Part shown: in pieces, positions 1-64,000 of the stretch | Numbering within the stretch: the stretch's first letter is position 1 | Layout of the letters: every line of letters begins with the position of its first letter | IMG/VR virus record: IMGVR_UViG_3300036766_000988 | Span: 186,001 to 250,000 of that record | Reading direction: 5' to 3' (one strand) | Length of the DNA stretch: 64,000 bases | The notes under the pieces: generated by a model | Seen by the model: only the letters and a program-made list of their open reading frames with translations | The model's database searches: none | Told to the model about the DNA's origin: nothing | Position numbers and translations under genes: made by a program

Positions 1-1691
1 GTACCATAGAGTTTCAGGAGCTTCGAGGCCATTTTCGGGCCGAAGCCGGGGACACCGGGGATGTTGTCAGACGTATCACCGTCGATGGCTCGGAAATGGA
101 CCATCCTGTCCGGCGTCGTCCCGTATTCCTTCTCGACCAGTGCGGCGTTGTAGAGCTTCTCTTTGCCCGCCCCCACGGCAGGAACCCACACCTGATCTGT
201 GGCTGAAACGAGCTGCAAAAAGTCCCGATCTGTCGAGATAACGACGTTTTGCTGACCTCGGTACGCCCCTCGGACGAGCGTCGCCACGACGTCATCGGCC
301 TCTTCCTCGACGTTCCACGCCTGCTTGATCCCGAGCAAGGGGAGGGTTTCGCGAAGCCAGTGGAACTGATCCCACTCGTCGTGAGCTGGGTAGAACGTCC
401 GCCCCCGAAGACGATTCGCCTTATAGGACGTAAACATTCGGGTCCGCCGCTGGCTCGACCCGTCCCATACGACGGTGATCTTTCCCCCTGGGAAGCGTTT
501 GAGGAACGAGCCGAGGCTCCGGAGAAAGCCGACGATGGCCCCCGTAGGACGGCCCTTCGAGTCCTTGAGCGTATCCAATCCAGGGCTCATGGAGCATCGA
601 ACTGCGAGGTTGTGGCCGTCGATGATGATGTTGTCGGTCATGGTCTTTCCCAAAAGGGTCCTCTCGATGGCCTCTACTTCATCATTCAGCACGGCAACTT
701 TGCCGAGCATCTCCTCAAACCACATCCACTTGAGGTACTGCGCTTCGATCGTCGCAAGCCTGTAGGAGGGCGGCGTGAAGAGAGGCAGGATTCCCAGTAG
801 ACGGTCTGCCCACCGGTGAAGCACCTCGAAGGATCGGAAGTTTTCTCGTATCGGGGTGGGGTCGAGCTGCTTTTCGGCAGCCTTCACCATCCCCACCAAT
901 TGGGTACCTCGCTGGTACCATCCGTGAAGCTTGTGCGCTGCTACGAAGGCACGAGCCACGGGGCGTGCATCCAAAGGTTCCCGCTCGACCACCTGTAGCT
1001 CGGCTTGCAACCCCAGCTCTTTGGCGATCCACCCGTCAAACTGATCCACGATCTGGAACCGTTGTCGGATCGGAACGATGCGGGCGTCGTCGAAGAGCAC
1101 GAAGGGCTTGACCTTCTTGAGCCAATCCCGGAGCGCCGCCAGCCTGGGCAGGAAGCTCGTTCGAGGAGCCTTCTCGACGAGCCGTAGGAATGACCTCGGT
1201 AGGGTGACGATCGACTCCTTGGAACGGAGTTTCACGTGGATCTGAACGCTTAGGTTCTCGGGGATGTCCTCGATGACCACCGCTCGGATTTGACGGTAGG
1301 GCCCGCTGGTGACTAGCACCGTATCGCCGACGTCAATTCCTTGGTCTTCCTTGTCGTGGATCTGGGACTTGAACCGGTCGATATCGGCATCGGTCGCGCA
1401 CGCAAGCTTCCTGACGGCACGGTAGCCTGAGCGGTCGATCTTGGTGATGACCGATTGCACGTAGCGGGAGCCTTCGAGCTTGTAGTACTTCTCGTCCGGC
1501 TGGGCGCGCTTGATGAAGGCGTACCCATCCACGAGGTAGTTGATCAGCCGATCCTCTCCCACGTTGGTCACCGACACGGGGAGGTAGATCTCGGCGTCCC
1601 GTATCTGATGCCGAATCGAGGCCCGAATGAAGTCGGGATCTTCGCCCTCAGCCTTCGGACTCAGCTCAAGAACAACCCATTCGTTCGCCAC
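1..1691 (-). CDS. NusG/RfaH-like (NGN+KOW) domain fused in frame to a 5'-3' exonuclease (FEN/PolA N-terminal family); truncated at window edge
   Basis: Manual translation from GTG at 1691: EWVVLELS...EIYLP...YLVDGYAFI...IDVGDTVLVTSGPYRQIRAVV (KOW). No stop before the in-frame Met at 641 (1050 nt downstream), then IIDGHNL...VVWDG...YKANR...EEADDVVATL...ISTDRDFLQL...GDTSDNIPGVPGFGPKMA. Confidence 0.85.
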   Translation of the reverse strand, partial: MANEWVVLELSPKAEGEDPDFIRASIRHQIRDAEIYLPVSVTNVGEDRLINYLVDGYAFIKRAQPDEKYYKLEGSRYVQSVITKIDRSGYRAVRKLACATDADIDRFKSQIHDKEDQGIDVGDTVLVTSGPYRQIRAVVIEDIPENLSVQIHVKLRSKESIVTLPRSFLRLVEKAPRTSFLPRLAALRDWLKKVKPFVLFDDARIVPIRQRFQIVDQFDGWIAKELGLQAELQVVEREPLDARPVARAFVAAHKLHGWYQRGTQLVGMVKAAEKQLDPTPIRENFRSFEVLHRWADRLLGILPLFTPPSYRLATIEAQYLKWMWFEEMLGKVAVLNDEVEAIERTLLGKTMTDNIIIDGHNLAVRCSMSPGLDTLKDSKGRPTGAIVGFLRSLGSFLKRFPGGKITVVWDGSSQRRTRMFTSYKANRLRGRTFYPAHDEWDQFHWLRETLPLLGIKQAWNVEEEADDVVATLVRGAYRGQQNVVISTDRDFLQLVSATDQVWVPAVGAGKEKLYNAALVEKEYGTTPDRMVHFRAIDGDTSDNIPGVPGFGPKMASKLLKLYG

Positions 1692-1692
1692 G

Positions 1693-3219
1693 TTACCCCC
1701 GTCCTGGCCAGGTACGCTCGAACTCCCGACGCCATTCGTCTGGCATGAGTACCCTGAGATCTGCATCTTGGTTTGGATCCGAGGTGAAGATCACCTGGGT
1801 CGGCTGATTGCTTCGTCCCCGAGCCTTCTCCAACGGGACGGTCTTGTGGTCAAGTTCTGTGAGCGCTTCGACATCACTGGACCCGAGAGAACCAATGCCG
1901 TCGGGGCGCAAACCCCGTCCAACGGGCTTCGGAGGCTGAACCGGTGCAGCCGTTACCACGGGGGGAGTAGCAGGAGCAGAGGCCACAGGAGCAGTTTGCA
2001 CGACGGGGCCCGTAGAAGTCCCCCCAGGGGCGGTCGTGACCCCTTCCGTCGGAGCTGGGCCGGATACCATGGGTCCAGCGGGTTCGCTTGTCACCACGGC
2101 TTCAGAAGGCGGCCCAGACACGATTGTCTGGGCCGGAGGCGACATGGGGCCTGCCACCTGGATGATCACGGAAGAGGCCTGGGGACTAGGAATACCGCCA
2201 GCGAGATTCAAGACATCGCAGATGAGGCTCACTTTGGTCGCATATCGAGTTCGCAGGAAGTATTCCGCGAGCTTGATGCACCCGACACCGTAGCGTTCCC
2301 AAAGTTGCTGTCCGAGAGCCCGGTCGACGTAGACGAACTCCGCGAACATGCCGTTGGCGAGTCGAAAGCTGTTCATGGCAGCTTCGGCCAACCCCGCCGA
2401 CACTTCCTCGGCACTCACCCGCTCGATAGCCTGTTCAATGAGGCTAATGGCTCGCTTGGAATCCCCCAGTGCGAGTAGGATTTCGTAGTAGGTCGCCACG
2501 ACATTGAGGTGCAGGTACTCCCGCACGCTCTTGAGGGTGACGTCTCCTGCTTGCGCGATCATCTCCAGCCGGTTGACCACATCACGCACGTGGCCGCCCG
2601 AGTAGTCGATGACCGTCAAGACAGCATCGTCTTCGTGGTAGACTTCCTCGGCGTTGAGGATCTTCTTCATCCGCACCAGCACGTCTTCTCGTGTGATCTT
2701 GCGGATTGCGTATTCCTCGCACCTGGAACGAATCGGGCCTCGGATCTTCTCCGGCTCTGTCGTACAGAAGATCCCCACCATCTTCTTGTCTTCGAGGGGC
2801 TTGAGCAAGACGTCTTGCGCGTCTTTGGACATCCTGTGCGCTTCGTCGAAGACGTAGACTCGCTTCGGTGCGTTGAAGACCGCGAAAGGTAGGTCGTCCA
2901 CGATGGCGCGAACGTGCTCTATGGTCCCTCGGCTAGCGGCGTCCTGTTCGACGTACGCTCCGGAGGTCTCGGCAAGGACGTCGCGACAGTTCTCACACTC
3001 GTTGCAAGGTTCGGGGTTGGCCTTGTTGAGATTCATGCAGAGCATCGCTCGTGCAAGGATCCTGGCAAGGGTTGTCTTCCCTTGCCCATGCCCACCTGAG
3101 AACACGTAGTTCGTGTCCAAAGCGGTATCCTTCGCGAGACGTGCCTTGAGTAGAAGGACGGCGCCCTCCTGCCCAAGCACGTCTCCGAAGGTCATAGGCC
3201 TATATTTGGTGTCCCACAC
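1693..3219 (-). CDS. dnaX: DNA polymerase III subunit gamma/tau (clamp loader)
   Basis: KYRP..F.DVLGQ, Walker A GGHGQGKTT, Zn module PCNECENC, Walker B DEAH, SRC, Pro-rich C-terminal linker; GTG start after GGAGG. Confidence 0.93.
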   Translation of the reverse strand: MWDTKYRPMTFGDVLGQEGAVLLLKARLAKDTALDTNYVFSGGHGQGKTTLARILARAMLCMNLNKANPEPCNECENCRDVLAETSGAYVEQDAASRGTIEHVRAIVDDLPFAVFNAPKRVYVFDEAHRMSKDAQDVLLKPLEDKKMVGIFCTTEPEKIRGPIRSRCEEYAIRKITREDVLVRMKKILNAEEVYHEDDAVLTVIDYSGGHVRDVVNRLEMIAQAGDVTLKSVREYLHLNVVATYYEILLALGDSKRAISLIEQAIERVSAEEVSAGLAEAAMNSFRLANGMFAEFVYVDRALGQQLWERYGVGCIKLAEYFLRTRYATKVSLICDVLNLAGGIPSPQASSVIIQVAGPMSPPAQTIVSGPPSEAVVTSEPAGPMVSGPAPTEGVTTAPGGTSTGPVVQTAPVASAPATPPVVTAAPVQPPKPVGRGLRPDGIGSLGSSDVEALTELDHKTVPLEKARGRSNQPTQVIFTSDPNQDADLRVLMPDEWRREFERTWPGRG

Positions 3220-3221
3220 GA

Positions 3222-3635
3222 TTAGGCCTCCGAGCGCCGCTGCTTTATTTCGTAGAAAGTACGTGCATCGTCCGTGTCTTTCCACTCTTGGTCAGGGATG
3301 CACCGGATCCAGGAGCTGAAGAACTCTCCGGCTTCTACGAGGAGCTTGTCTCCCGCGCACTCGATTTCGACCAGACCGGGATAGCCACGGATGTTCTCGT
3401 TGACGGAGCTGAATCCGCCTCTTTCCCGAGCTGCCAAGATCTCCGTCACATAAGACACGGTGCCCGGTTGACAGAACTTGATGATCCGTGGGTGCTTGGA
3501 GGCCTCCACGTTCTCTTGTTCGGTAGGCGGCCGGACCCGAACCCACAGGTTTCCCTTCTTCATCGACGAGCGTCGAGAATTGTGGGCCTGTACGAACTTG
3601 CGGACATCCTCCGCAAAAGCGTGTTCAGGAGGCAC
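3222..3635 (-). CDS. hypothetical protein
   Basis: 137-aa ORF tightly packed in the operon. Confidence 0.6.
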   Translation of the reverse strand: MPPEHAFAEDVRKFVQAHNSRRSSMKKGNLWVRVRPPTEQENVEASKHPRIIKFCQPGTVSYVTEILAARERGGFSSVNENIRGYPGLVEIECAGDKLLVEAGEFFSSWIRCIPDQEWKDTDDARTFYEIKQRRSEA

Positions 3636-3640
3636 GGGGA

Positions 3641-4120
3641 TCAGGTCTGCCGCTGGGTGACTTCCTCGGTGACTTCGGCCGCGATCTCTTCGATGTTGAT
3701 CTGCTTGGCGACGGAGGCGAAAGCAGTGAGGTCATTGTTCCATGCCCCGTGTCGGCGAAGGATCGTGGCGAACTCCTGGACGTCGGGCTCGCGCATGGTC
3801 CACTTCATGGAGCTGTCTTCCTCGTTCTCTTCTCCCGTGCAGCGTTCGAGGAGATGGTCGACGAGAGCCGAGCGCTGTTGCTCGCTCATGTCGTTCCACT
3901 GATCCATACCGACTTCGAGCATGAAGTCGGAGTCGAGTAGAAACTCCAGAACGCCGGAAACCTTGCGAACCTTCCCAGGGACCGGCTTGCCATTCTTGAT
4001 GGAGGCCTTGTCCACGAACACGTACTTCACCCGAGCCGTCGCCAGCTCGGGGTGGTACATGGGGATGAGGTTCTTGGCAATGGCCTCGACAGACTCCGCG
4101 CTACCGTAGACTTTGGGCAT
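3641..4120 (-). CDS. phage putative metallopeptidase-like protein (degenerate HExxH)
   Basis: HPELATARVKYVF...W..MSEQQRSALVDHLLERC...DVQEF...RRHGAW pattern. Confidence 0.6.
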   Translation of the reverse strand: MPKVYGSAESVEAIAKNLIPMYHPELATARVKYVFVDKASIKNGKPVPGKVRKVSGVLEFLLDSDFMLEVGMDQWNDMSEQQRSALVDHLLERCTGEENEEDSSMKWTMREPDVQEFATILRRHGAWNNDLTAFASVAKQINIEEIAAEVTEEVTQRQT

Positions 4121-4838
4121 TATGGGTCTCCATGTCGTCCGAACCCAATTGAGTTCGGAGGTACTCCTGGAACCGAACATCCCCCCAAGTTTCCCAGAGG
4201 TCTCCTGGGTCCTTGGTGAGCTTGTCGGTCCCGATCATCGGGACAGTGGGATACGAGATAGTCCGTATACCAAATTCGTGACCGTGACTCTCCCTAAAAC
4301 GCTTCGAGACTCTCCGGCCGGTCTCATCCGCATCATATCCGAGCCAAATCCGCTCTACAAGACGTCGTAGGATGCGGAGGAAAGGTTCGGTCACCCTTGC
4401 CGTGAGCGTTGCGACGACTCCAGGGAAGACGCGCTGCACCGGGAAGAGGTCGAAACCGCCTTCGACGAGATACACCGAGCGTGTTGCCCAGACGTGGGGC
4501 ATCGCTTGAGCGAGCCCGAAAAGGACCGCCTCGTCCTTCCCCTCGATAAAGTCCATGTAGCCCGCGCGGTCTCTGGACACGTACCTGAACTGCACCCCAC
4601 GGATGGTGCCGATCGTGTTCGTCAGAGGCAGGACCAGAACATCGTCGAGCTTGGCCCCTCCATCCGACCACTTGAGGAAGGCCTGGGGGTAGTCCGCATC
4701 GGGCAGCTCTTTGTTGAGGTACCCGAGACCGTACGTAGCGATCTGCTGTTCGGACACGCCTCTAGCAGAGAGGGCGTCGAGAACTCTTTCGTTCAGGCGT
4801 CCGCAAGCGCCTGTCGTCAGATCATCGAGCCACGTCAT
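4101..4838 (-). CDS. DnaG-type primase catalytic core (Toprim), no zinc-binding domain
   Basis: RG.S.....YGLGY, LFGL, VYLVEGGFD, LGYDADETG, KDPGD motifs. Confidence 0.8.
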   Translation of the reverse strand: MTWLDDLTTGACGRLNERVLDALSARGVSEQQIATYGLGYLNKELPDADYPQAFLKWSDGGAKLDDVLVLPLTNTIGTIRGVQFRYVSRDRAGYMDFIEGKDEAVLFGLAQAMPHVWATRSVYLVEGGFDLFPVQRVFPGVVATLTARVTEPFLRILRRLVERIWLGYDADETGRRVSKRFRESHGHEFGIRTISYPTVPMIGTDKLTKDPGDLWETWGDVRFQEYLRTQLGSDDMETHNAQSLR

Positions 4839-5403
4839 CGACCACCACCATGTTTTGGTCGATGCGTTGGAACAGCAGACCCAGATGGTCTTCGACGCGG
4901 GTGTAGATCCCGAGACGATCGGAACCCACGGTCACCAACGCCGCCCCCTTGGGTAGGTCTGACACGAGTACCTTCATCCCGTTCACCACTCCGGCAAACC
5001 CTTCTGGTACTGGCTCGCTCTTCCCTATCATCGCTGGGGCGTCGATCGCGGAGACGACGATCACCTTCGCTTCTAGGCCGAGACTTCGAAACCGGTCTAC
5101 GGCTGTCTGGATACCACTACACCGCAGCGGCCACTTCTGCTGCGTCCAAAGCCACTCGTAGAGACGGCGGAGCAGCCGGGGCTCTTCTTCGAAGGAACAC
5201 GGGGAGAAACCGAAGCGAGCGACCCCTGTACGGCTGGTGCTGGTGGGCAGGAAAACACCGCGAGCGTTGGTCGCCAACAGGGGGTCTTGGCCTTGATGGA
5301 GATCAACTTCTCCTAGGAGAGGGGCCTTGAAGTCTCCTCTCCGACCCTTGGGAGGAAGGAACCGCTCGGCCCTCAGCATGTGTTGGAACACAGAGGCGGG
5401 CAT
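4822..5403 (-). CDS. hypothetical protein
   Basis: ATG overlaps upstream stop (TGATG). Confidence 0.6.
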   Translation of the reverse strand: MPASVFQHMLRAERFLPPKGRRGDFKAPLLGEVDLHQGQDPLLATNARGVFLPTSTSRTGVARFGFSPCSFEEEPRLLRRLYEWLWTQQKWPLRCSGIQTAVDRFRSLGLEAKVIVVSAIDAPAMIGKSEPVPEGFAGVVNGMKVLVSDLPKGAALVTVGSDRLGIYTRVEDHLGLLFQRIDQNMVVVDDVAR

Positions 5404-5948
5404 CACGTGTCCTTCGGAGCTTCGAGGAGCTTGGCGATGTCGTAGCTCGGTTGTACCGGCTCGACCCGGATTCGAAGCATCCGATACCAAAGACGCTTCC
5501 ACCATGGGATCCGCACCTTGCTGACCTCTGTATCGAGCGCCCAAAAGAGACCGTACATCTCAGGCATGTGGCTGGACACCCACTCCACGTTCTCGACATC
5601 TCGCCGGAAATTCTCTTCGAGGGTCTCTTTGGTTTGGGTCGGCGTGAAGTAGGGGCACCTCTGTGCATCGATGGGGTCTTCGCAGATGTTGCCCTGCCAC
5701 TGATCGGGATGCTCAGCTCCCAACATGCAGAGCCCCATTGTCTGCACTACAGGAAGCCCCCGGGAATCAGCGACTCGGTTGAAGCTGTCGTTGGGAGATC
5801 CTTCCACCAATTTCCGTGTGTCGAGGGGTTGTTGGTGGTTGTGCGTGCAGAGATGAGGGAGACGACGAGATGCCTCGTCCACACGTCGATCTAGCTCCTG
5901 AACGAGCAGGAACCGGATACGATCTGTGATCTGGCTCTGGGTTTTCAT
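5403..5948 (-). CDS. hypothetical Cys/His-containing protein
   Basis: ATGA overlap with upstream gene; HLCTHNH and further Cys residues. Confidence 0.6.
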   Translation of the reverse strand: MKTQSQITDRIRFLLVQELDRRVDEASRRLPHLCTHNHQQPLDTRKLVEGSPNDSFNRVADSRGLPVVQTMGLCMLGAEHPDQWQGNICEDPIDAQRCPYFTPTQTKETLEENFRRDVENVEWVSSHMPEMYGLFWALDTEVSKVRIPWWKRLWYRMLRIRVEPVQPSYDIAKLLEAPKDT

Positions 5949-6640
5949 CGTGCGCCTCGCATTCGACGAAGACCGAGACTCCAAGAGCCGTTGGTCTCCT
6001 CAGTGACACTGTGACCCTGGTACGCTAGATCCGCGTGATCGAGAAAAGCTTGCTTCTGAGAGACGTATAGGATGTGGATCCCTGTCGTCGCAGCGAGCTT
6101 CTTCAAGAACTGTCCGGCCGCGTCGATGTATTCGTCGCCGTTGATCGCCCCCAAGGTCTCATCGAGGAACAGAACAGGGGCACGTTTCAGACGAAGGATC
6201 GCAAGGAGTCGCAGCACCAAAGACGCAATGCTGGACGGGCCCCCTCCGAACGATTCCAGAGGGTGCCCTCGAACCGCCATCGTCTCACTCCCCTGGCGGA
6301 AGAAAAAGTCGATGGCGACCTTGTTGTACTTCTGCGAGATCTCGGCTTCGAACGTGAGTTGCTGGTCGAAGAAAATCGCCCGTAGCCCTTCGGTGACGAT
6401 CCCCTCGATCGTCCGTACCTGATCGGTGACGAGCTTGTCCATCAGGACCCGGAGAAGTTCTCCGACTTTGGTGAGACGTTCGATCTGACGCGATAGGGCT
6501 TCGACCTCCCGCTGCTTACCCTCCAGGTCACCCACGATCTGATCGCGGATGGCCTGGATTCGAGCTGCGTTTCGGTTGAGGGTCTGGACCCGTCGGCGCC
6601 AGGTCAGTCCTTGCTGGGCATGAAGCGCGTCACCCGGCAC
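5945..6640 (-). CDS. SbcC/Rad50-like ABC ATPase, C-terminal half
   Basis: Short coiled coil, signature-like SFGGG, Walker B VLFLDE; no Walker A. Confidence 0.8.
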   Translation of the reverse strand: MPGDALHAQQGLTWRRRVQTLNRNAARIQAIRDQIVGDLEGKQREVEALSRQIERLTKVGELLRVLMDKLVTDQVRTIEGIVTEGLRAIFFDQQLTFEAEISQKYNKVAIDFFFRQGSETMAVRGHPLESFGGGPSSIASLVLRLLAILRLKRAPVLFLDETLGAINGDEYIDAAGQFLKKLAATTGIHILYVSQKQAFLDHADLAYQGHSVTEETNGSWSLGLRRMRGAR

Positions 6641-7917
6641 TTGCTACCACCTTCCGGACGCTTCTCGTTGCCAGCCTCGTCCTTCTCGGTGGAGGAGCCC
6701 CCGATGACCTTCCCTTCGTTGTTCATCCAGAACTCGTCGATCGTGCGGAACATCGCCGCACCTTTCGGACGCCTGTCATCCGGCGGCACCGTGAGCACGC
6801 GGAACAAGACCTCGTGTCCCTTCAAGTCACCGATCAGCTCGATGAGCTGTGTGATGTTGAGGTTGTACTGGAAGTCCTTCTCCTCCGCGAGCTGGACCTC
6901 GACCGGTACCGGGAAGGCTCCGGTCTTGGATCCCCCATCACTGGCGGTGAAGTAGAGCTTCTTCTCCGACGCCTTGTATTGAATGTGGATCTTGTCGCGG
7001 TTCGTTTCGAGCCCTGAACGCGTGAAGTTGAGAGCGTTCATGAGCGTGACCTTGGCCATACGGAAGACGTACTGGTCGTGCTTGAGCGGCAGGTAGGAGT
7101 ACTTCGAATGCGTCTTCGAGTGAAAGGCCCAACCGAAGACCTGCTCGCCCTCGACATTCCCTTCCTTGTTCTTGATCTCGTTGGCAGCGAACATCATGTG
7201 CTTGCCGTGGCGGATCTCGACCGGCCCCTCGCATTTGCTGAGGAAGGCCCCCAGCCGATCGAGGTGGGCGCCGTGAATGGCAACCCCGTCGTTCTTGAAG
7301 GCCTCCGAATAGAACCAGAAGGCCTTGGTACCATTCGTCGCGTACATGTTGCCGTTGCCCTTGGCCCATGCCTCGTTCGTCTCGTCGAAGATCTGCACCG
7401 TTTTGAGGTGGTCTTCGGCGCGGGTGTCCTTCGCATCGGCGATGAATTTCTTCGAGAGGCTGATCGCCTCACGTAGGATCCCCGCAGCGAACGTCTTCTT
7501 CTGCCCCGCGGCCTCGAAGTCGTCGTCGATTGGCGAGATGAACCTCGGGTCGAACGACATCATCTCCTTGTGAGCTTCGCTCGTCGACTTGAACTGCACT
7601 GCGTAGTCGGGGCCTTCCGTCTTCACGTCGAAGTCGATCTCGTCGTCAGGGATGTACTGGATCCCGGCGAGAAGCATGGGGGGTGCGATGAACGACCCCT
7701 CGCCATCGAGTTCGAGGAGCTTGATGTCCGCCCTGGCGACCTCGGTCTGGTCCCGTGAGTAGACGTGGCATCGGGGAAGCCCATCCTTCAAGTACGCCTT
7801 GAAGAGATAGCCTGCACCCCCTTGAGTCGTAACCGGACTCGGAGTGACGTTGCCGACGATGTTGAGAGCCCTGATGAGATCGGCAGCCTTGAGCTTGAAG
7901 CGCATGTTCATCCTCAT
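6604..7917 (-). CDS. DNA sliding clamp (beta/DnaN-like), divergent
   Basis: MRFKLKAADLIRAL..V N-terminus, ATNG (cf. ATDG), NITQLIELI; clamp-loader genes in the same block. Confidence 0.65.
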   Translation of the reverse strand: MRMNMRFKLKAADLIRALNIVGNVTPSPVTTQGGAGYLFKAYLKDGLPRCHVYSRDQTEVARADIKLLELDGEGSFIAPPMLLAGIQYIPDDEIDFDVKTEGPDYAVQFKSTSEAHKEMMSFDPRFISPIDDDFEAAGQKKTFAAGILREAISLSKKFIADAKDTRAEDHLKTVQIFDETNEAWAKGNGNMYATNGTKAFWFYSEAFKNDGVAIHGAHLDRLGAFLSKCEGPVEIRHGKHMMFAANEIKNKEGNVEGEQVFGWAFHSKTHSKYSYLPLKHDQYVFRMAKVTLMNALNFTRSGLETNRDKIHIQYKASEKKLYFTASDGGSKTGAFPVPVEVQLAEEKDFQYNLNITQLIELIGDLKGHEVLFRVLTVPPDDRRPKGAAMFRTIDEFWMNNEGKVIGGSSTEKDEAGNEKRPEGGSKCRVTRFMPSKD

Positions 7918-8186
7918 TTCTTGTCGAATGCGGCGATGGCCTGCTCGGCAGCCACGAGGTCTTTCTCGTACGCGACCACCATCGTATTCAGGTTCTGTTC
8001 GGCCTTGTCTCGTTCAGAGGCAAGGTTCTTGGGGTCATGCCCTGCTGCGCGGATCTCTTTGATCAAGACCGCCAGCTCTTCCTTTTTGGCTTCGAGTTGA
8101 CCTCCCACTCCGGCCTTCTTCTTGTTGAAGGCATCCGTGCGGCGGATCAAATCCTCGACCTTTTTCTTTAGTTCTTCGGGAGCCAT
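7914..8186 (-). CDS. small coiled-coil protein
   Basis: 90 aa, heptad-like; AGGAG RBS. Confidence 0.7.
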   Translation of the reverse strand: MAPEELKKKVEDLIRRTDAFNKKKAGVGGQLEAKKEELAVLIKEIRAAGHDPKNLASERDKAEQNLNTMVVAYEKDLVAAEQAIAAFDKK

Positions 8187-8230
8187 CGATTCTCCTAACC
8201 GTTAGTCTCGACTTTGAGCGCTGGGGCTTC

Positions 8231-9133
8231 TCAAAAACCCACGTCTTCTACACCTGCGCCGTCAGGAATGGGGGCCCGAATGCTGCCAAAATACGTTCCC
8301 TCGGGGCAGATGGGCTTGAACGCGCAGAGACGGCACCGATCGCCGGGACTCACCGGGAACAGCTCTTGAAGGGCGGCGGTCTGATTCGCCCCTTGGAAGG
8401 TCGCTAGCCGTGTCTTGGCCTCTTCGATCCGCTTCATGGAGTCGAGGACGCCGTTCTGTAGCTCCAAGAGGTCCGCTTCAGTGAACGGGACCCAGTCGAG
8501 CGCCTGCTCAGCCTCAAATCGCCAGAAAACGAACCCGATCTTGTCTGGCATGAAGCCGTGCCGCAGCCGATGGAGCATCGCGTACCACCGGAGCTGGCTG
8601 GGATCGACATACTTGTCCCGCCATTTGGAACCCTTGCCGTCCAGTAGGATCAGATCGTTGTGCGGGGGGATCCGCTTGATGAGAAAGTCAGCCCGCCCAC
8701 CGATGGTATGCCCTTCGATGGTGTGGTCGAGCTTCACTTCGGCTTCGGACTGAGTCGGGCCGAGGAGCTTGTGGTGCCGAATAATCGAGAGCCCCCTGGG
8801 GATGGCCGATCGCACGTCATCGAGGAGTGCCTCGGGAGTTTCGTAGTTGGCCTTCTCGTCGTCGGGCTTCCAACGGATTGCCCCGTCACGGGATTCCTTG
8901 ACGAGCGCTCTTCGATAGTGAGCGGGTACGAGACCGAGGAGCGTTTGCTCGATACCGGACTGCCGCCAGATGCGCTCACTGTAGAACGTCTCGAATAGCC
9001 CTCCGACGATGGTGCCGAAGAGAGAGTTGACCCGATTGTCGGGCACATCCAACCGCGTTTTGTTGACGTACTGGTGCCAGTAGATACGAGGGCAGGACGA
9101 GAACGATTTGTGACCTGTGTAGGAGAGGTACAT
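8231..9133 (-). CDS. PD-(D/E)XK nuclease, Cas4/AddB-like with Fe-S cysteines
   Basis: YLSYT...CPR, GRAD, LLDGK, QLRWYA, CRLCAFKPIC. Confidence 0.85.
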   Translation of the reverse strand: MYLSYTGHKSFSSCPRIYWHQYVNKTRLDVPDNRVNSLFGTIVGGLFETFYSERIWRQSGIEQTLLGLVPAHYRRALVKESRDGAIRWKPDDEKANYETPEALLDDVRSAIPRGLSIIRHHKLLGPTQSEAEVKLDHTIEGHTIGGRADFLIKRIPPHNDLILLDGKGSKWRDKYVDPSQLRWYAMLHRLRHGFMPDKIGFVFWRFEAEQALDWVPFTEADLLELQNGVLDSMKRIEEAKTRLATFQGANQTAALQELFPVSPGDRCRLCAFKPICPEGTYFGSIRAPIPDGAGVEDVGF

Positions 9134-9570
9134 CAGACCGCCTTGATGTCGCCCGGACGCTCGCCGGGGTAGTCGTTGAAGATGCCAAGCGCCTGACGCT
9201 TATGCCCAGTCTTCGTAGAGTGCTTCTCGTTTGCCTGCGTCATGCGTTGGATTTGGAAATCAACCTGGAGGTCGGACTGTTTCGACAACCACATCGAGAT
9301 GGTCGTACACATCAGAGACCAAAGGGGATTGACCCACCCGTCTGCCCGCTTGAAGAGACGGTCGTAGTTTGCATCTTCCATGATGAAGCGAACGTCTACG
9401 TCCCTAAAGTCACGTCGTGTGAGGGACGAGCCGACGAGGTAACATCCGTACTCACCGAGCGCCTGGTTGACGATCACACAGGCTTGGTTGAGATTGTACG
9501 AGTTCGTTGCTGGTAGGTAGTCCGCCCGCCACTTCACCGGCTCTGGGGCCTTCTCTTCGTCGATCATCAA
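9133..9570 (-). CDS. minimal nucleotidyltransferase (Pol beta superfamily)
   Basis: YLVGSS...RDVDVR (GS..DxD). Confidence 0.7.
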   Translation of the reverse strand: MMIDEEKAPEPVKWRADYLPATNSYNLNQACVIVNQALGEYGCYLVGSSLTRRDFRDVDVRFIMEDANYDRLFKRADGWVNPLWSLMCTTISMWLSKQSDLQVDFQIQRMTQANEKHSTKTGHKRQALGIFNDYPGERPGDIKAV

Positions 9571-10547
9571 CCCACCTCCGCTCGTGCGCGTTCCAGATAG
9601 TCCTTGGCGAGGTCGCGTACATCGGTTGCGAAGTCGAGCGCCGCTAGGTTGTCTTCGATCGACTTGGTTGCATCGAAGGTGGTGCTCGCTTGCAACGCCC
9701 CGATGAACTGGTCAATGTTCGTGTCCTCTTTCTCTTGCCGCTCTTTGCGTTCTAGGTCGAAGACATCCTCGGCAGGCGCAACGATGAGAGGGAGAGGGAC
9801 GACCCGAATCCCTGACGGGTCGGCTTCGATGTACGCGACCTTGGGCGTTCGATGGAGGTTCTCACGTACGAGAGCCCCTCGTGAGACAGCCCCGAGGTTG
9901 ACGAACTGCTGCGTACCAATCTCGACGATCCCTTGATCTTTGTGCCAGTGTCCGAAGCACCAGACATCCGGACCATCCTCCGACACGAGATCGGCGTAGT
10001 CGAAAACAGGTTCCCCAAAGAAGTCCTCGACACTTGCGGGAGGGCTATCCCCAGCGAGCGCATGAACGACTGCTACCAAGAACGTGTCCCCCGGTTTCTT
10101 CTTGATCGCCCGCAAATCCGCCAGCGTGCGGAAGGGGCTGTAGGGCATCCCCACCACACGAACTTGGAGCTGCCCATCCGAAAAGACGTGTTCCGTCATC
10201 TGAATGAACACCTCGGATGCGAGCAGAACTCCAAGGGGCTGGCGTTCTAGCGTCTCAAGGTTGTTGTACGAGATATCATGGTTGCCTGGGACCGTGAGGG
10301 TCGGGCAACGGTAGCCTCGATGGATTTTGGCGCTCTGCACGACGAGCGAATGAGGATTCCTACTGGCGCTCTTGATGTGGAAGTAGTCCCCTCCGTCCAG
10401 TACCGCGTCCGCATCGTACTCCTTGGCGTACTTGCCGATCTGAATGAGGTTGTCCCAAATCTCGGCTGCGTAGTCGCCTTTCCACGACGCTGGATTCCGA
10501 TCACAGACGTGCGTGTCGGTACGGTAGATGAACGATAGACGAGGCAT
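9567..10547 (-). CDS. SbcD/Mre11-like metallophosphoesterase nuclease
   Basis: TDTH, GGD, GNHD, GHWH motifs. Confidence 0.88.
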   Translation of the reverse strand: MPRLSFIYRTDTHVCDRNPASWKGDYAAEIWDNLIQIGKYAKEYDADAVLDGGDYFHIKSASRNPHSLVVQSAKIHRGYRCPTLTVPGNHDISYNNLETLERQPLGVLLASEVFIQMTEHVFSDGQLQVRVVGMPYSPFRTLADLRAIKKKPGDTFLVAVVHALAGDSPPASVEDFFGEPVFDYADLVSEDGPDVWCFGHWHKDQGIVEIGTQQFVNLGAVSRGALVRENLHRTPKVAYIEADPSGIRVVPLPLIVAPAEDVFDLERKERQEKEDTNIDQFIGALQASTTFDATKSIEDNLAALDFATDVRDLAKDYLERARAEVG

Positions 10548-10559
10548 TTTCAGGGCCCA

Positions 10560-11918
10560 CTACACCCGCTGCTCGTGTCCCCCGGCATGAAAAGGCTGGG
10601 TACACGTTGGGCAAACTCCGAGGGCATCCCACTCGGCCTGGATGGCAACTCCATCGGTCTCGATCCCACGGTATTGATCCGTGAGAGTCGCCACTAGGGT
10701 GGTGAGTGCTTGATATCTTCTAGCAAGCCCCTCCAGACCTTCGAATGTTCTCGATGTCTCCGAGAGCTTCTCTGGCAACAGGGCGGACCCATTTGCTTCG
10801 ATCACCTCGTACAACTCGGTAAGAGCTGTCATCAAGCGTGTCACAGCTTGGTACCGCACTGCTAGTCGTTCGAGGCTTTCGTAGGACTCCAAGGATTCGG
10901 AGAGCTTTCCCGGTGCCAGCTCGGGGGAGGCATCGAGGGCCTTCGTACGCTCCAACCACGCCTTGAAGATACGAAGCTTGGCGATCCACCCCTCCAATGC
11001 CTCGAAGGTGGCTGCATGCGAACGCAGGGAATCTGGTTCGGGGGCAGAAACCGTCTCGATGGCTTGCAAAGCTTGAACGGCGGTCACGCGCTCGGTCCAC
11101 TGGGTGAGAAACCGAATCATCTGCGCGTGATTCTTCGACACGTCCGCAAGGGGGTTTGAATCAGGAGCTTGAAGGGCCATCACCGCTTCGAGGGCTGCCA
11201 CATGCTGCCCAAGAGCCGCCGCCCGTTCTAGGAACTTCTCGATGTTGAGGAGCTTCGTTTCTGCTGCCTCAACACTATCGAGCTGATCCTCAATATCCCG
11301 TACATTGGCTAGCGCCGTGTCCAGCCCATCGAAAAGGACAACCCTCCTGGTGAGGTCTGCGATGTCTTGTTCCCGCACTTTACGGGTCGAGGAGGCCTCT
11401 TTACGATCCTTCTCGGAGAGCCGGGTCGCGATGTTCACCCGATCCAGGTGGGCCACATCCGAGAGTACGTCAGCGACAACCCCGCCCGTCTGGTTCAAGA
11501 GGAAGATGGGATCGAACTGGTCCGCTACCTGTAGTAGTTCCTTGTCTTCGCCGATCTTCACCAAGGAGTAGATCGGCTGCAAGAAATCTGGGGTTCCACG
11601 TTCGGCCTTATCGTAGACCTTGCCATTGAACGTGTAACGGTTGATGGCGTCGCCCTTCTCCCAGAGGAGATCGAACGTCTCCGATCGGAGATGCACGGAG
11701 CAAAAGCACTTGCAGGTCTTGGCGCTCTTGACCTTCCTCGGACAGTCGGGAGAGTGGCGAACAAAAGAGGTCGAAGGCGCTCCCGTGAGGGCAGCTTTCA
11801 CTGCCCTCACGACCGCCGACTTACCGATGTTGCTACGCCCCACCAGGGCGGTGAAGCCCTGGATTTGAATTGCAGCGTGCTCAATCGACTGGAAGTTTCG
11901 AACCTCTACGTCGATCAC
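10560..11918 (-). CDS. SbcC/Rad50-like ATPase, N-terminal half ending at zinc hook
   Basis: VRNFQSI, Walker A GRSNIGKS, long coiled coil, terminal CPTC. Confidence 0.85.
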   Translation of the reverse strand: MIDVEVRNFQSIEHAAIQIQGFTALVGRSNIGKSAVVRAVKAALTGAPSTSFVRHSPDCPRKVKSAKTCKCFCSVHLRSETFDLLWEKGDAINRYTFNGKVYDKAERGTPDFLQPIYSLVKIGEDKELLQVADQFDPIFLLNQTGGVVADVLSDVAHLDRVNIATRLSEKDRKEASSTRKVREQDIADLTRRVVLFDGLDTALANVRDIEDQLDSVEAAETKLLNIEKFLERAAALGQHVAALEAVMALQAPDSNPLADVSKNHAQMIRFLTQWTERVTAVQALQAIETVSAPEPDSLRSHAATFEALEGWIAKLRIFKAWLERTKALDASPELAPGKLSESLESYESLERLAVRYQAVTRLMTALTELYEVIEANGSALLPEKLSETSRTFEGLEGLARRYQALTTLVATLTDQYRGIETDGVAIQAEWDALGVCPTCTQPFHAGGHEQRV

Positions 11919-13486
11919 CCCGCATCCCCGTCCCCATCTCCATCGAGAGCGCTGAGATCGGCCGCATCTTCCGCGTCGATCACCGTCTCGGAGGGCTTGG
12001 CCTCTGTCCCTTCCTCGTCGTCACCGAAGGCATCAGACAGATCTTCGAGGATCGCGTCCTCTGCGGACAGCTCCTCATCCGAGATGGCAGTCGGAGCTTG
12101 CGCGATGAGGGCTTCGGAAACCTGGGCCTTCACCTCTTCGAAGACTGCGGTATTGGAGAGCAGGTACGCGCGGAACTTGTCTCGGCTCTGGATGCGTTCG
12201 TTGCCGTACGAGTAGTACGCCCCATCCCGCTTGACGACTCCCGTGGCGACCCCCGACTCGATGACCGAATAGATGTCGTCCACACCGTAGCCATAGCGAA
12301 TGAAGATGTTCGCCGAGTGCCCTTGCTTTGCGTCGGCCTTCGACTTCACCATCTTGATCGCAGTGACGTTGCCATAGGGGAACTTCTTCTTCTTGCCTGT
12401 GGCCATGTCCTTGCGCTCGATCATCTCCGACGAGATACGAGCGAGCCGCAGACGAACGTAGGCGAAGTACTTGAGAGCCTTGCCGCCCGCCGTGTTGGGC
12501 TCGGGGGCACCGTGACCACCGCCCGTCGAAATCGTAGCGCGTTCCTGATTGAGGAAGATGAGGGCCGTGCCCTTGGCGTCCTTGCGGGGCTTCTTGTTCT
12601 CGCCCGTCCCTTCCATCGGGTGCTTCATGAGCCAGAGAGCGAACTTGGGTAGGGTCTCGCTCATCTTCTTTGCGACGGCGCCGATCTTGGCCACATCGTC
12701 GATCTTCTTCTCCAGCTCGTCCTTCGGGACCATGGCGGCGATGGAGTCGACGATGATGAGATCGACTCCAGATGCGATGCCGACGAACATCGCCTTGAAG
12801 CCCTCTTCCATCGTATCGGGAGCAGCGAGCGTCCACGTGTCGTCGAATTTGACCCCGATCTGCTTTGCGTACCCGTGGTGGATGGCGTGCTCGAAGTCGA
12901 GGTACAGAACGGAACCTCCACGGCGCTGCACATCGGCCGCAGCCGCAAGAGCCACCGTGGTCTTACCGCTCGACTCAGGTCCGTAGATCTCGGTGATCTT
13001 CCGACGCGGGTAACCCGGGCATACAGAGCCCTTGCCGTCTTGGGTCTTCGATCCTCCGATGAGGTTGTTGATGATGATCGACCCCGACGGTACGTGGGCC
13101 ATCGTGCTCATTGCCGTCTCGACCGGCTTGATACCGATCTTGTTGAGCATCGAACGCATGAGCGAAGCGGTCTGAGAACCCTGCGATGCAGAAGTCTTGA
13201 CGGTCTTCGCTGCGGGTTTGGCTGCGGGCTTGGCAACCGCAGGAGGCGCCGCCACAGGTTTGGCTGCCACAGGCGTGGCAACAGCGGTCTTGGCCGCCAC
13301 GGGCTTGGGAGGAAGCTCCTTCAGAGCTTCGGGCTTTGCCGCACTGGTCTTCTTCGCGTAGCAGGCTTCACACTCAAGCCGTAGCCCATCTTTGGCTCTC
13401 TTGTCTGGGCCGAACGGCCCAGAGCCCCCACATGCTGTGCAGGTCTTCGTTGCAGTGCTGTCCGTGTTCTTGGGATCGATAGTCAT
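11915..13486 (-). CDS. recA: RecA recombinase with N-terminal zinc ribbon and Pro/Ala/Lys linker
   Basis: EIYGPESSGKTT, IVDSIAA, IFLNQER, GGKALKYFAYVR; acidic tail. Confidence 0.92.
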   Translation of the reverse strand: MTIDPKNTDSTATKTCTACGGSGPFGPDKRAKDGLRLECEACYAKKTSAAKPEALKELPPKPVAAKTAVATPVAAKPVAAPPAVAKPAAKPAAKTVKTSASQGSQTASLMRSMLNKIGIKPVETAMSTMAHVPSGSIIINNLIGGSKTQDGKGSVCPGYPRRKITEIYGPESSGKTTVALAAAADVQRRGGSVLYLDFEHAIHHGYAKQIGVKFDDTWTLAAPDTMEEGFKAMFVGIASGVDLIIVDSIAAMVPKDELEKKIDDVAKIGAVAKKMSETLPKFALWLMKHPMEGTGENKKPRKDAKGTALIFLNQERATISTGGGHGAPEPNTAGGKALKYFAYVRLRLARISSEMIERKDMATGKKKKFPYGNVTAIKMVKSKADAKQGHSANIFIRYGYGVDDIYSVIESGVATGVVKRDGAYYSYGNERIQSRDKFRAYLLSNTAVFEEVKAQVSEALIAQAPTAISDEELSAEDAILEDLSDAFGDDEEGTEAKPSETVIDAEDAADLSALDGDGDGDAG

Positions 13487-14139
13487 GAGGTACCATCCAT
13501 CAATTTGGAAAACCGATAGAATCGAGAGTTCTCTTTGAAGATCGCCCCACAATACACCGTCTCGCCTGCCCGTTCCCCTCTCTTGAGAGTGCGTACCTTC
13601 GCGAATGCTCGATACTCGGACGGTGTGAGGTCGTCGTTGGTGATCTTCTCGTCGAGGCGTAGGAAGAACCGCGCAGCAAACCTCGCCACGTGGTAAGCGT
13701 CCGCCTCATTGTGGTTGAACCGGCCCGTGATACCCGTATCGACTTTCGCTGCCGCTACCATGTCGGCTTTGAACATCTTGCCTTTACGGGCCTTCGGATC
13801 GAGCTTCGCTAGCATCTTCACAGTGCCGGGGTCGAAGTACACGACATCCTTGCGGTGCGTGTAGACCACCTCGTTTGTGTAGACGAAAAGCGCGTAGGCA
13901 CCGGGCGACCATTGCTCGCCGTAAACCGGGGATTCGATGCCTATACACTCGACTTCAGGATGATCCGCGAGGAGCTTCGTCAGCATGTCGCGAAAGTCCA
14001 TGTACCGTTTGACGAAGACCGTTTTGGCCGACGTCGAGAACAGGCCTTTCGCTAGAATGCGTGCGGGTCCCTCGGCCTCCGAATCATGAATGCACCAGCC
14101 GTAGCCAGTGATCGATGGGTCGAATCCAAGTGAGATCAT
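13483..14139 (-). CDS. RuvC-like Holliday junction resolvase
   Basis: LGFDPSITGYG, IGIE, NEADAY. Confidence 0.8.
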   Translation of the reverse strand: MISLGFDPSITGYGWCIHDSEAEGPARILAKGLFSTSAKTVFVKRYMDFRDMLTKLLADHPEVECIGIESPVYGEQWSPGAYALFVYTNEVVYTHRKDVVYFDPGTVKMLAKLDPKARKGKMFKADMVAAAKVDTGITGRFNHNEADAYHVARFAARFFLRLDEKITNDDLTPSEYRAFAKVRTLKRGERAGETVYCGAIFKENSRFYRFSKLMDGTS

Positions 14140-14145
14140 GGCGTG

Positions 14146-14181
14146 AGAAAGGCGGGCCCAGCTACCCGAGCCCGCCTTTCT
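14146..14181 (-). terminator. probable intrinsic terminator after the ssb-like gene
   Basis: 12-bp inverted repeat AGAAAGGCGGGC/GCCCGCCTTTCT, 13 nt downstream of stop. Confidence 0.6.
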
Positions 14182-14194
14182 TGGCCTCTACGGC

Positions 14195-15088
14195 TCAGAC
14201 CTGATCGAGGAGGTCGGTGAAGTCCCCGCCCGACGCTGCATCAGCGCCGACCGACGAGACAGCCGAACCACCCATGCCGAGCTTCGCTCGAAGCTGATCG
14301 GTCGTCATCTCGCGGAACGGGATGAGCTTGTCGTAGAAGGGCATCGCCTTCGCGAGCACCATGTTGCGGAACTTCTCGTGCTTCTGCCAGATGGCCGCGC
14401 CGACGAACGACACGTCGATGTTCTGGTACTGGGCATCCTTGCATTCGAGCTTGATGTCCTGCGAGTGGATCCCCATGCCGTTGCTCTTGAGCCCGGCATT
14501 GAGCTTCCAGATGTTCTCGTAGGTCTTCTTGCCGAAGCGCCACGGCATGATCCGCCAGTCGGTCGTGAGACGCGGCTTCTCGTTCTCCGTGATGTCCCCA
14601 CGAGCATCCGTCGGGTAGAGGATGAGGAGCGTCGTGAAGTAGAGCTTCGGCTCCGCGATCTTCTTCCAGACCGCATCGGCCTCGGGCCCATCTTTGCCGA
14701 GCCGGTTGACGACGAAGCCCAGGCCTGCCTGGTACGAACCCCAGAGCTTCTTCATCTTGACCTCACTGAGGTCGAGACGATCCATCTCCGTGAGCTGATC
14801 GACGGCCTTGACCGGCGTGAGCTGCGCTGCCCGCTCTTCGAGCACCTTGCGAGCGATGCCCCGGATGACCTCCGGCGTGAGCTTCTCGCTCTTCTTCGCA
14901 GCCTCGGCCATCACCTTCGTGACGGCGTTCTTGTCGATCGTGTGGAAGTACACGAAGGCGCCCCGTAGGCACTGGCCCTTCGTCATCTTCAGCCACTCCT
15001 GACGCGGCTGTAGGAACTGCTTCCCGTCCTCGTCGAGCCCCACATCGGACTCGTCCATCGTGTATTCGGTGCTGAAAGGATCACTCAT
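14195..15088 (-). CDS. probable single-stranded DNA-binding protein (phage type)
   Basis: Context beside recA/ruvC; acidic-hydrophobic tail GGDFTDLLDQV; strong codon bias; GGAG RBS. Confidence 0.55.
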   Translation of the reverse strand: MSDPFSTEYTMDESDVGLDEDGKQFLQPRQEWLKMTKGQCLRGAFVYFHTIDKNAVTKVMAEAAKKSEKLTPEVIRGIARKVLEERAAQLTPVKAVDQLTEMDRLDLSEVKMKKLWGSYQAGLGFVVNRLGKDGPEADAVWKKIAEPKLYFTTLLILYPTDARGDITENEKPRLTTDWRIMPWRFGKKTYENIWKLNAGLKSNGMGIHSQDIKLECKDAQYQNIDVSFVGAAIWQKHEKFRNMVLAKAMPFYDKLIPFREMTTDQLRAKLGMGGSAVSSVGADAASGGDFTDLLDQV

Positions 15089-15149
15089 GACTTCTTCTCC
15101 TGGGGCTTCCCGAGACACACAGTTCCATTTATGGGGGTGGCCGGGTTTA

Positions 15150-15239
15150 GCCGTTGATGCGTACAACGGCAGGCCCACCTTTGCGTAGTCTACGGACTGG
15201 GGGGGCCAAGTCCTTCGACGAATGCTGGTGGGCCTGCCG
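15150..15239 (-). promoter_or_regulatory. structured 5' leader of ssb-like gene
   Basis: 13-bp stem 15227-15239/15167-15179; competing hairpin 15150-15170. Confidence 0.55.
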
Positions 15240-15270
15240 AGCGCGCACTACACCGAGGTATCGAAAGAAA

Positions 15271-16098
15271 TCAGAGATTGTCGAAGACGTCGTTGAAATC
15301 TTCCGTCGAGGGGTGTCCGGAGGGCGTATCAAGGAAATCGCGCACTTTAGCGTCGTCGTCGGCCTCTTGGGTCGCTTCCGCTTCAGGCTGCGAGGGGATT
15401 TCTTGAACGGGCTCGGGAGTAGGCTCTGGGGTGGATTCTGGGGAGGCTTCCTGGATGGCCTCAGAAGGAAGCTCTGGCGGGTCTTGGGCCTGTAGCTCTT
15501 GTGCCGTTTGCTCAGTTTCGAGCATGGCTGCGATCTCGTCTTCATTGACGTCATCGCCATCGAGCCCGAGAGGCCCCTTACCACTGCCGTTCGACTGCCT
15601 TTCGTGCCCAAACTGCCGCTCGTCGCCGTACATGGCACCGGAATCGATCTCGTCCCGGATAAGGGACCGTTGGAGCTTGATCTCGCTCATGGTCGAGGTC
15701 AGTTCCTTGTGCCGGTGCCGGACTGCCTTCTCGACGTACTCCAGGTCTTGTAGCTCGGCCTTGAGAGCAGTGATGGCGTTCAGGCTATCGCGTAGGATGA
15801 CGTTTGCCGTCGCCTTACGGTCCTCGATAGAGGGTAGGCGCCGGACCCGTTCGTCGTTGGCTAGAATCTCGACGAACGAGACTTCATGAGACGCTTCCTG
15901 GGCTCGCAACGCCCTCGATACGTCTTGCTTCTCTCGGTGGACTTCGATCTGAATGCGGCTCACCGCATTCAGAAAATTGCGGCATTCCGCGATGGTGTTC
16001 TGTAGGTACAGCGGCCCTAGTGAACGAGGGTCGGCTGCTAACCGGATCTCGTACTGCGTGATCTCGGTATAGATCTCTTTGACCCTCTCGATTTTCAC
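15271..16098 (-). CDS. helical/coiled-coil protein, possibly UvsY-like recombination mediator
   Basis: Helical N-terminal region plus acidic Pro/Glu tail; context only. Confidence 0.45.
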   Translation of the reverse strand: MKIERVKEIYTEITQYEIRLAADPRSLGPLYLQNTIAECRNFLNAVSRIQIEVHREKQDVSRALRAQEASHEVSFVEILANDERVRRLPSIEDRKATANVILRDSLNAITALKAELQDLEYVEKAVRHRHKELTSTMSEIKLQRSLIRDEIDSGAMYGDERQFGHERQSNGSGKGPLGLDGDDVNEDEIAAMLETEQTAQELQAQDPPELPSEAIQEASPESTPEPTPEPVQEIPSQPEAEATQEADDDAKVRDFLDTPSGHPSTEDFNDVFDNL

Positions 16099-16535
16099 TT
16101 GGCCTCACCCTCGCCGTTGCCGTTCCCATTGGAGCCGTTGTCCTGAAGCATCCGTGCGATGCCGTCGTCGTACGAGCCAAGGATCGCCCGCATCTCCTCA
16201 AGGGCCACCGCCTTCGGGGTGATTCCTCGCCGCATGACGTCTTCGTAGGTCGCCGCAACGACGTGCTTCGCGAGCAGGCTACGGATGAGCTTTACGTCTC
16301 TGGGAGCGAACCCGAGCGACTGCTTTTCCTCACCCATCGTCGGGATCTCAGCTCCCGTTCCACGGGACGCCGTGACCGAGTAGAACGCCGACTTCTTCCG
16401 ACCCGCAGGGTCACGATCCTCTATCGAGAAGGACACCGTGAGCTTGTCGAATTGGATGCTATCTTGGAGCTTCTTCAACCGCTCCGACTGTTCCGGCGTG
16501 AGGTTGCTCAGGGGGCTCTTTTTCTGCTCGTTCAT
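16095..16535 (-). CDS. hypothetical protein
   Basis: 146-aa ORF; GGTGTAT 9 nt upstream. Confidence 0.7.
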   Translation of the reverse strand: MNEQKKSPLSNLTPEQSERLKKLQDSIQFDKLTVSFSIEDRDPAGRKKSAFYSVTASRGTGAEIPTMGEEKQSLGFAPRDVKLIRSLLAKHVVAATYEDVMRRGITPKAVALEEMRAILGSYDDGIARMLQDNGSNGNGNGEGEAK

Positions 16536-18744
16536 GGCTCTTCAATACACCGGAAGTTGCTTGAATTGCTTCTGAAACGGCACGTCCGAAGGCCGTGTTT
16601 CGCTGCACTACCTTGTCGTTTGCAATAGCGGCTTGAACCGATGCGGGGTCGCCTAAAAGCCAGCACTTCTTCTTCGCACGGGTGACGGCAGTGTAGAAGA
16701 GGTTACGCTGCCGCATCCTTCCGTACGCCCTAACGAGTGGAAAGATGATCGTGTCGAACTCGGACCCTTGGCTCTTGTGTACGGTGATCGCATACGCAAG
16801 CCGGACCGTCTCGATGGCTTTGCTTTTGGGGATTCGGACGGGCATGTCCACCCCATCGAAACCGTGGATGCCGATCACGAGATCTTCACGGCCAATCGCT
16901 CGTATTTTCCCCATGTCGCCGTTGTAGACGTTCAGCTCGTAATCGTTCTTGGTGATCATCACTCGATCCCCAAGTCGGAAGTGGATCTTTCCGGCCTTCC
17001 ATTCGGCACTCCCTACATCGGGGTTGAGAGCCTCCCGCAACCGGTTGTTGAGGTTCGTGACCCCCACCACCCCATCGTACTTCGGGGAGAGCACTTGGAA
17101 GTTGGCGTCTCGGCTCTTGAGCTTTTCGGCCATCTTCACGATGAGGTCGCAAAGCATGCTTTCATCGGGGCAGTTGATGAACTGGAAATCCGATGTAGAG
17201 GGGCGAGCCTCAAGCGAGAGAGCTTCACCTCGGTTGATCCGGTGGCTCACCTGGACGATTTCGCTCTGCAACGCTTGCCGGAAGATCTGCGTGAGTCGAA
17301 CATGGGGAACCGTGTCACACGCGATGAGTTCCCGAAGTACGTTACCAGGGCCCACGGAGGGGAGCTGCGCATCGTCTCCGACGAGCACCAACATGGTGCT
17401 TGGATGTAGAGCATCGAGGAGCCGGTAGAACAGCTCCTGATCGACCATTGACATCTCGTCTACGATGACGGCCCCAACGGGGAACTTGTTGTAGCTGTTG
17501 AAGCCCCACCGGTCGCCCGTGTACCCCAGGGTTCGGTGGATGGTGGCCGCGTCCGAGCCCGTGACGGCCGCTAGACGCTTGGCAGCGATGCCTGTGGGGG
17601 CCATGAGGAGGTGGGTGACCCCTGTGGCCTTGAAGAGGCGTACGAACGTCTTCACGAGGGTGGTTTTGCCGGTCCCAGGAAGGCCGGTGAGAACCAGGAC
17701 CCGGTTGTCCACCAACAGCCGAACGCCGTCCCGTTGGGCATCCGATAGCTCGATGGCATGACCCTTCTCGTACTCCGCTAGAAATACAGCGAGATCGATG
17801 TCGAGCTTTGAAGGCTTCACGAAGCTGGCCAGCTTGGTCGCCCCATCACGCTCGAAACGGTAGAACTCGGGGAGGTAGACCCCTGCCTCCATGTCGAGCA
17901 CAAGAGCCTTGCTTGCGACGAGCCTATCGACAGCGTCCATGAGCGCCTTGAACATGTCATCTTGTTCGAAGGGCTCGATGTCTTCTTGCTGCATCATCTC
18001 GTCGAGTAGGGTCGGTAGATCCCCACGCCGGATGTAGAGGTGCCCTTGTTGGGCCTCTTGGCGAAGGATCCAGAGCACCGCTCCCTCGATGCGTCGAACG
18101 TCATTGGGAAGAATGCCGATCCGATGGGCTACTCTGTCTGCCCTGGCGAACGTGAATCCCTCGACCGCGATGAGGCGGTACGGGTTCTGTCCGATGATGT
18201 TGGTAGCTTCGAGCCCGAACGCCGCGAAGATCACTTTCACGATGTTCGAGTTGATGTCGTAATCCTGGAGGAAGACCGAGAGCGCGGAGAGGGAACACGC
18301 CGACTGCCATCCCATGATCGCTCGGTCCAACGTCATCCGCTTCGGATCTTCATCCGTGAAAAGACGCCGCAACTCGTCGGGGGCGTTCGATAGCTTGTCG
18401 TAGGCATCGAGCCCATAGAGGGTCACGAGGAGCTTCACCATCTCGGGATCCTCGAATCCCGATAGACAGTACGAGAGGAACCGCTCGACATCCGGCACTG
18501 TTTTCGCGTAGGGCTTCCATCCGAACGGCCGTACCTGTTTGCCGTACTTCGGATGCTCAACCCATTCCCCCACGATCCCTAGCGGGACACCCGACTTCAC
18601 TTGCACGAGTCCACTCAGGGAACCAGAGACCATGACTGTCTTCGAACGTGTCGCGGGCTCCGCTGCTTCGACACTCATTTCGAAGACTGCGAACCCTTCG
18701 TTCTGATGACGAATGTTCAGAACACGTCCGAAGAAGGTAGCCAC
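16459..18744 (-). CDS. recD2: RecD2-like SF1B helicase
   Basis: GLPGTGKTT, IVDEMSMVD, GDDAQLPSVGPG, YAITVHKSQGSEF; N-terminal HhH region. Confidence 0.9.
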   Translation of the reverse strand: MATFFGRVLNIRHQNEGFAVFEMSVEAAEPATRSKTVMVSGSLSGLVQVKSGVPLGIVGEWVEHPKYGKQVRPFGWKPYAKTVPDVERFLSYCLSGFEDPEMVKLLVTLYGLDAYDKLSNAPDELRRLFTDEDPKRMTLDRAIMGWQSACSLSALSVFLQDYDINSNIVKVIFAAFGLEATNIIGQNPYRLIAVEGFTFARADRVAHRIGILPNDVRRIEGAVLWILRQEAQQGHLYIRRGDLPTLLDEMMQQEDIEPFEQDDMFKALMDAVDRLVASKALVLDMEAGVYLPEFYRFERDGATKLASFVKPSKLDIDLAVFLAEYEKGHAIELSDAQRDGVRLLVDNRVLVLTGLPGTGKTTLVKTFVRLFKATGVTHLLMAPTGIAAKRLAAVTGSDAATIHRTLGYTGDRWGFNSYNKFPVGAVIVDEMSMVDQELFYRLLDALHPSTMLVLVGDDAQLPSVGPGNVLRELIACDTVPHVRLTQIFRQALQSEIVQVSHRINRGEALSLEARPSTSDFQFINCPDESMLCDLIVKMAEKLKSRDANFQVLSPKYDGVVGVTNLNNRLREALNPDVGSAEWKAGKIHFRLGDRVMITKNDYELNVYNGDMGKIRAIGREDLVIGIHGFDGVDMPVRIPKSKAIETVRLAYAITVHKSQGSEFDTIIFPLVRAYGRMRQRNLFYTAVTRAKKKCWLLGDPASVQAAIANDKVVQRNTAFGRAVSEAIQATSGVLKSHERAEKEPPEQPHAGTVGAVEEAPR

Positions 18745-18745
18745 G

Positions 18746-19024
18746 TCAGACCTCGCTCAAGTTGTCGGCACGGAACTCATCGATCGAGTGTCCGCCCATC
18801 TGCCAGAGAGCACCCTGGATAAAGCAGAGCCAGCGCACCGCCTTGTCGGGGTTCGCCACTGCGTTGTTCTTCGCTTCGATGACCATCCAGTAGAGATGCC
18901 CTAGGCTTTCGGCCTGAGAGGGATTGCGGCCATCGACCGGGAATCGAAACGGTCGGACCCCAGGCCTGAGTTCGAAGATAGCCGCGTAGCGATTGAGTGC
19001 TTTGATGATTTGGTCTGCGGTCAT
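18746..19024 (-). CDS. hypothetical protein
   Basis: MTADQIIKAL start with ATGA overlap and GGAG RBS. Confidence 0.65.
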   Translation of the reverse strand: MTADQIIKALNRYAAIFELRPGVRPFRFPVDGRNPSQAESLGHLYWMVIEAKNNAVANPDKAVRWLCFIQGALWQMGGHSIDEFRADNLSEV

Positions 19025-20943
19025 GACTCCACCATCTTGAGGAGATCGTCCTCGGTGATGCACTTCGTCCCGTTCTTGGCCGCTGCTTTGGCCTTCGTCG
19101 ATCCCGATGCGGGGTCCGCCATCACGAGGTACGTAAGCCCCTTGCCTACGCTGGTCTTCACGATCCCGCCGTGCTCGGCAACGATGGCTTCGAGGTCGCT
19201 TCGCTTCCGCACACTCTTGCCGGTAAAACAGAACGAAAAGCCAGTCAGGTTGCCCTGGATCGGGGCCTTGATCTTGACCCCGGCTTTGAGCATCCCCGGC
19301 ACGACAGTCCTGCCAACCTCTTCGACCCATTTCCAGAGGGCCTTCGCCTTGATCGGCCCGAGCCCAGGAACGGTCTCGAATTGCTGCTCGGAACAGCCTT
19401 GGATCTTCTCCCACGTGTCGTATCCAGCATCCATGACCATGCGGATTGTCGATGACGCGCAGAGCGGGATGGAGAGCGCCCCCAGAAGGGTTTCGAGCGG
19501 CAGCTCGTTCTTTTCCCAGAGGAGCCCGAGGAGCTTGTCTGCCAAAGTCTCGGTGATACGCTCGACTTCCGAGAGACTCGGGATGTTGAGCTGGTAGAGA
19601 TCGGCGGGGGTTTTGACCTTCCCGCTGGTCACCAAGCGCTCGATGAGGGTCTCCCCCCACTCCTTTACGTCAAGGGCCGCGATGTACCGCTGGATGCGCC
19701 CCATAGCCTGAGCAGGGCACCCGGCTGTGTTGGGACAGACGAGGTACTCCCCGTCGACCGTGAGGGCGGCTTTGCACGAAGGGCACTCTTCGGGAAAGTC
19801 GTAGTCCCCATCCGCTTCCTCGATCACCTGCGTGACCCTGGGGATGACATCGTTGGCCCGTGCCACCAGGATCCGGGATCCCACCAAGATCCCCAGGTCT
19901 TGGATGTACTTCATGTTGTAGAGGCTTGCGTTCGTGACCTCTGCTCCTACGAGCTGCACAGGATCGAACACAGCAACCGGCGTGATCCGACCCGAGCCCC
20001 CCACCTGCCAGAGGATGTCACGCAGGATCGTCTCACGAGCGACCGCAGCAAACTTGAACGCCACAGCCCCCTTGGGCCGCCCATCCTTCTCCCCGAGCGC
20101 GAGCTGCCGTTCGAAACTGTTGACGGAGAACACGAGCCCGTCGATGTCGTAGTTGAGCGTTTCGCGCATCCCCTCTTGGTAGTCCAATCGGATCGTCTCG
20201 GGAGTCGCCCCACCGGATTGCATCACGGTGACACATGAATTGGGGAGCTTGAACCCCTGGTGAGCAAGCCACTCGAATTGCTGCGCCTCGGTCGAGAAAT
20301 CCTTCCCGTCGGCTACTCGATAGAAGAGCACCGTCAAGTGCTCGCATCCCTTGCCGTCGTACCGCTTCGAGGTACCGGCAGCAGTGTTCCGTGTGTTGGC
20401 CTTGTCAGGGAAGTGCGCCGCATGATCCTGCTTCGTCAGGATGATCTCCCCACGAAGGCTTCCGGTGAACTTCTCGGGAAGCTGGGCCAGCACCCCCTTC
20501 ATCTTGGCGACGTTGGGGGTGATGTCCTCGCCCGTTGTCCCATCGCCACGCGTGATGGCTTGGGTGAAGACGCCGTTCACGTACCTGGCGTGGATCGAGA
20601 TCCCATCGAGCTTCTCGCTCATGAAGAGGGCCTCGATGTCGGAGATGCCGTTGCCCACAGCCCAAACCCCCAGCTCCTCGGGGGTGTTCACCTTGTCGAG
20701 AGAGCCCATCGGGATGCCATGCCGGACCTTCGGCCACTCCGAGGTGGCGGGTACGGGGGCGCCGATGGCCGTGACGGCAGGGGCATCTGCTTGCAGCTCG
20801 CGAAGCTCGTCCACCCAGGCATCGAACACTTCGTCGGTGGTCGTCGGGACCCCGTTGAAATAGTCGAGCCGAGCTTGGTTGATCTGGGCTTGGAGCTTTT
20901 GGATCCGAGCGTCGTTTGCCGCTGCCATCATCTCTTCGAGCAC
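19021..20943 (-). CDS. ligA: NAD-dependent DNA ligase
   Basis: SEKLDG, RGDG, DIDGLV, Zn finger CPSC..C..C, C-terminal BRCT (FCFTG). Confidence 0.95.
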   Translation of the reverse strand: MLEEMMAAANDARIQKLQAQINQARLDYFNGVPTTTDEVFDAWVDELRELQADAPAVTAIGAPVPATSEWPKVRHGIPMGSLDKVNTPEELGVWAVGNGISDIEALFMSEKLDGISIHARYVNGVFTQAITRGDGTTGEDITPNVAKMKGVLAQLPEKFTGSLRGEIILTKQDHAAHFPDKANTRNTAAGTSKRYDGKGCEHLTVLFYRVADGKDFSTEAQQFEWLAHQGFKLPNSCVTVMQSGGATPETIRLDYQEGMRETLNYDIDGLVFSVNSFERQLALGEKDGRPKGAVAFKFAAVARETILRDILWQVGGSGRITPVAVFDPVQLVGAEVTNASLYNMKYIQDLGILVGSRILVARANDVIPRVTQVIEEADGDYDFPEECPSCKAALTVDGEYLVCPNTAGCPAQAMGRIQRYIAALDVKEWGETLIERLVTSGKVKTPADLYQLNIPSLSEVERITETLADKLLGLLWEKNELPLETLLGALSIPLCASSTIRMVMDAGYDTWEKIQGCSEQQFETVPGLGPIKAKALWKWVEEVGRTVVPGMLKAGVKIKAPIQGNLTGFSFCFTGKSVRKRSDLEAIVAEHGGIVKTSVGKGLTYLVMADPASGSTKAKAAAKNGTKCITEDDLLKMVES

Positions 20944-20964
20944 GCGTGACCTCCGCTCCCTCTC

Positions 20965-20990
20965 CTACACCGGGGAGCGGAGGTGTTCAG
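20965..20990 (-). promoter_or_regulatory. bipartite promoter-like motif CTGAAC-N13-GGTGTAG upstream of ligA
   Basis: Exact motif and spacing repeated at other loci. Confidence 0.7.
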
Positions 20991-21244
20991 CCTGCCTTGG
21001 GAGCCTGACTCGCGGAAATCTGTCCACTTTCGACCATCTGAGCCACCTTGTTGATGGTGGCAAAGGGCACGAGGATGACGCGCACCTCTTCGTTCTGGTA
21101 GCGTTCGAGCGCGGCCTGAACATCGAAGTACTCGAAGGTGCCATCTTGCTGAGCGCAGCGGAGCACCATGCGTCCTGTCATGGGGTCGATCTCCACAACC
21201 CCTTCCTTCACGTGTCCGAGATCCAGTTGGTCATCCGTAGGCAT
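20987..21244 (-). CDS. hypothetical protein
   Basis: 85-aa ORF with RBS. Confidence 0.65.
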   Translation of the reverse strand: MPTDDQLDLGHVKEGVVEIDPMTGRMVLRCAQQDGTFEYFDVQAALERYQNEEVRVILVPFATINKVAQMVESGQISASQAPKAG

Positions 21245-21277
21245 GGCGCCCCCTTCGTTCTGAGAGATCAGAAGCTG

Positions 21278-23584
21278 TCAGACGATGCTACAGGCCCCTC
21301 CGGCACACGCCACCTCGCTCTTGAGGTCGGTGTCGTCGGTGTCCTCCAACATCGTCGTGTAATCAACAGGCTGGTAGTCTTCGAGGATGGCGTTCCATCG
21401 AGCCTCGTCGACCGGGGTGACCACCGCTTCGTTGGGCGCGAAGGCGTAGTCTTTGTCTCCTGTGCTGGCGAGAAGCGAGACCCCTGTGAAGAACTCCCGG
21501 TTCTCCCAAAGGTAGTCCGCCACCTTGTCCCACTCTTCGGGCCGCACCGTCACGGTGTTGGAGACGTTGTGGCTGAGGCCTGGCGAGTACTGGCTGTCTG
21601 CGGTGCCTGCAAGCACCCAGTTCTCTTGTGTGGACTTCACCATATCGAGGAACGGGATGGCTGTGATGTCGTCCTTGATGGTTGCTCCCGGAGGAGCTTC
21701 GACCGGAAACTCGATCACGTACTTCCCATCCGGCTTGCGGACGCACATGTGGGGGTTGACCACCTTGAAGGCCTGGAAGACCTGCTCCAATTCATCCGCC
21801 GTCACACGACGGATGTACCGACGAGCATGGTGAGCGTGGTGTCCCGAGCCGACGCAGCCGAGTTCGAGAGACGTGGTCCCTGATGGCTTTACACAGGTGG
21901 TGCGAGCCGCAGGCTTGACCCCGATACGCGCTGCGTATTCGGCATTCCACTGCTTGATCAACCCAGCAACCTCTCGCTGGTACTCCGGGTTGCAGGCGAT
22001 GGCGGGAGCATCGAGCATCCCTGTCATACCGATCCCCAAGAGAGCCTCACGTTCGGCGATTGTCTCTGAGATCGCTCCGAGGTAGGGCATCTTCGTGTAC
22101 CCCGCTTGGAGCGTACCGATGATCGCTGCTGCCCTGGCTGCCTCTTTGAAGTCCTGTAGGGACGTCAGTTTGGCTGCGTTGATCTCACAGAGGTTGCAGA
22201 AGGCCCAACCCGTGTAAGTCTGACCGACCGCTGTCTCGACGCCTTTCGCCGCGAGTTTCGCCTGAGCTTCGGCGTCGATTTCGAGCTTGGGGTTCAAGCC
22301 AATCTCACAGCACGGGTTCGTGCCGTAGTCGTAGTCGTTCGTGAAGTAGAACCCAGGCTCTCCCCACTGACGAGTCATTCCGAAGATGCGCTTGAACTGC
22401 TTTTTCTTCACCTCGTCCCGTTTGAGGACGACGCTGTTGTTGGAGTTCGCCAGCCAGGGCTCTGTGGAATACCAGTTCCCTGTCTTGAGGTGCATCATCT
22501 CGCTGTCATCGAGCGAGAAGAGGCAGATCATGGCCGACCGACGAATGCCCCCCGAAAGGACGGCATCGGCTGCATGACAGAGGATTCGGTGGCACTCGAC
22601 CGGGCGGAGCTTACGCCCCATGGCGGCATTCAGAACGCCTCGGATGCGTTCCAAAGAGTCCTTGAGCTTGAGGTGCCCAGGAGCCCGCCCCCCCGACGTA
22701 CGGAGGGGCGTGCCTGCATCCCGGATTTGGTGGAAGGCGAACTCCAAGTTCACACCATCGAGAAAGCTCTGGACCAGCGCCTTGAGGGCGTCTGCCCACC
22801 CCTCGATGGTATCCTCGACGACGTGATGGCGAACCTTCTTCACGTCTACGTAGGAGATCGACGGAAGCTTCTCGATGTGGTCGAACTGAACCGAATACCC
22901 CACGCCGCAACCCGATAGGAGCAGGTAGAGAGCCTCCGAGAAGATTTCGGGACGATCGACGAGTGAAAACGAGCAGTTGTAGATGCGGTTGTTGTTGGCG
23001 AGAATGGCCTTGCCACCGAACTGCATGGATCGCATGGACGGTAGAACGCGCTTGTCTCGTACGAGATCGAAGGCCCAACGGATCTCCTCTTCCATCTCGG
23101 GATACACGTCGAGGTGCATCCCCTCGATGCGGGCGACGGTCTCGGCGAAGACCTCGCGACGCTTCTTGGCGGGTAGGTAGCGGGCGTACTTCCCCGCGTG
23201 GATGTAATCGGAGATGGCCTTGGGATCAGGCGACTTCGGAGTACGCGCTTGACGAGCCTCTGTCCGTTGATGCCGATATAGAATGAACGCCTTGGCAACC
23301 CCAAACTGGCTGTGTCGCATGAGGGCGGTCTCGACGGCATCCTGCACGTTCTCGACGCAGACGGTCTCTTCCGTCAGAGCGTCCATCACCGTGTTGATGA
23401 CCTTGTTCAGAGCCCGTTCATCGACGAGACCCTTCGACTCGATCCATGCCCGACTGAGGGCTCTACGGATCTTGGACACATCGAAGAGTTGAAGTGTCTG
23501 CCCATCCCGTTTACGAATGTGCTGTAGGGTTCTCACTACCGTGAGGTTCGGTTCGAGAGCACTCTGTACGCTAGGGGCCATCAT
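21278..23584 (-). CDS. nrdJ: class II (B12-dependent) ribonucleotide reductase with ATP-cone
   Basis: IRKRDG ATP-cone, YNCSF, TNPCCEI, CNL, KPSGT, C-terminal CAGGAC. Confidence 0.92.
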   Translation of the reverse strand: MMAPSVQSALEPNLTVVRTLQHIRKRDGQTLQLFDVSKIRRALSRAWIESKGLVDERALNKVINTVMDALTEETVCVENVQDAVETALMRHSQFGVAKAFILYRHQRTEARQARTPKSPDPKAISDYIHAGKYARYLPAKKRREVFAETVARIEGMHLDVYPEMEEEIRWAFDLVRDKRVLPSMRSMQFGGKAILANNNRIYNCSFSLVDRPEIFSEALYLLLSGCGVGYSVQFDHIEKLPSISYVDVKKVRHHVVEDTIEGWADALKALVQSFLDGVNLEFAFHQIRDAGTPLRTSGGRAPGHLKLKDSLERIRGVLNAAMGRKLRPVECHRILCHAADAVLSGGIRRSAMICLFSLDDSEMMHLKTGNWYSTEPWLANSNNSVVLKRDEVKKKQFKRIFGMTRQWGEPGFYFTNDYDYGTNPCCEIGLNPKLEIDAEAQAKLAAKGVETAVGQTYTGWAFCNLCEINAAKLTSLQDFKEAARAAAIIGTLQAGYTKMPYLGAISETIAEREALLGIGMTGMLDAPAIACNPEYQREVAGLIKQWNAEYAARIGVKPAARTTCVKPSGTTSLELGCVGSGHHAHHARRYIRRVTADELEQVFQAFKVVNPHMCVRKPDGKYVIEFPVEAPPGATIKDDITAIPFLDMVKSTQENWVLAGTADSQYSPGLSHNVSNTVTVRPEEWDKVADYLWENREFFTGVSLLASTGDKDYAFAPNEAVVTPVDEARWNAILEDYQPVDYTTMLEDTDDTDLKSEVACAGGACSIV

Positions 23585-23597
23585 GTATTCGATCCTT

Positions 23598-24566
23598 CTA
23601 CCCGGCGACTGAAAGCACAGCCAACTCGACGTGTGTACGCGGCGAGCTGGATTGACCCTTTACATTTGCATCTAATCGGCACAACCGGCCCATGCTTCGA
23701 ATAAGATCCCTCAGTAGGTGCTTACGCGCTTGAAGGAGAAGAGAGTTCTTGAATTTGAATGGGTGCATCCCAATCGAGGCTGCGATGTCGTCCTCGGATA
23801 TCCCGCGATCGAGTAACGAGCGAACAACGATAAGCTGCTCGACCCTTTTCATGAGAGCGTAGGCGATGGGCACATCCGCATCGTCCCCCATGTTTTTGTA
23901 GACCGTGGACAACCAGTTCATCGCTTGCCGTGGGTTTTTGTCGGCTGCCGCTTCAGCTACTTGGTAAGGGGTGGCTGTCTGCGCTGGAGAGATGACGAGC
24001 TTCAAGTGCTCCATCGTCGCCTTCTCTTTGCCTACCAGGATGGAGAGCTTCTGTAGTTCACTTGCAATGCGGTATAGATTACTCCCGAGAAGGAAGAAGA
24101 AAGCATCGGCAACACCCTTGTCGAGGGTGATCCCAATACGTCGAGCCTCGGTCTCGACCCACTTCACAACCTCGTTGTTGTTGTCCCAAGTCTTCAACTT
24201 CTTGTGCTCAAGAAGTTTGCCCTTCTTGGCAGCTTGAGCCCAAACGGCAGGGCACTTCTCGGAGCGGATGATCGCGACCAACACCGTCGTATCGTCCTTG
24301 GGGTTCTTCTCGTCGATGTACTGCTTCAGGGCCTTATCGCCCTTGATTTTGTTGGCCTCGTCCACAATGACGACACGAAGGGTGTCGTCCATCGAGCGGG
24401 TCTCGCAAATCCCAACGAGTTCCACGTCTGTGAGGTCATCCCCATCAACAAGCACGACTGTACGGCCGTCCCACTTGCGGGCACGCTCTAGATCTCGATC
24501 GAGGAAGAGAGGCTCAACCCCAAACGAAATGACAAAAGGGACGCTGGTTGTGGCTTTTGCAGCCAT
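23598..24566 (-). CDS. holA: DNA polymerase III delta subunit
   Basis: GVEPLFL, ELQKL, GMHPF, RLDANVKG features; 322 aa. Confidence 0.8.
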   Translation of the reverse strand: MAAKATTSVPFVISFGVEPLFLDRDLERARKWDGRTVVLVDGDDLTDVELVGICETRSMDDTLRVVIVDEANKIKGDKALKQYIDEKNPKDDTTVLVAIIRSEKCPAVWAQAAKKGKLLEHKKLKTWDNNNEVVKWVETEARRIGITLDKGVADAFFFLLGSNLYRIASELQKLSILVGKEKATMEHLKLVISPAQTATPYQVAEAAADKNPRQAMNWLSTVYKNMGDDADVPIAYALMKRVEQLIVVRSLLDRGISEDDIAASIGMHPFKFKNSLLLQARKHLLRDLIRSMGRLCRLDANVKGQSSSPRTHVELAVLSVAG

Positions 24567-25525
24567 CAGGACACCACGAAGGACTGGGCGAGAAGAGCTT
24601 TGACGTGGAACGTCAAGAAGAGCTTGGTCGAACGGGACTGCTCACGAAGTCCTCGAACCGCAGCCCCCAGTTGGTGCCACATCGCGTTGGTGTTTCGTGT
24701 GCTCATCTGCGCGATGTCGTCACTCAGATCGAGGTTGATGATGCGGGTAGGGTCGGTAGAGAAGAGGAGCAGATCATGCAAGAGCTGCGATAGGAAACGA
24801 AGGACTTGCGGGAGTTCTTTTTCCACCGAATCGATCGCTGAAAAGAGCCCTGCGAGATCTCTCTCCAAGGAGAGTCGTATTAACGAAAACGTCTTGTCCC
24901 GGAGCACGAGACGACCCGAACCCCAGTATCGAACAGCACGGCCAACCGAGCCTTCGCTCAACCTTGCATAGACAAGAGCTTTAGTGTGGTCTGGTTCGAA
25001 CCGTTGAAGCACTGATAGGACCATTGGCTCCGAAAGTGCGTGGTACGAAACGAGACCACACCGTGATCGAATCGTTGGGATCACGCGAGCTTGCGACTCA
25101 GCAAGCAGAAAAAACCGTGTTATATGAGGCGGTTCTTCCAGGGTTTTGAGAATCGCGTTAGCTGCCGCACTGGTAAGGCGATCAGCACCGTCGATCATGA
25201 GAATCTTGAACGGAGCTGTCGTCGGGCATGTCGTTGCCGATGGAATGAGCGCACGAATTGCATCGACCCCAATTTCCTTATCGCCGTCCGGAGAGAGCAT
25301 AAAGAAATCGGGATGGATTCCCTGATCGAGCTGAACGCAATGAAAGCACGGACACTTGTCCTCGTGCGTACCAGTACAGAACATCTCCTTCGTCGCTTGC
25401 ATGACGGAGAAGCGCCGACCAACGCCTTCTTCCCCTACAAGGAGTAGAGGAGACGAGAAGCGTTGCTCAACCACTCGACGGAGGAAATGAACTCCCTCCT
25501 CTTGTTCACGAACGTCGCTCAGCAT
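24566..25525 (-). CDS. holB: DNA polymerase III delta' subunit
   Basis: GEEGVGR, Zn module CPCFHC, HPDF, AANAILKTLEEPP, TIRSRC. Confidence 0.88.
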   Translation of the reverse strand: MLSDVREQEEGVHFLRRVVEQRFSSPLLLVGEEGVGRRFSVMQATKEMFCTGTHEDKCPCFHCVQLDQGIHPDFFMLSPDGDKEIGVDAIRALIPSATTCPTTAPFKILMIDGADRLTSAAANAILKTLEEPPHITRFFLLAESQARVIPTIRSRCGLVSYHALSEPMVLSVLQRFEPDHTKALVYARLSEGSVGRAVRYWGSGRLVLRDKTFSLIRLSLERDLAGLFSAIDSVEKELPQVLRFLSQLLHDLLLFSTDPTRIINLDLSDDIAQMSTRNTNAMWHQLGAAVRGLREQSRSTKLFLTFHVKALLAQSFVVS

Positions 25526-25712
25526 TCTCGCCGCTTCCAAGCTGGGCCGAGCGGCGTAGGGGCTCCACTGGAACGAGCTGCATCACCAGATGAAAGTTCT
25601 GGCCGCAATTCGAACAGATGAAACGATGGGGCTCCTGTCCACTCGGCGAGAGTTGACTGCGGCACGTGCTACACCGCATGAGCGATTCAGGAGATGTCGA
25701 TTCTTCGGGCAT
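25506..25712 (-). CDS. small zinc-ribbon protein
   Basis: CSTC...CSNC. Confidence 0.6.
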   Translation of the reverse strand: MPEESTSPESLMRCSTCRSQLSPSGQEPHRFICSNCGQNFHLVMQLVPVEPLRRSAQLGSGENAERRS

Positions 25713-25924
25713 CAGAGGTCAAAAACGCCGCCAGTTGCGAGCCCCCAGGTTGTGTTGCACTTGGCGCACCGGTAGAGGTGCCGACCTTGCGAGTTCGGGG
25801 GGGTCATCTCGATTGCGAGAATGCTCTCACACCCAGGCCGCTTGCACTTGATGTGGACGGTCTTGGGCTCCTCGGGAACGGGAGCAGCAAGACCCGGCTT
25901 GGTTCCGGCAGGATCGATCGGCAT
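25712..25924 (-). CDS. small zinc-ribbon protein
   Basis: CKRPGC...YRCAKCNTTW; AGGAG RBS. Confidence 0.7.
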   Translation of the reverse strand: MPIDPAGTKPGLAAPVPEEPKTVHIKCKRPGCESILAIEMTPPNSQGRHLYRCAKCNTTWGLATGGVFDL

Positions 25925-25968
25925 CTACTTCTCCTAGGCTCAGCTTGCAGGGCGCTGAACTGTCCTCG

Positions 25969-26379
25969 TTACAGGTTCGATGTGGGGTACGAATCGGGGA
26001 ACAACGCACGCAGTTGCCCGTAGACGCGGGAGAAGAACACCGGATCCCACTGGTCGATCGTAGAAAGATCGGGGTTGATGAGCGGATTTCCCGTGTTGAC
26101 GAAGTGCGGGGGCGGGTATTGCCTCGGATCGAACGTCCCATCCTGGATGAAGGGTAGGATTTTCGCGAAATCCGTGGCCAGTACTAGACACACGAACCCC
26201 TTCGCCTTGAAACGGTAGTAGGCGACTTGCTTCGCGAAAACCCGTTCGGCCTGTACGATCTTGCGTTCGTAGCCGACGATCGCCGCCGCTACGTCGTGTA
26301 GGTCTTCTTGCCGAAGACGGGACAGACGTCGACCGTCAACGAATTGCAGCCGGGCGTCCACGATGAGGAGGCTCGACAA
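25969..26379 (-). CDS. hypothetical protein
   Basis: 136-aa ORF, start uncertain. Confidence 0.55.
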   Translation of the reverse strand: MSSLLIVDARLQFVDGRRLSRLRQEDLHDVAAAIVGYERKIVQAERVFAKQVAYYRFKAKGFVCLVLATDFAKILPFIQDGTFDPRQYPPPHFVNTGNPLINPDLSTIDQWDPVFFSRVYGQLRALFPDSYPTSNL

Positions 26380-26383
26380 GTAG

Positions 26384-26490
26384 AAAAAACTCAGCCCCTC
26401 AAATCGCCCGCCCCGCCCCTTCGGTCCAGCGCTGTTCAGACGCTTAGACCGTCAGTTGAACACAGGAATCGGGCGGTTTGAAGGGCCGAG
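26384..26490 (-). ncRNA. putative structured ncRNA (element 4) with long terminal stem and U6 tail
   Basis: 21-bp closing stem CUCGGCCCUUCAAACCGCCCG/CGGGCGAUUUGAGGGGCUGAG (G-U pairs on minus strand), internal hairpin, UUUUUU. Confidence 0.6.
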
Positions 26491-26496
26491 AAACTT

Positions 26497-26603
26497 TGGT
26501 GGACACGATCGGGGTTGAACCGACAACCAGGGCTTTGGAGGCCCCAGCTCTACCCGTCTTGACAAGCGGCGCCGCCGGTCAAGACCTTGAGTCTTACGTG
26601 CCC
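26497..26603 (-). tRNA. atypical tRNA, anticodon CCA (Trp), G3-U70/A73, 30-nt D-loop insertion
   Basis: Acceptor GGGCACG/CGUGUCC-A-CCA, anticodon arm GGGGC-CUCCAAA-GCCCU, T arm GUCGG-UUCAACC-CCGAU. Confidence 0.85.
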
Positions 26604-26615
26604 GTGAACTGAGAA

Positions 26616-26795
26616 GCTCGTTCGCTCCCGTGGAGGGGCTGGCTACTCTCCAGCGTGTCGCAGGCGTATACGTTCATGACGCGCATCGTGTCTGCGAGCA
26701 AGAGGGTTGATCTCACGGCCGTAAGACCAACACCCTGGCTTTCGGCAGGCCCTCGCGGGCTCACCATCAAGCTGCCCTCCCGGCAACGAACGAAC
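26616..26795 (-). ncRNA. putative multibranched ncRNA (element 2), 180 nt
   Basis: Closing stem GUUCGUUCGUU/AGCGAACGAGC, GGAGGG/CCCUCC, GCCC-GCGA-GGGC tetraloop hairpin, UGGUCUUAC/GUGAGAUCA, UCGCAG/CUGCGA. Confidence 0.65.
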
Positions 26796-26796
26796 T

Positions 26797-26894
26797 GAAC
26801 CACAAGCAGGCGTAGATATGACCCACGCACTTCCAGCCTACACGGCGACTCCCTGGCAAGGGGGCGGTCTCCTTGATCCTACTGCTTGTGGTTC
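26797..26894 (-). ncRNA. putative structured ncRNA (element 1), 98 nt
   Basis: Perfect 13-bp terminal stem GAACCACAAGCAG/CUGCUUGUGGUUC starting 9 nt after the promoter motif. Confidence 0.6.
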
Positions 26895-26903
26895 GTAGTT
26901 TTA

Positions 26904-26929
26904 CTACACCGCTCGACCCCCAAGTTCAA
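26904..26929 (-). promoter_or_regulatory. TTGAAC-N13-GGTGTAG promoter-like motif upstream of ncRNA cluster
   Basis: Exact motif and spacing. Confidence 0.7.
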
Positions 26930-27231
26930 CCTTGCTTCGATACCAAGACCGCTTTCTCGTATGAGGAGCCGATCTTCGCGTACAGCTCGGCCGGAGAGAA
27001 CCCTGGCTCAGGGACCTCCCCTCGATGGGACGCTTCGGCCTTTTGGTGGCAGGGGTCACAGAGCGAGATGCCGTTCTCGGCGACGTAGCCACCGTTGGGC
27101 ATCTCAGTCCGATCGGTGATGTGGTGAGCATCAAGCGGTTGAGGAGCTGAGCAAACGCGACAGGCGTTCCGGTCCCTCTTGAAGACGGCCTCCCTAAACG
27201 CCTGTCGCACCTGCTTCTTGGTGTCACCCAC
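26926..27231 (-). CDS. HNH endonuclease
   Basis: VFKRD..CRVC...DAHHI...NGISLCDPCH. Confidence 0.85.
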   Translation of the reverse strand: MGDTKKQVRQAFREAVFKRDRNACRVCSAPQPLDAHHITDRTEMPNGGYVAENGISLCDPCHQKAEASHRGEVPEPGFSPAELYAKIGSSYEKAVLVSKQG

Positions 27232-27886
27232 CTTCGATCCTGTTCCGAACGGGCTTTCGGTCCTTCCAGTGCTCGTCCGTTTGAACGTGATCTTCGCGAA
27301 CCCACTTGGCCACGTAGTGGGGGAACATGGAGTCGGGCATGTCGCACTGGCGTCGAACCACCACCCCTTCACGAGTTTCGCCAACGTGGCTTGCCCCGAG
27401 GGCATGCCGCTCGACGAGCTTCTGAAGCTCCTTGTCGCTGTAAACGATCACGTTCCGTTCCAGAACGGGTACCGTGGGACACCCCACCAGATCGGCCCAC
27501 TGCTCGACCTCGGCCCAGCTAGCCCACAGGCACTTTCGGAGGTCGCAGACCCCAAAGACCATGAAGTAGGCGGGCAGCCGGTTGTAGCTGATTGTGTGCT
27601 GAGCCCAGAGCCACTCGCCGAAGATCTGCACCCCAGCCGGGATGCGGCTCCTGATGCACGCGTGCATGGCCTTGAGAGCGCTGAAACTTTGGTGGCGGGG
27701 TCGGCCAGCATGGGTGCGGGCGAAGACCGCCTCGTTCTCCAGGCAGACGTTCGAGCCGTCCATCTTCTCGGTCACCATGATGGGGGAGAAGAGCAGGAAG
27801 TCCGTGGACTCGATTCGCTTGTCATCCTTCGTGCAGCCGGGGCTGAACAAGAAATGACCTGTTCGGGGGTACTTGGGGGAGTCCAT
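27224..27886 (-). CDS. ATP-dependent RNA ligase family protein
   Basis: KYPRT, TEKMDGSN (motif I), FGE, EGVVVR, KWVR. Confidence 0.85.
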   Translation of the reverse strand: MDSPKYPRTGHFLFSPGCTKDDKRIESTDFLLFSPIMVTEKMDGSNVCLENEAVFARTHAGRPRHQSFSALKAMHACIRSRIPAGVQIFGEWLWAQHTISYNRLPAYFMVFGVCDLRKCLWASWAEVEQWADLVGCPTVPVLERNVIVYSDKELQKLVERHALGASHVGETREGVVVRRQCDMPDSMFPHYVAKWVREDHVQTDEHWKDRKPVRNRIEGG

Positions 27887-27905
27887 GACATGCCTCGTGC
27901 GGCTA

Positions 27906-27931
27906 CTACGCCACGGGTCCCCCAAGTTCAG
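27906..27931 (-). promoter_or_regulatory. CTGAAC-N13-GGCGTAG promoter-like motif
   Basis: Intergenic, upstream of RNA ligase. Confidence 0.7.
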
Positions 27932-27934
27932 CCC

Positions 27935-29988
<2,054 letters not shown>

Positions 29989-30018
29989 CGCGGCATGATA
30001 GCCACGTCTGGTCTGATG

Positions 30019-30564
30019 TCAGCCGACTTTGGCTCCGTCGTCCCCAGAGCAGTATAGGAGAACCGTACCCGAGGGCCCCGACGTGGCGAGGATCATCCCT
30101 TCCGACTCGATGCCCATGATCTTGCGAGCTGCCAGGTTGAGAACCGCGACAACCTTCACGCCGATGAGAGCTTCGGGTGCGTAGGACTTCGCCAGCGTTG
30201 CGACGATTGGACGATTCCCCCCAGGCCCAAACGAGACCAACAGCTTCAGGAGCTTGTCGCTCTTCGGGATCCTCTCGGCTGTCTTGATGGTACCCACCCG
30301 CATGTCGACCTTGAGGAAGTCATCGAAGGAGATCTTTCCTCCCGAGAGAATCCTCGACATGGCTTCTGGAGACAGCCCTTGAGGATTGCTGACACCCTTC
30401 ATCTCCGCAGGCTTCGCTGCTCCCGAATCCGCCATCTCCTGCATGGTGGGCCGGTCGGGGCTCTCGAAAGCTTTCTTGTAGGCCTCCCGTGTCCCCTCGG
30501 TGATTTCCACCTTGAGACTCGAAATGGGGACTTCTGCGTGTAGGTCGATCTTGTGGTCAGTCAT
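30019..30564 (-). CDS. tRNA-binding OB-fold protein (Trbp111/CsaA/MetRS C-terminal type)
   Basis: ISFDDFLKVDMRVGTI...SDKLLKL...NLAARKIMGIESEGMILA. Confidence 0.88.
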   Translation of the reverse strand: MTDHKIDLHAEVPISSLKVEITEGTREAYKKAFESPDRPTMQEMADSGAAKPAEMKGVSNPQGLSPEAMSRILSGGKISFDDFLKVDMRVGTIKTAERIPKSDKLLKLLVSFGPGGNRPIVATLAKSYAPEALIGVKVVAVLNLAARKIMGIESEGMILATSGPSGTVLLYCSGDDGAKVG

Positions 30565-30923
30565 GGTGCCTTCTTGTCGATGAGCGCGAGATGCGCGTCA
30601 ATGTCTTGTTGCTCGAATTCCGCAGCAAAGCCCAGCGAATGACAGCACCAACATCCGGTGCCCCAATGGCCGTTGCATGCGGGGTTGCAGCAGCCGAGTC
30701 CGTGCTGCTCCGCGATCTTACAACGTCGTTCACCAGCCTGATGAGGCCGCTGTTTACTGAGGATGCTCTCGTAGAAGCGAATGCGCTTCTGGAGTTCTTC
30801 GACGTACGGATTGCACTTGGGGCACGGAGTGCAGTAGGCGGGCCATTGGGCTTGGCGTTCCGAGTCGAGAGCGCGATGCCACCCGGCCGGATAGGGATGC
30901 CGATGCTCACAGGTGGGGATCAT
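30561..30923 (-). CDS. hypothetical Cys-rich protein
   Basis: ATGA overlaps at both ends. Confidence 0.55.
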   Translation of the reverse strand: MIPTCEHRHPYPAGWHRALDSERQAQWPAYCTPCPKCNPYVEELQKRIRFYESILSKQRPHQAGERRCKIAEQHGLGCCNPACNGHWGTGCWCCHSLGFAAEFEQQDIDAHLALIDKKAP

Positions 30924-31330
30924 GGTTGGGACTCCTCAGCCTCAGCAACGATTTGAGGAAGGATTGGTGCGTAGAAGTTTCTGAATGCCGATTGGGCCAG
31001 AAAGTCCTCGACGCTCTTCCAAGCTACGGGACATCCTTCCTCCATCTCACGTGGCCCTCCTACAGCTTCCACCAGGAAGAGGCACACGATAGACGCCCGT
31101 CCTGGCTTGTGGGGAAGGCCGTGCGGCCCTTCGTGGACAAGCCGAGCACTTACCGTGAGTACTCCCGTCTCTTCCCCCAGCTCACGCCGCTGAGCAGCTT
31201 CGGGGGTCTCTCCGTCTTCGACCATACCGCCAGGCAAAGCCCAACTTTGGTAGCGGGGATTCCACACGCACAGTACATCGCCATCGCTGACGACCACCGA
31301 CACGGCTGCTTTTCGTTCTTCGCTAGGCAT
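30920..31330 (-). CDS. NUDIX hydrolase
   Basis: Nudix box GGMVEDGETPEAAQRRELGEETG. Confidence 0.9.
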   Translation of the reverse strand: MPSEERKAAVSVVVSDGDVLCVWNPRYQSWALPGGMVEDGETPEAAQRRELGEETGVLTVSARLVHEGPHGLPHKPGRASIVCLFLVEAVGGPREMEEGCPVAWKSVEDFLAQSAFRNFYAPILPQIVAEAEESQP

Positions 31331-31349
31331 GCTTCACCCTTGCTGATGC

Positions 31350-31769
31350 CTAGCGGGGCTCCGGTACCAACACGAAGCCCAATGAGGTACCATCGTCCCG
31401 ATAGATCTCAATATCACGTGAAGGCCCTTCTCCTGGTACCTGAAAGGAGTCCCGATAGGAGATCCGGAAGGTGGCGTTGGCTTTGGCGTTACAGGCTTCA
31501 TCGGAGACAACCGTCGAGATTTTAGCCTCGGTGGGGAAGGGGATCTCCGTTGCAAGCAACTCCAGATCGTTCGAATAGTTGGTATCGACGACCCTAACCG
31601 GTAGGGGGTTATCTTCACCTTCGGGCTGAACGAGCCCATCAGCTCCGGCACCATCCCGATGCCGGAGCGTATACAAGGTCAAGGTTCCTGGATTGTGCGC
31701 AAAGCTAAACCAGAACCCGTCGCCTGTCAGATCGATCAGCATGACATTTCTCGGGGAAGACGTGCCCAC
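31350..31769 (-). CDS. hypothetical protein
   Basis: 139-aa ORF. Confidence 0.5.
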   Translation of the reverse strand: MGTSSPRNVMLIDLTGDGFWFSFAHNPGTLTLYTLRHRDGAGADGLVQPEGEDNPLPVRVVDTNYSNDLELLATEIPFPTEAKISTVVSDEACNAKANATFRISYRDSFQVPGEGPSRDIEIYRDDGTSLGFVLVPEPR

Positions 31770-31847
31770 CTCTGATGATGAGCAATACCCCAGACGGCGG
31801 ACTTCGATACATCGAACATGTAAAAAATAGCCCGCCCTCTTCTGGGA

Positions 31848-33251
31848 TCAGTCTGCCCCCTTGATGTTGGCCACGGGGTACAACCGGTGGGCGACCCTAG
31901 CGATCTCCTCGGCTTCCAGAACCCCCAAGACCGAGTCGAGATCTTTGTAAACGTGAGCGCATTCGTCGAGCGGGATGTGGCGGTGGTTGCTCATGATGCC
32001 TTCGATGGCCACGCCGTTGAACGTACGCTTGACGTTGGCCATCTCGTCATCGATCCGCTGCTGCTTGTGTTCGAGGTCCCGCTTGGCCTTGCCCCGCGCC
32101 ATGATGCGGCCGGATCCGTGGTTGACCGAGCACGCCGTCCTGTAGGCATTCCGCTGCGGAAACAGGACTGCGGCACCCTCGTACATCGAACCGGGGATGA
32201 GGCAAGGGTGGCCGGTGGCCTCCCACGGGGTTCCCACCAGATCGGGATGTCCCGCCGGAAACGCGCGAGTGGCCCCCTTGCGGTGAACGAAGCCCTTCTT
32301 GGTCGTCCCATCGGGAAGGACGAGCGTCTCCTGCTGGACCAGGTTGTGGCTGATCTCGTAGTAGACCTGGACGTCCGATCCGAAGACTTCTTGCGTGGCC
32401 TCTCGAACTCCGTTGACGATGATGTGTCGGTTCGCGACAGCGAAGTTCGCAGCCGAGTTGTGGTGAGCCCAGTACTCCTTGCCGAGGGGCTCGTCCGCAC
32501 GGAGCCACGACTCCTCGCGCCGGTTGGCCGGGAGGTTGCGGACCTTCGCGCCTTCGTAGAAGAAGTGGTTGGCCGTCTGCCAGCCGTATCCGCGCGAGCC
32601 GCAGTGAACCATGATGAAGACCTCGCCCGAGTCGCGGTCGCACTGCATCTCGACGAAGTGGTTACCGCCGCCGACACTGCCGAGCTGGCCGATGACGCTG
32701 CCGTACGCCTTCTCGATCTTCGTGAGATCGGCGGTCTCGTCGACCGGGATGTACTGCCGCTCGCAGAGCCCAGCATCGACCCCGAGGGCCTTCGCTCCGT
32801 AGCGGAGGATCTCGTCGACCTGTTGCTTCTTGAACTTGGGCATCAGCTCCGGCCGGTTGTGTCCCTTGCCGGTTGCGATACGACGCTCGACCTCGGTGAC
32901 CCACTGGCGCCGACGTTCCTTGCTCTTCACGGAACCCGCGTTGAGGTTCGCCTTCATGTAGAGCACGCCGCACGAGATGTCGTAGCCCGAGCCGCCCTGG
33001 ATGATCGTGTTGTCCGTCACGATGACCGAGCCAACCGGAACGCCGTAGCCGACGTGGCAGTCCGGCATCAGGTACGCCCCGATCACCCCTTCGTAGGAAG
33101 CGCCGTCCGCGATCTGCTGCCAACAGCCTTCTTCGGAGGACTCGTAGAGAGCTTCCGAAAGGAAAGCGTGGGCATCTACCCGCATCTTGCCAACCTTCGG
33201 CAGGACGTAGTGGTTGTCGCGGACCTTCTGAACGGCGTACTTGAACGACAT
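31848..33251 (-). CDS. rtcB: RtcB RNA ligase
   Basis: MPDCH.GYG.PVG, GYDISCG, GGGNHFVE, HCGSRG, SHN, HRKGAT, PGSM, HGSGR. Confidence 0.95.
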   Translation of the reverse strand: MSFKYAVQKVRDNHYVLPKVGKMRVDAHAFLSEALYESSEEGCWQQIADGASYEGVIGAYLMPDCHVGYGVPVGSVIVTDNTIIQGGSGYDISCGVLYMKANLNAGSVKSKERRRQWVTEVERRIATGKGHNRPELMPKFKKQQVDEILRYGAKALGVDAGLCERQYIPVDETADLTKIEKAYGSVIGQLGSVGGGNHFVEMQCDRDSGEVFIMVHCGSRGYGWQTANHFFYEGAKVRNLPANRREESWLRADEPLGKEYWAHHNSAANFAVANRHIIVNGVREATQEVFGSDVQVYYEISHNLVQQETLVLPDGTTKKGFVHRKGATRAFPAGHPDLVGTPWEATGHPCLIPGSMYEGAAVLFPQRNAYRTACSVNHGSGRIMARGKAKRDLEHKQQRIDDEMANVKRTFNGVAIEGIMSNHRHIPLDECAHVYKDLDSVLGVLEAEEIARVAHRLYPVANIKGAD

Positions 33252-33259
33252 GGGATCTA

Positions 33260-33285
33260 CTACACCAACCGGGGCTCTTGTTCAG
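33260..33285 (-). promoter_or_regulatory. CTGAAC-N13-GGTGTAG promoter-like motif, 8 nt before rtcB ATG
   Basis: Exact motif; no SD between motif and ATG. Confidence 0.7.
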
Positions 33286-33863
33286 CCAGGCTCTTGGGGG
33301 GGATCGGGTCGACGAAGGAGACCTCGGCTGAACTCGATCATCTGATGAACCACCGCTTCGAGGTTCCGCCGCTGGATTTCCTCGCGGAATTTGTCCTCTT
33401 CGGTGGCTCCCTCACGGCTCGCCCGTTCTTGGGCTTGTTCGTAGGCGATGTCAGCTCGACCGCATCGTTGCAACAGGGCCTCCATCACCCCAAAGTGCAT
33501 GAGGCGCTCTTCCATGCCCTTGCGCTTGAGCGCCATGGCGGTCCAGAACTCTTCGGCCGCATCGTCTGCCGTGACCCCTTCGCCAAGCGTGACCTTTCCG
33601 TTCGGATCGATCTGGACGATGACCCGGCCGGTTTGGGTGGCGAACGTGAGGGTACCCGGATGGGGGGCTCCCAGCTCACGGATGAGCCGGTTCTCGACCG
33701 ACTCGGGCCTTGGCCCCAGAACGGCATCCCAGTAGCCTCTCAGCCCCTCCTGGTCCTCCCCGGCCCCGGCGTTGGGGGCTTCGGAGTGGTCTTTTTCAGT
33801 GGAGGCCTCTTGAGGGGCTTCTCCTGGGGTGCCTTCTGAACGGTCTTTTTGATCGTTGGGCAT
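33282..33863 (-). CDS. hypothetical protein
   Basis: 193 aa, AAGGAGG RBS. Confidence 0.7.
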   Translation of the reverse strand: MPNDQKDRSEGTPGEAPQEASTEKDHSEAPNAGAGEDQEGLRGYWDAVLGPRPESVENRLIRELGAPHPGTLTFATQTGRVIVQIDPNGKVTLGEGVTADDAAEEFWTAMALKRKGMEERLMHFGVMEALLQRCGRADIAYEQAQERASREGATEEDKFREEIQRRNLEAVVHQMIEFSRGLLRRPDPPQEPG

Positions 33864-34378
33864 GGCGTGCCCTCCTTCTCATCTGGGTCGTCGCGTAGGA
33901 TACGTTCCCACGCGGTCAGGATTTGGGTTCGGTCGACTTTCGGCTCCTCGACCTTGGGCTCGCGCCGACGTGTTCTACGGGTGCGGACGGGTTCTTCGCG
34001 ATACGGACCCTGGGGGGTTCCTCCAACGAAGGCCTGTCGGAGGGCCTCAGCGTTGAAGGCTCCTGTTTCGAAGCCCCCTACGGAGAGATTCTGGTGAACT
34101 TCCAGGCGTTCCGCTTCAAGCTGGAGTTCGCTGGTGGCTCGCTGCATCTCCGCGTTGGCTTGCCGGATCTCTTCCTGCGTTCGTTCGGCTCGTCCTTGTC
34201 TGGCCCTAAACTCCCTGACCCTTCGTTCGACGAGCCAGCGGAAGGCGTACTTCCACGCCTGCGCCGACCACACGATCAGAAGAAAGCCAACCGCTATCCC
34301 GAAAGCGTAGCGACCCGAGGGGCTCAACCAGCTCCACAAACCGGTGAACCAACCGGTGACATCTCCGACCGTGACCAT
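33740..34378 (-). CDS. hypothetical membrane protein
   Basis: N-terminal hydrophobic helix; GGTGTAG 8 nt upstream. Confidence 0.65.
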   Translation of the reverse strand: MVTVGDVTGWFTGLWSWLSPSGRYAFGIAVGFLLIVWSAQAWKYAFRWLVERRVREFRARQGRAERTQEEIRQANAEMQRATSELQLEAERLEVHQNLSVGGFETGAFNAEALRQAFVGGTPQGPYREEPVRTRRTRRREPKVEEPKVDRTQILTAWERILRDDPDEKEGTPCPTIKKTVQKAPQEKPLKRPPLKKTTPKPPTPGPGRTRRG

Positions 34379-34646
34379 GGCCTACCCTACACCTCCTGAG
34401 CTTTCGAGGGCTGAAGAAAAAACGCAACAACCGACCCCTCTCAGGCCCATTACCAGTAGGGGGTTCGACACACCTCCCTTCGACGCTGCGAAGTATTTTC
34501 GACTGCCGCGAAGGATTTTGGCGCTTCCTCCACATAGGAGCGCTCGAAGTTGTCCCGAGAGCCTACGACCTGTCCCGTAAAGAACGGGGTTGTCGTCTTT
34601 CTTCGCTCCGACGTGAACGAAGTGGATCACAGGGGAGCATAACCCG

Positions 34647-35033
34647 ATGGAGGATCAGATGAGAGCGTTCTACGTGAAGATCGATGAGGCTACCCAGGCG
34701 AAGACTCCAGCAGAGGCTATCGGGAAGTTGACGGAGGCCTACTCGCTCGGGCAGCCGCTCATCAAGCGGGCCCGAGCCCGGTGCGAGTTCAGGACGGTGG
34801 CGAATCTCTCGGATATCCTCCGGTGGGCCGCCTTCACTTGCGCAGCGAAGCTTGTCGGTGGCGACCGAGCCCCTTGGGCCCTTTTTCCTTACGATGGCAG
34901 CTCCTCGCCGACGCTCAGGGGAGAGTCGTCAAGCCTCGACTGGCGGTGGCGTAAGGAGCAGGAGTGGGCCGAGACGTGGCTTCCGAGTGTCCCCCTCTGG
35001 ACCCGAGGCCCTGACTCGAAGATGAGCTTATAG
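34647..35033 (+). CDS. hypothetical protein
   Basis: 128-aa ORF. Confidence 0.6.
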   Translation: MEDQMRAFYVKIDEATQAKTPAEAIGKLTEAYSLGQPLIKRARARCEFRTVANLSDILRWAAFTCAAKLVGGDRAPWALFPYDGSSSPTLRGESSSLDWRWRKEQEWAETWLPSVPLWTRGPDSKMSL

Positions 35034-35045
35034 GCCTGGAAAGCT

Positions 35046-35414
35046 ATGGAGAGTCTCACCCAGCGGGTTGTGCGTCGATTCCTGGCAGCTCAACCTCGGT
35101 TCCAAGACGTCCGCCAGATGCTGCTCGAAGGGCTCAAGCGGGAGGGGTGGGAAGTTCGCGAGGGCCTCATGGTGCCGCACGCGACCTCGCCGGATCACAA
35201 GACCCGCCTGTGGTTCAAGGCCCGTGCGGTCTACATGAATGACCTGGGCACGGATCCCCGTGACTATAAGAACACCCACAGCTTGTCATCCGACATCCGT
35301 GAGTACGTCGATCTCCGAGGGCTCTTGAACGACATCGCTATCATGCGGCGAATCCAACATGGATCCAAGCCGGACCCCGCAGGAAACCCGGGATCACCCG
35401 AATTTCGCGCCTAG
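35046..35414 (+). CDS. hypothetical protein
   Basis: 122-aa ORF. Confidence 0.65.
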   Translation: MESLTQRVVRRFLAAQPRFQDVRQMLLEGLKREGWEVREGLMVPHATSPDHKTRLWFKARAVYMNDLGTDPRDYKNTHSLSSDIREYVDLRGLLNDIAIMRRIQHGSKPDPAGNPGSPEFRA

Positions 35415-36313
35415 GTCTCGTCTTCTTCGTCCGCCTCTTCGCCGTTCTCGGCCTCTTCGGCTTCCCTTGCGGCCTTGGCGATCTCCGCCACACGGTCTGC
35501 GAACCCTTCGTGGAGATCCCAATTGATGTCTTGGGAACCCTTCCCAGGCGGGGGTCTCCAGGCTCGCCGAAGTCCATATAGCACTTGGTTGACGTGAGCG
35601 ACGTCTCCGATCTCGCGGAAGATGTTGAGCGCGGTTTCCGGTGTGATCGTTCCGTCGGTCATCCCTTGCATCAGAAGGGTGCGGTAGAAACTGAAGCTTG
35701 GTCCTGCCTCACCTGGTATGAAGATCGACGAGAAAAACGACGTCCGCTCTTGGAAGTGGTTCTCAGTTTTGAAACAGTCTCGCAGTTCCTTGGCTGGGTT
35801 CTCTACAAGATACTGCACGAGGGCTGCGGCATCCTGGTGAGCCTTTCGTCGAGACGACTCTCCCCAGAAAGGCTCGAACTTGAGCCCCAGGAGGTAGTCC
35901 CACACGTCTTCACGAATGAGCACCTGACCCACCGGTTCGAACTTTCGGTAGCCCTTTCGTTGAACCCAGCCCCGTTCGATGGGCTCGAAGAACTTCTCGT
36001 AGTCGTAGACGACCGGCAGAGGAGCTTCCGGTTTCTCGAACCGATCGTCTCGCCAGGTCATCGGACTATCCCCAAGCAGATCCTTGGTCACGTCCCAGTG
36101 GATGGGCTGCGGTTCGAAATTGAGCGTGCCTCGGTCATCGTTGTACGTCCCCCGGAACGGCAAGCAGAGCGGACTCCACAGCCCTACCGGGTAGCAGAAG
36201 CCGCTTCGTCCATCGTCGATGCTCGTGCCTGGTCTGAGCAGGAAGAGCAAGGCCTTCGTTCCTGGTGGGAGAGGAAGGCCGGAGAGCCCACAGGTTTCGT
36301 ACCAACATCCCAT
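35411..36313 (-). CDS. hypothetical protein
   Basis: 300-aa ORF, MGCWYETC start. Confidence 0.7.
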   Translation of the reverse strand: MGCWYETCGLSGLPLPPGTKALLFLLRPGTSIDDGRSGFCYPVGLWSPLCLPFRGTYNDDRGTLNFEPQPIHWDVTKDLLGDSPMTWRDDRFEKPEAPLPVVYDYEKFFEPIERGWVQRKGYRKFEPVGQVLIREDVWDYLLGLKFEPFWGESSRRKAHQDAAALVQYLVENPAKELRDCFKTENHFQERTSFFSSIFIPGEAGPSFSFYRTLLMQGMTDGTITPETALNIFREIGDVAHVNQVLYGLRRAWRPPPGKGSQDINWDLHEGFADRVAEIAKAAREAEEAENGEEADEEDET

Positions 36314-36381
36314 AGTCCAGCTCGTGTTTCAGTTCGATGCGTTGGGCGTTCGTTGGTGTAAGGCGGGTCGAGGGTCATTCG

Positions 36382-36798
36382 ATGGCAGACGACAAGCGCA
36401 AGCACGAGGGAGTCATCTACCAGGTGGGGGAGCCCGAGCGGGTCGGGAGATATCCGGTTCGCACCGAGCTAACGGTGTTGCCCGCCGCCGATGATCCGAA
36501 GGTCGGCTGGACCGTCGGGCATGTGTACTCGGGAGAAGAGGTCTTCAAAGCAGGGGCTCCCGATGTCTCCTTGACGCGGAGAGAGGATCTTCAAGAAGGC
36601 ATGGAGATCATCGTGGCTACCCTCGTCGGGGGCTATCGCATGATCGTCAAGAGAGATGACGACGGAGAACTCTACGCTGAAACTGCGAACGGGTTGACGG
36701 GGGCGTTCCTCGACTTCGATACGGATGATCGGCACTGCTGGACTTCTGCGATGGCGTACAACCGGCGTGCCCTCAAGAGCTTGGAGACGTCGGGCTAG
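36382..36798 (+). CDS. hypothetical protein
   Basis: GAGG RBS; GGTGTAA upstream. Confidence 0.6.
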   Translation: MADDKRKHEGVIYQVGEPERVGRYPVRTELTVLPAADDPKVGWTVGHVYSGEEVFKAGAPDVSLTRREDLQEGMEIIVATLVGGYRMIVKRDDDGELYAETANGLTGAFLDFDTDDRHCWTSAMAYNRRALKSLETSG

Positions 36799-38114
36799 CT
36801 GGCGAGCTTCTGTTCGATGGCGTTGAGCGCTGTCTCGATCGAAGCCACCCCGCCCTTGTCTCCGAAGACGTAGGGGACGTGATTGGTCTTACAGGCATCG
36901 GTGATCTTGTTGCTGGTCTTGTGCCCGATGAGCCCTTCGAGAAGGATGATGGCGCACACGCCGCCGGTACGAATCCGATGCGCCATTGATTCGACCGACT
37001 TCATGGAATCGCTGTCGGTCTCATGCCATTCGACCTTGACCCCGAAGCGATTTGCGCAGAGTTCGATCTTCTCGTTGACGACGAGGCCTCCGACGATGAA
37101 GAGGGGTTTCTTCTGCATCGCAGCCCGGAGCGAAGGAAGCTTCGGCCACGAGTGCAGGATCGAGGTCTTCTCGGCTTCAACCTTCGGTTTTGGGGTGGCT
37201 TTGACCGGCCCCTGCGAGGCCACGAAGGCGGTGTCGCGATCGAACTGCGCAACCTTACGACGGCCTTCCGAGGCGATCTTCTCCCACTCTCCGTAGGAGC
37301 CGAAGGCCAGGCCTTTGATGTAGTCCGAGATGCCGCTCTCGGCCTTCATGCCCCCCAAGACAGGCATGAGCTGCCCGATGCGTTCGTACAGGAAGTGATC
37401 CTCGGGCAGACGATCTTGGAGACCCCGACCTTCGGCTACCAGCGCCTGAAGCAGGGGATAGAGCCGGGTTGGATGGTTGTCTTGCACCTTGCCGCTGAGA
37501 GCTTCGATTTCAGCGACGAGTCTCTTCGCTTTCTCGACATCCGTGGAGAGAAGCTTTCGTTTTGCGGACGGCTTCACCTCCGACTTCGCGAGTAGATGGG
37601 CGAACGTCTCGGGTTTTTCTTCCGCCGCCGGTGCCGTCGTCTTGAGAGACAACGAGGTGTCCACAACATGGACGTCAACGACCGACGACGGACCCACTAA
37701 AGGGAGGACACCTCCCACGAGTTCGCATACTTCGAGCAGCGCAGTGCGAAGAGCCGTGCGACTGGTCTCTGCTCCCTCGACATCGGGCATGGGTTCTTGC
37801 CCGAGTGCGGTCAGAACCGAGTTCAAAACACGTCGTTCCGCTTCTTGTCGAGCGACCGTCTCGTACGTGTCGAGATGAGTCTTGAGCCGCGCCATCTTCT
37901 CGGCCACGGGCTTCATCTCGGTGTCGACCTTCTTGAGCGCAGCGGTCTGTATCGTGTCGGGTAACTTGGACGCGACAGGGGCAGCAGCAACCATCGGGGG
38001 CTCCTCCGTAGGTACAGGGTTGGGTTTTTTCGGGCGCGGCTTGATCGCCCAGGGCTCGACTTCACGCGCCACAGCCTTCAAATAGCCGGAGATGGACGGG
38101 CCGTAGTGGGGCAT
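36795..38114 (-). CDS. protein with C-terminal DUF2325-like domain
   Basis: LFIVGG...AIILLEGLIGH...ACK..HVPYVF..GG.ASI. Confidence 0.65.
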   Translation of the reverse strand: MPHYGPSISGYLKAVAREVEPWAIKPRPKKPNPVPTEEPPMVAAAPVASKLPDTIQTAALKKVDTEMKPVAEKMARLKTHLDTYETVARQEAERRVLNSVLTALGQEPMPDVEGAETSRTALRTALLEVCELVGGVLPLVGPSSVVDVHVVDTSLSLKTTAPAAEEKPETFAHLLAKSEVKPSAKRKLLSTDVEKAKRLVAEIEALSGKVQDNHPTRLYPLLQALVAEGRGLQDRLPEDHFLYERIGQLMPVLGGMKAESGISDYIKGLAFGSYGEWEKIASEGRRKVAQFDRDTAFVASQGPVKATPKPKVEAEKTSILHSWPKLPSLRAAMQKKPLFIVGGLVVNEKIELCANRFGVKVEWHETDSDSMKSVESMAHRIRTGGVCAIILLEGLIGHKTSNKITDACKTNHVPYVFGDKGGVASIETALNAIEQKLAS

Positions 38115-38166
38115 GTGCCTCTCTTACTGATACACCGCCCCGAACGGTGTAGCGTAGCCACGTGAC

Positions 38167-38628
38167 ATGGTGCTGACCGAGATCCGCCCTCCGCTCGACG
38201 GGCCCGGTGGGAAAGACGTGACCGAGAACGACCTCGAAGAGTGGTGGGCTGACATCCTGCCCCCACCGTTGAATCCCCCACACTACCCCGTGACGGGTCT
38301 TGTGTTCGGGCACCTGTGGATGGGTCTGCTTTACGGAGAACGTGAACTCACCGACGCGAACTACCAGCGTCAGCGAGTCGTCATCCCATCGGGATCCACG
38401 ATGGAATTTCGAGCCGAGTTTCCACAAGGCATCGCAGGGGATGTCACGGCCGCCGCTCTGTACCTACGGGAGCGAGGGGGAGAGCTTCTCTGGAAGAAGG
38501 AGTACCCTATCCTCTGTCTTTCCCCTGGGGTTCAGCTCAGCATTTCGCTGGTCCTACAAGACGTAGAGGGTGACGCAGGACAGTTCGTGGGCTTCCGAAA
38601 GATCCTCAAACTACACGGTGTTCTGTGA
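38167..38628 (+). CDS. hypothetical protein
   Basis: 153-aa ORF. Confidence 0.6.
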   Translation: MVLTEIRPPLDGPGGKDVTENDLEEWWADILPPPLNPPHYPVTGLVFGHLWMGLLYGERELTDANYQRQRVVIPSGSTMEFRAEFPQGIAGDVTAAALYLRERGGELLWKKEYPILCLSPGVQLSISLVLQDVEGDAGQFVGFRKILKLHGVL

Positions 38629-38903
38629 TCGGACGAATCGAGATCGACGAGAAGTTTTTGGAATTGTTCGGAACCGGGACGCTGCTTGGGACCCTCTTGG
38701 ATCTCTACGGCAAGGCCCCGGAGAAGGTCGTGTTGGTCTTTCCGAGAACCACAACCGCTTGGCGGGAGAAGTTTGGGGGTCCGCACCAGTACATCGTGAA
38801 CGAGTACACGATTGCTTGCTTGTTGGAGGATGTCTTGCGGCTTCGTGCGCAAGGCATCGAAGTCAGCATCGAGTACGAGACCAAGGATTGGGGCCGTGGG
38901 TGA
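38625..38903 (+). CDS. hypothetical protein
   Basis: GTGA overlap. Confidence 0.55.
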   Translation: MIGRIEIDEKFLELFGTGTLLGTLLDLYGKAPEKVVLVFPRTTTAWREKFGGPHQYIVNEYTIACLLEDVLRLRAQGIEVSIEYETKDWGRG

Positions 38904-39122
38904 GAGGCACGCAGCTCGTGTTCTTCTACGGCGCTTTGGCCCGCGTGCTCTTTTGGCGAAGAGCGCCGGACGTTGGTCTGTCATCATCATGCACCAAGCC
39001 AACTACGGCTCAGGGGTGACGATCACTGATCAGTGCTGTACGGTTAGCCGTGCCGTGTCCCAGGCAATCCAGTACGCCATTGCAGAGAGGGTCGGAATTG
39101 ACCCCGTATTTGGGGAATCCTC

Positions 39123-39752
39123 ATGAGTCTATCGGACGCGATCTCCAGTCTCAAAATCACCCTAGGGCACTGGCAGGCACCTTCGGCTTGGGATCGGGTG
39201 AAGCAGGATGAACCCCGGGATCCTGTCGAGGGTGAATTCTTACCCGCAACAGGATCCAATGCCACCCTGACGACCCTTACCATTACGACGCAAACAATCG
39301 GGTCGACGACTCTTCCCACGACCTTGTCCACGGACACGACTTCCTCCGTGACGTACATCACGGAGGCCATTGAGCGTGTCCGTTATCAGATGGATGGGTG
39401 GGCAGGAAACAACTTCGATCAGGGGACTGGGACGAGCGTTGACGGCAACCAACCCTCGGGTCCAACGACAGGTCCCACCCGAGCCCAAGGGATGCGTACC
39501 CAGTTCGATATTGCGTACGGCAGAAGTCGCACGCGAGTAGTGCCGCCCCAACAGGAGTACCCCTATGCGCGAAATGGCAAAGAACGCAAGATTCTAGCGT
39601 CCATTCGGAAGCGGCTTCCTGAGCTGATCCAGAAGTTCACGAGCATCTTCGGAGCACCTGATGGCTCTTACGAATGGAACGCTCGTTTCTTTGAGTTCGT
39701 CAATCGGGCACGAGAACGAAACGCGGCCGTTTCTCACCGTCGGGCCAGATGA
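39123..39752 (+). CDS. hypothetical protein with Thr-rich segment
   Basis: 209 aa; GGGGA RBS. Confidence 0.6.
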   Translation: MSLSDAISSLKITLGHWQAPSAWDRVKQDEPRDPVEGEFLPATGSNATLTTLTITTQTIGSTTLPTTLSTDTTSSVTYITEAIERVRYQMDGWAGNNFDQGTGTSVDGNQPSGPTTGPTRAQGMRTQFDIAYGRSRTRVVPPQQEYPYARNGKERKILASIRKRLPELIQKFTSIFGAPDGSYEWNARFFEFVNRARERNAAVSHRRAR

Positions 39753-40075
39753 CCTCTTCCTCGAACATCGAGACAGGGCGAGCCCACCAATCCGATGACG
39801 CCGAGTACTCCACGGGGATGTCCCCCCACATGGTAAACAGCCATCGGTTCTTGGGTTTCGGAGTGCTTTGCGATGAGAAGGGGGTTCCCCTGGGACTTTG
39901 AAGTTGAGCGGATCCCCCAATCGAGGGACTCGAAAGAGAGGTGTCCCACGTTGCGGAGCTGTGGGCGTGGGGCCTTGTGGTAGACCGCCATCAGCTCCCC
40001 CGTCTCCGAGTGTTTCGCGACGAGAAGAACACAATACAACGTGCCCTTGGAATGACGGTAGTTCCCGAGGATCAT
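39700..40075 (-). pseudogene. DUF1653-like gene with apparent frameshift at a G6 run
   Basis: YRHSKG..Y.V..VAKHSET.E.MAVY in one frame; WARPVSMFEEEV...PRF continues in the +1 frame after 39822-39827. Confidence 0.65.
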
Positions 40076-40302
40076 GATCGGGCGCTCTTCGTCGAATCCG
40101 GCATGAGAATGAAGCGTGGCCGAGTCTCTCCATCGGGCCAGAGGACTTCTTCCTCGAACATCGCGATGGAACACACCAGGTACTGACCGTCCCCCTTCGT
40201 ATAGACGACGACCGGTTCTTGGGTCACGGCATCCTTTGCACGAACGACTGCGATGTAAATAGTCCCCTCGAAATGCTGGTAATCCCCGCCGATTTGGATC
40301 AT
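40072..40302 (-). CDS. DUF1653-like protein
   Basis: GGDYQHFEG..Y....A....T.E..VVY...MFEEEV...PRF. Confidence 0.7.
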   Translation of the reverse strand: MIQIGGDYQHFEGTIYIAVVRAKDAVTQEPVVVYTKGDGQYLVCSIAMFEEEVLWPDGETRPRFILMPDSTKSARS

Positions 40303-41036
40303 GACTTTTTCCTCGCAACAATGAAGTAGCTGTGGTTGTGTCGAGAATGTTGTTGCTTCACCATCCTGGAGACGCCGGGCTTGTTGGTCGCGACGATGAC
40401 GAACAAATCCTCGATGATGAAGTTGTGGGCTTCGTAGAAGTTGACTAGCTCGACGTGAGTGAGACGCTGCCGATGCGCGCACACTTCGTCTTGGCACTTC
40501 ACGATGTAGATGCCCTTGGGTCGTAGGACGCGGTGCGCTTCATGAGCGGCTTCGTAATAGAGCTGCAACACAGCATCATGCCACTTTTTGGTTTCCCCCT
40601 CGGGCACTACGACATCGTTGTTTCGATAGCACTCGTCGAATCCAGGCATCGACTTGTAAACTGAACCCCCGCTGTGCATGTACGGCGGATCGAACACGAC
40701 AGCATCGAAGCTCTGATCCCTGTAGGGGAGTTTTCGGACATCCCATCTGGTGACCAAATCTTCATGCTCGGGCCGGGGGTTGAGATCCGAGAAGAAGGTC
40801 TCATATAGATCTACGGGGACGTTGCGCCAGAAGGCCCCTTTTCCGTAGGTGACGTCGGCGACCTGCGCTTTGGGGGCTACGTAGAGGTGTAGGATGCTAG
40901 GGAAAACGTCTCCGTTGTTCCCCACCTTGGCCGAGTAGATGAGGGGCTGCCCTCCGTTTAGAAGTTCCTTGGCTCCTTCAGGTCGAGTAACTATCGCGTC
41001 GAAGAAAGAAACGGGATCATCGTCGTCGGGGTTCAC
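40299..41036 (-). CDS. amino-DNA methyltransferase (N6-A/N4-C type)
   Basis: SAM-binding DVTYGKG, catalytic VVFDPPY, RVLRPKG. Confidence 0.8.
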   Translation of the reverse strand: MNPDDDDPVSFFDAIVTRPEGAKELLNGGQPLIYSAKVGNNGDVFPSILHLYVAPKAQVADVTYGKGAFWRNVPVDLYETFFSDLNPRPEHEDLVTRWDVRKLPYRDQSFDAVVFDPPYMHSGGSVYKSMPGFDECYRNNDVVVPEGETKKWHDAVLQLYYEAAHEAHRVLRPKGIYIVKCQDEVCAHRQRLTHVELVNFYEAHNFIIEDLFVIVATNKPGVSRMVKQQHSRHNHSYFIVARKKS

Positions 41037-41113
41037 GGGCCCTCATACACCGCTGCTCGAACGCAGTGGAGCGCGAGACGTACGAAATTCTCTTCGGTGG
41101 TGTAGGACAGGGC

Positions 41114-42127
41114 ATGCCCGACAGCCAAGAGGACGACGGTGATGCTCTCGCATGGCTCGAAGAGAACGTCGCAGATTTTCGAACTAGGCCCGAACCCGTC
41201 CCGAATTTGGAAGCCGTCGAAACGGACAACCCGTTGGAAACGTTCTTCCCGCCCCCTCCCGTCGTTCTAGCGCCTGTTCTACCATCGCTTGCGGCCTTCA
41301 TCGAGCCGTGCTCTCTCGGGAACGTTGTAGGAGAGGCCGTACGAGCCGTTCTTCAGATGGTTCCTACGCTGTCATTCGAAAACGCTTGGGTCCTTCTCTG
41401 GCGGCTTCTACTACAGATCGAGCCTCGAACCGGCTTACCGGCCATCATCGACGGCAATGATATGCAGCAGGGGAAGCCCTACTACGAGAGGGCTCGTAGA
41501 GTTCAAGCGTTTTTTGCACAGGTGCTGGCCGTGTCCATCGAGGAGCTTCCAAACAGGATCAGTCTCCTTGTCCGAGCTGGGGTGGACGACGGAGATGAGG
41601 CCGAGCGCCTCCAGAACAACAGGAACACGACCGGCACAGGTTTCGAGGTAGTGTTGCGATGTCTTCTCGAAACTCTCAGCGGGATCCCCTCGAATCGGAT
41701 CCTTGCCAACCGTTTTCTGAACACGGTCCCTTGTTTCAGGCCATCCGAGACTTTGGATCGAAAACCCGACCTACTCGTTGTCGACCGAGATGGGAACGTG
41801 ACCCTGATGCTCACCGTGAAGTGGAGTCTTCGAGGAGACAGGAAGGATGGTCTTGTAGAAGATGCTCGCTCGTGTCGGCAAAGGATCACGACTCCGAACT
41901 TGCGGTGCGGGGTAGTCACCAACGATTTCAATCCAGGACGATTGCGTAAGTTGCTCGTAGCCCATCCCGATAGGGATCCCGAGCACCCCATCTTCGATGT
42001 CATTTATCACGTGGCGCCACACCTTCTGGCAGTTGCCCATGACATGCCCCGTGTCTTGGGGGACTTCGTGGATGAGGGGCGTCTGCGGAGCGTCGCCGAC
42101 CTTTTCAGGGAGTCGAGAGTGTTGTAG
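41114..42127 (+). CDS. PD-(D/E)XK restriction endonuclease-like protein (BsaWI/Cfr10I-like motif)
   Basis: GTGFE, KPDLLV, VKWSLRGDR, D.IYHV; GGTGTAG 8 nt before ATG 41114. Confidence 0.65.
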   Translation: MPDSQEDDGDALAWLEENVADFRTRPEPVPNLEAVETDNPLETFFPPPPVVLAPVLPSLAAFIEPCSLGNVVGEAVRAVLQMVPTLSFENAWVLLWRLLLQIEPRTGLPAIIDGNDMQQGKPYYERARRVQAFFAQVLAVSIEELPNRISLLVRAGVDDGDEAERLQNNRNTTGTGFEVVLRCLLETLSGIPSNRILANRFLNTVPCFRPSETLDRKPDLLVVDRDGNVTLMLTVKWSLRGDRKDGLVEDARSCRQRITTPNLRCGVVTNDFNPGRLRKLLVAHPDRDPEHPIFDVIYHVAPHLLAVAHDMPRVLGDFVDEGRLRSVADLFRESRVL

Positions 42128-42138
42128 CTCGGGCCCCG

Positions 42139-42426
42139 TCAGTGGTCCCCGGCGGGGCCCGCACGGTACCCAGAGGCGGTCACCCGAAGGAGGCCTGAAC
42201 CCTCCCATGTGAACTCCGGCACGATGGCGGTGAAGAAGATGACAGCTTCGCGGATCACCCGCGTGGCACCGGACGTGGCAGCGGCTGTACCAGGGTTCTC
42301 GATCCCGAGCGCCTTGGCTGCCGCCCTGGGGTCGAGGATGCGATCGATGGGTTCCCGCCAGTCTTTGGGGTTGCAGACCAGGTCGAAGGCCTTCTGGTAG
42401 GCAGCGCGGTCGGTTTCGTAGCTCAT
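42139..42426 (-). CDS. hypothetical protein
   Basis: ATG 7 nt after GGCGTAG. Confidence 0.65.
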   Translation of the reverse strand: MSYETDRAAYQKAFDLVCNPKDWREPIDRILDPRAAAKALGIENPGTAAATSGATRVIREAVIFFTAIVPEFTWEGSGLLRVTASGYRAGPAGDH

Positions 42427-42433
42427 GGGCCTG

Positions 42434-42499
42434 CTACGCCCGTCAAGGGACAAATTCAGCCGAAATTTAGATGCTGAACGTCCGGTTTCCAGGGCGTAG
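42434..42499. promoter_or_regulatory. back-to-back promoter-like motifs: CTGAAT-N13-GGCGTAG (-) and CTGAAC-N13-GGCGTAG (+)
   Basis: 42434-42459 on minus and 42474-42499 on plus, each 7 nt from an ATG. Confidence 0.72.
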
Positions 42500-42506
42500 T
42501 ACGGGC

Positions 42507-42818
42507 ATGGCGACCTCATCCCGAGTCCAGGTTCCCTGCCCCCGCTGCGGTGGTCATGGCGTTCGTCAGAGCTGGCGTCCCGACGCAGGCATCTGTTACC
42601 GCTGTCGCGGCAACAGGGTCGTGACCATCAACGTGGCCCGTCATCAGGCGGCCCTCTGGTTCCTCCGTGCGAAGTACGTCCGCCTTCTGCATGAGGTGCG
42701 GGCGGCAGAGGCGGCGGATCGGGATCCTTCCCTCGCGGCAGAGGCTCTCCAGTACTGCGTTCAGGATGGGCTTCGTGTTCGTGCAGATCTCGAAGCCGCA
42801 GGTGTAGAGGTAAAGTGA
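42507..42818 (+). CDS. DnaJ-type zinc-finger protein
   Basis: CPRCGGHG...CYRCRG. Confidence 0.65.
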   Translation: MATSSRVQVPCPRCGGHGVRQSWRPDAGICYRCRGNRVVTINVARHQAALWFLRAKYVRLLHEVRAAEAADRDPSLAAEALQYCVQDGLRVRADLEAAGVEVK

Positions 42819-43027
42819 TGGGACGCGAGGCGGACAAGGAAGAAGCCCCCTTCGAGACCCTCGTCACGTTGCTGGGGTTGGAGGCTCAGTGTCCTGCCTG
42901 CAAGCGTCCGCCCGATGCGGTGAACCACGTCCCAGGGCACGTGTTCGTTGGTTGGGGGTGTGGGTGGCAACCTTGCCCCCGATGCGGCGGAACCGAGCGC
43001 ATCCCCCGAAAGTCTTCTGATACCTGA
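42815..43027 (+). CDS. small zinc-finger protein
   Basis: CPAC...CPRCGG. Confidence 0.55.
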   Translation: MMGREADKEEAPFETLVTLLGLEAQCPACKRPPDAVNHVPGHVFVGWGCGWQPCPRCGGTERIPRKSSDT

Positions 43028-43041
43028 GAAAAGAGTCCACC

Positions 43042-43314
43042 ATGGAACGCGAAGTTCACACCGTCAGGGGCTACACCGGGGAGTACGAGGACGCACGCGA
43101 CTGGCCGGTTCGTGCCTTCCTGAAGAAGGACCAGGCCGACACGTTGGCGGGCCAGTTGAACGACTGGTGCAAGCAGCACAAGCTGCACACCGACGACGCG
43201 CCCGTTCAATTTGAGGCGCAAGACAGTGCGGGTAAGCCCGCGCTCGACCCCAACTTTCACACGTGCGGGCGCACCGGGGTTCGGTACTTCGTCGAGACGG
43301 TTCCGCTCGGCTGA
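43042..43314 (+). CDS. hypothetical protein
   Basis: 90-aa ORF. Confidence 0.6.
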   Translation: MEREVHTVRGYTGEYEDARDWPVRAFLKKDQADTLAGQLNDWCKQHKLHTDDAPVQFEAQDSAGKPALDPNFHTCGRTGVRYFVETVPLG

Positions 43315-43332
43315 ACGAAAGGGTGGAGATCG

Positions 43333-43587
43333 ATGAGTGTCCTGGCTTGTGGGCGAAAGCAGTGCTCCAACATCATGTGCGAGCGGTTGATCCTTGAGGG
43401 TCAGGCGTACATCTGCCCCCCATGTTGGGAAGAGCTGTTGACGTACAAGGCAACTTGGCCCGAGACGATGTCGGCGGCCGAGGTGCGTGAACGCATCGAA
43501 GACTTCATGCACAAGAGCCCTCCAGGCACGTTCTTGCTTGTGGAGAAGGCGGACATTGACGCTGAATTTGAGCGTCTGACAGGTTAG
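43333..43587 (+). CDS. hypothetical Cys-rich protein
   Basis: GGAG RBS; YICPPC. Confidence 0.65.
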   Translation: MSVLACGRKQCSNIMCERLILEGQAYICPPCWEELLTYKATWPETMSAAEVRERIEDFMHKSPPGTFLLVEKADIDAEFERLTG

Positions 43588-43616
43588 CTGAACGAGACCC
43601 TCACCCCGAGGTTCCC

Positions 43617-43793
43617 ATGTCCTGGCCCATCTCCCGTAGCGAGCGCACGCTCATCAAGGCGTTGCTCAAGGTCGCCCGTACCGCGTTGGTCGAGGTTCAC
43701 GTGCTGGTAAAGTCCCGTACGGCCGAGAGAGACCCTGCTCAACAGGACAGCTTGGAGGAAGCGATCCGCTTGATCGATGAGCTGGTGCCGTAA
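43617..43793 (+). CDS. small hypothetical protein (58 aa, below track cut-off)
   Basis: GAGG RBS, MSWPISRSERTLIKALLK..., fills the gap. Confidence 0.55.
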   Translation: MSWPISRSERTLIKALLKVARTALVEVHVLVKSRTAERDPAQQDSLEEAIRLIDELVP

Positions 43794-43798
43794 CCTGA

Positions 43799-43824
43799 CT
43801 GAACCAGGCCTTCGGTTGACGTAG
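43799..43824 (+). promoter_or_regulatory. CTGAAC-N13-GACGTAG promoter-like motif
   Basis: Intergenic variant with identical spacing. Confidence 0.6.
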
Positions 43825-43842
43825 TGCTTGCCAAGGAACCAT

Positions 43843-44025
43843 ATGGTCAAGAAAGAGAAGATGATCCGGTTGGTGCTGACGCAGAAGCAAGCGGAGCGCC
43901 TGGGCATCGTCCGCTGTGAGTGCGGGCATCCGCCCAACAACCACTTCGATCATGACAAACGCCCGTGCGCGCACTGCAAATGCAAGGAATACCGGCAGGT
44001 CATCAAGCTCCCACCGAAGGACTAG
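43843..44025 (+). CDS. small Cys/His protein
   Basis: AAGGA RBS; CECGH...H...CAHCKC. Confidence 0.6.
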   Translation: MVKKEKMIRLVLTQKQAERLGIVRCECGHPPNNHFDHDKRPCAHCKCKEYRQVIKLPPKD

Positions 44026-44027
44026 CC

Positions 44028-44189
44028 ATGCGGGTCGGAACGAAAGCTCAAGGTCAGAACCAGAACGCGAAGCTCGTGTCGATCCGACACGGCCACGCCC
44101 CCCGACGTTCCTGCAACGCACAGGAGAAGGCGGCCGAGACGAAGGTGCGTCAGGCAGCCCGCAAGGCATGCCGGGAAGAGGATTGCTGA
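44028..44189 (+). CDS. small basic protein, paralog A
   Basis: MRVGTKAQG...KVRQAARKAC. Confidence 0.6.
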   Translation: MRVGTKAQGQNQNAKLVSIRHGHAPRRSCNAQEKAAETKVRQAARKACREEDC

Positions 44190-44347
44190 TGCAAGTCGGA
44201 CTTCGAGTTCAGGGGCCCAAGGTGCGGCACAAGATCGCCGTTCCTCGTCATCGGGTGCTCTCGCGACGATCTGCCGATGCTCTCGAACGGGCATTGGAAC
44301 GGAAGGTTCGTCGTGCAGCCCGCAAGGCGTGTCAGGAGCACGAGTGA
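44189..44347 (+). CDS. small basic protein, paralog B
   Basis: MQVGLRVQG...KVRRAARKAC. Confidence 0.6.
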   Translation: MQVGLRVQGPKVRHKIAVPRHRVLSRRSADALERALERKVRRAARKACQEHE

Positions 44348-44544
44348 TGGATCCCGAGGTCGCCAGAATCATCAACGCTTGCGGAGGGTGGCTCAAGTTC
44401 GAAGCCATCGTGCTCGAACATCGGAAGCATGGGATGGACAACGATTTCGCCGCCCGGCAGATCGTCGATGATCTCTACCGGCAAGGCCACGACTTCCAGT
44501 TCCAGCAACATCTCGTCGAAGGGATGGCTGGAAAGGTTCTGTGA
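44347..44544 (+). CDS. hypothetical protein
   Basis: TGATG overlap, AGGAG RBS. Confidence 0.6.
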   Translation: MDPEVARIINACGGWLKFEAIVLEHRKHGMDNDFAARQIVDDLYRQGHDFQFQQHLVEGMAGKVL

Positions 44545-44556
44545 TGGACTAGGCTG

Positions 44557-44582
44557 TTGAACCGTTGAGGTTCCCGGCGTAG
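44557..44582 (+). promoter_or_regulatory. TTGAAC-N13-GGCGTAG promoter-like motif
   Basis: Intergenic, exact spacing. Confidence 0.7.
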
Positions 44583-44604
44583 CACTTCAAGAGGACATCA
44601 TCCC

Positions 44605-44814
44605 GTGAACACCATCGTACAGAGTGATCGTGATGGACGACTGTTCGTCGAGGTGGACGACATCCGCTACACGGCCGATGATCTTCCGCCCGAGGGTACG
44701 GACGTCGAGGTCGAGCCCTATACGGGCATCAACGATTGTCGTTACGCCGACGTCACGTGGAGCGCCGAGACCCCGTCCGGCTACTGTGACACGACGGCCG
44801 AAGAGATCTGGTGA
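44605..44814 (+). CDS. hypothetical protein
   Basis: GAGGA RBS. Confidence 0.55.
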   Translation: MNTIVQSDRDGRLFVEVDDIRYTADDLPPEGTDVEVEPYTGINDCRYADVTWSAETPSGYCDTTAEEIW

Positions 44815-44818
44815 CCCA

Positions 44819-45052
44819 ATGGCAACTGAGCATCAATGGCACCCTGAGTCGCACCCTGACATCCCTTTCGGGCTGAACGGGGAGAAGCTCGTTGGCTGGG
44901 AGTGTCCGGCATGCACCCTCTTCGTCATGACCCAAGAGGGGACTACTCCGACGGACGCCCCTAGGATCTACGTTTCCTGTGGGTCCTTTGGCCCTACCCT
45001 CTGGCACCGTTGGCCCTGCACCCCAGACAACAAGTACCAGATCAGGGATTGA
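44819..45052 (+). CDS. hypothetical protein
   Basis: 77 aa, CPAC. Confidence 0.5.
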   Translation: MATEHQWHPESHPDIPFGLNGEKLVGWECPACTLFVMTQEGTTPTDAPRIYVSCGSFGPTLWHRWPCTPDNKYQIRD

Positions 45053-45054
45053 AC

Positions 45055-45795
45055 ATGAACACGGTATTCAGAGCTGGCCGCTGGGTGATCGGTAAGGTGT
45101 GGGAGAAGATCAACCTCCCGGCCATCTACCGCGAGCTGCGAGGCCTTGGACGCAAACACGGGAAGCGTTTCTTCTGGGCCGCGCTCATTTGGGAGCTGAT
45201 CGAGGACGTGCTGTTTCCGTATCTTTCGTGGCTCGCCGGGATGCCAGAGCTGATCCCTCTCTTCCTCGTGTTGCACTTCGAGCCGATCGTCTACCCGGTC
45301 TTTTTCTGGGCTTTCCGTACGTATGACCGCGCCAAAGGCCGCGAGCCGTGGGAGCCTGATCGCTCCGCGCAGTCGAGCCACTGGCGTTCCGTCGCCAAAG
45401 TCGGGGTCTACAAGATCGCTACGCTCGGATGGTTCGTCGCCATCTTCCTCGTCTGGCACGCTACGCCGAAGATGCTCGTGCTCTACGCCATCCTGATGGC
45501 GCTCTTCGGATTCATTCACGAACGGATCTGGCACGACTCCAACTACGGGATCCTTCCGAACGATCAAGTCGAAGGCCGTCGGATCTTCATGAAGGCCATG
45601 ACCTACCGCATCGTGTCGACGATGATCTTCTATCCCTTCCTTCGCGTCTCCCTCGGGGTTGTGCCCTGGAAGCTCCTGGGGCTCTGTCAGGGGGTTGGGT
45701 TGGTTCTCTACCTCGTGCTCGAATCCGTGTGGGCTCGTTCGATGTGGGGATGCTCTCCCGTACCGCAGCTCAAGGTCAAGGAAGTGCCATGCTGA
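45055..45795 (+). CDS. membrane protein with two DUF2061-like repeats
   Basis: RSVAKVGVYKI...FIHERIW and KAMTYRIVS...LVLESVW; several TM helices. Confidence 0.65.
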   Translation: MNTVFRAGRWVIGKVWEKINLPAIYRELRGLGRKHGKRFFWAALIWELIEDVLFPYLSWLAGMPELIPLFLVLHFEPIVYPVFFWAFRTYDRAKGREPWEPDRSAQSSHWRSVAKVGVYKIATLGWFVAIFLVWHATPKMLVLYAILMALFGFIHERIWHDSNYGILPNDQVEGRRIFMKAMTYRIVSTMIFYPFLRVSLGVVPWKLLGLCQGVGLVLYLVLESVWARSMWGCSPVPQLKVKEVPC

Positions 45796-45974
45796 CCGAT
45801 GCAATGAAGCGTGAGATCGTGCAGTACACCCTCACCTACTCGAAAGGTCTCGTCGAGGACGACCAGGCGTGCCCCGAGGTGGTCAAGGCGTTCTATGCGG
45901 ATGCCGTGACGAGTGGAGAGCTGGAAGAGTACGTCGAGAAGTGCAAGGAAACGCTCCTCAAGAATCTCCCGTGA
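45789..45974 (+). CDS. small hypothetical protein
   Basis: AAGGA RBS, overlaps both neighbours. Confidence 0.55.
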   Translation: MLTDAMKREIVQYTLTYSKGLVEDDQACPEVVKAFYADAVTSGELEEYVEKCKETLLKNLP

Positions 45975-47011
45975 TCCCCATGAAGATCTCTCTCGATACG
46001 ATTGGTTTCCACACGCTCAGGGACGAGCGAGCGCGAACGTGTAGCACGACATCTCCGATGTCCTTGGCGTGCTTCATCATCACGGGCCGCTGCAATTTTT
46101 CGTGTCCGTATTGTAACGGTCCCGCGTGTAATCGGGACTTCACGGTTGAGCAGGTGCGCGGTCTGTTGACGGATCTGCGAGGCCACCAGCTCCAAGCAGT
46201 CCGCTTTACGGGTGGGGAACCCACGCTTCACAAGGGCCTGCCCGAGATGGTTCGAATCGCCCGAGATCTGGGGATTTCGAAGATCGCCATCTCGACGAAC
46301 GGAGCAGCACGTCCCGAGCTGTACCGAGAGCTGGTTGCTGAAGGGGTCGACAACTTCTCAATCTCGGCCGACTGCCGAGATTTGGAACTGGCTGCCAAAC
46401 TCTCAGGTCGACCGGGGACGTGGAATCGTGTGAAGGAGAACATCAGGATGCTCTCCGGTCTCTGCTACGTGAACACCGGAACGACCATCACGGCCGAGAA
46501 CCTTGACCAGATTCCCGACACGCTCCAATTCCTCGGAGACCTTGGAGTGGCGGATATCAAGCTGTCGACGGCAACCCAGTTCCAGGGAGCGATCCCGCTG
46601 ACGTTGCTCGACAAGATCCCGCAGGCGTTGTTCGACCGCATGCCGATCCTGCGGTACCGCATCGAGCATTACCGGCAGGGACGACCTGTTCGAGGACTTG
46701 TCGAAGGCCGAGACAGCCATCATTGCTGGTGGGTACAGGACGACATCGTGTTGACCCCCGACGGCCACTATCCGTGCATCGTCTATCCCCGCGAGAAGGG
46801 ACGTCCGATCGGACCGCTCAAGACCGTCGCCGAGATGCGAGCGGCCAGGCTCACGTGGGCTCTCAGCCGAGACACCTTCGAGGATCCGATCTGCTCTCCC
46901 TATTGCATGGACATCTTCGCCGAGTGCAACAAGCGGATCGAAGATCTCCAGGGTCTCATCCCCGTCCAAGCTCTCCGCCGCAACAAAGCACGAAGTTTGA
47001 GTATCCTGTGA
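45971..47011 (+). CDS. radical SAM enzyme (MoaA-like core, Cys-rich C-terminus)
   Basis: CNFSCPYC, FTGGEP, STNG. Confidence 0.88.
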   Translation: MIPMKISLDTIGFHTLRDERARTCSTTSPMSLACFIITGRCNFSCPYCNGPACNRDFTVEQVRGLLTDLRGHQLQAVRFTGGEPTLHKGLPEMVRIARDLGISKIAISTNGAARPELYRELVAEGVDNFSISADCRDLELAAKLSGRPGTWNRVKENIRMLSGLCYVNTGTTITAENLDQIPDTLQFLGDLGVADIKLSTATQFQGAIPLTLLDKIPQALFDRMPILRYRIEHYRQGRPVRGLVEGRDSHHCWWVQDDIVLTPDGHYPCIVYPREKGRPIGPLKTVAEMRAARLTWALSRDTFEDPICSPYCMDIFAECNKRIEDLQGLIPVQALRRNKARSLSIL

Positions 47012-47487
47012 GGATTGTGTTCCTAGACTTCGATGGGGTGCTCAACTCGCATGCTTTCGTGGCGAGAAGACCGATCGAAGAGCATGGAAAACACATAGGT
47101 CTCGATCCCCTAGCAATCGAACGCCTAAACCGACTGCTGCGTGAAGCCTCGGCAGAAGTTGTCGTGTCCAGTACGTGGCGACACCGCCGCGATTGCGCGC
47201 AGCTTCAGACTGTTCTCACGGAGAAGGGTTTTGTTGGGAAGGTGTTGGGGAAGACTCCCCGGTATCTCAAGAACCGTGGTGAAGAGATCCAGGCTTGGTT
47301 GTATGACGCTCCCAATTACGGCATCGAGGTGGAGTCGTTTGTCATCCTCGACGACGACTCGGATATGGCGCACCTCATGGACCGGCTGATTAAGACGACG
47401 TTCGACGATGGGTTGCTCGACGAGCACGTGGATCGCGCTGTCACGATGCTCTGTGAGCCGCAACCGCTTCTGGTACTGCCGCAGTAG
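47008..47487 (+). CDS. HAD phosphatase (Swiss-Army-Knife RNA-repair-like type)
   Basis: FLDFDGVLN, VVSSTWR, RG.EI..WL, FVILDD. Confidence 0.85.
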   Translation: MRIVFLDFDGVLNSHAFVARRPIEEHGKHIGLDPLAIERLNRLLREASAEVVVSSTWRHRRDCAQLQTVLTEKGFVGKVLGKTPRYLKNRGEEIQAWLYDAPNYGIEVESFVILDDDSDMAHLMDRLIKTTFDDGLLDEHVDRAVTMLCEPQPLLVLPQ

Positions 47488-47614
47488 AACTGCTCTGTTT
47501 GACGGAGATCACCTAAACGAGCCTGTTCCCACAGTCTTCCCACAGGGTCTAGAGTGATAAACCGCTTATGGCCCGCGTGCCTACGGACCTACTTTTCTCG
47601 GTGTAATCCGTGGG

Positions 47615-47914
47615 ATGGCGAAGCCTGTGCAGTCCGACCTTCAGGTAACCCGAGCACTGCTCTCGATGGATGTGGGGAAGCTATCCCCAAGTGAAAAGCG
47701 CGCCTTCCAAGGGATGTACGACAACCTCATGGCAGGACAGATCATACGTCTCTCGATGCGGCAGCGAGCGTGGGCCGACGAGGTCTATGACAAGCACAAT
47801 CTCGACAAGGAGCGCCCGGCGGCGAAGAAGATCGCCATTCAGGACAAGTCGCTTCTACCCACGCACCCTCTCGATCAGCTACAGAGGCCGCTCAAGCCAC
47901 CGGGGAGACGGTGA
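47615..47914 (+). CDS. hypothetical protein
   Basis: GGTGTAA 8 nt upstream. Confidence 0.65.
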   Translation: MAKPVQSDLQVTRALLSMDVGKLSPSEKRAFQGMYDNLMAGQIIRLSMRQRAWADEVYDKHNLDKERPAAKKIAIQDKSLLPTHPLDQLQRPLKPPGRR

Positions 47915-48123
47915 TGGCAATGAGCGGCGTCCTCGATGAGCGCCTAGGCACTCGGGTTCCTTCAACGCTCAAGACGAGTGAGCTGATTCGACAGCTTTGC
48001 TCGTTGCAGGATCTCCTGAGAGTGGAGTGGAATCACGAGAACAGGAAGAAGCTACAGACGAGGATCCTGGCTCTGTCTGCCGAGATCGACGTGCGTCTTC
48101 CGGGGCCTCCACCGAGTTATTGA
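47911..48123 (+). CDS. hypothetical protein
   Basis: GTGA overlap. Confidence 0.55.
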   Translation: MMAMSGVLDERLGTRVPSTLKTSELIRQLCSLQDLLRVEWNHENRKKLQTRILALSAEIDVRLPGPPPSY

Positions 48124-48152
48124 ACATAGGGCGCTTGGTGTAAACTCAGAGC

Positions 48153-48365
48153 ATGCCCGAATTCAAAACCTACCTACCCAATCCCAGAACTATTGAGGCG
48201 GCCTACTTCGAGAAAGCGGGCAAGTACGACCTCGAAGGGTATCCCATTGAGATCGATACGGACGATACTTACGTCATCAGGACAGAGGATGGGTATGCAA
48301 CCAGGACTGGGGAGTTCTTCCGGAACGACTGGGTTCCAGGTCCGGGTGGGCCCCTACTTCGATGA
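48153..48365 (+). CDS. hypothetical protein
   Basis: GGTGTAA 9 nt upstream. Confidence 0.6.
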   Translation: MPEFKTYLPNPRTIEAAYFEKAGKYDLEGYPIEIDTDDTYVIRTEDGYATRTGEFFRNDWVPGPGGPLLR

Positions 48366-48468
48366 CGCGTGCCGAGTACGAAGCTTGGAGGAAGCGCCGT
48401 GGGGACGCGCTTACCGCTCTTGAAGAGGATGCTTGGGAGCGGGCGGGCAAACCGGAGCGCCCCTAGCT

Positions 48469-48738
48469 TCACGTGGGGTTGCAGGAGAGCCACGCCCGTA
48501 TCGCTGTGAGGTTCTCCTCGGGTAGTGGGGAACCCTTCACAACAAGTCGTGGGCCCTGGGGGACATAGGCCTCTCGGGAGAAGCGCACCAATTCACTACG
48601 TAGGTCTGTTGGCAAGTACGCCATGATCTCGTCTACGTTGTCTTGTGTAAGCAAGCGGACGATCATGTCGGCGCGCAGATAGAAGCTGATCTCAACCGCT
48701 AACACGAAGTCCAGCTCTTCTTTTACCGAGGGGGTCAC
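48469..48738 (-). CDS. hypothetical protein
   Basis: 89-aa ORF. Confidence 0.55.
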   Translation of the reverse strand: MTPSVKEELDFVLAVEISFYLRADMIVRLLTQDNVDEIMAYLPTDLRSELVRFSREAYVPQGPRLVVKGSPLPEENLTAIRAWLSCNPT

Positions 48739-48744
48739 AACGCG

Positions 48745-49011
48745 TTACCCGAGCCTCTTGGCGAGATCTTCTGCATATCGGGCCAGCCACCCGTTCGAGT
48801 ACAGGTTTGGCTCCTGTGGGCTGCGTTCGTAATTGTCGACCGCTTCGCAGACAAGACGTTCCACGTCCCCCGGTGGGATGTGATCCCGCATCAGGGTATA
48901 GAGGAAGTCGACGAGCTTGCCAGGGATCTGGACGCTGCCACTTCGTAGGCGCAGGTCTGCGTTGCTGGGATGGGGCTTGGATAGACGGGGGCGGGGCTTC
49001 TTCGGCATCAT
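48745..49011 (-). CDS. hypothetical protein
   Basis: ATGA overlap. Confidence 0.6.
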   Translation of the reverse strand: MMPKKPRPRLSKPHPSNADLRLRSGSVQIPGKLVDFLYTLMRDHIPPGDVERLVCEAVDNYERSPQEPNLYSNGWLARYAEDLAKRLG

Positions 49012-49214
49012 GCGAGGCCGTCAAGGAAACGCTGGGCGAACGCTTCATTCTGTTTGAGAGTCCGTAGACATCGGTGTTTGACACGCCCTGCTGTCAAATG
49101 AAGAGCAGCGGCGGTCTTGGCGACCGATCGGGTCTCCCATAGACTTCGGACGATGTTGGCGTCCTCGGGCGAAGCCTGTTTGAGAGCCTGGGTCAGTTCT
49201 TGTTCGGTGATCAT
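49008..49214 (-). CDS. stand-alone sigma-70 region 4-like HTH protein
   Basis: LTQALKQASPEDANIV...SVAKTAAALHLTAGRVKHRCLRTLK; GGAGG RBS. Confidence 0.55.
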   Translation of the reverse strand: MITEQELTQALKQASPEDANIVRSLWETRSVAKTAAALHLTAGRVKHRCLRTLKQNEAFAQRFLDGLA

Positions 49215-49218
49215 GGGC

Positions 49219-49431
49219 CTAGCCTCCAAACTCGATGAAGAGCGGTCCTACGATAACAACGAGCGTACCCTTGCAATGCTCGATGTGGTAGGGCCATCGC
49301 CATAGATCGTGGCGCCAGCGCCATGTGTAGAAGCCAATCGCTACACTTTGCAGGCTTCCGGGGGCTCCTACGGTTTCAATGACGTGGCGCACGTTGCCGA
49401 GCCAGCTCCGATCATTGAGCTTCATCACCAA
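49219..49431 (-). CDS. hypothetical protein
   Basis: 70-aa ORF in operon. Confidence 0.45.
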   Translation of the reverse strand: MVMKLNDRSWLGNVRHVIETVGAPGSLQSVAIGFYTWRWRHDLWRWPYHIEHCKGTLVVIVGPLFIEFGG

Positions 49432-49751
49432 CGTTCCTTCTCGACCGTATCGCGGGGCTCAATCCGCACTTGTACCACACGGCCACGGTCTCGCTCTTCT
49501 TCGACCTTCGAGCCGTAGGTGAAGCACATCTCCACGAGCATGCGGCGAGGGAAAATCATACAGAAGGTTTTGTCTTCGGCGTCCCACCAACCCCACTGAT
49601 CCCCGTTTGGATCCAGCGTGACCAACACAGGGGTAACGGGCCCGTCCCCACACATACGGACTGCCGTGGCAGACCCATGCAGGTCGGTGAAACACCCGTC
49701 CCGCACGTGGGCGAACAGATGGCTTCGTGCGTTGGCGGGGACTTCGATCAC
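49425..49751 (-). CDS. hypothetical protein
   Basis: 108-aa ORF. Confidence 0.6.
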   Translation of the reverse strand: MIEVPANARSHLFAHVRDGCFTDLHGSATAVRMCGDGPVTPVLVTLDPNGDQWGWWDAEDKTFCMIFPRRMLVEMCFTYGSKVEEERDRGRVVQVRIEPRDTVEKERW

Positions 49752-49767
49752 AGGAGTTCCCTAGCCG

Positions 49768-50724
49768 CTACACCGCAGGGGGCATCGCGAAGGGCCTGTA
49801 GACAGGCTTGCCGACGAGACGGGTCAGGATTGCATCGAACCTGTCATGGAGGTCCCAGGCATCTCCGTGGCGGCATGCGGGGTCTTCCACCAGACACTCT
49901 TCGAGCAGCTCCCGCACTTGGCGCGGGACTTCGGTCGGCATCTGGTTCGTGAGCGGATGTCCTCCGAGCAGAGCTACGATGCACTTGGCGAGCATGTAGA
50001 GGTCGGTTGCCGGGCTCGGGATCCTCTTTGCCGTGACCTCGGGCGGGTAGTAAAGCCCATACTCGGGCGTGATCGCTTTGATGTGCCCCGGACCTGCGGG
50101 CTCTTCTTCGAGGATGATGTGGGTTTCGTCGTCCTCGTCCATGAGGCGAGCCCATGCAGTAGGCCGTTCGGCGGCCTTTTTCACAGGCTTCGGAGCCTTC
50201 GGGTCTTCCTTGAGCAGAACAGCGTACGACCAGTCGATGATCTTCCCCCCGTGTCCGATCGGATGCACGAGGATGTGGGGCGGGGTGATGTTGCCGTGAA
50301 CGATGTTCTTCTGGTGTACCCACCCGAGGACGACGAGTGCTCGCTTAAACATCCAGGCCATGTCCCGGTAGTCGATCCCCTGCGGATACGCGCGGATCAC
50401 GTCGGCCATCGAGACGTATTCAGCCGAGCCCGTTCGAGCTTCGGTATCGACCGCCTTGGCGAGGATGTTGTACGCCAGTCCTCCGGCCATCGTCCCGCTG
50501 GCGAGAAGCTTCGAGAGATAGCGGTAGAATTTCGTGTCGCTGGCCGTTGGGGGATAGAGCCGACGGAGCATCCTGGTCTCCGTCTGTACGAGGTCGTTGT
50601 CGGCCTTGTTTGCGGCGACCTTCACGATGACCGACGCGCCTTCGTAAGTACCCTCATAGAGGTTGCAAAGGTCGCCTTTCGGCAGCTCACGGGTGATGGT
50701 GACGTTTGGGATGACGGGCGGCAT
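49768..50724 (-). CDS. Ser/Thr protein kinase-like (possibly pseudokinase)
   Basis: VIVKVA, VHGNITPPHILV, IIDWS, YYPPE, TDLYML. Confidence 0.8.
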   Translation of the reverse strand: MPPVIPNVTITRELPKGDLCNLYEGTYEGASVIVKVAANKADNDLVQTETRMLRRLYPPTASDTKFYRYLSKLLASGTMAGGLAYNILAKAVDTEARTGSAEYVSMADVIRAYPQGIDYRDMAWMFKRALVVLGWVHQKNIVHGNITPPHILVHPIGHGGKIIDWSYAVLLKEDPKAPKPVKKAAERPTAWARLMDEDDETHIILEEEPAGPGHIKAITPEYGLYYPPEVTAKRIPSPATDLYMLAKCIVALLGGHPLTNQMPTEVPRQVRELLEECLVEDPACRHGDAWDLHDRFDAILTRLVGKPVYRPFAMPPAV

Positions 50725-50764
50725 GTCTTTATTTACACCGCTTCTCGTGGTGTAGAGATCCCTT

Positions 50765-51220
50765 ATGAAGCTTCCGATCACGTATCCGCTGGTCAAGGCT
50801 CGTCACCCCGAGGCCGTCAAGGACATCTTGACTAAGCTCAAGAAGGGTCGCTCGAAGGAACGCGGATCACGACCCCAAGATCTTACGTGGAATTACACAT
50901 GGGGGGTCCTTTGCGTGGAGGCCCACTTCGGAGAGCTGCCTACGGCCGAAGGTCGTGTTCAGGATATCCTCTCTCGTTGTCGGGTTGGTCTGGCGGCTTC
51001 GAAGGGCCGTTGGTACGAAATGGTGCCACTCGAAGGGGAGGTCCCGCCAGAGGTCCGAGAGATCTACGTGCAGGCCGAAAAGAAGCGGGCTGTGGAAGAG
51101 GCACGTGTCGCTGCGCTCACTCCCCAGGAGCGGGAAGAGGAGTTGCGCAAGCTCTTCGCATCCCTCAGTAAGGACCCTGGTTTCATGGTCATCGAGATTG
51201 GCCGTGAACGGGCTACTTGA
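50765..51220 (+). CDS. hypothetical protein
   Basis: GGTGTAG 9 nt upstream. Confidence 0.65.
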   Translation: MKLPITYPLVKARHPEAVKDILTKLKKGRSKERGSRPQDLTWNYTWGVLCVEAHFGELPTAEGRVQDILSRCRVGLAASKGRWYEMVPLEGEVPPEVREIYVQAEKKRAVEEARVAALTPQEREEELRKLFASLSKDPGFMVIEIGRERAT

Positions 51221-51545
51221 GTAGGAACAGGTCGATGCGTTTGTCTTGAAACGACCAGACCTCCACCCACTTGTCATCGCTGCTTCCAAGCCGATGCCAT
51301 TGTTTCAGCACGATTTCCCTCGTGAATAGAGGTGTCATCCCGAAGGCCATGAGCTGTTGGCGCAGGGAGTCGAGGTCGTTTTCGGCCGTTGTGAGGGGGT
51401 ACAACACCAGATCGAGATCTTTGCGGCTCGCACCCTTGGTGAGCACGGAGCCTGTGAGCGCAACGGCGTGCGCGGTCAGGTGCCCTGCCAGCTCTCGGCA
51501 AAGCGTGAGAGCTTCCTCCAAAGTCCAGACGGGCGGGCGCTTCAT
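51213..51545 (-). CDS. minimal nucleotidyltransferase
   Basis: ALTGSV...KDLDLV...RIDLF. Confidence 0.7.
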   Translation of the reverse strand: MKRPPVWTLEEALTLCRELAGHLTAHAVALTGSVLTKGASRKDLDLVLYPLTTAENDLDSLRQQLMAFGMTPLFTREIVLKQWHRLGSSDDKWVEVWSFQDKRIDLFLLK

Positions 51546-51769
51546 CCGTGACGCCTTTGGGCTCTGAGCTTCTCGATGACATCGGCGACCGATTTGCCGG
51601 TGACAATCGTGTGTTGGCCTCGGGTAACGATCCCAAGTTCCTCAGCTTTATCGTAACGCGTGTCGTGCTCCGCGTACTGATGAAGTTGCGCCGAGTACCC
51701 CTCGGGGCCTCGTCGGAGCGTGAGCACCCCGAGCACACCATCGGCGAGGAGAGCTTCGATCTCCTCCAT
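51542..51769 (-). CDS. hypothetical protein
   Basis: Stop/start overlaps on both sides. Confidence 0.6.
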   Translation of the reverse strand: MEEIEALLADGVLGVLTLRRGPEGYSAQLHQYAEHDTRYDKAEELGIVTRGQHTIVTGKSVADVIEKLRAQRRHG

Positions 51770-52014
51770 CAGACGACCGGCTTGAGACGTCCCTCGATGT
51801 AGGTGACGGCTTCCTGGACGGTGCGGATTTTTTCGGTGTCGTCATCGGGGATGTCCAACTCGAACTCCTCCTCGACGCCGAGCAGAATCTCGACCAGAGA
51901 AAGGGAATCGGCCCCGAGATCCTCGATGAGGTCGCTTTCGGGTTTGACATCTGCGTCCTCGACGTCGAGGTTGTCGGTCAAGATGCGTCGAAGCCTGCTG
52001 AACACGTCCGCCAT
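51769..52014 (-). CDS. acpP: acyl carrier protein
   Basis: EDLGADSLSLVEI...EEEF...IPDDD.EKI.TV.EAV.YI. Confidence 0.92.
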   Translation of the reverse strand: MADVFSRLRRILTDNLDVEDADVKPESDLIEDLGADSLSLVEILLGVEEEFELDIPDDDTEKIRTVQEAVTYIEGRLKPVV

Positions 52015-52156
52015 GTCTGAACGTACACCGGGGAGGGCATCTACGCGAAGGGTCAAGCATCCTTCGCATGTACTAGGGGAAAATTAGGATGATCCCCCCG
52101 AAGTCGGAGCGTAGAAGAACCGGGGTCTCTACATCAACCCCCACCGGAGACTGATC

Positions 52157-52453
52157 ATGTCTGGTCCGAACATCACCAAGGGTACGCGCATCCAGGCCAC
52201 GTGGTTCCAGGCCAAGCCGTTGGGGACCTGGGCGCTCGCGGGAGTCCAGATGAAGGTTACGGGGAGCTTCGTGACCGTGACCGGGGTCTGTCGGCACTTC
52301 CGGGGAGACGATCCGGTAACCCCCACGAAGATCAGGGTCTACATCGACCCCGATCCTGGCACTTGGGGTGGGCCAACCGTGCGCCCCATCGGGTGCTCGT
52401 GCGACCACCCTCATGTTGAGATCAACCCTGATCACATCGTCGCGGTGGTGTAG
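52157..52453 (+). CDS. hypothetical protein
   Basis: GGAG RBS. Confidence 0.6.
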   Translation: MSGPNITKGTRIQATWFQAKPLGTWALAGVQMKVTGSFVTVTGVCRHFRGDDPVTPTKIRVYIDPDPGTWGGPTVRPIGCSCDHPHVEINPDHIVAVV

Positions 52454-52456
52454 GGT

Positions 52457-53296
52457 ATGATCGTGAAGATTGGTCGCCAAGAAGGCATCCCCTACTCCCT
52501 CTCCCGTTGGACGGACGTCCCAGCGGCGAAATGGGAGTGGATGATGGATGCCTTCAAGCAGCAGAAGATGGTCGCTTTCGATCCCAGGACGGCCATCCCT
52601 TCCGAGTGGTCGCTCAAGCCGGAAGACACGCTCGGGCTCTTGTTCTGGACGAAGGACCCGACGAACCTCATCACCGAAGCCGACCTGATCAAGCGTTACC
52701 GGCACAAGATCCACGTTACGCTGACCGGCTGGGAAGAGGTCGAACGGGGTGCGCCAAACCTCGCGTACGGGACCGCGCTTTTGGTCGATACGGTGGAAGC
52801 CTTCGGTCCCGCGAACGTCACCTGGCGGTTCTCGCCAGTGCCGCTGCTTCATCCTGATGAGATAGCCGTTCGCTTTCAGCACATCGCCTACCGGGCCGGT
52901 CTGGCGGGCCTTCGGTCGGTCTACCTGAGCTTCCTCCAGGCAAACGACCTCATGCCCGAGATGCGGACGCTCGAAGAGCGGCATCAGCTCCTCCGGCGAC
53001 TTGCCGACGTGGGAGCCCCGTATGGGATCCAAATCCGCCTCTGCAACGAGGACCGGCTCCTTGTCGGGGCTTCGACCTACCCGAACCTCGATTCTGATGT
53101 CTGTGCGCCCCCGAAAGACTTCGCTCTGCCGAACCGGGAAGCACCCCCCTCTGAAGGATGCGGTTGTGTCCTGATGGCTGATCCATTCACGGTCAACGAG
53201 ACCTGTACGATGGGGTGTCAGTACTGCTACGCCGCAGACGAGAACCTCTCTCCGAAGAAGCGGAACACGACCCGCAGCCTGCCGGTGATCCGATGA
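52457..53296 (+). CDS. DUF1848-family protein (C-terminal CxxxCxYC)
   Basis: SRWTDVPA, FWTKDP, WRFSP, GCGC, CTMGCQYCYA. Confidence 0.8.
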   Translation: MIVKIGRQEGIPYSLSRWTDVPAAKWEWMMDAFKQQKMVAFDPRTAIPSEWSLKPEDTLGLLFWTKDPTNLITEADLIKRYRHKIHVTLTGWEEVERGAPNLAYGTALLVDTVEAFGPANVTWRFSPVPLLHPDEIAVRFQHIAYRAGLAGLRSVYLSFLQANDLMPEMRTLEERHQLLRRLADVGAPYGIQIRLCNEDRLLVGASTYPNLDSDVCAPPKDFALPNREAPPSEGCGCVLMADPFTVNETCTMGCQYCYAADENLSPKKRNTTRSLPVIR

Positions 53297-53406
53297 GCGA
53301 TCTGGTTCAAACAGCTATCGCCACCGTGGCAGCCCTGGTTGTGGGCTCCTTGCTCTTCTGGTTGTGGAGGCGGAACTACGAGCGACGTCAGAAGGACTCT
53401 CAGTGA
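53293..53406 (+). CDS. small membrane protein
   Basis: 37 aa single TM; overlaps at both ends. Confidence 0.5.
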   Translation: MSDLVQTAIATVAALVVGSLLFWLWRRNYERRQKDSQ

Positions 53407-54335
53407 AGCATCCGAACCCACTCATGCTGGTCAGGATCGCGCAGGGTGACGCCTACGGGATGGCGTGCGAGTACATCAAGTTCCCGCGTGACCAAGAAGT
53501 ACACGACCAAGCGCTGCGGTTCGAGCGCTATGGACGGCACCCGATCCACAAGCTCGCCCCTGGTCAGTACACCGACGACACCCAGATGTCGGTAGCGGTC
53601 TCCGAGGTGTTGTTGGAGTTGAACGTCCCCGATCCCCTCGCGCCTGACCGCACCTGGAATCTCCGTGAAGTCGCGGACGCGATGAAGCTCAAGTTCGCTG
53701 AGGCGTTCGTTCGATGTTTCAAGCGGGACCGACGGGATGGGTACGCCAGGCACTTCCAGGCGTTCCTCGAAACTGTGAAGGATGGCCAAGACTTCATCCA
53801 ACGCATCCACCCCGATTCCGACAAGAACGGCGCCTGCATGCGAGCAGTTCCGTTGGGAATACTGCCGACCGAAGCTCAGGTGGAGTTTGCTGCTGGTGAG
53901 CAAGCTCAGCTCACGCACGACACCGAAGGCGGACGGGGCTCGGCGATGATCGTCGCCCTGATGAGTCACTTCGCTCTCTATAGCGAGGAACCGCTCTCAA
54001 AGGTGCCCGACTTCATCCGAAAGTACTTTTGCATCTCCTCTGGAGGGTTGCCCCTTTGGGATGGCAGCCCTGTGGTGGGGCCGGACGTCGGGATGAAGAC
54101 GGCACGGGCGGTTATGACCCTCTTGGCGACTCAATCCTCCCTGTTGGACATCGCCCGCACAACTATCGAGTGGGGAGGGGATACAGACAGTGTGCTTGCC
54201 ATCGCGTGGGGGATCGCCAGTGCTAGAATGCACGAAAAGCTGCCTCCGTTCTTCGACGGTGGCCTTGAGAACGGTCCGTATGGCTACAAGTTCCTCGCTG
54301 ACCTGGGGGCGAAGCTCATGAAGAGGTATCCATGA
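53403..54335 (+). CDS. ADP-ribosylglycohydrolase (DraG/ARH family)
   Basis: GDAYG, YTDDTQM, NGACMR, TH, GGDTDS. Confidence 0.9.
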   Translation: MKHPNPLMLVRIAQGDAYGMACEYIKFPRDQEVHDQALRFERYGRHPIHKLAPGQYTDDTQMSVAVSEVLLELNVPDPLAPDRTWNLREVADAMKLKFAEAFVRCFKRDRRDGYARHFQAFLETVKDGQDFIQRIHPDSDKNGACMRAVPLGILPTEAQVEFAAGEQAQLTHDTEGGRGSAMIVALMSHFALYSEEPLSKVPDFIRKYFCISSGGLPLWDGSPVVGPDVGMKTARAVMTLLATQSSLLDIARTTIEWGGDTDSVLAIAWGIASARMHEKLPPFFDGGLENGPYGYKFLADLGAKLMKRYP

Positions 54336-54592
54336 ACCAAGCCCCCGAGGATGACTCCGAAGATCTCACCGACGGCCAGATCGCTCAGGCGGTCGAAACC
54401 ACAGGCTCGAAGGATTTCGGCGAGCGTCAGGCGCGTCTGTCCTGTACTACGTGTGGAGCACGACACGGAACTCTCAGCCATGCGCTCCGTCGTCGGGCAC
54501 CCCATCTCTACTCGCGAACCGAGGCCACCTGCGAAGCAGGACACCAAGAGATGTTCGTTTTCCTCGTGGATTGGCTGAAGGGAACAAGCTGA
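54332..54592 (+). CDS. small zinc-ribbon-like protein
   Basis: CTTC...CEAGH. Confidence 0.55.
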   Translation: MNQAPEDDSEDLTDGQIAQAVETTGSKDFGERQARLSCTTCGARHGTLSHALRRRAPHLYSRTEATCEAGHQEMFVFLVDWLKGTS

Positions 54593-54948
54593 TGAGCTGC
54601 GATGAAACCCCCCGCAAGACGATGTGCGACCGCTACCAGCCGGGTGACAAGAACGTCTGGGTCGAGCGTGGAGACACCCCCGGAAGCGAAAACGCGCCTG
54701 GTATCTGCCTTCTCGACACGATGAGTCGGGAGCAGGTCATCTACTCCATCGAGCGGGATGAGGTCGCCAGGGCGGACCTCTTGAAGGTCACCACCAACCC
54801 GGATCTCATCGAGCTGGCCAACACTGTGACTCGTCTACCAACGGCCGAACTGGTGGATATGGAGCAGACGACCGGCAACCGTCCGCAAGAGGCCGCCGGG
54901 ATCCCCTTCTACGCCATCTTCCGAGGGCAACCCCCGTTCGCTCAGTGA
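54592..54948 (+). CDS. hypothetical protein
   Basis: TGATG overlap. Confidence 0.55.
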   Translation: MSCDETPRKTMCDRYQPGDKNVWVERGDTPGSENAPGICLLDTMSREQVIYSIERDEVARADLLKVTTNPDLIELANTVTRLPTAELVDMEQTTGNRPQEAAGIPFYAIFRGQPPFAQ

Positions 54949-54962
54949 GGAGATCGTGACCG

Positions 54963-55196
54963 ATGACCGCACGCATGTTCAACGCTCCGCCCGCACCGAA
55001 AGTGCAGGCGCCGAAGTCGCACACCGAGTGGACCAAGCTCATGCGCTTGGTGGTCGAGCGGGCGGAAGCCCTTCAGCATCGGCACCTTCCAGGGCTTCGA
55101 GCATCCCTGGCCAAGGGGAACGCCGAGAAACACCTCCGCACCCTCGGGATCATCAGCCAGGCCGATCTCGACCGGGAGTTCCCGCTCCCGAAGTAG
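54963..55196 (+). CDS. hypothetical protein
   Basis: GAGGAG RBS; overlaps alternative-frame ORF 54956-55492. Confidence 0.5.
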   Translation: MTARMFNAPPAPKVQAPKSHTEWTKLMRLVVERAEALQHRHLPGLRASLAKGNAEKHLRTLGIISQADLDREFPLPK

Positions 55197-55593
55197 ACCC
55201 CACCGAGGCCCTCATCGCAGCATTCGAAGCTGGCGATCCTGTGGTTGCTTTCAAGGCCGCAACCCAGCTCATCGAGGCCTACCGGAGCGTAACCTTGGAG
55301 GCCGCCAAGCTTCGGTTTCAACTCAACTTCGGAACCCCTGGGTGCAACCAATGTGACGGGCTGCATGCCGGGCCGGGGGTTTCCGCAACCTGCTTCCAGA
55401 TGAAGCAGTGCCACTACAGCAACCTCAAGGAGGGTGAAGGGAGTTCCCGGCAACTCAGGGTGCTCAAAACATTGACCGAGATCCCCAAATAGCGCTTGAC
55501 GCCCATCCCAAGTTAGTATTCTTTGGGCTCAGGGTACTCATCCGCTGGGGATAGACCAAAAACCAGACCCGGATGTAGACAGGAGAAATTGAG

Positions 55594-56601
55594 ATGACTG
55601 CGATTCAGACTTTGAAGAGTGGGCGGGCGTCCGCCTTGAAGGATGTCGAGAAGGCCCGCAAGGAGCACAAGAAGCTTCAGACCAAGACCGAGGCCATCGT
55701 CAAGCTGTTCGGCGAGTCCAAGGTGCGTCTCGCACGGGCCGAGGCTGGACTGAATGCCCTCGACGACGCCCTCAAGAACATGGAAGGCGATACCGAGAAG
55801 GCTCCCAAGGCGAAGGCCACCTCGGTGGATGCTGTGAAGATCGACGGCCGAAGCAAGGAGGCAAGGGCCGCCAAGGCTGCGGTGAAGGCCGCTGGCAAGG
55901 CTCCCAAGGCGAAGGCCACCTCGGTGGGTGCCGTGAAGATCGACGGCCGAACCAAGGAGGCAAGGGCGGCCAAGGCTGCGGTGAAGGCCGCTGGCAAGGC
56001 TCCCAAGGCGAAGGCTCCCAAGGCGAAGGCCGTCAAGGCTGCTCCGGCAAAGAAGACCCCCAAGGCTGCGAAGATCTCCGCCAAGAAGACGGGCAAGAAG
56101 GGCGTGAGTCGTCAGGCGGCGGGTCGCCGCGAGGTCGCCGAGGGCAAGCGCCCGACGATCAAGGACGCGATCGTGCAGGTGATGGGCAACAAGGTGATGT
56201 CACGTCACCAGGTCCACGACGGGCTCAAGGCGAAGGGCTGGCTCCCGCGGTCGAACGACACGCTCGGGTACGTCGGGTACCTGCTCTCCGCCACGAAGGC
56301 GAAGGACGGCGGGCACCTCTTCGAGCGCGACGAGGCGAAGGGCCGAGGCTTCTACCGCGTTCGGCAGGACTCTTTGACGAGCCCCGAGACGCCGAAGGTC
56401 GAGAAGGCCAAGAAGTCGGAGAAGGCCGAGACGGCGGCAGCGGAGCCCAAGGCGAAGCGGAAGTACACGAAGAGGGCCAAGCCCGAGGCCGTGGCTGCAC
56501 CGCCGAAGTCCGAGGTCAACGGGACGTCGAAGGAGAAGTCGGCCGACGAGATCCTGGCGGACGCGCATCTCCTCGATACCGCGGCTCCTTTCGGAGGGTG
56601 A
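55594..56601 (+). CDS. histone H1-like Lys/Ala-rich protein with winged-helix-like domain
   Basis: KAPKAKA repeats flanking PTIKDAIVQVMGNK...GWLP...YLLS...FER...RGFYRV; AGGAG RBS. Confidence 0.75.
   Translation: MTAIQTLKSGRASALKDVEKARKEHKKLQTKTEAIVKLFGESKVRLARAEAGLNALDDALKNMEGDTEKAPKAKATSVDAVKIDGRSKEARAAKAAVKAAGKAPKAKATSVGAVKIDGRTKEARAAKAAVKAAGKAPKAKAPKAKAVKAAPAKKTPKAAKISAKKTGKKGVSRQAAGRREVAEGKRPTIKDAIVQVMGNKVMSRHQVHDGLKAKGWLPRSNDTLGYVGYLLSATKAKDGGHLFERDEAKGRGFYRVRQDSLTSPETPKVEKAKKSEKAETAAAEPKAKRKYTKRAKPEAVAAPPKSEVNGTSKEKSADEILADAHLLDTAAPFGG
55798..56031 (+). repeat. 99-bp in-frame tandem repeat (two copies plus partial)
   Basis: Units start at 55798, 55897 and 55996; encode KAPKAKATSVxAVKIDGR[ST]KEARAAKAAVKAAG. 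Confidence 0.9.
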
Positions 56602-56616
56602 TCCCTCACCATGAGG

Positions 56617-56660
56617 TACGAAAGCGCCGGGAGGTAAGATTCCTCTGCGGCGCTTTCGTA
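56617..56660 (+). terminator. hairpin/terminator after H1-like gene
   Basis: 13-bp inverted repeat TACGAAAGCGCCG/CGGCGCTTTCGTA. Confidence 0.6.
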
Positions 56661-56682
56661 TGTCTGGTGTCTGATCTCTATC

Positions 56683-57030
56683 ATGAACCAACGCGCCCAA
56701 CGCACCGAGCGGGTAGCTCGACGGCTCATCAAGAGCATGGCCCGTAGGCACATTTACGAGGTGAAGTCGGCGGAAACGAACGGGGCAGCCTACGATCGGA
56801 TGCTCATGCTCGAAGCCGCCATTCTGGAAGAGTCCCGTCGCGAATGGCGCGAGACTCTCTCCCTCTGGACATCGGACTTCGATCGGCTCGCCCTTTTGCC
56901 GATTCTCGCGAAGGTGACTCCTGCGGTGTATCGTGAGTGCCGAGAGACCGGCGACGAACTCGGGCCCGTGGCAAGCCACGCGCTCAAGAACTTCTTCGAC
57001 ACGTTCGATCCTCAAGGACTGCTCACATGA
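56683..57030 (+). CDS. hypothetical protein
   Basis: 115-aa ORF. Confidence 0.6.
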   Translation: MNQRAQRTERVARRLIKSMARRHIYEVKSAETNGAAYDRMLMLEAAILEESRREWRETLSLWTSDFDRLALLPILAKVTPAVYRECRETGDELGPVASHALKNFFDTFDPQGLLT

Positions 57031-57551
57031 AGTTAGGCGACCTCGTGATGCACCTCGATCGCCATTGGATCGTGAGTCGGTACGATCCAAAGCGAACCCG
57101 AACCGCGGTGCTTCTCGCGGCTGATGGGACACAGACGGAGATTCCCCACGATCTTGATGCCATCGGCGGGGCTCAGGTCATCGCGAACCCAAGCGAGCAG
57201 TGGCCGTTCGTTGTGGTACCGCCGAAGAACGGTTATGTCATTGCAGGTATCTCGCATGCTGGGGTTGTGATCGAGCCGATTACTGGTTGGGTAGCAAGTG
57301 ATCCTACGCGTACGGGCGGCCCAGTTTTCCTCGCACCCAACCCACGGCTTCGGTACGGCGAGACGCTCCTCGTCCGTCTTCAAGGCATCAAGCGTCGGGA
57401 AATATCGACCAAGCGGGTGGACATTCCACGAGAGTTCGGGACTGTGAAGCAACGGACGGCACGTGCCGAAGCTGCACGTACGAAGCCGGAGGAAAAGGCA
57501 AACGCTTTCTCCCGCTTACTCTCGGATGACCAAATAGGGGATGACGACTGA
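57027..57551 (+). CDS. hypothetical protein
   Basis: ATGA overlap, AAGGA RBS. Confidence 0.65.
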   Translation: MKLGDLVMHLDRHWIVSRYDPKRTRTAVLLAADGTQTEIPHDLDAIGGAQVIANPSEQWPFVVVPPKNGYVIAGISHAGVVIEPITGWVASDPTRTGGPVFLAPNPRLRYGETLLVRLQGIKRREISTKRVDIPREFGTVKQRTARAEAARTKPEEKANAFSRLLSDDQIGDDD

Positions 57552-58150
57552 TGGCTCGAAAGCTCCCCATTTTCACGGAGCGAACGATCGCCGAAACGAA
57601 AGCCGATCAGATCGAGCACGAAAGGGCGTTCTCTGATCAGCTCGGGCCAGTCGTGTGCAAAGAGGGGTGTTCAAATTGCTGCTCTCATGCCGTCCATGTG
57701 ACGCTTCCTGAAGGAATCCTTGCGTACAAGGCCCTCGTCAAGAAAGGTCTCTGGACGCCAAGTCTACGCAAGAAGCTCGAAGAGCATGCAGCTCGCACGT
57801 GGGATCTTTCGGTTGTGGTCTGGCATCTATCGAACATCCCGTGTCCGCTCCTAGAGAAGGAGCGTTGCATCGTTCACGATGCCAGACCCTTCGCATGTCG
57901 GGTAACGTTCGCGCTAAGCGATCCCGCAGGGTGTCACCCTCACCGAGTGAATGACTTCCCCTCGGTGCTACCGAAGCGTGAAGCTCTCGAAGCCTTTAGC
58001 GCCAAGCAAACGCAACTCTTGCGACGCCATGGGATCCCTATGTTTCTGATGTCGCTCTCAAAAGCCATCCTTTTGGGGGAGAAGATTGCTACAGGGAACG
58101 TGGATCTCGAAAACTTCGCTCAACTTTTCGCGAAAGACCCTGTCCCATGA
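57551..58150 (+). CDS. YkgJ/UPF0153-family Fe-S or Zn cluster protein
   Basis: CKEGCSNCC, CPLL...CIVHDARPFACR. Confidence 0.85.
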   Translation: MARKLPIFTERTIAETKADQIEHERAFSDQLGPVVCKEGCSNCCSHAVHVTLPEGILAYKALVKKGLWTPSLRKKLEEHAARTWDLSVVVWHLSNIPCPLLEKERCIVHDARPFACRVTFALSDPAGCHPHRVNDFPSVLPKREALEAFSAKQTQLLRRHGIPMFLMSLSKAILLGEKIATGNVDLENFAQLFAKDPVP

Positions 58151-58437
58151 AGTGCGGTATCTGTCGTCGCGATAAAAACACCGATGATATGAAGCACATC
58201 GTCCTCACGGATGAGGAACGTGCGTTCGTGAAGCGGATGCAAGGGATCGACGAGACAGAGTACTGGTGCTGCAAGCCCTGTTACGCTGTGCTTTCGGACA
58301 AGCAGCAAGGGGCTCAGCTCATCAAAGGCACCTTGCAGGTGAACCTCACAGCAGCCGGAGTCCGAGATCCCGAGAAGTACGCCAAGAAGGTGTACGACAT
58401 GTTGATCGACAAGTCCGCCAAAAAGCCGGTTTCGTAG
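58147..58437 (+). CDS. small zinc-binding protein
   Basis: CGIC...CKPC. Confidence 0.6.
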   Translation: MKCGICRRDKNTDDMKHIVLTDEERAFVKRMQGIDETEYWCCKPCYAVLSDKQQGAQLIKGTLQVNLTAAGVRDPEKYAKKVYDMLIDKSAKKPVS

Positions 58438-58438
58438 G

Positions 58439-58663
58439 ATGATGACGCATGCCGAGTTGGAGGCAGTCGCTCGACGACGAGGGATTGTTCGCTGGTCTCC
58501 CTCCCGTCGTATCGAACGTCTCCGTCTCGGCCGTGATGGAGTCATTCTCGCCCTACGAGCCTTAACGGGAAAAGAGCACCCTCTTTGGCTTCGACGTGCC
58601 GTGTACTGGTGTATTGAGGTCGATCCCAAGCAGCCCGTCCCAGTGGGCGACTTGCTCTGGTAG
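58439..58663 (+). CDS. hypothetical protein
   Basis: 74-aa ORF in operon. Confidence 0.5.
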   Translation: MMTHAELEAVARRRGIVRWSPSRRIERLRLGRDGVILALRALTGKEHPLWLRRAVYWCIEVDPKQPVPVGDLLW

Positions 58664-59428
58664 GTGAGAACCCTGATGAATACCCAATCGCTCGAAACCG
58701 TTATCACCCAGCTCCAAAAGATCCGTCGGGAGCAGGGTGAAGAGGCGTTCCAACACGCCCTCAAGTATTTCGTGAAAGCGGGTCTTCGGGCAGGAGGTCA
58801 GTCCGAGATCTTTGTCGTGTCTCTCGCCAAGCACTTCCCTTTCGTCGATCTCGACGCTCTACGGGCAGAGATTCAAGCAGGGGTCGTGGATCCCGACATC
58901 CGCCAAGGGCCACCCCCTGAACCAAAACCCTCCGTAGCCGCTTCGGGATCGACCGCCGCAGCCCCAGGAGATGTCTTCGCCGAAGCGCTCAAGCAACAGC
59001 TCCCTGGACTCAAGAATAAAGCGCAGATGAACGCCTTCATGGCGTCCTTCGAGGCTTACCGTGAGGTGATGAACGCGATTCTCGATGGAGACCCCTTGAA
59101 AGAAGGGAAGGCTCGCGAGGCGCTCATGACTTCTTTCGAGGTTGTGCGTAAGGCGACCGAAATCTCGAACATGCTCAAGGATGTACCGGAAGCAGCGGCT
59201 TCGAAGGCGTCCGATGACTTCCGCAGTGAGCCTACCCAGTGGGGCGAGTACGACGTTCAGCGGAAGCTCCTCTCCGAGTTGGAAGGGCTCAAGCAGCTTC
59301 ATGACTTGAACGATTGGTACAAGACCAACCGTAAGCGCATCGACGAGGTTCAGACCGCTACCCTTCGCAACCCGTTGCTCGACGCGATCCGCGAGAAGAA
59401 GATGGCGCTCTCGAAAGACAGCCCGTGA
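58664..59428 (+). CDS. hypothetical protein
   Basis: 254-aa helical ORF. Confidence 0.7.
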   Translation: MRTLMNTQSLETVITQLQKIRREQGEEAFQHALKYFVKAGLRAGGQSEIFVVSLAKHFPFVDLDALRAEIQAGVVDPDIRQGPPPEPKPSVAASGSTAAAPGDVFAEALKQQLPGLKNKAQMNAFMASFEAYREVMNAILDGDPLKEGKAREALMTSFEVVRKATEISNMLKDVPEAAASKASDDFRSEPTQWGEYDVQRKLLSELEGLKQLHDLNDWYKTNRKRIDEVQTATLRNPLLDAIREKKMALSKDSP

Positions 59429-59826
59429 GCGAGCATCGGACGAAGTACGTCGTCGCGATGTACGGGGATCTCAACCGAGGAGAGCGGATGAACATCGCTG
59501 TCCTGGCGTGGGATACGCTCTTGGGGGCCACGGCGCCTGTAACGGTCCATGTCCTCGAAGACTGGTCTCGTATCCATGCAGCTTTCCCCGCAGGGGGTGA
59601 AGAGCAACAGAGGCTCGTGTCGGTGCGGCTAGAGGGGATCGAAACCTACGCCGAGTACATTCAAATCTGGACTCGTATGGGCCCCTATACGCCTTTCGAG
59701 TTCACAGAAGAACGGGGGTCTCTCGAATCCCCCGAGAAGACTGCCGCCTCGATGGCGGTGTATTTCCTCAGACAAGGACAGGATCCGCTTCGTATGGAGA
59801 AAGCGTTGATCAGCCGTCATTTCTGA
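59425..59826 (+). CDS. DUF3037-like protein
   Basis: Y..D..RGERMNIAVL. Confidence 0.5.
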   Translation: MSEHRTKYVVAMYGDLNRGERMNIAVLAWDTLLGATAPVTVHVLEDWSRIHAAFPAGGEEQQRLVSVRLEGIETYAEYIQIWTRMGPYTPFEFTEERGSLESPEKTAASMAVYFLRQGQDPLRMEKALISRHF

Positions 59827-59827
59827 T

Positions 59828-60226
59828 ATGGCAGCCGCATATAAGCCCGAGGCTACAGCGCGATCCACGCTTCAAAGTCGTAAGTGGCGTGCGGCTAACA
59901 AAGAAAGAGCCAGTGAGCTTGCTCGTGAATGGAGAGACAAACATCCCGAGCAAACAAAAGTCACAAACCGCAACAGCAAAATCAAGAAGGCATACGGACT
60001 ATCTCCTGAACAATACGATGCTAAGTTGTTGGAACAGGGTGGTGTTTGTGCAATATGCAGAGAGACGTGCGCAACAGGACACGCTCTATGTGTTGATCAC
60101 AACCACACCACGAATGCAGTCCGAGGGCTTCTCTGCAAGAAGCACAACACGATGATCAGCTACGCCAACGAAGACATCTCTACTTTGGAAGCGGCTATCG
60201 CATACCTAAGGAAGTACGGTGCATGA
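59828..60226 (+). CDS. T4 endonuclease VII-family endonuclease
   Basis: YGLS..QY...L..QGGVCAIC...LCVDHNH...VRGLLC...N. Confidence 0.85.
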   Translation: MAAAYKPEATARSTLQSRKWRAANKERASELAREWRDKHPEQTKVTNRNSKIKKAYGLSPEQYDAKLLEQGGVCAICRETCATGHALCVDHNHTTNAVRGLLCKKHNTMISYANEDISTLEAAIAYLRKYGA

Positions 60227-60615
60227 AAGTTCTTGTGTGTGGGTCTAGGGATTGGACTGATCGTAAGGCGATTGAAAGGGAGTTTAAGAAGCTCCCACCT
60301 GGAACGATCATCGTTCATGGAGCATGCCCAACGGGAGCAGACGCTCTAGCAGATGCCGCAGCGATGAAGTTCGGATTCCAGATCAGGCGCTACCCTGCGG
60401 ACTGGGATGGCGAGCTGGCGGCTACGGGATCGGCCAAGGCAGCCGGGCCGAAGCGGAACTCGAAGATGATCCGTGAGGAACACCCGGACAAGGATGGCGT
60501 GCCGATCCACATGGGCCTTGCCTTTACGCTCGACCTCTCTCGCTCCCGAGGAACCAAGGACTGTACGGAGCGTGCCCGCAAGGCAGGCATCAAGGTCGAG
60601 GTCTTCTCGGTGTAG
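60223..60615 (+). CDS. SLOG-superfamily protein (DUF2493/YspA-like)
   Basis: VLVCGSRDW, IVHGACPTGAD, YPADW, AGPKRN, SRGT. Confidence 0.85.
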   Translation: MKVLVCGSRDWTDRKAIEREFKKLPPGTIIVHGACPTGADALADAAAMKFGFQIRRYPADWDGELAATGSAKAAGPKRNSKMIREEHPDKDGVPIHMGLAFTLDLSRSRGTKDCTERARKAGIKVEVFSV

Positions 60616-60623
60616 TGCTCGCC

Positions 60624-60902
60624 ATGGTGATGGTCGCCCCCAGTCCTACGCACATCCAGGTGGCTCAACGCCTTTACGAAGCCCATCGGGTACCTGGGGA
60701 TCAGAAACCTTGGGAGCACCTATCAGACGACACCCAAGCACGCTGGGTGACGGTGGCCAAGGCTGCTGCGGCCTTGCTCTACGAACAGGCTGCGGATGAA
60801 GTCTGGGGGTTCATGGCCTCGGCGGAGGACTGCGGCAAGCAGGTAGACAAGATGACCATGTCGAGCGCTGTCGTCCACCTGAAGCGTCTATCCAAAGAAT
60901 AG
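60624..60902 (+). CDS. hypothetical protein
   Basis: GGTGTAG 8 nt upstream. Confidence 0.6.
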   Translation: MVMVAPSPTHIQVAQRLYEAHRVPGDQKPWEHLSDDTQARWVTVAKAAAALLYEQAADEVWGFMASAEDCGKQVDKMTMSSAVVHLKRLSKE

Positions 60903-60910
60903 GGGATCCC

Positions 60911-61411
60911 ATGGTGATGAACTACCTGCTCCCAGGTTTGTTGAATCCTGAGAAGCCCGCGACCGAGCATGTGGTGACGGCGGAGCCTTCCAAGGCGGCG
61001 GAGTCTCGGGATTTGGTTCCTCCCACTGTGACGAGCCCGGTTGCAGACGCGACGGCTGGGCAGGCTTTGCGGGCTGAACTGCACCTCATCGAGCACCAGA
61101 CGACTGGGCTTCCCCTACTAACCGAACAGATCGCTGGGAAGCTTGGGGTGCCCTATCTGGGGATCCTGAAAGATCGAGTCCAAGACTCGTCGATCCTGAA
61201 CTTCCCTTCGGGACTCAATCTTCCGAAGGACAAGCCGTGGCCAGAGAGCCAATTGAATGCCATCGGTAAGGTCGTCGCGCTCTACGCGATCCCTAACTCG
61301 TGGCTTCTGGGTATTCGAGGCGAACACGGTGACCGCTATCTCCGAGTCACCGATATTCAGCGGTACCGTCATATCGCGGTGTTCGAACACCTGACTGGCA
61401 TCACGGTATAG
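60911..61411 (+). CDS. hypothetical protein
   Basis: 166-aa ORF. Confidence 0.65.
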   Translation: MVMNYLLPGLLNPEKPATEHVVTAEPSKAAESRDLVPPTVTSPVADATAGQALRAELHLIEHQTTGLPLLTEQIAGKLGVPYLGILKDRVQDSSILNFPSGLNLPKDKPWPESQLNAIGKVVALYAIPNSWLLGIRGEHGDRYLRVTDIQRYRHIAVFEHLTGITV

Positions 61412-61413
61412 GC

Positions 61414-61785
61414 ATGAGTCTCATTCCATTTCTAAAAAGCCTCTTCCAGACAGCTCCGGTCAAGCCGCTGCCCGCTAAAGAGCCGGACACCCGAGGGCCA
61501 TTCACTGTCGAGGCGGGAGCCAGGATCAAATCCCATGGTAATCAGTGGGAGATCCTCAGTGTTGTTGCAGATGGGAGCACGTTCCGATTCAAAGCTCTCG
61601 CAGCGAATCCTCAAGTCGAATCGTATATCGACATCGGAGCGATCTATACATGCCATCGGCACAGCCGTCTCTATGCCAGTATGCCTCTCGTCTACGAAGT
61701 CCCTGAGAATGAGATGAAGCGCTCTACGAGCCAGCTTCTGCTTTTCATCTGGGAGACGGGGCCCGAAATCGAATTAGACTGTTAG
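61414..61785 (+). CDS. hypothetical protein
   Basis: 123-aa ORF. Confidence 0.6.
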   Translation: MSLIPFLKSLFQTAPVKPLPAKEPDTRGPFTVEAGARIKSHGNQWEILSVVADGSTFRFKALAANPQVESYIDIGAIYTCHRHSRLYASMPLVYEVPENEMKRSTSQLLLFIWETGPEIELDC

Positions 61786-61801
61786 CGGAGGGGAGAGTGC
61801 A

Positions 61802-62248
61802 ATGCCGGACGATACCAAAAACCTGAACATCCGTGGGAGAGTCGTGGGGCGTGACCACTGGACGCCGGAAGACCACGCCGAGTGGGCCCGAAGATCCAGG
61901 GCCAACGGTGAGGTACACAGGGCACGGCGCCAAGCTCTCGTCGACTTCGGTTGGGAACTCCACGACCGACGTTGCTCTCACCATCACGGCGGCGAATGGG
62001 CTCTGGATCCGCTCGGTGGGGAGCACGTCACTCACGAAGAAGCCTACCGACGTCAGGAAGAACGTCGGCCGGGTTCGATCCCGAGCTGGCCGACGTTCGA
62101 CAACGACTGGAAGCCGCCCTCATCAAACGAGGGGCTGATGACCATCAGCGAGTTGAAGATCCAGCCCCTTCAGGCACCGTCTGGGCTGATCTTCTACCAA
62201 GAATACGGTGAGATGTTCAAGGACAACGCGAAGACAGAGAAGCCATAA
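61802..62248 (+). CDS. hypothetical protein
   Basis: GGAGG RBS. Confidence 0.6.
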   Translation: MPDDTKNLNIRGRVVGRDHWTPEDHAEWARRSRANGEVHRARRQALVDFGWELHDRRCSHHHGGEWALDPLGGEHVTHEEAYRRQEERRPGSIPSWPTFDNDWKPPSSNEGLMTISELKIQPLQAPSGLIFYQEYGEMFKDNAKTEKP

Positions 62249-62271
62249 TCTACGCGTTCGTCGCCAGGGCT

Positions 62272-62550
62272 ATGATCGACCTCTTCTTTCACGCGGACTT
62301 GAACGGCATCACGTTTCAGCTCGACATCCCGTTCAAGGATCGCACAGCAAAGAAGCTGCCACGGTTCGTTTTCATGAGCTTGGACGCTCCACCTCTCAAG
62401 CCCCAGGTGATTGGGAAAGATCGCCTCTTCGCGGTCACCAGCATCCTCACTGGGCAGTCGATGCAGGCTGTCGGGCAGGAGGGCATCGGCGTGTATCGCT
62501 ACGTGGGAGACGGGCGTCGATTGATCTGGAAGGTGAAGGAACCATGTTGA
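62272..62550 (+). CDS. hypothetical protein
   Basis: 92-aa ORF. Confidence 0.55.
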   Translation: MIDLFFHADLNGITFQLDIPFKDRTAKKLPRFVFMSLDAPPLKPQVIGKDRLFAVTSILTGQSMQAVGQEGIGVYRYVGDGRRLIWKVKEPC

Positions 62551-62735
62551 AGCACATGACGGGCAAGCAGATCGCGCATCTTGCTGTAGGGTTGGGACTT
62601 CTTCTGAGCTTCGGCTTCGTTCTGTTGGCCGTCCTCATCCCCGAGGCCCGTTTGGGAGCTGCTTTAGGCGGGGGTCAGATTTTCATGGCCACAGCCGTCG
62701 GGTACGGGAAGTTCCGTCGCGCTGGGCAAGTCTGA
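62544..62735 (+). CDS. small membrane protein
   Basis: Two hydrophobic segments; AAGGA RBS. Confidence 0.55.
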   Translation: MLKHMTGKQIAHLAVGLGLLLSFGFVLLAVLIPEARLGAALGGGQIFMATAVGYGKFRRAGQV

Positions 62736-62767
62736 CGGTGTAGGGCCACCAAGACCGGGAGGTCCCT

Positions 62768-63103
62768 ATGGCCAAGCACGTCTGGAAGCGGCAGAGAAAC
62801 GACAAAGTCACGGTCCACATCTATGCGTGCAAGGGATGTGGTCGCTCGATGAAGATCCGAGCGGGTTTCGACAACATCGAGACAATGGCCCAGTGGCTCA
62901 AATATCCGGTGGAGTGTCCACGACCGGTGCCGACTCCCAAGGACTTAAAAGCTCTGTGGGAAATCGCTCGCCAATGGGTTACGACCCACCAGGTTCGAGG
63001 GCCGGAATCGGTTGACCAGGTGGATAGCGTGAACTTGGCGTGTCCTGCCCTGGCATCGGATGTTGCAGGTCTGGTCGGCTTCTACGAGGACGACATCGAA
63101 TGA
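62768..63103 (+). CDS. hypothetical protein
   Basis: GGAGG RBS; CKGC. Confidence 0.6.
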   Translation: MAKHVWKRQRNDKVTVHIYACKGCGRSMKIRAGFDNIETMAQWLKYPVECPRPVPTPKDLKALWEIARQWVTTHQVRGPESVDQVDSVNLACPALASDVAGLVGFYEDDIE

Positions 63104-63594
63104 TCCAATATCTCAAAGGCGACGCCACAGCTCCCCAGGCCAAGGGGCCCAAGCTCATCGTCCACATCGTCAATACTCTTGGAGGCTGGGGAAGTGGCTT
63201 TGTTCTTGCCATTTCGAAGCGGTGGTCGGAGCCCGAGGCTGCCTACCGGAAATGGTACAAGGACAAGTCCTATGGGAACCCTCCAGTCAAGTTCGAGCTG
63301 GGGGCCATTCAGCTCGTGCAAGTCAAGCTCGACACCACTGTAGTCAACATGGTGGCCCAACAAGGAATCGGGACAGGGAGCAACGGCCCTCCCATTCGAT
63401 ACGATGCTCTGGAGAAGTGCTTGGCAAGCGTAGCTGAGTGGGCCCAAAAGAGCGGTGCCTCTGTGCATGCCCCCAGGATTGGGTGCGCTCTTGCGGGTGG
63501 ACGTTGGAGGGAAGTTGAACCGATCCTTCAACGGACGCTGATCAAGAACGAAGTGTCTGTGACCATCTATGACTTCGGTCCCTTCAACCCCTAG
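63100..63594 (+). CDS. macro domain protein (Poa1p/TARG1-like)
   Basis: IQYLKGDAT, IVHIVN..GGWGSGF..AI, PRIGCALAGG.W. Confidence 0.88.
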   Translation: MIQYLKGDATAPQAKGPKLIVHIVNTLGGWGSGFVLAISKRWSEPEAAYRKWYKDKSYGNPPVKFELGAIQLVQVKLDTTVVNMVAQQGIGTGSNGPPIRYDALEKCLASVAEWAQKSGASVHAPRIGCALAGGRWREVEPILQRTLIKNEVSVTIYDFGPFNP

Positions 63595-63601
63595 AGAGCA
63601 C

Positions 63602-63868
63602 ATGTCGATTACCATTAGCCCAGGCGACACCTTTTACGACAAGCTGCCTGATGGGCGCTACGAGAAGTGTGTCCTTCAGCAGACGACCAACGACACCCCA
63701 GATCGGCATGCGGCGGCCCGAGGTGGTACTGGTGAGTTCTTCCGAGCCATCCCCAAGGACGAGCTTCGTGCGCTGTTGAGCAACCCGCCACCGTGCCCAC
63801 GTCTGGATGCTGCGGTGATGATCTACGATACGGATGGTCTCTTCGTGCATTTGGAGCCCGTGCTGTGA
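63602..63868 (+). CDS. hypothetical protein
   Basis: 88-aa ORF. Confidence 0.55.
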   Translation: MSITISPGDTFYDKLPDGRYEKCVLQQTTNDTPDRHAAARGGTGEFFRAIPKDELRALLSNPPPCPRLDAAVMIYDTDGLFVHLEPVL

Positions 63869-64000
63869 AACCGCATGTCGTAAAAGCGTGGGCATGCAGC
63901 TCCTGCCACAAACCATATCCGCATACCCCGTTCGGCAAGGTTGCTGCGCTGGGATGTTGTGGGTGTCGAGAATGTGGGGGTCGTGGAGAGTACACGGGCA

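What the first reader, a model, noticed from the sequence alone, without database searches (positions are those of the whole stretch)
20943..20990. Promoter-in-a-hairpin switch hiding the ligA ribosome-binding site
Seen: a perfect 12-bp inverted repeat (20984-20973 ACCUCCGCUCCC / 20960-20949 GGGAGCGGAGGU) whose 3' arm holds the SD GGAGGU 5 nt before the GUG, with GGTGTAG in the loop. Read-through mRNA would occlude the SD, while a transcript starting near 20956 lacks the 5' arm. Established: T4 uses this logic for late genes such as e and soc. Inference: temporal control of the DNA ligase.
Basis: partly seen in the sequence, partly recalled or inferred. Interest (0 to 1): 0.6.

Follow-up and report, generated by a model that had tools for sequence, protein, structure and literature searches.

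The report
Promoter-in-hairpin gate on phage ligase
In an uncultivated giant phage, a strong RNA hairpin hides the ribosome-binding site of the DNA ligase gene on any message arriving from upstream. A promoter-like motif that recurs across this phage family sits in the hairpin's loop, so the gene's own shorter message should be open; this matches a control logic known from phage T4 but has no RNA data behind it yet.

Summary
A perfect 12-bp inverted repeat (20984-20973 / 20960-20949, minus strand) has a 12-nt loop, and its 3' arm holds the SD GGAGGU 5 nt before the ligA GUG (20943).

- **Stability:** the hairpin alone folds at -25.7 kcal/mol (z -4.5). In a read-through RNA, the ligA initiation region is the most occluded of all 380 predicted genes in the 252-kb phage record.
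- **Loop motif:** the loop word GGTGTA(G) is not incidental. It is an exact, family-wide signal. In this record 51 of 170 copies lie exactly 15-16 nt before an ATG, and those genes lack an SD. Genes with the motif further upstream carry an SD. The motif also forms back-to-back divergent pairs, precedes the tmRNA gene, and abuts a canonical terminator in a relative. It is best read as a -10-only promoter giving leaderless or short-leader mRNAs.
- **Consequence at ligA:** the predicted start (about 20955-20957) falls inside the 3' arm, so the gene's own transcript lacks the 5' arm and is unusually unstructured.
- **Relatives:** ligA orthologues in related megaphages repeatedly carry unrelated hairpins with the same logic.

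No RNA data exist. "Temporal" control is unsupported, because a same-class motif lies 4.7 kb upstream. Translational coupling to the upstream 85-aa gene is a live rival. I classify this as a new member of a known kind.

The parts
20987..21244 (-). Upstream gene p85 (85 aa, unknown function); its stop TGA is at 20989-20987, 2 nt before the 5' arm.
   Evidence: ORF. No Pfam or PHROG match. tblastn finds homologues just upstream of ligA in about 30 related loci. There is a weak YonK-like resemblance, which is a lead only.
20973..20984 (-). 5' arm of the hairpin (ACCUCCGCUCCC). Its first six bases are the anti-SD that pairs with GGAGGU.
20961..20972 (-). 12-nt loop.
20965..20971 (-). GGTGTAG, a copy of the family-wide promoter-like motif (consensus cGGTGTAg); its first G is at 20971.
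   Evidence: Genome-wide statistics are. Relatives are covered.
20955..20957 (-). Predicted transcription start, 14-16 nt after the motif's first G. This is inferred, not mapped.
   Evidence: 51 of 170 motif copies have ATG exactly 15 or 16 nt after the first G. No RNA data exist.
20949..20960 (-). 3' arm of the hairpin (GGGAGCGGAGGU); the SD GGAGGU occupies 20954-20949.
20941..20943 (-). GUG start codon of ligA, 5 nt after the SD. In the longer fold it is partly paired with the last codons of p85.
   Evidence: The N-terminus aligns with relatives whose starts are fixed by the motif.
19021..20943 (-). ligA, NAD-dependent DNA ligase, 640 aa.
   Evidence: Pfam DNA_ligase_aden, DNA_ligase_OB, HHH_5 and BRCT. 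There are thousands of homologues, the best at 67% identity.
25670..25675 (-). Nearest upstream same-strand GGTGTA motif, ahead of the operon that runs through the clamp-loader-like gene, the RNR and p85 into ligA.
   Evidence: No convincing terminator lies between it and ligA.
21278..23584 (-). Ribonucleotide reductase-like gene (ATP-cone); upstream context in the same orientation.
16459..19024 (-). Downstream genes p92 (18746-19024, overlapping the ligA stop) and the RecD2-type helicase (16459-18744).

Best explanation
The element makes ligA translation depend on which transcript carries the gene.

On any RNA that enters from the upstream gene p85, the 12-bp hairpin forms and buries the SD GGAGGU, with an outer helix reaching the GUG. 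Ribosomes therefore cannot start on their own.

The hairpin loop carries GGTGTA(G), which I interpret as this phage family's compact promoter. It resembles a -10 element, has no -35 element, and is probably read with a phage-encoded factor. At most genes it sits 15-16 nt before the start codon and gives leaderless mRNA. At ligA it sits 28 nt before the GUG. Transcription would then begin at about 20955-20957, inside the 3' arm. That RNA has no 5' arm, a 13-nt leader with a free SD, and little structure.

The outcome is that ligase is made mainly from its own promoter and is insulated from upstream read-through. This is the logic of T4 genes e, soc, 49 and I-TevI.

Shown here: the sequence anatomy, the folding energetics, the motif statistics, and the recurrence of the design in relatives. 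Inferred: that the motif is a promoter, where transcription starts, and the effect on translation. Whether the gate is temporal is unknown.
For: **Hairpin energetics**
- The hairpin alone folds at -25.7 kcal/mol, z -4.5.
- The ligA initiation region is the most occluded of 380 genes in the read-through context, at 22.8 kcal/mol. This falls to 6.2 in the RNA from the predicted start.
- That short RNA is less structured than 191 of 200 shuffles.

**The motif behaves as a promoter**
- 51 of 170 exact GGTGTA copies have ATG at +15 or +16, against 2-3 per other offset.
- One-mismatch variants are not enriched.
- No other conserved block appears within 40 nt upstream.
- Of the 52 genes with the motif at 14-17 nt, only 10% have an SD of 5 nt or more. 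About 10 of 14 genes with the motif 26-45 nt upstream have an SD.
- Motif genes have wider upstream gaps and seldom overlap their neighbour. The motif is enriched at divergent junctions, 34% against 19%, p 0.011.
- There are 9 back-to-back divergent motif pairs against 1.7 expected, with spacers as short as 4-9 nt.
- A copy lies 26 nt before the tmRNA gene.
- In relative L083 a canonical terminator (15 pairs plus a T tail) abuts the motif before a leaderless-type ligA.
- In five related megaphage records, motif-N10-ATG occurs 120 times, against 11 for the reversed control and 12 for an N16 spacing.
- A TA signal about 10 nt before the start codon is the published signature of leaderless genes (PMC3160421).

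**Gene-specific recurrence**
- 39-40 of 56 distinct syntenic ligA junctions carry the motif, and 28 of 39 have it at 15-17 nt.
- ligA initiation regions in relatives are more occluded than neighbouring genes in the same loci: median +4.4 kcal/mol, Wilcoxon p 4e-5, and 40% at 15 kcal/mol or more against 8%. Against this record's genes the Mann-Whitney p is 1e-5.
- The stems are unrelated in sequence. The 5' arm lies either before the motif, putting the motif in the loop (L003, L166, L096, L100), or between the motif and the start codon (L002, L008, L127, L046, L009/L011). In every case it lies upstream of the predicted start.

**Precedent**
- The T4 examples are described in PMC3014915.
Against: - No 5' end has been mapped, and no RNA library holds this DNA. 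The promoter role of the motif rests on statistics.
- The closest ligA relatives (63-65% identity) do not share this hairpin, so there is no covariation test for this particular stem. The orthologue comparisons are not phylogenetically independent.
- The p85 stop lies 2 nt before the 5' arm. A terminating ribosome would cover about 8 of the 12 arm bases, including all six that pair with the SD. Read-through RNA therefore need not be silent.
- The nearest upstream promoter-like site is the same motif class, which removes the obvious basis for a temporal switch.
- Placement of the motif in a hairpin loop is not a general habit of this genome: 11 of 170 sites against about 10 at random positions.
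- In 16 syntenic relatives ligA has no motif, and in six of them (L006, L007, L033, L055, L057, L061) its start overlaps the p85 stop. Insulation from upstream is therefore not universal.
Confidence: 0.5

Rival explanations
1. Translational coupling. The main job of the hairpin is to tie ligA translation to that of the upstream gene p85 on a polycistronic RNA. A ribosome terminating at UGA 20989-20987 unwinds the base of the stem (ACCUCC paired with GGAGGU), frees the SD, and allows initiation at the GUG. The promoter in the loop would be an additional, independent feature.
For: - The stop codon lies 2 nt before the 5' arm, and the anti-SD is the stop-proximal part of that arm.
- In the longer fold, the last p85 codons also pair with the GUG region.
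- In six syntenic relatives (L006, L007, L033, L055, L057, L061) p85 and ligA overlap as ATGA or nearly so, with no motif, so coupling of this gene pair does occur in the family.
- In L003, L166 and L096 the 5' arm begins only 5-6 nt after the p85 stop.
Against: - With only a 43-nt spacer, any 5' arm must lie close to the stop, so proximity is partly forced.
- Relatives with equally strong occlusion place the 5' arm 17 nt or more past the stop (L002, L008, L127), or have no ORF ending nearby (L009 and L011, with gaps of 368 and 414 nt). Coupling cannot work there.
- Coupling alone does not explain why the conserved motif is kept between the arms.
Confidence: 0.25
2. Terminator or 3'-end stabiliser. 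The hairpin ends or protects the upstream RNR-p85 transcript, and the ligA promoter simply sits in its loop because the genome is compact. On this reading, SD sequestration is a side effect.
For: - The hairpin lies directly after a stop codon.
- Relative L083 has a true terminator at the equivalent place, just before the motif.
- In the same record, a 10-bp hairpin with the motif in its loop and a T-run after it follows another gene (G000 about 66230-66262).
Against: - No U-tract follows the stem on either strand, and the loop is 12 nt. The terminator scan does not call it.
- Terminators that are recognisable in these phages do carry T tails.
- A stabiliser has no need to include the whole SD of the next gene, and such pairing is normally selected against.
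Confidence: 0.1
3. The motif is not a promoter. Instead it would be an RNA-level signal, such as a processing site for a phage endonuclease that creates leaderless 5' ends, or an SD-independent ribosome-recruiting element. The hairpin would then act in some other way.
For: - The fixed spacing to start codons would also fit a processing or translation signal.
- GGUG can pair with the 16S rRNA 3' end.
- No TSS data exist.
Against: - Back-to-back divergent pairs with 4-9 nt spacers leave no room for separate promoters.
- The motif precedes the non-coding tmRNA gene and follows a terminator in L083.
- Genes with the motif further upstream carry a normal SD as well.
- The invariant TA cannot pair with the anti-SD, and an 11-nt gap from GGUG to the start codon is long for an SD.
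Confidence: 0.1
4. DNA-level operator or neutral palindrome. The inverted repeat would be a binding site for a dimeric repressor flanking the promoter, or a functionless local inverted duplication.
For: - The two arms flank the promoter-like motif symmetrically.
- Compared with the closest relatives, the window has 12 extra bases between the motif and the GUG, consistent with a recent local rearrangement.
Against: - The 12-mer has no other copy beyond chance: 11 matches at up to 2 mismatches against 12 expected.
- Relatives have stems of unrelated sequence and shifted position, which fits RNA structure but not a conserved protein site.
- A functionless hairpin that buries the SD of an essential replication gene should be selected against.
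Confidence: 0.05

Closest known systems
Phage T4 genes e (lysozyme), soc, 49 and I-TevI: the initiation region is sequestered on long early or middle transcripts and freed on transcripts from a late promoter inside the structure (PMC3014915).
   Same: - The SD and/or start codon is paired with an upstream strand.
- A compact -10-type promoter with no -35 element lies within the structure, so the gene's own transcript lacks the 5' strand.
- Related phages keep the design while the sequences drift.
   Different: - The phage lineage is unrelated: an uncultivated megaphage of about 0.4-0.5 Mb at 59% GC.
- The promoter word differs (GGTGTA rather than TATAAATA).
- The target is a replication enzyme rather than a lysis, capsid-decoration or homing gene.
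- No evidence shows that the long and short transcripts belong to different time classes.
- An upstream ORF ends at the foot of the stem.
- Nothing has been tested experimentally.
Translational coupling through ribosome-mediated unfolding of an inhibitory helix. Examples from my own knowledge are the RNA phage MS2 coat-replicase pair and some E. coli ribosomal-protein and atp operons; I did not check these in the papers here.
   Same: The downstream SD is paired with sequence at the end of the upstream ORF, and the stop codon lies within ribosome reach of the helix.
   Different: A promoter-like motif sits in the loop, and relatives show the same occlusion without any nearby stop codon.
Leaderless-gene promoters of Actinobacteria and Deinococcus-Thermus: a TA-like -10 signal about 10 nt before the start codon (PMC3160421; also PMC4007540).
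   Same: - The TA of the motif lies 10-12 nt before the start codon at a rigid distance.
- These genes lack an SD.
- GUG as well as AUG starts are used.
   Different: - The conserved word is GGTGTA, with no T at the last position of a TANNNT hexamer.
- It is exact, since one-mismatch forms are not enriched.
- It is shared by phages of 47-62% GC, which suggests a phage-encoded specificity factor.

Membership tests
T4-type promoter-gated initiation-region hairpin (e, soc, 49, I-TevI) | The SD and/or start codon is held in a stable helix on transcripts that begin upstream. | tested here: met
   A 12-bp perfect stem includes the whole SD. Opening costs 22.8 kcal/mol, rank 1 of 380 genes. This is in silico only.
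T4-type promoter-gated initiation-region hairpin (e, soc, 49, I-TevI) | A promoter is placed so that its transcript lacks the 5' strand of the helix. | tested here: inconclusive
   The promoter-like motif is in the loop and the predicted start falls in the 3' arm. The promoter identity is well supported statistically, but no 5' end has been mapped.
T4-type promoter-gated initiation-region hairpin (e, soc, 49, I-TevI) | Read-through transcripts from upstream promoters actually reach the gene. | tested here: inconclusive
   The genes are co-directional and tightly spaced. No terminator-like site lies between 25675 and 20990 apart from weak intragenic hits. No RNA data exist.
T4-type promoter-gated initiation-region hairpin (e, soc, 49, I-TevI) | The upstream and internal promoters belong to different temporal classes. 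| tested here: not met
   The nearest upstream same-strand promoter-like site (25675-25670) is the same GGTGTA class. Other promoter classes further upstream cannot be excluded.
T4-type promoter-gated initiation-region hairpin (e, soc, 49, I-TevI) | The long transcript is poorly translated and the short one well translated. | not testable with these tools
   This needs reporter fusions, toeprinting or ribosome profiling.
Translational coupling by ribosome unfolding | The upstream stop codon lies within ribosome reach of the inhibitory strand. | tested here: met
   The stop at 20989-20987 lies 2 nt before the 5' arm, whose first six bases pair with the SD.
Translational coupling by ribosome unfolding | Downstream translation depends on upstream translation. 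| not testable with these tools
   This needs p85 start or stop mutants in a reporter.
Intrinsic (rho-independent) terminator | A GC-rich stem with a short loop, followed by a U-tract. | tested here: not met
   The stem is GC-rich, but the loop is 12 nt and no T-run follows on either strand. The scan does not call it.
Leaderless-type promoter signal (TA-like signal about 10 nt before the start codon) | A conserved signal at a rigid distance of about 10 nt before start codons of genes that lack an SD. | tested here: met
   Searches cover this record. Searches cover the relatives.
Leaderless-type promoter signal (TA-like signal about 10 nt before the start codon) | The transcript 5' end coincides with the start codon. 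| not testable with these tools
   No RNA runs hold this DNA.
Known RNA families (Rfam 15) | A match to a curated covariance model. | tested here: not met
   No match at gathering score in the window, and none at E up to 1 in 20700-21300.

The most novel reading that the evidence does not exclude
A whole clade of roughly 0.25-0.5 Mb megaphages uses a previously undescribed, exact -10-only promoter word (GGTGTA). It is probably read through a divergent phage sigma-like protein, and it produces mostly leaderless mRNAs. Within this system the DNA ligase gene has repeatedly and independently evolved hairpins whose 5' strand lies upstream of the transcription start. Ligase would then be translated only from its own promoter. 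This would be convergent, promoter-gated translation of a replication enzyme, and the window holds its most extreme example.
Probability: 0.4. Interest if true: 0.65.

Novelty: new member of a known kind. Interest (0 to 1): 0.5.

Why it matters
Gene regulation in uncultivated huge phages is almost unknown. If this reading is right, the window supplies three things:
- A simple sequence rule (GGTGTA 15-16 nt before the start codon) that marks transcription units and true start codons across a large megaphage clade. The rule would improve annotation of these genomes.
- Evidence that these phages rely heavily on leaderless mRNAs.
- A clear case, repeated with different sequences in relatives, of the T4-style trick in which mRNA structure makes translation depend on which promoter was used, here applied to DNA ligase.

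It also gives a small, easily synthesised element (about 60 nt) for testing promoter-gated translation and p85-ligA coupling in reporters.

Tried and rejected
**Searches that returned nothing**
- Near-identical DNA in phage records: none.
- Close relatives found with the single ligA protein in viral contigs: none. An alignment query was needed instead.
Their N-termini do not encode this hairpin.
Laying its contigs on 3,001 bases (under the 6,000 limit) only confirmed the sequence.
- Rfam matches: none.
- Literature search for the motif: nothing relevant in the held library.

**Ideas tested and dropped**
- A sigma-70-type promoter at the site: none called.
- The arm 12-mer as a repeated operator: only chance-level matches.
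- Terminators preceding motif sites genome-wide: uninformative, 2 of 81 against 2 of 299.
- Motif-in-loop as a general design of this genome: not enriched.

**Phage transcription machinery**
- No RNA polymerase beta-like gene was found in this record or in two complete relatives. The T7-type model rang in no control genome, so that answer says nothing.
- The sigma-like ORF has no match to solved structures by sequence. It remains a lead only.

I did not fold proteins or predict complexes, because no claim here rests on them.
Full report
**Source of the window.** The window is bases 186001-250000 of a 252,183-bp IMG/VR virus record. CheckV estimates it as 53% complete, and its GC content is 59.5%. 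No close relative exists among deposited phages. The one public run holding this DNA is a sediment metagenome. The neighbourhood is a co-directional replication block on the minus strand:
- a clamp-loader-like gene (23598-24566)
- an ATP-cone ribonucleotide reductase (21278-23584)
- an 85-aa ORF, here called p85 (20987-21244)
- NAD-dependent DNA ligase (19021-20943)
- a 92-aa ORF
- a RecD2-type helicase (16459-18744)

**The observation.**
- p85 stops at TGA 20989-20987.
- The 5' arm is 20984-20973.
- The 12-nt loop is 20972-20961 and holds GGUGUAG.
- The 3' arm is 20960-20949 and ends in the SD GGAGGU.
- A 5-nt spacer follows, then GUG at 20943.

No in-frame start lies upstream of that GUG. 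The pair is perfect over 12 bp.

**Strength of the hairpin.** The 40-nt hairpin folds at -25.7 kcal/mol, z -4.48, with no shuffle of 200 as stable. Perfect stems of this size are rare but over-represented in the record, about 8 against 0-1 in shuffles, and they are enriched between genes. I called 380 genes crudely. For each I computed the energy needed to make positions -12 to +9 around the start single-stranded in an RNA running from 60 nt upstream. ligA needs 22.8 kcal/mol, the highest of all 380; the median is 9.1. An independently assembled contig is identical across the region.

**The loop motif: spacing and exactness.** The decisive lead was the loop word. GGTGTA occurs 170 times in the record. 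In 51 cases an ATG follows exactly 15 or 16 nt after the first G, while every other offset has 0-7. The aligned sites show only a compact consensus, cGGTGTAg, with nothing conserved in the 40 nt before it. One-mismatch variants are not enriched, so the word is exact.

**The loop motif: relation to SD sequences.** Of the 52 genes with the motif 14-17 nt upstream, only 10% have an SD of 5 nt or more. Genes whose motif lies 26-45 nt upstream mostly do have an SD, about 10 of 14, and ligA is among them. This either/or pattern is expected if transcription begins about 15 nt after the motif. The RNA then starts either at the start codon, which is leaderless, or with a short leader that needs an SD.

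**The loop motif: further support for a promoter.**
- Motif genes have wider upstream gaps and rarely overlap their neighbour. The motif is enriched at divergent junctions, 34% against 19%.
- There are 9 back-to-back divergent pairs against 1.7 expected, some with only 4-9 nt between the two copies. That leaves no room for another promoter.
- One copy lies 26 nt before the tmRNA gene.
- In relative L083 a canonical terminator with a T tail abuts the motif, which is followed 16 nt later by the ligA start.
- A TA-like signal about 10 nt before start codons is the published signature of leaderless genes (PMC3160421).

**Which genes carry the motif.** They include a nucleotidyltransferase, a DNA methyltransferase, a helicase, the DNA polymerase, RtcB, GroEL and ligA. 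A block of very large genes at 1-20 kb of the record has none. At least one other promoter class must therefore exist. Canonical terminators are rare, 4 near 380 gene starts, so long read-through RNAs are likely.

**What might read the motif.** No RNA polymerase beta-like gene was found here or in two complete relatives. A conserved ORF of about 300-420 aa gives weak Sigma70 region-2 hits in three genomes. This is a lead for the factor that reads the motif, and nothing more.

**Relatives.** ligA homologues are very numerous; the best is 67% identical. I collected 165 related loci, which gave 116 distinct ligA upstream junctions. Of these, 56 share the RNR / p85 / ligA / RecD2 synteny.
- The motif precedes ligA in 39-40 of the 56 syntenic junctions but in only 3 of 60 non-syntenic ones.
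- In 28 of 39 it lies 15-17 nt before the start codon, mostly 16.
- In five whole related records, two of them complete at 398 and 407 kb, motif-N10-ATG occurs 120 times. The reversed control gives 11 and an N16 spacing gives 12.

The motif is therefore a clade-wide signal across genomes of 47-62% GC. The window is the exception at ligA. It has 12 extra bases between the motif and the start compared with its closest relatives, and those bases create both the SD and the 3' arm.

**Recurrence of occluding hairpins at ligA.** The closest relatives (63-65% identity) do not share this stem, so covariation of this particular helix cannot be tested. The design, however, recurs with unrelated sequences.
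- In L003, L166, L096 and L100 the 5' arm precedes the motif, which sits in the loop, and the 3' arm contains the start codon.
- In L002 (a 13-bp stem), L008, L127, L046 and L009/L011 the 5' arm lies between the motif and the start codon and pairs with the first codons.
- In all of these the 5' strand lies upstream of the predicted transcription start.

In 25 relatives, the read-through context makes the ligA initiation region harder to open than those of neighbouring genes in the same locus. The median difference is +4.4 kcal/mol, Wilcoxon p 4e-5, and 40% reach 15 kcal/mol or more against 8%. Against this record's own genes the Mann-Whitney p is 1e-5. These loci are related to one another, so the p-values overstate independence. 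The differing stems nonetheless argue for repeated selection. Other relatives solve the junction differently:
- a terminator followed by the motif (L083, L084)
- no motif at all, with p85 and ligA overlapping as ATGA (L006, L007, L033, L055, L057, L061)

**Mechanism.** The best-supported model is promoter-gated translation. RNA arriving from upstream folds the hairpin and hides the SD. RNA started from the loop motif begins at about 20955-20957, lacks the 5' arm, costs only 6.2 kcal/mol to open, and is less structured than 191 of 200 shuffles. This is the logic documented for T4 genes e, soc, 49 and I-TevI (PMC3014915).

Two qualifications apply.
- Nothing supports a temporal meaning. The nearest upstream same-strand promoter-like site, at 25675-25670, is the same motif, and no terminator is evident in between. 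The gate may set dosage or insulate ligA rather than time it.
- The p85 stop is 2 nt from the 5' arm, and the stop-proximal six bases of that arm are the ones that pair with the SD. A terminating ribosome, which covers roughly 9-10 nt past the stop codon by general knowledge of footprints, would melt the helix. On long RNAs ligA may therefore be translationally coupled to p85 rather than silent. Relatives with the 5' arm far from any stop codon argue that occlusion, not coupling, is the conserved theme. For this window, though, the two cannot be separated without experiment.

**Readings considered and given low weight.**
- An intrinsic terminator: no U-tract follows, the loop is 12 nt, and the scan does not call it.
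- A protein operator: the arm sequence is unique in the record, and the stems are not conserved among relatives.
- A known RNA family: none matched.
- The motif as an RNA processing or ribosome-recruiting signal: this is disfavoured by the divergent pairs, the tmRNA copy, the terminator-motif junction and the coexistence with SDs. Only 5'-end chemistry can exclude it.

**Verdict.** The temporal claim is unsupported. This is a new, untested member of a known kind of control. It is embedded in what appears to be an undescribed promoter and leaderless-mRNA system of a megaphage clade.

Noticed in passing
window 38131-38151, 41046-41104, 50734-50754 (and G000 45263-45279, 170542-170557): Back-to-back divergent copies of the GGTGTA motif (TACACC, a 4-47 nt spacer, then GGTGTA) sit between divergent genes, each 15-24 nt before a start codon. 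They look like compact bidirectional promoter pairs.
   Followed up: partly
window 14146-14181: A second perfect 12-bp hairpin with a 12-nt loop lies between genes 14195-15088 and 13483-14139 on the minus strand. It is flanked by A-rich and T-rich runs, so it looks like a bidirectional terminator. It is one of very few terminator-like sites in the record.
   Followed up: no
window 56617-56660: A perfect 13-bp inverted repeat with an 18-nt loop lies in the intergenic space after the plus-strand gene ending at 56601. Its function is unknown.
   Followed up: no
G000 62869-88477 and 36908-36981 (outside the window): The record carries 54 tRNA genes and a tmRNA (tag ANDNSTALPALLAA), all on the minus strand. 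They include a tRNA with anticodon CUA, which ARAGORN calls Pyl and which could act as an amber suppressor. TAG is still a common stop codon in long ORFs.
   Followed up: no
G000 135002-135922, minus strand (outside the window); homologues at G001 about 396.1-397.0 kb and G004 about 58.7-59.8 kb: A conserved ORF of about 300-420 aa gives weak, sub-threshold Sigma70 region-2 hits in three related megaphages (33% identity between G000 and G001, E 3e-46). It is a candidate for the factor that reads the GGTGTA motif.
   Followed up: partly
window 20987-21244: p85 has no Pfam or PHROG family. It is conserved next to ligA across the clade and shows only a weak feature and structure resemblance to YonK-like small phage proteins.
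   Followed up: partly
L085, L087 and the contig of P0009 (RNR gene upstream of ligA); L073 and L076 (ligA itself): In some relatives the RNR gene is 1031-1074 aa with intein and LAGLIDADG hits, against 768 aa here. In L073 and L076 the ligA match spans about 2.7 kb instead of 1.9 kb, which suggests an insertion (intein or intron) in the ligase gene.
   Followed up: no
G000 66230-66262, minus strand (outside the window): A 10-bp hairpin with GGTGTA in its loop is followed by a T-run, then an SD and ATG 37 nt after the motif. It is a possible terminator that embeds the promoter of the next gene.
   Followed up: no
G000 161577-161610 (outside the window): A run of about 11 G, a short spacer, and a run of about 11 C lie inside a predicted coding region. 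This may be an assembly oddity or a slippage-prone tract.
   Followed up: no
window 62060-62098: An 11-bp perfect hairpin has a loop containing a T-loop-like GGTTCGATCCC, but ARAGORN and Rfam call no tRNA in the window.
   Followed up: partly

What the first reader, a model, noticed from the sequence alone, without database searches (positions are those of the whole stretch)
26497..26603. tRNA with Trp anticodon, alanine acceptor identity and a 30-nt hairpin in the D-loop
Seen (minus strand): GGGCACG UA AGACUC AAG [GUCUUGAC CGGCGGCGCCGCUU GUCAAGAC] GGGUA GAGC U GGGGC CUCCAAA GCCCU GGUU GUCGG UUCAACC CCGAU CGUGUCC A CCA. Removing the bracketed hairpin (26556-26585) leaves a near-normal D-loop. 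The acceptor has G1-C72, G2-C71, G3-U70 and A73. Established: G3-U70 with A73 specifies AlaRS charging regardless of anticodon, while bacterial tRNA-Trp uses G73. Inference: an Ala-charged UGG reader (targeted mistranslation), a decoy for anticodon nucleases or synthetases, or a precursor whose insert is excised and sealed by the nearby RtcB or RNA ligase. The insert is not a bulge-helix-bulge, and an alternative AAGAC/GUCUU hairpin can form.
Basis: partly seen in the sequence, partly recalled or inferred. Interest (0 to 1): 0.92.

Follow-up and report, generated by a model that had tools for sequence, protein, structure and literature searches.

The report
Odd tRNA-like gene in huge phage
A 252-kb uncultivated phage carries one real tRNA-derived gene that reads the tryptophan codon but has the acceptor end of an alanine tRNA and a 30-base hairpin inside its D-loop; I found no relative of it and have no expression data, so whether it works, and how, is open.

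Summary
Window 26603..26497 (minus strand) is a cloverleaf with a 7-bp acceptor stem, anticodon loop CUCCAAA, T-loop UUCAACC, A73 and an encoded CCA. A self-contained 30-nt hairpin (26556-26585) interrupts it at D-loop position 16/17. ARAGORN and Rfam miss it intact. Deleting that one hairpin, out of 498 in the window, gives a default tRNA-Trp(CCA) call; shuffled controls give none. A second assembly has the identical sequence.

The acceptor end (G1-C72, G2-C71, G3·U70, C4-G69, A73) matches the tRNA-Ala and tmRNA genes of related phages. It does not fit bacterial tRNA-Trp.

The gene lies at the end of an RNA ligase-HNH gene pair. A 322-nt highly structured spacer precedes it and a strong terminator follows. 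Relatives lack it at this site. Scans of viral, metagenome and genome collections found no copy with the insert. They did find five bacterial tRNA(CCA) genes with the same Ala-type acceptor end.

Best reading (0.4): an expressed tRNA mimic that AlaRS would charge and that decodes poorly. Main rival (0.3): a decaying pseudogene. Splicing of the insert is unlikely. Efficient Trp-to-Ala recoding is disfavoured because the phage uses Trp at a normal 1.3%. The element is a new structural variant; its function is untested.

The parts
26497..26603 (-). tRNA-like gene, 107 nt. G1 = 26603, A73 = 26500, encoded CCA = 26499..26497.
   Evidence: Sequence read. ARAGORN calls tRNA-Trp(CCA) after the insert is removed. 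Hairpin-deletion control. Cloverleaf retained in the MFE fold.
26597..26603 (-). Acceptor 5' strand GGGCACG. It pairs with 26501-26507 (CGUGUCC): G1-C72, G2-C71, G3·U70, C4-G69, A5-U68, C6-G67, G7-C66.
   Evidence: The top four pairs and A73 are the same as in the relatives' tRNA-Ala(ggc/cgc) and tmRNA.
26586..26596 (-). UAAGACUCAAG: U8, A9, an extra A, the D-stem 5' strand G(A)CUC, then A14 A15 G16.
   Evidence: Read. Registers evaluated. ARAGORN drawing.
26556..26585 (-). 30-nt near-palindromic hairpin inserted at D-loop position 16/17: an 8-bp stem GUCUUGAC/GUCAAGAC, a C/U mismatch, a 4-bp stem and a GCGC loop. It folds at -16.9 kcal/mol on its own.
   Evidence: The pattern occurs once in the window and once in the whole 252-kb contig. 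The direct repeat UCAAG at 26586-26590 and 26558-26562 is read from the sequence.
26546..26555 (-). GGGUAGAGCU: G18 G19, (G/U)20, A21, the D-stem 3' strand GAGC, U26.
26529..26545 (-). Anticodon arm GGGGC-CUCCAAA-GCCCU. Anticodon CCA at 26536-26538.
26508..26524 (-). T arm GUCGG-UUCAACC-CCGAU, preceded by the 4-nt variable loop GGUU (26525-26528).
26384..26490 (-). Long hairpin followed by U6, an intrinsic-terminator-like structure. It starts 7 nt after the CCA end and stops just before the start codon of orf136.
   Evidence: Fold at -59.8 kcal/mol, z = -5.8, 0 of 200 shuffles as good. The simple terminator scan missed it because its loop and stem limits are exceeded.
26604..26925 (-). 322-nt spacer between the HNH gene and the tRNA-like gene. 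It is very highly structured and includes a perfect 13-bp long-range helix (26797-26809 / 26882-26894).
   Evidence: -144.4 kcal/mol, z = -4.4, 0 of 100 shuffles as good. Inverted repeat I13. No Rfam family at E <= 10 over 26200-26900, which covers all but the first 25 nt of the spacer. The ORF inside it (26594-26830) has a weak codon score of 0.05 against a gene mean of 0.47, and no family match.
26926..27234 (-). Small HNH endonuclease, about 102 aa. Its GTG start overlaps the stop codon of the RNA ligase gene.
   Evidence: Pfam PF01844, E = 3.6e-6. PHROG HNH families, plus phrog_24030 (annotated 'RNA ligase'), whose first 64 profile positions align to the HNH region of this protein. Start inferred from the sequence.
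27224..27925 (-). RNA ligase, nucleotidyltransferase domain only.
   Evidence: PF09414, E = 1.3e-27. Homologs are common in the related phages.
27935..29596 (-). GroEL-type chaperonin, used as the anchor for finding relatives.
   Evidence: PF00118..
25969..26379 (-). orf136, a conserved hypothetical gene that lies downstream of GroEL (or of GroEL and the RNA ligase) in all relatives examined. It marks the downstream edge of the extra segment.
   Evidence: tblastn 38-75% identity in L002-L013. Gene tables.
30019..33251 (-). RNA-handling neighbours: a tRNA-binding-domain protein (30019-30564), NUDIX (30920-31330) and RtcB (31848-33251).
   Evidence: PF01588, PF00293 and PF01139.

Best explanation
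This is a genuine tRNA-derived gene of the phage. I read it as a tRNA mimic rather than a routine decoder.

Shown:
- It is a cloverleaf with a Trp anticodon loop.
- It has an alanine-type acceptor end with an encoded CCA.
- It carries a stable hairpin at D-loop position 16/17.
- It lies between a structured spacer at the 3' end of the RNA ligase-HNH gene pair and a terminator-like hairpin with a U6 tract.

Inferred:
- It is transcribed with that operon.
- RNase P cuts it at G1, and it ends at or near its encoded CCA, giving a stable RNA of about 107 nt that keeps the hairpin.
- Nucleotides 16/17 face the solvent at the tRNA elbow, so the hairpin can stick out while G18/G19 still dock on the T-loop.
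- Host AlaRS ignores the anticodon and reads G3·U70, A73 and G2-C71, so it would charge the RNA with alanine. Bacterial TrpRS, which wants G73, A1-U72 and G3-C70, would charge it poorly.
- The bulky, irregular D-arm makes it a poor substrate for EF-Tu and the ribosome.
- Its likeliest use is therefore as a tRNA look-alike. It could be bait or a competitor for host enzymes that recognise the tRNA-Trp anticodon loop or the tRNA shape, such as defence nucleases. It could instead be a tRNA-shaped 3' module that defines and stabilises the end of the structured upstream RNA.
For: - Real and non-random. A second assembly is identical.
These are U8, A14, R15-Y48, G18, G19, A21, Y11-R24, G10-C25, U33, A37, G53-C61, U54-A58, U55, C56 and R57.
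- All 17 stem pairs outside the D-arm are intact.
- The departures from a normal tRNA-Trp are not scattered. They sit in the D-arm and at the acceptor identity positions.
- The acceptor end equals the relatives' tRNA-Ala and tmRNA pattern GGGC.../...GUCC-A. G3·U70 is found only in tRNA-Ala among the 60 tRNAs parsed from the fetched loci.
- Identity rules: PMC9976931.
- The hairpin is self-contained and stable, and the canonical D-stem register is isoenergetic with the extended-helix register (-42.6 against -42.7 kcal/mol).
- Expression context: same strand as the RNA ligase and HNH genes, with a strong hairpin + U6 directly downstream.
- A tRNA-handling neighbourhood: RNA ligase, tRNA-binding protein, NUDIX, RtcB.
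- The phage uses Trp normally (1.32%), which argues against an efficient Ala-inserting decoder and so for a non-decoding role.
- Precedents: a pseudo-tRNA that acts as a tRNA-like element within a larger RNA (B. cereus tRNAOther, PMC3399842), and phage tRNAs that neutralise tRNA-targeting defences (PMC10264068, PMC11464382, PMC11555353).
- tRNAs of this phage clade often carry structural expansions.
Against: - There are no expression, processing or charging data.
- It is a singleton. There is no homolog with the insert in IMG/VR, the metagenome collection or GTDB genomes under the patterns used. Covariation could therefore not be tested, and selection cannot be told from recent origin.
- The perfect anticodon loop is equally compatible with a working decoder.
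- No specific host enzyme is known for it to decoy.
- The review of non-canonical tRNAs that I searched by keyword (PMC7609411; 12 of 31 matching passages shown) mentions no natural functional tRNA with a hairpin in the D-loop, so the tolerance of the fold is assumed.
- About 186 kb of the contig lie outside the window and were not examined for other tRNAs or for aminoacyl-tRNA synthetases.
Confidence: 0.4

Rival explanations
1. It is a decaying tRNA pseudogene. A former phage tRNA was hit by a replication-slippage or template-switch palindrome in the D-loop, by two extra bases in the D-arm, and by changes at the acceptor end. It has no function and has simply not been deleted yet.
For: - It is a singleton with no homolog anywhere I searched.
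- It is missed by ARAGORN and falls below the Rfam threshold.
- The D-stem is irregular even without the insert.
- Anticodon and acceptor identity disagree.
- Relatives carry 6-23 tRNAs plus a tmRNA next to GroEL, whereas this phage has none in 64 kb. That is consistent with loss of a tRNA array.
- The insert is flanked by the direct repeat UCAAG, and its arms are the reverse complement of the local D-loop sequence. That is what a template-switch mutation produces (read).
- Two of the five bacterial tRNA(CCA) genes with the same acceptor end also have degenerate D-arms and fall below the Rfam threshold.
Against: - Everything outside the D-arm is intact: 17 of 17 stem pairs, the conserved loop and tertiary positions I checked, and the encoded CCA.
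- The acceptor-end differences form a coherent alanine set identical to that of the relatives' tRNA-Ala and tmRNA, not random damage.
- The insert sits at one of the few solvent-exposed positions of a tRNA and is a closed stable helix.
- The gene is at a different place from the relatives' tRNA arrays and came with an extra HNH gene and a structured spacer.
Confidence: 0.3
2. It is a working UGG decoder that keeps the hairpin. One version: it is charged with Trp, by a phage-encoded or unusual TrpRS that accepts A73/G1-C72 or weakly by the host enzyme, and serves as a nuclease-resistant spare tRNA-Trp. The other version: it is charged with Ala and causes Trp-to-Ala mistranslation.
For: - A canonical anticodon stem-loop, T arm, elbow nucleotides and CCA end.
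- A73 + G1-C72 + G2-C71 + CCA is the archaeal/eukaryal Trp identity set, and G3·U70 + A73 + G2-C71 is the bacterial Ala set (PMC9976931).
- Natural mistranslating tRNAs exist (tRNAProA, PMC10404621; allo-tRNAs that insert Ala, PMC5389517).
- Phage tRNAs rescue translation from defence nucleases.
- Three bona fide bacterial tRNA(CCA) genes (Rfam 39-65 bits) share the GGG.../...UCC-A-CCA acceptor end.
Against: - Ala insertion at UGG would damage the phage's own proteins, which contain 1.32% Trp.
- A bacterial TrpRS needs G73, A1-U72 and G3-C70, and no TrpRS gene was seen among the window ORFs scanned.
- A hairpin of about 12 bp at the elbow has no precedent among decoding tRNAs in the review I searched.
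- The D-stem has a bulge and an extra linker base.
Confidence: 0.15
3. It is a precursor. The 30-nt hairpin is an intervening sequence that a nuclease cuts out, and the halves are rejoined by the adjacent RNA ligase or by RtcB to give a 77-nt tRNA.
For: - Removing exactly 26556-26585 restores a tRNA that ARAGORN calls.
- An RNA ligase and an HNH nuclease gene lie immediately upstream, and RtcB lies 5 kb away.
- Archaeal tRNAs do carry introns at D-loop positions (PMC4090602, PMC3241643).
Against: - There is no bulge-helix-bulge. There is a 3-nt bulge on one side only, and the 8-bp helix has no second bulge.
- No splicing-endonuclease domain was found among the ORFs scanned.
- HNH enzymes are typically DNases.
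- The RNA ligase is conserved in relatives that have neither the HNH gene nor this element.
- Rfam gave no group I or group II intron match over 26200-26900 at E <= 10.
- The 77-nt product would still have an irregular D-arm and mismatched identity.
Confidence: 0.05
4. It is an attachment-site fragment or a chance look-alike, that is, not a gene at all.
For: Phage attP sites often contain the 3' part of a host tRNA. Rfam aligns only the 3' 60 nt.
Against: - Both acceptor strands are present and pair 7 of 7.
- No integrase was found among the window ORFs scanned.
- The locus is inside the replication/RNA-repair module of a 252-kb phage.
- Chance is excluded by the shuffle controls.
Confidence: 0.02

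Closest known systems
tRNA genes of huge (jumbo) phages, including those of this phage's own clade
   Same: It is phage-borne, has an encoded CCA and lies near GroEL. The relatives' tRNAs also deviate from the standard cloverleaf (8-bp acceptor stem, extra variable-arm hairpins).
   Different: Relatives have arrays of 6-23 tRNAs plus a tmRNA upstream of GroEL, and all of these are detectable by ARAGORN. This gene is alone, lies downstream of GroEL, is invisible to ARAGORN, has an insert in the D-loop, and has an acceptor end that contradicts its anticodon.
Natural identity-mismatched (mistranslating) tRNAs: bacterial tRNAProA (PMC10404621) and allo-tRNAs (PMC5389517)
   Same: The anticodon of one amino acid is combined with the identity elements of another. 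AlaRS identity is carried by G3·U70 independently of the anticodon.
   Different: Those families have many members, a dedicated synthetase (tRNAProA) or an 8/4 or 9/3 acceptor branch (allo-tRNA), and measured mistranslation. Here there is one sequence, a 7/5 branch, a D-loop hairpin and no functional data.
Archaeal tRNAs with introns at non-canonical positions (PMC4090602, PMC3241643)
   Same: An intervening segment inside the D-loop whose removal restores a standard tRNA, with RtcB-type ligase genes nearby.
   Different: Archaeal introns are defined by a bulge-helix-bulge (or a relaxed form) cut by EndA. Neither is present here. The relatives carry tmRNA genes, so the host is taken to be bacterial (inference).
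Pseudo-tRNA tRNAOther of Bacillus cereus (PMC3399842)
   Same: A tRNA-like element that does not serve translation and is reported to be part of a larger RNA. Here too a long structured RNA (322 nt) directly precedes the tRNA-like part.
   Different: tRNAOther is chromosomal, flanks a genomic island and has experimental support. No sequence relationship was tested or is claimed.
tRNA-like domain of tmRNA
   Same: G1-C72, G2-C71, G3·U70, C4-G69, A73 and CCA. Six of the seven acceptor pairs are identical to the tmRNAs of relatives L004 and L006, and the seventh differs on both sides.
   Different: tmRNA has no anticodon arm, and it has a tag reading frame and pseudoknots. ARAGORN, Rfam and an nhmmer profile of the relatives' tmRNAs find nothing in the window.
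Phage tRNAs that counter tRNA-targeting defences (PMC10264068, PMC11464382, PMC11555353)
   Same: A single phage tRNA-type gene next to RNA-repair genes. This is a plausible link to host nucleases that cut tRNAs.
   Different: Those tRNAs are canonical in shape and escape through anticodon-loop changes. This one has a standard Trp anticodon loop and an altered body.

Membership tests
Canonical elongator tRNA (Rfam RF00005 / ARAGORN) | Scores above the family threshold as a contiguous cloverleaf | tested here: not met
   ARAGORN default finds 0 genes in the window. RF00005 gives 24 bits against a gathering score of 29, for the 3' 60 nt only.
Canonical elongator tRNA (Rfam RF00005 / ARAGORN) | 7-bp acceptor stem, 5-bp anticodon stem with a 7-nt loop (U33, purine 37), 5-bp T stem with a UUCRANY loop, G18 G19, U8, A14 | tested here: met
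   Read from the sequence. ARAGORN calls tRNA-Trp(cca) once 26556-26585 is removed.
Canonical elongator tRNA (Rfam RF00005 / ARAGORN) | D-arm with a 3-4-bp stem, two linker nucleotides and a loop of 7-11 nt | tested here: not met
   Three linker nucleotides, a bulged A in the stem and a 30-nt hairpin in the loop. The passages of the review that I read give the D-stem as 3-7 bp and the D-loop as 4-11 nt (PMC7609411).
Bacterial tRNA-Trp (TrpRS substrate) | Anticodon C34 C35 A36 | tested here: met
   CUCCAAA loop, anticodon at 26538..26536.
Bacterial tRNA-Trp (TrpRS substrate) | G73, A1-U72, G3-C70 (PMC9976931, Table 1) | tested here: not met
   The element has A73, G1-C72 and G3·U70 (rules).
Archaeal/eukaryal-type tRNA-Trp | A73, G1-C72, G2-C71 and the CCA anticodon (PMC9976931) | tested here: met
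   All four are present. Whether a matching TrpRS exists in the phage or its host was not testable.
tRNA-Ala identity (AlaRS substrate) | G3·U70 with A73 and G2-C71 | tested here: met
   rules. The same end occurs in the relatives' tRNA-Ala (3 of 3) and tmRNA (5 of 5) and in none of the 57 other tRNAs.
tRNA-Ala identity (AlaRS substrate) | Minor elements G4-C69 and G20 | tested here: inconclusive
   The 4:69 pair is C-G, as in two of the three tRNA-Ala genes of relative L008. Position 20 is G or U depending on how GGGUA is numbered.
tRNA-Ala identity (AlaRS substrate) | Actual aminoacylation with alanine | not testable with these tools
   Needs an in vitro or in vivo charging assay.
tRNA-Ala (decoder of GCN) | Anticodon NGC | tested here: not met
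   The anticodon is CCA.
Intron-containing tRNA, archaeal type | Bulge-helix-bulge at the exon-intron junctions, with a splicing endonuclease | tested here: not met
   One 3-nt bulge only, and an uninterrupted 8-bp helix. No tRNA_int_endo domain among the ORFs scanned.
Intron-containing tRNA, group I type | A self-splicing intron of about 200 nt or more, usually in the anticodon loop | tested here: not met
   The insert is 30 nt and lies in the D-loop. No RF00028 hit at E <= 10.
tmRNA | tRNA-Ala-like domain plus a tag reading frame and pseudoknots, with no anticodon arm | tested here: not met
   The acceptor end is tmRNA-like, but an anticodon arm is present. ARAGORN, Rfam and nhmmer find no tmRNA.
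Bacterial Y RNA / YrlA | Match to the Rfam Y-RNA/YrlA covariance models (from memory, these RNAs have a Ro-binding stem formed by the 5'/3' ends, a permuted tRNA-like module and an adjacent rsr gene; I did not test those features one by one) | tested here: not met
   The element has normal tRNA topology, with its ends in the acceptor stem. No Rfam match in the window at E <= 10.
Repeated palindromic element / MITE | Multiple copies in the genome | tested here: not met
   One copy in the window and one in the whole 252-kb contig. The three other IMG/VR hits are unrelated.

The most novel reading that the evidence does not exclude
There may be a natural, recurrent class of tRNAs that combine the Trp anticodon CCA with a full alanine acceptor identity (G1-C72, G2-C71, G3·U70, A73, CCA). 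This phage gene would be a D-arm-remodelled member. The five bacterial genes found here would be other members. Three are canonical and two have degenerate D-arms. Three of the five lie next to IS elements, a type I restriction-modification methylase or Csm6. Such RNAs would be alanylated and would either recode UGG to Ala under particular conditions or serve as Ala-charged tRNA mimics in phage-host conflict.
Probability: 0.12. Interest if true: 0.85.

Novelty: new variant of a known kind. Interest (0 to 1): 0.55.

Why it matters
Suppose the RNA is made and charged. It would then be the first natural tRNA-type RNA known to me with a helical expansion inside the D-loop. It would also be a natural case in which AlaRS identity is grafted onto a Trp anticodon in a virus. 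That bears on three questions:
- how much the tRNA elbow can be remodelled;
- whether phages use mis-identity tRNAs or tRNA mimics against host tRNA-directed defences;
- how many tRNA-derived genes standard finders miss because of inserts.

The hairpin-deletion scan used here is a cheap way to look for more such genes. If the element is a pseudogene, it is only a curiosity of tRNA-array decay in huge phages.

Tried and rejected
**Homolog search**
- The syntenic sites of 11 related loci found through GroEL (60-80% identity; L002-L004, L006-L013), plus L099 found through the RNA ligase, contain nothing tRNA-like. L006 ends 300 nt after GroEL, so its site is only partly covered.
- Loci holding RNA-ligase homologs (L095-L099) contain nothing similar.
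- The exact 49-nt 3' half, and the pattern CTCCAAA-N5-GGTT-N5-TTCAACC, found only the source contig in IMG/VR.
- The relaxed pattern with A73-CCA gave two chance hits in the metagenome collection.
- The acceptor/anticodon pattern in IMG/VR, with two gap ranges, gave only self and one chance sequence present in three contigs.
- blastn and megablast against GenBank phages gave no match.
- A ClpP-based attempt to reach the rest of the contig returned only unrelated phages. That scan was wasted.

**Origin of the hairpin**
- Repeated-element origin: rejected.

**Other identities considered**
- tmRNA remnant: the acceptor end is similar, but there is no sequence or model match.
- A homolog of the conserved RNA motif that occupies the same spacer in relatives: nhmmer finds that motif in L006, L008, L011 and L099 but not in the window.
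- Closest tRNA among the relatives: only a weak resemblance, in the T arm, to L006 tRNA-Ile(gat). No clear parent was found.
- Trp-codon avoidance by the phage, which would have supported host-directed mistranslation: not seen.
- Protein-coding explanation for the spacer (ORF 26594-26830): no family hit and a weak codon score, but the score is not decisive for short ORFs.
- The sigma-70 promoter scan found nothing. Phage promoters are probably of another type.
Full report
**1. What is there**

It is a 107-nt cloverleaf with these parts:
- a 7-bp acceptor stem GGGCACG/CGUGUCC, which includes G3·U70;
- discriminator A73 and an encoded CCA;
- an anticodon arm GGGGC-CUCCAAA-GCCCU with anticodon CCA;
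- a 4-nt variable loop GGUU;
- a T arm GUCGG-UUCAACC-CCGAU.

The D region is UAAGACUCAAG - [30-nt hairpin, 26556-26585] - GGGUAGAGCU.

The anomalies are confined to three features: one extra A after A9, a bulged A in the D-stem, and the hairpin between positions 16 and 17/18.

**2. Is it more than chance?**

Standard finders fail on the intact sequence. ARAGORN finds no tRNA in the 64 kb. Rfam's tRNA model reaches 24 bits, against a gathering score of 29, for the 3' 60 nt only. Removing 26556-26585 in silico gives a default ARAGORN call of a 77-nt tRNA-Trp(CCA).

As a control I deleted each of the 498 perfect hairpins of at least 6 bp in the window in turn. Only this deletion creates a tRNA call across the junction. 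None of 2,128 hairpins in five Markov-shuffled windows does. The same procedure on 1.57 Mb of other fetched loci gives only a trivial hit.

The 107 nt fold to -48 kcal/mol (z = -2.6) with the acceptor, anticodon and T arms and the hairpin all in place. The hairpin alone is worth -16.9 kcal/mol. The canonical D-stem register (G18/G19 free) and an extended-helix register (ACUC/GGGU stacked under the hairpin) are isoenergetic, at -42.6 and -42.7 kcal/mol. The alternative AAGAC/GUCUU pairing costs about 6 kcal/mol.

A Logan assembly of run SRR11714510 is 100% identical to window 25673-37886. The sequence is therefore reproducible between assemblers. This is the same genotype and gives no evolutionary information.

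**3. Where it sits**

The window is part of IMGVR_UViG_3300036766_000988, a 252-kb viral contig. From the locus coordinates, the window corresponds to roughly contig positions 186,000-250,000.

Read along the minus strand, the gene order is:
- RtcB (33251..31848), NUDIX, a tRNA-binding-domain protein and orf126;
- GroEL (29596..27935);
- RNA ligase PF09414 (27925..27224);
- a small HNH gene whose GTG start overlaps the ligase stop codon (27234..26926);
- a 322-nt spacer;
- the tRNA-like gene;
- a long hairpin followed by U6;
- orf136 and orf68;
- two clamp-loader genes, ribonucleotide reductase, NAD-dependent DNA ligase and RecD2.

The spacer folds at -144 kcal/mol, z = -4.4. The downstream hairpin folds at -59.8 kcal/mol, z = -5.8. 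So the element is bracketed by unusually structured RNA and by a terminator-like signal. It most plausibly forms the 3' end of the ligase-HNH transcript (inference).

**4. Relatives**

GroEL homologs at 60-80% identity identify a clade of large uncultivated phages: L002-L004 in IMG/VR and L006-L013 in metagenome and Logan assemblies. L099 was reached through its RNA ligase.
- These phages carry arrays of 6-23 tRNA genes and a tmRNA upstream of GroEL. This phage has none at the corresponding place.
- orf136 is conserved in all of them and follows GroEL, or GroEL plus the RNA ligase.
- L099 has the order GroEL - orf126-like - RNA ligase - 217 nt - orf130. L011 keeps a remnant of the ligase C-terminus.
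- None has the HNH gene, the 322-nt spacer or anything tRNA-like at this site.
- Instead, four of them (L006, L008, L011, L099) share a conserved RNA motif of about 110 nt with a covarying GNRA hairpin and no Rfam match. The window lacks that motif.

So HNH + spacer + tRNA-like is a lineage-specific replacement.

Direct searches for the element gave only the source contig or chance matches. I tried the exact 3' half, degenerate anticodon/T-loop patterns, and acceptor + anticodon patterns with variable gaps. The hairpin is not a repeated element: there is one copy in the window and one in the whole contig. With no homologs, covariation cannot be tested.

**5. Identity elements**

Published identity sets (PMC9976931):

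| tRNA | Identity elements |
|---|---|
| Bacterial Trp | G73, A1-U72, G2-C71, G3-C70, G4-C69, G5-C68, A9, C34 C35 A36 |
| Archaeal Trp | A73, G1-C72, G2-C71, C34 C35 (A36 as listed in the review's Table 1) |
| Bacterial Ala | A73, G2-C71, G3·U70, G4-C69, G20 |

The element has A73, G1-C72, G2-C71, G3·U70, C4-G69 and the CCA anticodon.
- It fails the bacterial Trp acceptor set.
- It meets the main Ala set.
- It also meets the archaeal-type Trp set.

In the relatives, G3·U70 occurs in all three tRNA-Ala genes and in all five tmRNAs, each with A73. It occurs in none of the other 57 tRNAs. Two tRNA-Ala genes and the tmRNAs of L004 and L006 share GGGC.../...GUCC-A with the element. The acceptor end is therefore a coherent alanine signature of this phage clade and not random wobble. 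Charging itself is untested.

**6. A lead outside phages**

I scanned one genome per species of GTDB (185,579 species). The pattern required TCC-ACCA at the 3' end, a GTTC T-loop, CTCCAAA, and a GGG 28-58 nt upstream. It gave 25 stretches, where I had roughly estimated about 17 chance matches. Five are real tRNA(CCA) genes with G1-C72, G2-C71, G3·U70, A73 and an encoded CCA.

| Locus | Source | Rfam tRNA score | Neighbouring genes |
|---|---|---|---|
| L110 | Acidimicrobiales MAG | 65.3 bits | type I R-M methylase, IS1595 transposase |
| L128 | uncultured bacterium | 50.2 bits | Csm6, DUF5677 |
| L123 | Sedimentisphaerales MAG | 38.9 bits | ARMT1-like phosphatase |
| L115 | Latescibacterota MAG | below threshold (reduced D-arm) | tRNA-Gly 12 nt upstream |
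| L126 | Pseudomonadales MAG | below threshold (reduced D-arm) | IS transposase |

(Scores; contexts.)

I could not check whether these genomes also have a canonical tRNA-Trp. I also could not rule out that they are hybrid genes created by island integration. I report them as a lead that the combination recurs, not as a family.

**7. Weighing the readings**

- *Efficient Trp-to-Ala recoding* would hit the phage itself. Thirty-two window ORFs (11,364 aa) contain 1.32% Trp, with Trp-rich proteins among them.
- *Splicing of the insert* lacks a bulge-helix-bulge and an endonuclease. It also lacks any specific link to the ligase, which relatives keep without the element.
- *A pure pseudogene* fits the singleton status, the irregular D-arm and the apparent loss of the tRNA array. 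The UCAAG direct repeats, and the fact that the hairpin arms are the reverse complement of local D-loop sequence, look like a template-switch mutation.
- Against pure decay, everything outside the D-arm is intact, and the identity positions changed coherently. The insert sits at one of the few solvent-exposed positions of a tRNA (established structural knowledge of positions 16/17). It forms a closed, stable helix.

I therefore favour (0.4) an expressed tRNA mimic that AlaRS would charge and that decodes poorly. It would act as bait or competitor for tRNA-directed host enzymes, or as a tRNA-shaped 3' module of the structured upstream RNA. Precedents are PMC3399842 for a pseudo-tRNA within a larger RNA, and PMC10264068, PMC11464382 and PMC11555353 for phage tRNAs in defence conflicts. 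The other readings follow: a pseudogene (0.3), a working decoder (0.15), a spliced precursor (0.05), and an att fragment or chance look-alike (0.02).

**8. Comparison with known kinds, and novelty**

It works most like a phage tRNA or pseudo-tRNA. It is not a member of the canonical tRNA family as that family is operationally defined: it fails the Rfam and ARAGORN thresholds and the D-arm rules. It is also not a member of bacterial tRNA-Trp, tRNA-Ala decoders, tmRNA, intron-bearing tRNAs of either type, or Y RNAs (see the membership rows).

A keyword search of the review of non-canonical natural tRNAs found no mention of a D-loop hairpin (PMC7609411). I rate the element a new variant of a known kind.

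Interest is moderate (0.55). The anatomy is striking and now solidly verified. But it is a single sequence with no evidence of expression, charging or selection.

**9. Limits**

- About 186 kb of the contig were not examined.
- The pattern scans need exact matches at the specified bases and would miss diverged copies.
- The host is unknown.
- All functional statements are inferences.

Noticed in passing
L006:8555-8659, L008:11739-11858, L011:6336-6443, L099:6700-6813 (the window has no copy): A conserved structured RNA motif of about 110 nt lies downstream of GroEL (or of the RNA ligase) and upstream of a terminator and the orf136 homolog in four related phages. Its invariant blocks are GGUCGGGU, AGCGGNGGYGG and a hairpin with loop GUSACAAK, plus a GNRA hairpin whose stem covaries. 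There is no Rfam match at E <= 10. It could be a riboswitch-like leader or a small RNA. In the window phage its place is taken by the HNH gene, the 322-nt spacer and the tRNA-like gene.
   Followed up: partly
L110:2534-2608, L123:1283-1358, L128:7383-7457, L115:7899-7966, L126:3018-3090: Five bacterial (MAG) tRNA(CCA) genes have G1-C72, G2-C71, G3·U70, A73 and an encoded CCA, that is, an alanine-type acceptor end on a Trp anticodon. Three are canonical (Rfam 39-65 bits) and two have reduced D-arms. The neighbours of three of them include a type I R-M methylase with an IS1595 transposase, an IS transposase, and Csm6.
   Followed up: partly
window 26604-26925 (-): The 322-nt spacer is exceptionally structured (-144 kcal/mol, z = -4.4), with a perfect 13-bp long-range helix and two GNRA-capped hairpins. 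It has no Rfam family, and blastn (word size 9, E <= 1) against the related loci fetched by then found no match in it. A 57-78-aa ORF called inside it has a weak codon score.
   Followed up: partly
window 26926-27925 (-): The RNA ligase (PF09414, nucleotidyltransferase domain only) and a ~102-aa HNH gene overlap by GTGGGTGA (the ligase stop inside the HNH start). PHROG phrog_24030, annotated 'RNA ligase', matches this protein's HNH region with its first 64 profile positions, which suggests that HNH-ligase fusions exist elsewhere. The ORF listing over-extends the HNH ORF to 159 aa.
   Followed up: partly
L011:6106-6155: A 50-nt remnant (84% identical to window 27312..27263) of the RNA-ligase C-terminus lies in the spacer after GroEL of a relative that has lost the ligase gene.
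   Followed up: yes
window 1-64000 compared with L002-L013: The window phage has no detectable tRNA or tmRNA in 64 kb. Its relatives have 6-23 tRNAs and a tmRNA within 10 kb upstream of GroEL. At that place the window has a tRNA-binding-domain protein, NUDIX and RtcB instead.
   Followed up: partly
L002:7389-7470, L002:1693-1776, L008:3837-3908: The relatives' tRNAs are often non-standard. Examples are a tRNA-Trp with an 8-bp acceptor stem and a 10-nt variable region, a tRNA-Ile with a variable-arm hairpin, and one tRNA with a 2-base 'anticodon' call.
   Followed up: no
L008:15544-19941, compared with window 21278-23584: The ATP-cone ribonucleotide reductase of relatives L008-L010 is 1465 aa and carries an intein with a LAGLIDADG domain. 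The window's copy is 768 aa without one.
   Followed up: no
L006:4707-6251, L099:1431-2948: A VWA-domain protein of about 500 aa sits just upstream of orf126 and GroEL in relatives. Its size and the presence of a VWA domain recall Ro60/Rsr (from memory), which would be of interest next to the unknown RNA motif. This was not tested.
   Followed up: no
window 45869-47011, 52457-53296, 53364-54335 (+): A radical SAM protein, a DUF1848 protein and an ADP-ribosylglycohydrolase are encoded on the plus-strand arm of the window.
   Followed up: no

Follow-up and report, generated by a model that had tools for sequence, protein, structure and literature searches.

A short peptide tag under protein-level selection in a clade of huge bacteriophages, with possible loading into an HK97-fold head

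Four unrelated proteins encoded in a stretch of an uncultivated bacteriophage genome share a short peptide motif, and this motif is a sorting tag under protein-level selection; its copies are real and are not a coincidence. The stretch analyzed, referred to as the window, is 64,000 nucleotides long and is part of a 252-kb huge-phage contig (G000), which is about half-complete. Related huge phages carry the tag in genome-specific forms, or dialects, and the dialect shifts proteome-wide in concert. All copies are probably read by one phage-encoded, co-evolving receptor, which is an inference, as the receptor has not been identified. Our leading reading is that the tag loads proteins into the HK97-fold head. 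This reading is inferred in the absence of binding data, and we put it forward in the knowledge that the balance leans slightly against it.

The four tagged proteins

The initial annotation, made from the sequence alone, claimed that the pattern [TSN]-A-[WF]-x-R-[ILV]-x-x-[DE]-[DE] is shared by four unrelated proteins, and this claim held. All four peptides translate as proposed at the coordinates listed here, two on the plus strand and two on the minus strand, and no similarity among the four carrier ORFs could be detected.

33740..34378, minus strand: carrier P0001, 212 aa; N-terminal hydrophobic helix, charged coiled region, tag and Lys/Pro-rich tail; membrane-anchored
33887..33916, minus strand: tag T-A-W-E-R-I-L-R-D-D in P0001, 49 residues from the C-terminus; profile score 28.3 bits
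39123..39752, plus strand: carrier P0002, 209 aa; tag, Thr-rich low-complexity stretch and C-terminal domain without known function
39183..39212, plus strand: tag S-A-W-D-R-V-K-Q-D-E at residues 21-30 of P0002, near the N-terminus; profile score 23.5 bits
49768..50796, minus strand: carrier phage Ser/Thr protein kinase, 318-342 aa depending on the start codon; phrog_3043, E 6.8e-29
50131..50160, minus strand: tag T-A-W-A-R-L-M-D-E-D within a 38-residue insertion of the kinase, directly after the I-I-D-W-S segment
57027..57551 (longer start at 56937), plus strand: carrier P0004, 174 aa from ATG; all-beta domain, helix, linker, tag and acidic tail
57501..57530, plus strand: tag N-A-F-S-R-L-L-S-D-D (Phe variant) in P0004, 11 residues before the stop

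P0001 overlaps a neighbouring ORF and was therefore missed by the crude gene caller. It has no significant Pfam or PHROG family, and P0002 likewise matched no family in either collection. The kinase has, in addition to its PHROG assignment, a Pkinase match (E 9e-5) that is under the Pfam cut-off. The AlphaFold2 model of P0004 (mean pLDDT 85.8) shows the tag as a short helix (160-166) of low confidence, preceded by a linker that is likewise of low confidence; the domain gave no significant fold match and is not recognisable as a protease. The flexible, charged context that had been claimed for the four copies also held, given the low-pLDDT linker and tail in this model and the Pro-rich linker found upstream of the tag.

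Enrichment over chance

A chance origin of the motif is excluded by the shuffled proteomes together with the matches outside the window. For the called proteome of the 252-kb genome, 0.011 matches to the exact regular expression are expected and 6 were observed; the six-frame translation of the same genome gave 7 matches, and none of 200 within-protein shuffles gave any. Outside the window in which the motif was defined there were 3 matches against 0.008 expected (Poisson P = 7.5e-8). G004, a related 437-kb phage, had 5 matches against 0.02 expected. No match was found in two distant relatives, nor in a control in which the DNA pattern was read backwards. A relaxed profile was used to count carriers beyond the exact expression, and it identified at least 16 in G000 and about 33 in G004. 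The four copies originally noted underestimated the scale, as there are dozens of carriers per genome, mostly with the tag at the C-terminus.

Anatomy of the tag and its carriers

The tag core is [ST]-x-[WFY]-[DE]-R, followed by a hydrophobic residue and then by acidic residues, so that about seven positions are specified. The Ser/Thr two residues ahead of the aromatic is nearly invariant, and the peptide is likely to form a short helix. Pro occupies the two positions preceding the tag in 43% and 30% of cases, compared with a background of 5.5%. The tag usually lies 6-14 residues from the C-terminus, behind Pro-rich linkers. For example, 12 of the 16 G000 carriers and most G004 carriers have it at 14 residues or fewer from the C-terminus, while four G000 copies are internal or N-terminal; the G000 tags are followed by 0-9 variable, mostly acidic residues. 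Tags are 6-25 times as frequent within the last 20 residues as in the protein body, and between 3 and 16% of proteins are tagged across the huge-phage clade.

The carriers are small, fast-evolving accessory proteins and a few enzymes (the kinase, a SWIM-domain DNA ligase and a zinc-ribbon protein); in the ligase the tag is in an interdomain linker. Synonymous codons differ among the tags, including both Ser codon families, which places the selection at the protein and not the DNA level. All three stop codons are used after the tags of the far subclade. Two criteria for a short linear motif are met: 3-10 specified residues lie in a flexible or disordered region, and the peptide occurs in unrelated proteins, above chance, and is kept in orthologues.

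Conservation in orthologues and tag dialects

Orthologues keep the tag while the flanks diverge. All 23 members of the P0004 family, at 31-79% identity, have the tag. Kinase orthologues are present in G004, G009 and G003, and the tag is in a different place in each of the three genomes G000, G004 and G009. The alignment shows that the G004 kinase is without the G000 insertion and carries its tag in a separate N-terminal insertion, and in the G009 kinase the tag is at residue 20. The G003 orthologue has an N-terminal J domain in place of the tag. A kinase orthologue was not found in the complete genome G016 by tblastn at E 0.01. The initial annotation would have been refuted if the motif occurred only as often as in shuffled proteomes or was not conserved in orthologues; its frequency is far above the shuffled expectation and the orthologues retain it, and neither refutation applies.

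The ligase orthologues of G001-G003 have no such tag in their linkers. This was first taken as non-conservation, a view that was rejected, as those genomes use another tag. The closest relative by ClpX in IMG/VR, G008, was uninformative, being a 99-kb fragment of conserved modules without carriers. Among GenBank phages no close relative was found by DNA, and polymerase identity was at most 34%. There are, however, at least 43 related records, and many metagenome contigs contain homologues of ClpX and P0004.

The G000 dialect is W-E-R-L-L. The dialect of G016, a complete 435-kb relative, is R-F-D-R, carried by 82 of 574 proteins; the G016 tags end in two hydrophobic residues, and the genome contains tandem arrays of tagged paralogues. 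Orthologues that bear the W-type tag in G000, G004 and G009 have the R-F-x-R type instead when encoded by G016. For example, the P0004 orthologues of G004, G009 and G016 each have the dialect of their own genome. In the far subclade the tag is hydrophobic-x-x-hydrophobic-M-x-S at the exact C-terminus, found in 93 of 582 proteins of G001; this could be an unrelated system. Sequence identity tracks genome relatedness for ClpX, the AAA+ protein and the capsid-like protein alike, and no co-evolving receptor was singled out. The literature was searched, and no description of such tags was found.

The further claim of the initial annotation, that the motif is an element-specific docking or sorting signal for a common partner, is supported by all the indirect tests available, and the partner itself has not been shown. 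Of the partners given there as examples, packaging is the leading reading here and clamp binding has little support.

Possible head loading through an HK97-fold protein

In the leading reading, the tag would be bound by the HK97-fold capsid protein, at its inner face or its N-terminal helical region, or else by a capsid-bound scaffold. Two AAA+ ATPases encoded beside the capsid gene might assist loading. The prohead would close around the tagged proteins, which would then travel with the DNA into the next infected cell.

Several observations favour this reading. First, the AlphaFold2 model of a 385-aa protein (pLDDT 89) has the HK97 fold. Foldseek matched it to encapsulins and phage capsid proteins with probability 1.0; the best PDB matches are encapsulins, and the viral matches are led by major capsid proteins, phage G gp27 among them. 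An Atlas feature search found nothing for this protein, and the fold emerged from the model. It is the sole HK97-fold protein identified and is present in one copy per genome in both subclades, and scanning 28 proteins of the structural module and the core against PHROG and Pfam revealed no second capsid protein. The 385-aa protein is likely to be the phage's own capsid protein and not that of a second shell, although an unrecognised second capsid is not excluded. Secondly, the protein is 34-40% identical within the near subclade, and in the far subclade only its N-terminal part is recognisable; such fast evolution would fit the turnover of dialects. Third, its gene abuts that of a Cdc48-like AAA+ protein in a conserved cluster with ClpX. 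Fourth, the head would be a more economical receptor than ClpX, because tags occur in both subclades and the far subclade is without ClpX. Fifth, none of 23 G004 carriers is in the conserved core, compared with 87 of 614 for all proteins. Lastly, two criteria for cargo loading are met: a terminal peptide behind a flexible linker is found on several unrelated carriers, and the same element encodes an HK97-fold shell protein.

There are also arguments against head loading. The 82-93 tagged proteins per genome exceed any known packaged set, one carrier is membrane-anchored, and no cleavage site is evident. The tag sequence matches neither the encapsulin Gly-Ser-Leu consensus nor the T4 N-terminal signal ending in Leu/Ile-x-Glu. 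In addition, only circumstantial evidence connects the capsid gene with the tag, because 52 proteins have one and the same presence/absence pattern among the four genomes compared. The phages are uncultivated, and the head-loading claim is an inference made without binding, virion proteomics or expression data.

A bolder form of the head-loading reading is possible. The tag would be a proteome-wide address code whose dialects co-evolve with the fast-evolving HK97-fold shell, and it would direct up to about 90 accessory proteins, as much as 16% of all genes, to the inside of the capsid or of a second shell resembling an encapsulin. The AAA+ neighbours would be possible loaders, and the cargo would be ready at injection.

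Alternative explanations

The main rival, which remains possible, is that the tag docks its carriers on the phage ClpX, acting with host ClpP, or on the neighbouring Cdc48-like ATPase. Tagged proteins, mostly early accessory proteins, would then be unfolded or degraded on schedule, and the tag would be a tether, like the adaptor-binding part of ssrA or the SspB tail, rather than the end engaged by the pore. In its favour, a bona fide ClpX is encoded in G000, G004, G009, G016 and 17 further relatives (E 3e-105 against E. coli ClpX). The phage ClpX keeps the zinc finger, the GYVG pore loop and the LGF ClpP-docking loop, and has another sequence in place of the RKH loop, which recognises the ssrA carboxylate. 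All 66 ClpX homologues compared conserve GYVG and LGF, which meets the criterion of a ClpX with intact loops. The ClpX gene contains an intein in three relatives, which we read as a hint of the importance of the gene, given the kinds of genes in which inteins settle. Of the proteins found only in the subclade that has the aromatic-acidic-Arg tag, ClpX and the 527-aa AAA+ protein belong to the best conserved. ClpX signals are typically C-terminal, the G016 tags end in two hydrophobic residues, and the J domain found instead of the tag in the G003 kinase is another chaperone-recruiting module.

Against the unfoldase, no ClpP (PF00574) match was found in G000, G001, G003 and G004, three of which are complete, although host ClpP could serve. 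The far subclade has abundant tags and no ClpX, and the correlation between ClpX and the tag amounts to a single phylogenetic split. The G000 tag ends are variable and acidic and some copies are internal or N-terminal, unlike a pore-engaged degron; one criterion of a ClpX degradation signal thus fails, as no known nonpolar or basic end is found at the extreme terminus in G000. Complex prediction of ClpX with the tag, run with two alignments, gave no answer (score 0.00) and speaks neither for nor against binding. The 527-aa protein and a 515-aa AAA+ protein of the other subclade were considered as orthologues, which was rejected for lack of specific similarity.

It is also possible that the tag docks carriers on another hub for localisation or recruitment: the volactin-family actin-like protein, a clamp-like 433-aa protein, the VWA protein, GroEL or a host protein. 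The volactin-family protein is found in both subclades at about 50% identity (PF25216, E 3.5e-73). The clamp-like protein has a weak processivity-factor match (phrog_947, E 5e-6).

6604-7905, minus strand: clamp-like 433-aa protein

The interdomain position of the ligase tag resembles the placement of a clamp-binding motif; ligases often bear such motifs. GroEL and the VWA protein are confined to the subclade in which the tag occurs, and dialect change could equally follow a change of host. However, the tag is unlike bacterial clamp-binding (Q-L-[SD]-L-F) or PIP motifs and has no Gln-anchored pattern. The DNA polymerase (phrog_17) is absent from the profile matches and so has no tag, and the majority of carriers are small and unconnected with DNA. 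No VWA protein was found in G009, whose record is 73% complete. There is no direct support for any of these hubs.

It is very unlikely that the phage Ser/Thr kinase uses the tag as its substrate or docking site, in which case the kinase's own copy would be an autophosphorylation or pseudosubstrate segment. The near-invariant Ser/Thr two residues before the aromatic could be the acceptor, and the kinase is itself tagged in flexible insertions, at three positions in three genomes. However, a helix N-cap accounts equally well for a Ser/Thr followed three positions later by an acidic residue, which is our own reading of the pattern, and the G003 kinase sits in a genome with a different tag. The kinase was rejected as receptor, as G016 is complete and has 82 tagged proteins and no kinase orthologue.

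Origins other than a tag (chance, a DNA repeat at gene ends, common ancestry, or nascent-chain translation arrest) are all but excluded: tags do lie near stop codons and some G016 carriers are tandem paralogues, but carrier bodies are unrelated, a DNA-level repeat was rejected as synonymous positions and stop codons vary, and an arrest peptide acting at termination does not fit the internal and N-terminal copies or the relocation in the kinase.

Significance

Almost all knowledge of huge phages comes from metagenomes, and the function of most of their genes is unassigned. A single tag on 3-16% of the proteins places dozens of unknown genes in one functional class, and a short peptide is directly testable by reporter fusion. 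If head loading is true, giant phages would deliver a large, rapidly changing, ready-made set of proteins, and the tag would be a natural, swappable means of enclosing foreign proteins in HK97-fold shells. If the reader is instead the phage ClpX, the tag would be the first degradation code encoded by a virus. Either way, the concerted change of dialect would be a clean natural example of motif-receptor co-evolution.

Comparison with known systems

The tag resembles clamp-binding motifs, PIP boxes and SSB tails in being short, often C-terminal and set in disordered tails; those motifs allow many proteins to converge on one hub. It differs in its consensus, in the untagged polymerase and in its small carriers without known function, and the clamp candidate is weak. 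In the ssrA/SspB/ClpX system, terminal signals are read by an AAA+ unfoldase or its zinc-finger domain, and a ClpX is conserved in these phages. However, the phage tags match no known ClpX motif, have acidic, variable ends and also occur in relatives without ClpX.

Encapsulin cargo carries C-terminal targeting peptides that are read by the inner face of an HK97-fold shell (PMC8229669). The likeness consists in a short C-terminal peptide, a flexible linker and unrelated carriers, and the genomes of the clade all encode an HK97-fold protein. However, the phage tag is unrelated to the Gly/Ser/Leu-rich consensus and is found on tens to about 90 carriers, compared with one to a few cargo proteins for encapsulins; the phage shell is probably made of the phage's own capsid protein, and no binding has been shown for the tag.

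The other comparison is with head packaging in phages. SPN3US has a C-terminal packaging signal in its prohead protease and about 50 head proteins, and T4 has a capsid targeting sequence (PMC7411985); the tail of the HK97 protease is reported to carry a packaging signal (Duda et al. 2013). AAA+ proteins of jumbo phages have been suggested to move proteins into heads (PMC7824862). In T4, HK97 and SPN3US, short terminal peptides bring unrelated proteins into the prohead, from which they are ejected with the DNA, and giant phages carry packaged proteins by the dozen. The T4 signal lies at the N-terminus and is removed by cleavage after Glu, whereas the tag described here is mostly C-terminal and has no known processing. 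Unlike the signals of all three phages, it is carried by up to 16% of genes, and its dialect shifts between lineages.

A shared peptide tag in G000

The initial annotation had placed one short peptide, [TSN]A[WF]xR[ILV]xx[DE][DE], in four proteins of the window. All four copies held as spelled, with exact translation at the following window positions:

33887-33916, minus strand, tag copy (translation)
39183-39212, plus strand, tag copy (translation)
50131-50160, minus strand, tag copy (translation)
57501-57530, plus strand, tag copy (translation)

Of the four open reading frames concerned, one encodes a 212-aa protein with a single hydrophobic helix at its N-terminus, another a 209-aa protein whose middle part is rich in Thr, the third a Ser/Thr kinase (E 7e-29 to phrog_3043) and the fourth P0004, a 174-204-aa protein of unassigned function. 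The placement claimed for the kinase copy also held; it lies within an insertion immediately after the I-I-D-W-S segment.

The source, G000, is a single contig of 252,183 bp (59.5% G+C), of which the window covers positions 186001-250000; it is a linear IMG/VR virus record that is approximately 53% complete by CheckV. Among its gene products are a family-A DNA polymerase, a ribonucleotide reductase (large subunit, window 21278-23584, minus strand), an exonuclease V/Dda-like helicase (window 16459-18744, minus strand) and further phage functions. No close relative was found among deposited phages. G000 is an uncultivated huge phage. Genes were called with a simple codon-bias caller (85-90% coverage), which missed the gene of P0001, the 212-aa membrane-anchored carrier.

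In the called proteome of G000 (399 proteins, 71 kaa), 0.011 matches to the expression are expected by composition; 6 were found in called genes and 7 in six frames. A frequency equal to that of shuffled proteins would have refuted the motif, and this refutation failed, as none of 200 within-protein shuffles matched. As the window itself supplied the expression, it is fairly tested on the remainder of G000, which holds three more exact matches against 0.008 expected (P = 7.5e-8). A DNA rendering of the motif matched seven times in G000 and not once in 870 kb of three relatives; read backwards, it had no matches. The tag's Ala, Arg and Leu are each encoded in G000 by several different codons, and thus the constraint is on the protein and not the DNA. 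The tag counts rest on expressions picked after the data had been seen; this does not apply to the searches outside the window and in the relative G004, an independent genome.

Relaxed patterns and a position matrix identified at least 16 clear carriers in G000, in 12 of which 6-13 residues separate the aromatic residue from the C-terminus. The consensus starts with Pro, any residue, Ser/Thr, Ala, Trp (or Phe/Tyr), Asp/Glu and Arg, and continues with Leu/Ile, Leu/Met, any residue, Asp/Glu and Asp/Glu before a variable acidic end. Nine carriers are grouped at 36-65 kb of G000, amid small genes without known function. Function could be assigned to three carriers: the kinase, a topoisomerase-type zinc-ribbon protein and a DNA ligase whose tag lies between domains (L-numbers denote sequence segments):

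G000 43587-44873 = L004:4587-5873, minus strand, ATP-dependent DNA ligase with N-terminal SWIM zinc finger and tag in the interdomain linker

The SWIM-ligase arrangement also occurs in G001-G003, and a small J-domain protein (G000 45730-46155 = L004:6730-7155, minus strand) adjoins the ligase gene.

Conservation and dialects

A scan of IMG/VR with the strict DNA rendering found one real relative, G004 (437,331 bp, terminal repeats, rated complete), with 96 reciprocal best hits to G000 (mean identity 43%). With the G000-derived matrix, approximately 33 carriers were detected in G004, again C-terminal in most, and none or one weak match in the 790 kb of the distant G001 (427 kb) and G003 (363 kb). 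Lack of conservation in orthologues, the other outcome that would have refuted the motif, was not observed, as the kinases, the P0004 family and several other orthologous pairs keep the tag.

The kinases of G000 and G004 are 47% identical. The tag occupies a 38-residue insertion after D-W-S in G000; the G004 kinase lacks that insertion and has another, of 20 residues and close to its N-terminus, which holds the tag. In the relative G009 the tag is at residue 20. The kinases thus keep the tag but not its place, as expected of a docking motif. The far-subclade orthologue (G003 268853-269920, plus strand) has no tag; an N-terminal J domain with an HPD motif, a chaperone-recruiting module, stands where the tag would be.

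All 23 members of the P0004 family (31-79% identity) have a C-terminal tag, in which the aromatic position is always Phe or Tyr and Ala, one Leu and one Asp are nearly invariant. The AlphaFold2 model of P0004 predicts a confident beta domain as the body and, after a low-confidence linker, the tag as a short helix (residues 160-166, pLDDT near 57).

A search for gapped residue triplets overrepresented in the final 20 residues, compared with protein bodies, recovered the Trp-type tag in G000 and G004 and showed that relatives have their own tags. In G009 (350 kb), the closest to G000, the tag reads Thr-Ala-Trp-Asp/Glu, any residue, Leu, an acidic run and a hydrophobic end residue. In G016 (435 kb, complete), 82 of 574 proteins end in Pro, any residue, Ser/Thr, Arg, Phe/Tyr, Asp/Glu, Arg, acidic residues and two hydrophobic residues; orthologues of P0004 and of two other G000 carriers have this form. 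The core common to these near-subclade dialects is Ser/Thr, any residue, aromatic, acidic, Arg. The far-subclade tag is unrelated and forms the very end of the protein (hydrophobic, two residues, Val/Ile, Met or, in G003, Gln, any residue, Ser/Thr), in 93 of 582 proteins of G001 and 24 of 455 of G003. Its Ser is encoded from either codon family, and the genes end in any of the three stop codons. Joint switching of all tags in a proteome would be expected of a single receptor common to them. Only a few genomes, and in essence a single phylogenetic split, underlie the comparison of subclades.

The carriers are small, with nothing unusual in their size, and no structural- or replication-module proteins are among them. 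The four genomes compared have 87 conserved proteins in common; none of the 23 strong G004 carriers is one of these, and only 2 have any G000 homologue. Tagged paralogues occur in tandem runs in G016:

G016 385648-402313 = L183-L184, plus strand, approximately 30 consecutive genes of 125-150 aa, apparent tandem paralogues, nearly all with G016-dialect ends

Candidate receptors

Of the G004 proteins, 52 are matched by a homologue in G000 and by none in G001 or G003. The best conserved include ClpX, a 527-aa Cdc48-like AAA+ protein, GroEL, a VWA protein and a 433-aa protein weakly matching a processivity factor. The window holds a GroEL-type chaperonin (27935-29596, minus strand) and the 433-aa protein, weakly like a polymerase processivity factor (6604-7905, minus strand). 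The kinase was rejected as receptor, being absent from the tag-rich G016.

G000 126173-127450 = L010:9173-10450, minus strand, ClpX
L186:1062-3389 and L187:1036-3378, ClpX, further coordinates
G000 129111-133328 = L010:12111-13268, L011:1745-3328, minus strand, HK97-fold gene and adjoining 527-aa AAA+ gene

The phage ClpX is full, with zinc finger, GYVG pore loop and the LGF loop for ClpP docking; its RKH loop is replaced. It was found in 21 of 39 related records, all near-subclade, and ClpP in none of four genomes searched. A Hint/LAGLIDADG intein splits the ATPase domain in three relatives (G018, G028, G039), giving genes of 775-780 aa.

In G004, the gene of the 385-aa protein directly adjoins the AAA+ gene, one boundary base being common to both frames; in the fragment G008 the two overlap slightly. 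The 385-aa product is predicted with high confidence to have the HK97 fold (pLDDT 89); the best matches of the model among solved structures are all encapsulins, and among viral proteins they are major capsid proteins, the one of phage G included. Its family profile finds exactly one copy per genome, far subclade included, where the gene adjoins DNA polymerase and only the N-terminal part can be aligned. Family searches found no other capsid protein. From the fold, the single copy and the lack of another candidate, the predicted protein is therefore probably the major capsid protein, although a second shell is not excluded.

The HK97-fold protein has an N-terminal helical region, and its ATPase neighbor is Cdc48-D2-like. 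Four small ORFs and ClpX also belong to the conserved cluster, which adjoins DNA polymerase, not tail genes. A volactin (archaeal actin-like) family protein (PF25216, E 3.5e-73; G001 L089:18942-19934) has orthologues at G004 379418-380428 and G003 138201-139223, with approximately 50% identity across both subclades and a gene within the structural region. Limited to the far subclade are:

G001 L084:13737-17204, L076:2117-3466, L086:3181-4827 and L089:12348-13802, adenylosuccinate synthetase and lyase homologues, ThyX and several Mom-family proteins

Modification or replacement of DNA bases is suggested by this set.

Discussion

The tag is real, selected, mostly C-terminal, carried on flexible linkers, found clade-wide and co-varying across proteomes. 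A common receptor co-evolving with it is inferred, without binding data.

By analogy, the tag may be a head-loading signal that a head component would read; lacking binding data, we hold this as the leading reading, though as less likely than not. First, its precedents are the strongest: the T4 targeting sequence and the C-terminal packaging signal of the protease of SPN3US, a giant phage with roughly 50 head proteins (PMC7411985), and encapsulin targeting peptides (PMC8229669). Secondly, its component is present in both subclades. Third, it fits accessory, fast-evolving, paralogue-rich carriers. Lastly, AAA+ ATPases were earlier suggested to shift proteins into jumbo-phage heads (PMC7824862), which a probable capsid gene beside two AAA+ genes fits.

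Recognition by ClpX or a Cdc48-like ATPase for unfolding or turnover is conceivable but ranks lower, being weakened by the far subclade's lack of ClpX, the acidic variable tag ends and the internal copies. Equally conceivable, and not excluded, is that another phage or host hub reads the tag. Improbable or ruled out are a kinase site, an arrest peptide, a DNA repeat (countered by the codon variety) and chance (countered by the shuffles).

We know of no other tag that marks as much as a sixth of the genes of a phage and differs in dialect between lineages, and none was found in the full-text literature searched. Terminal sorting peptides are a kind of signal already known, and this one opens a concrete experimental route to the unknown genes that huge phages carry.
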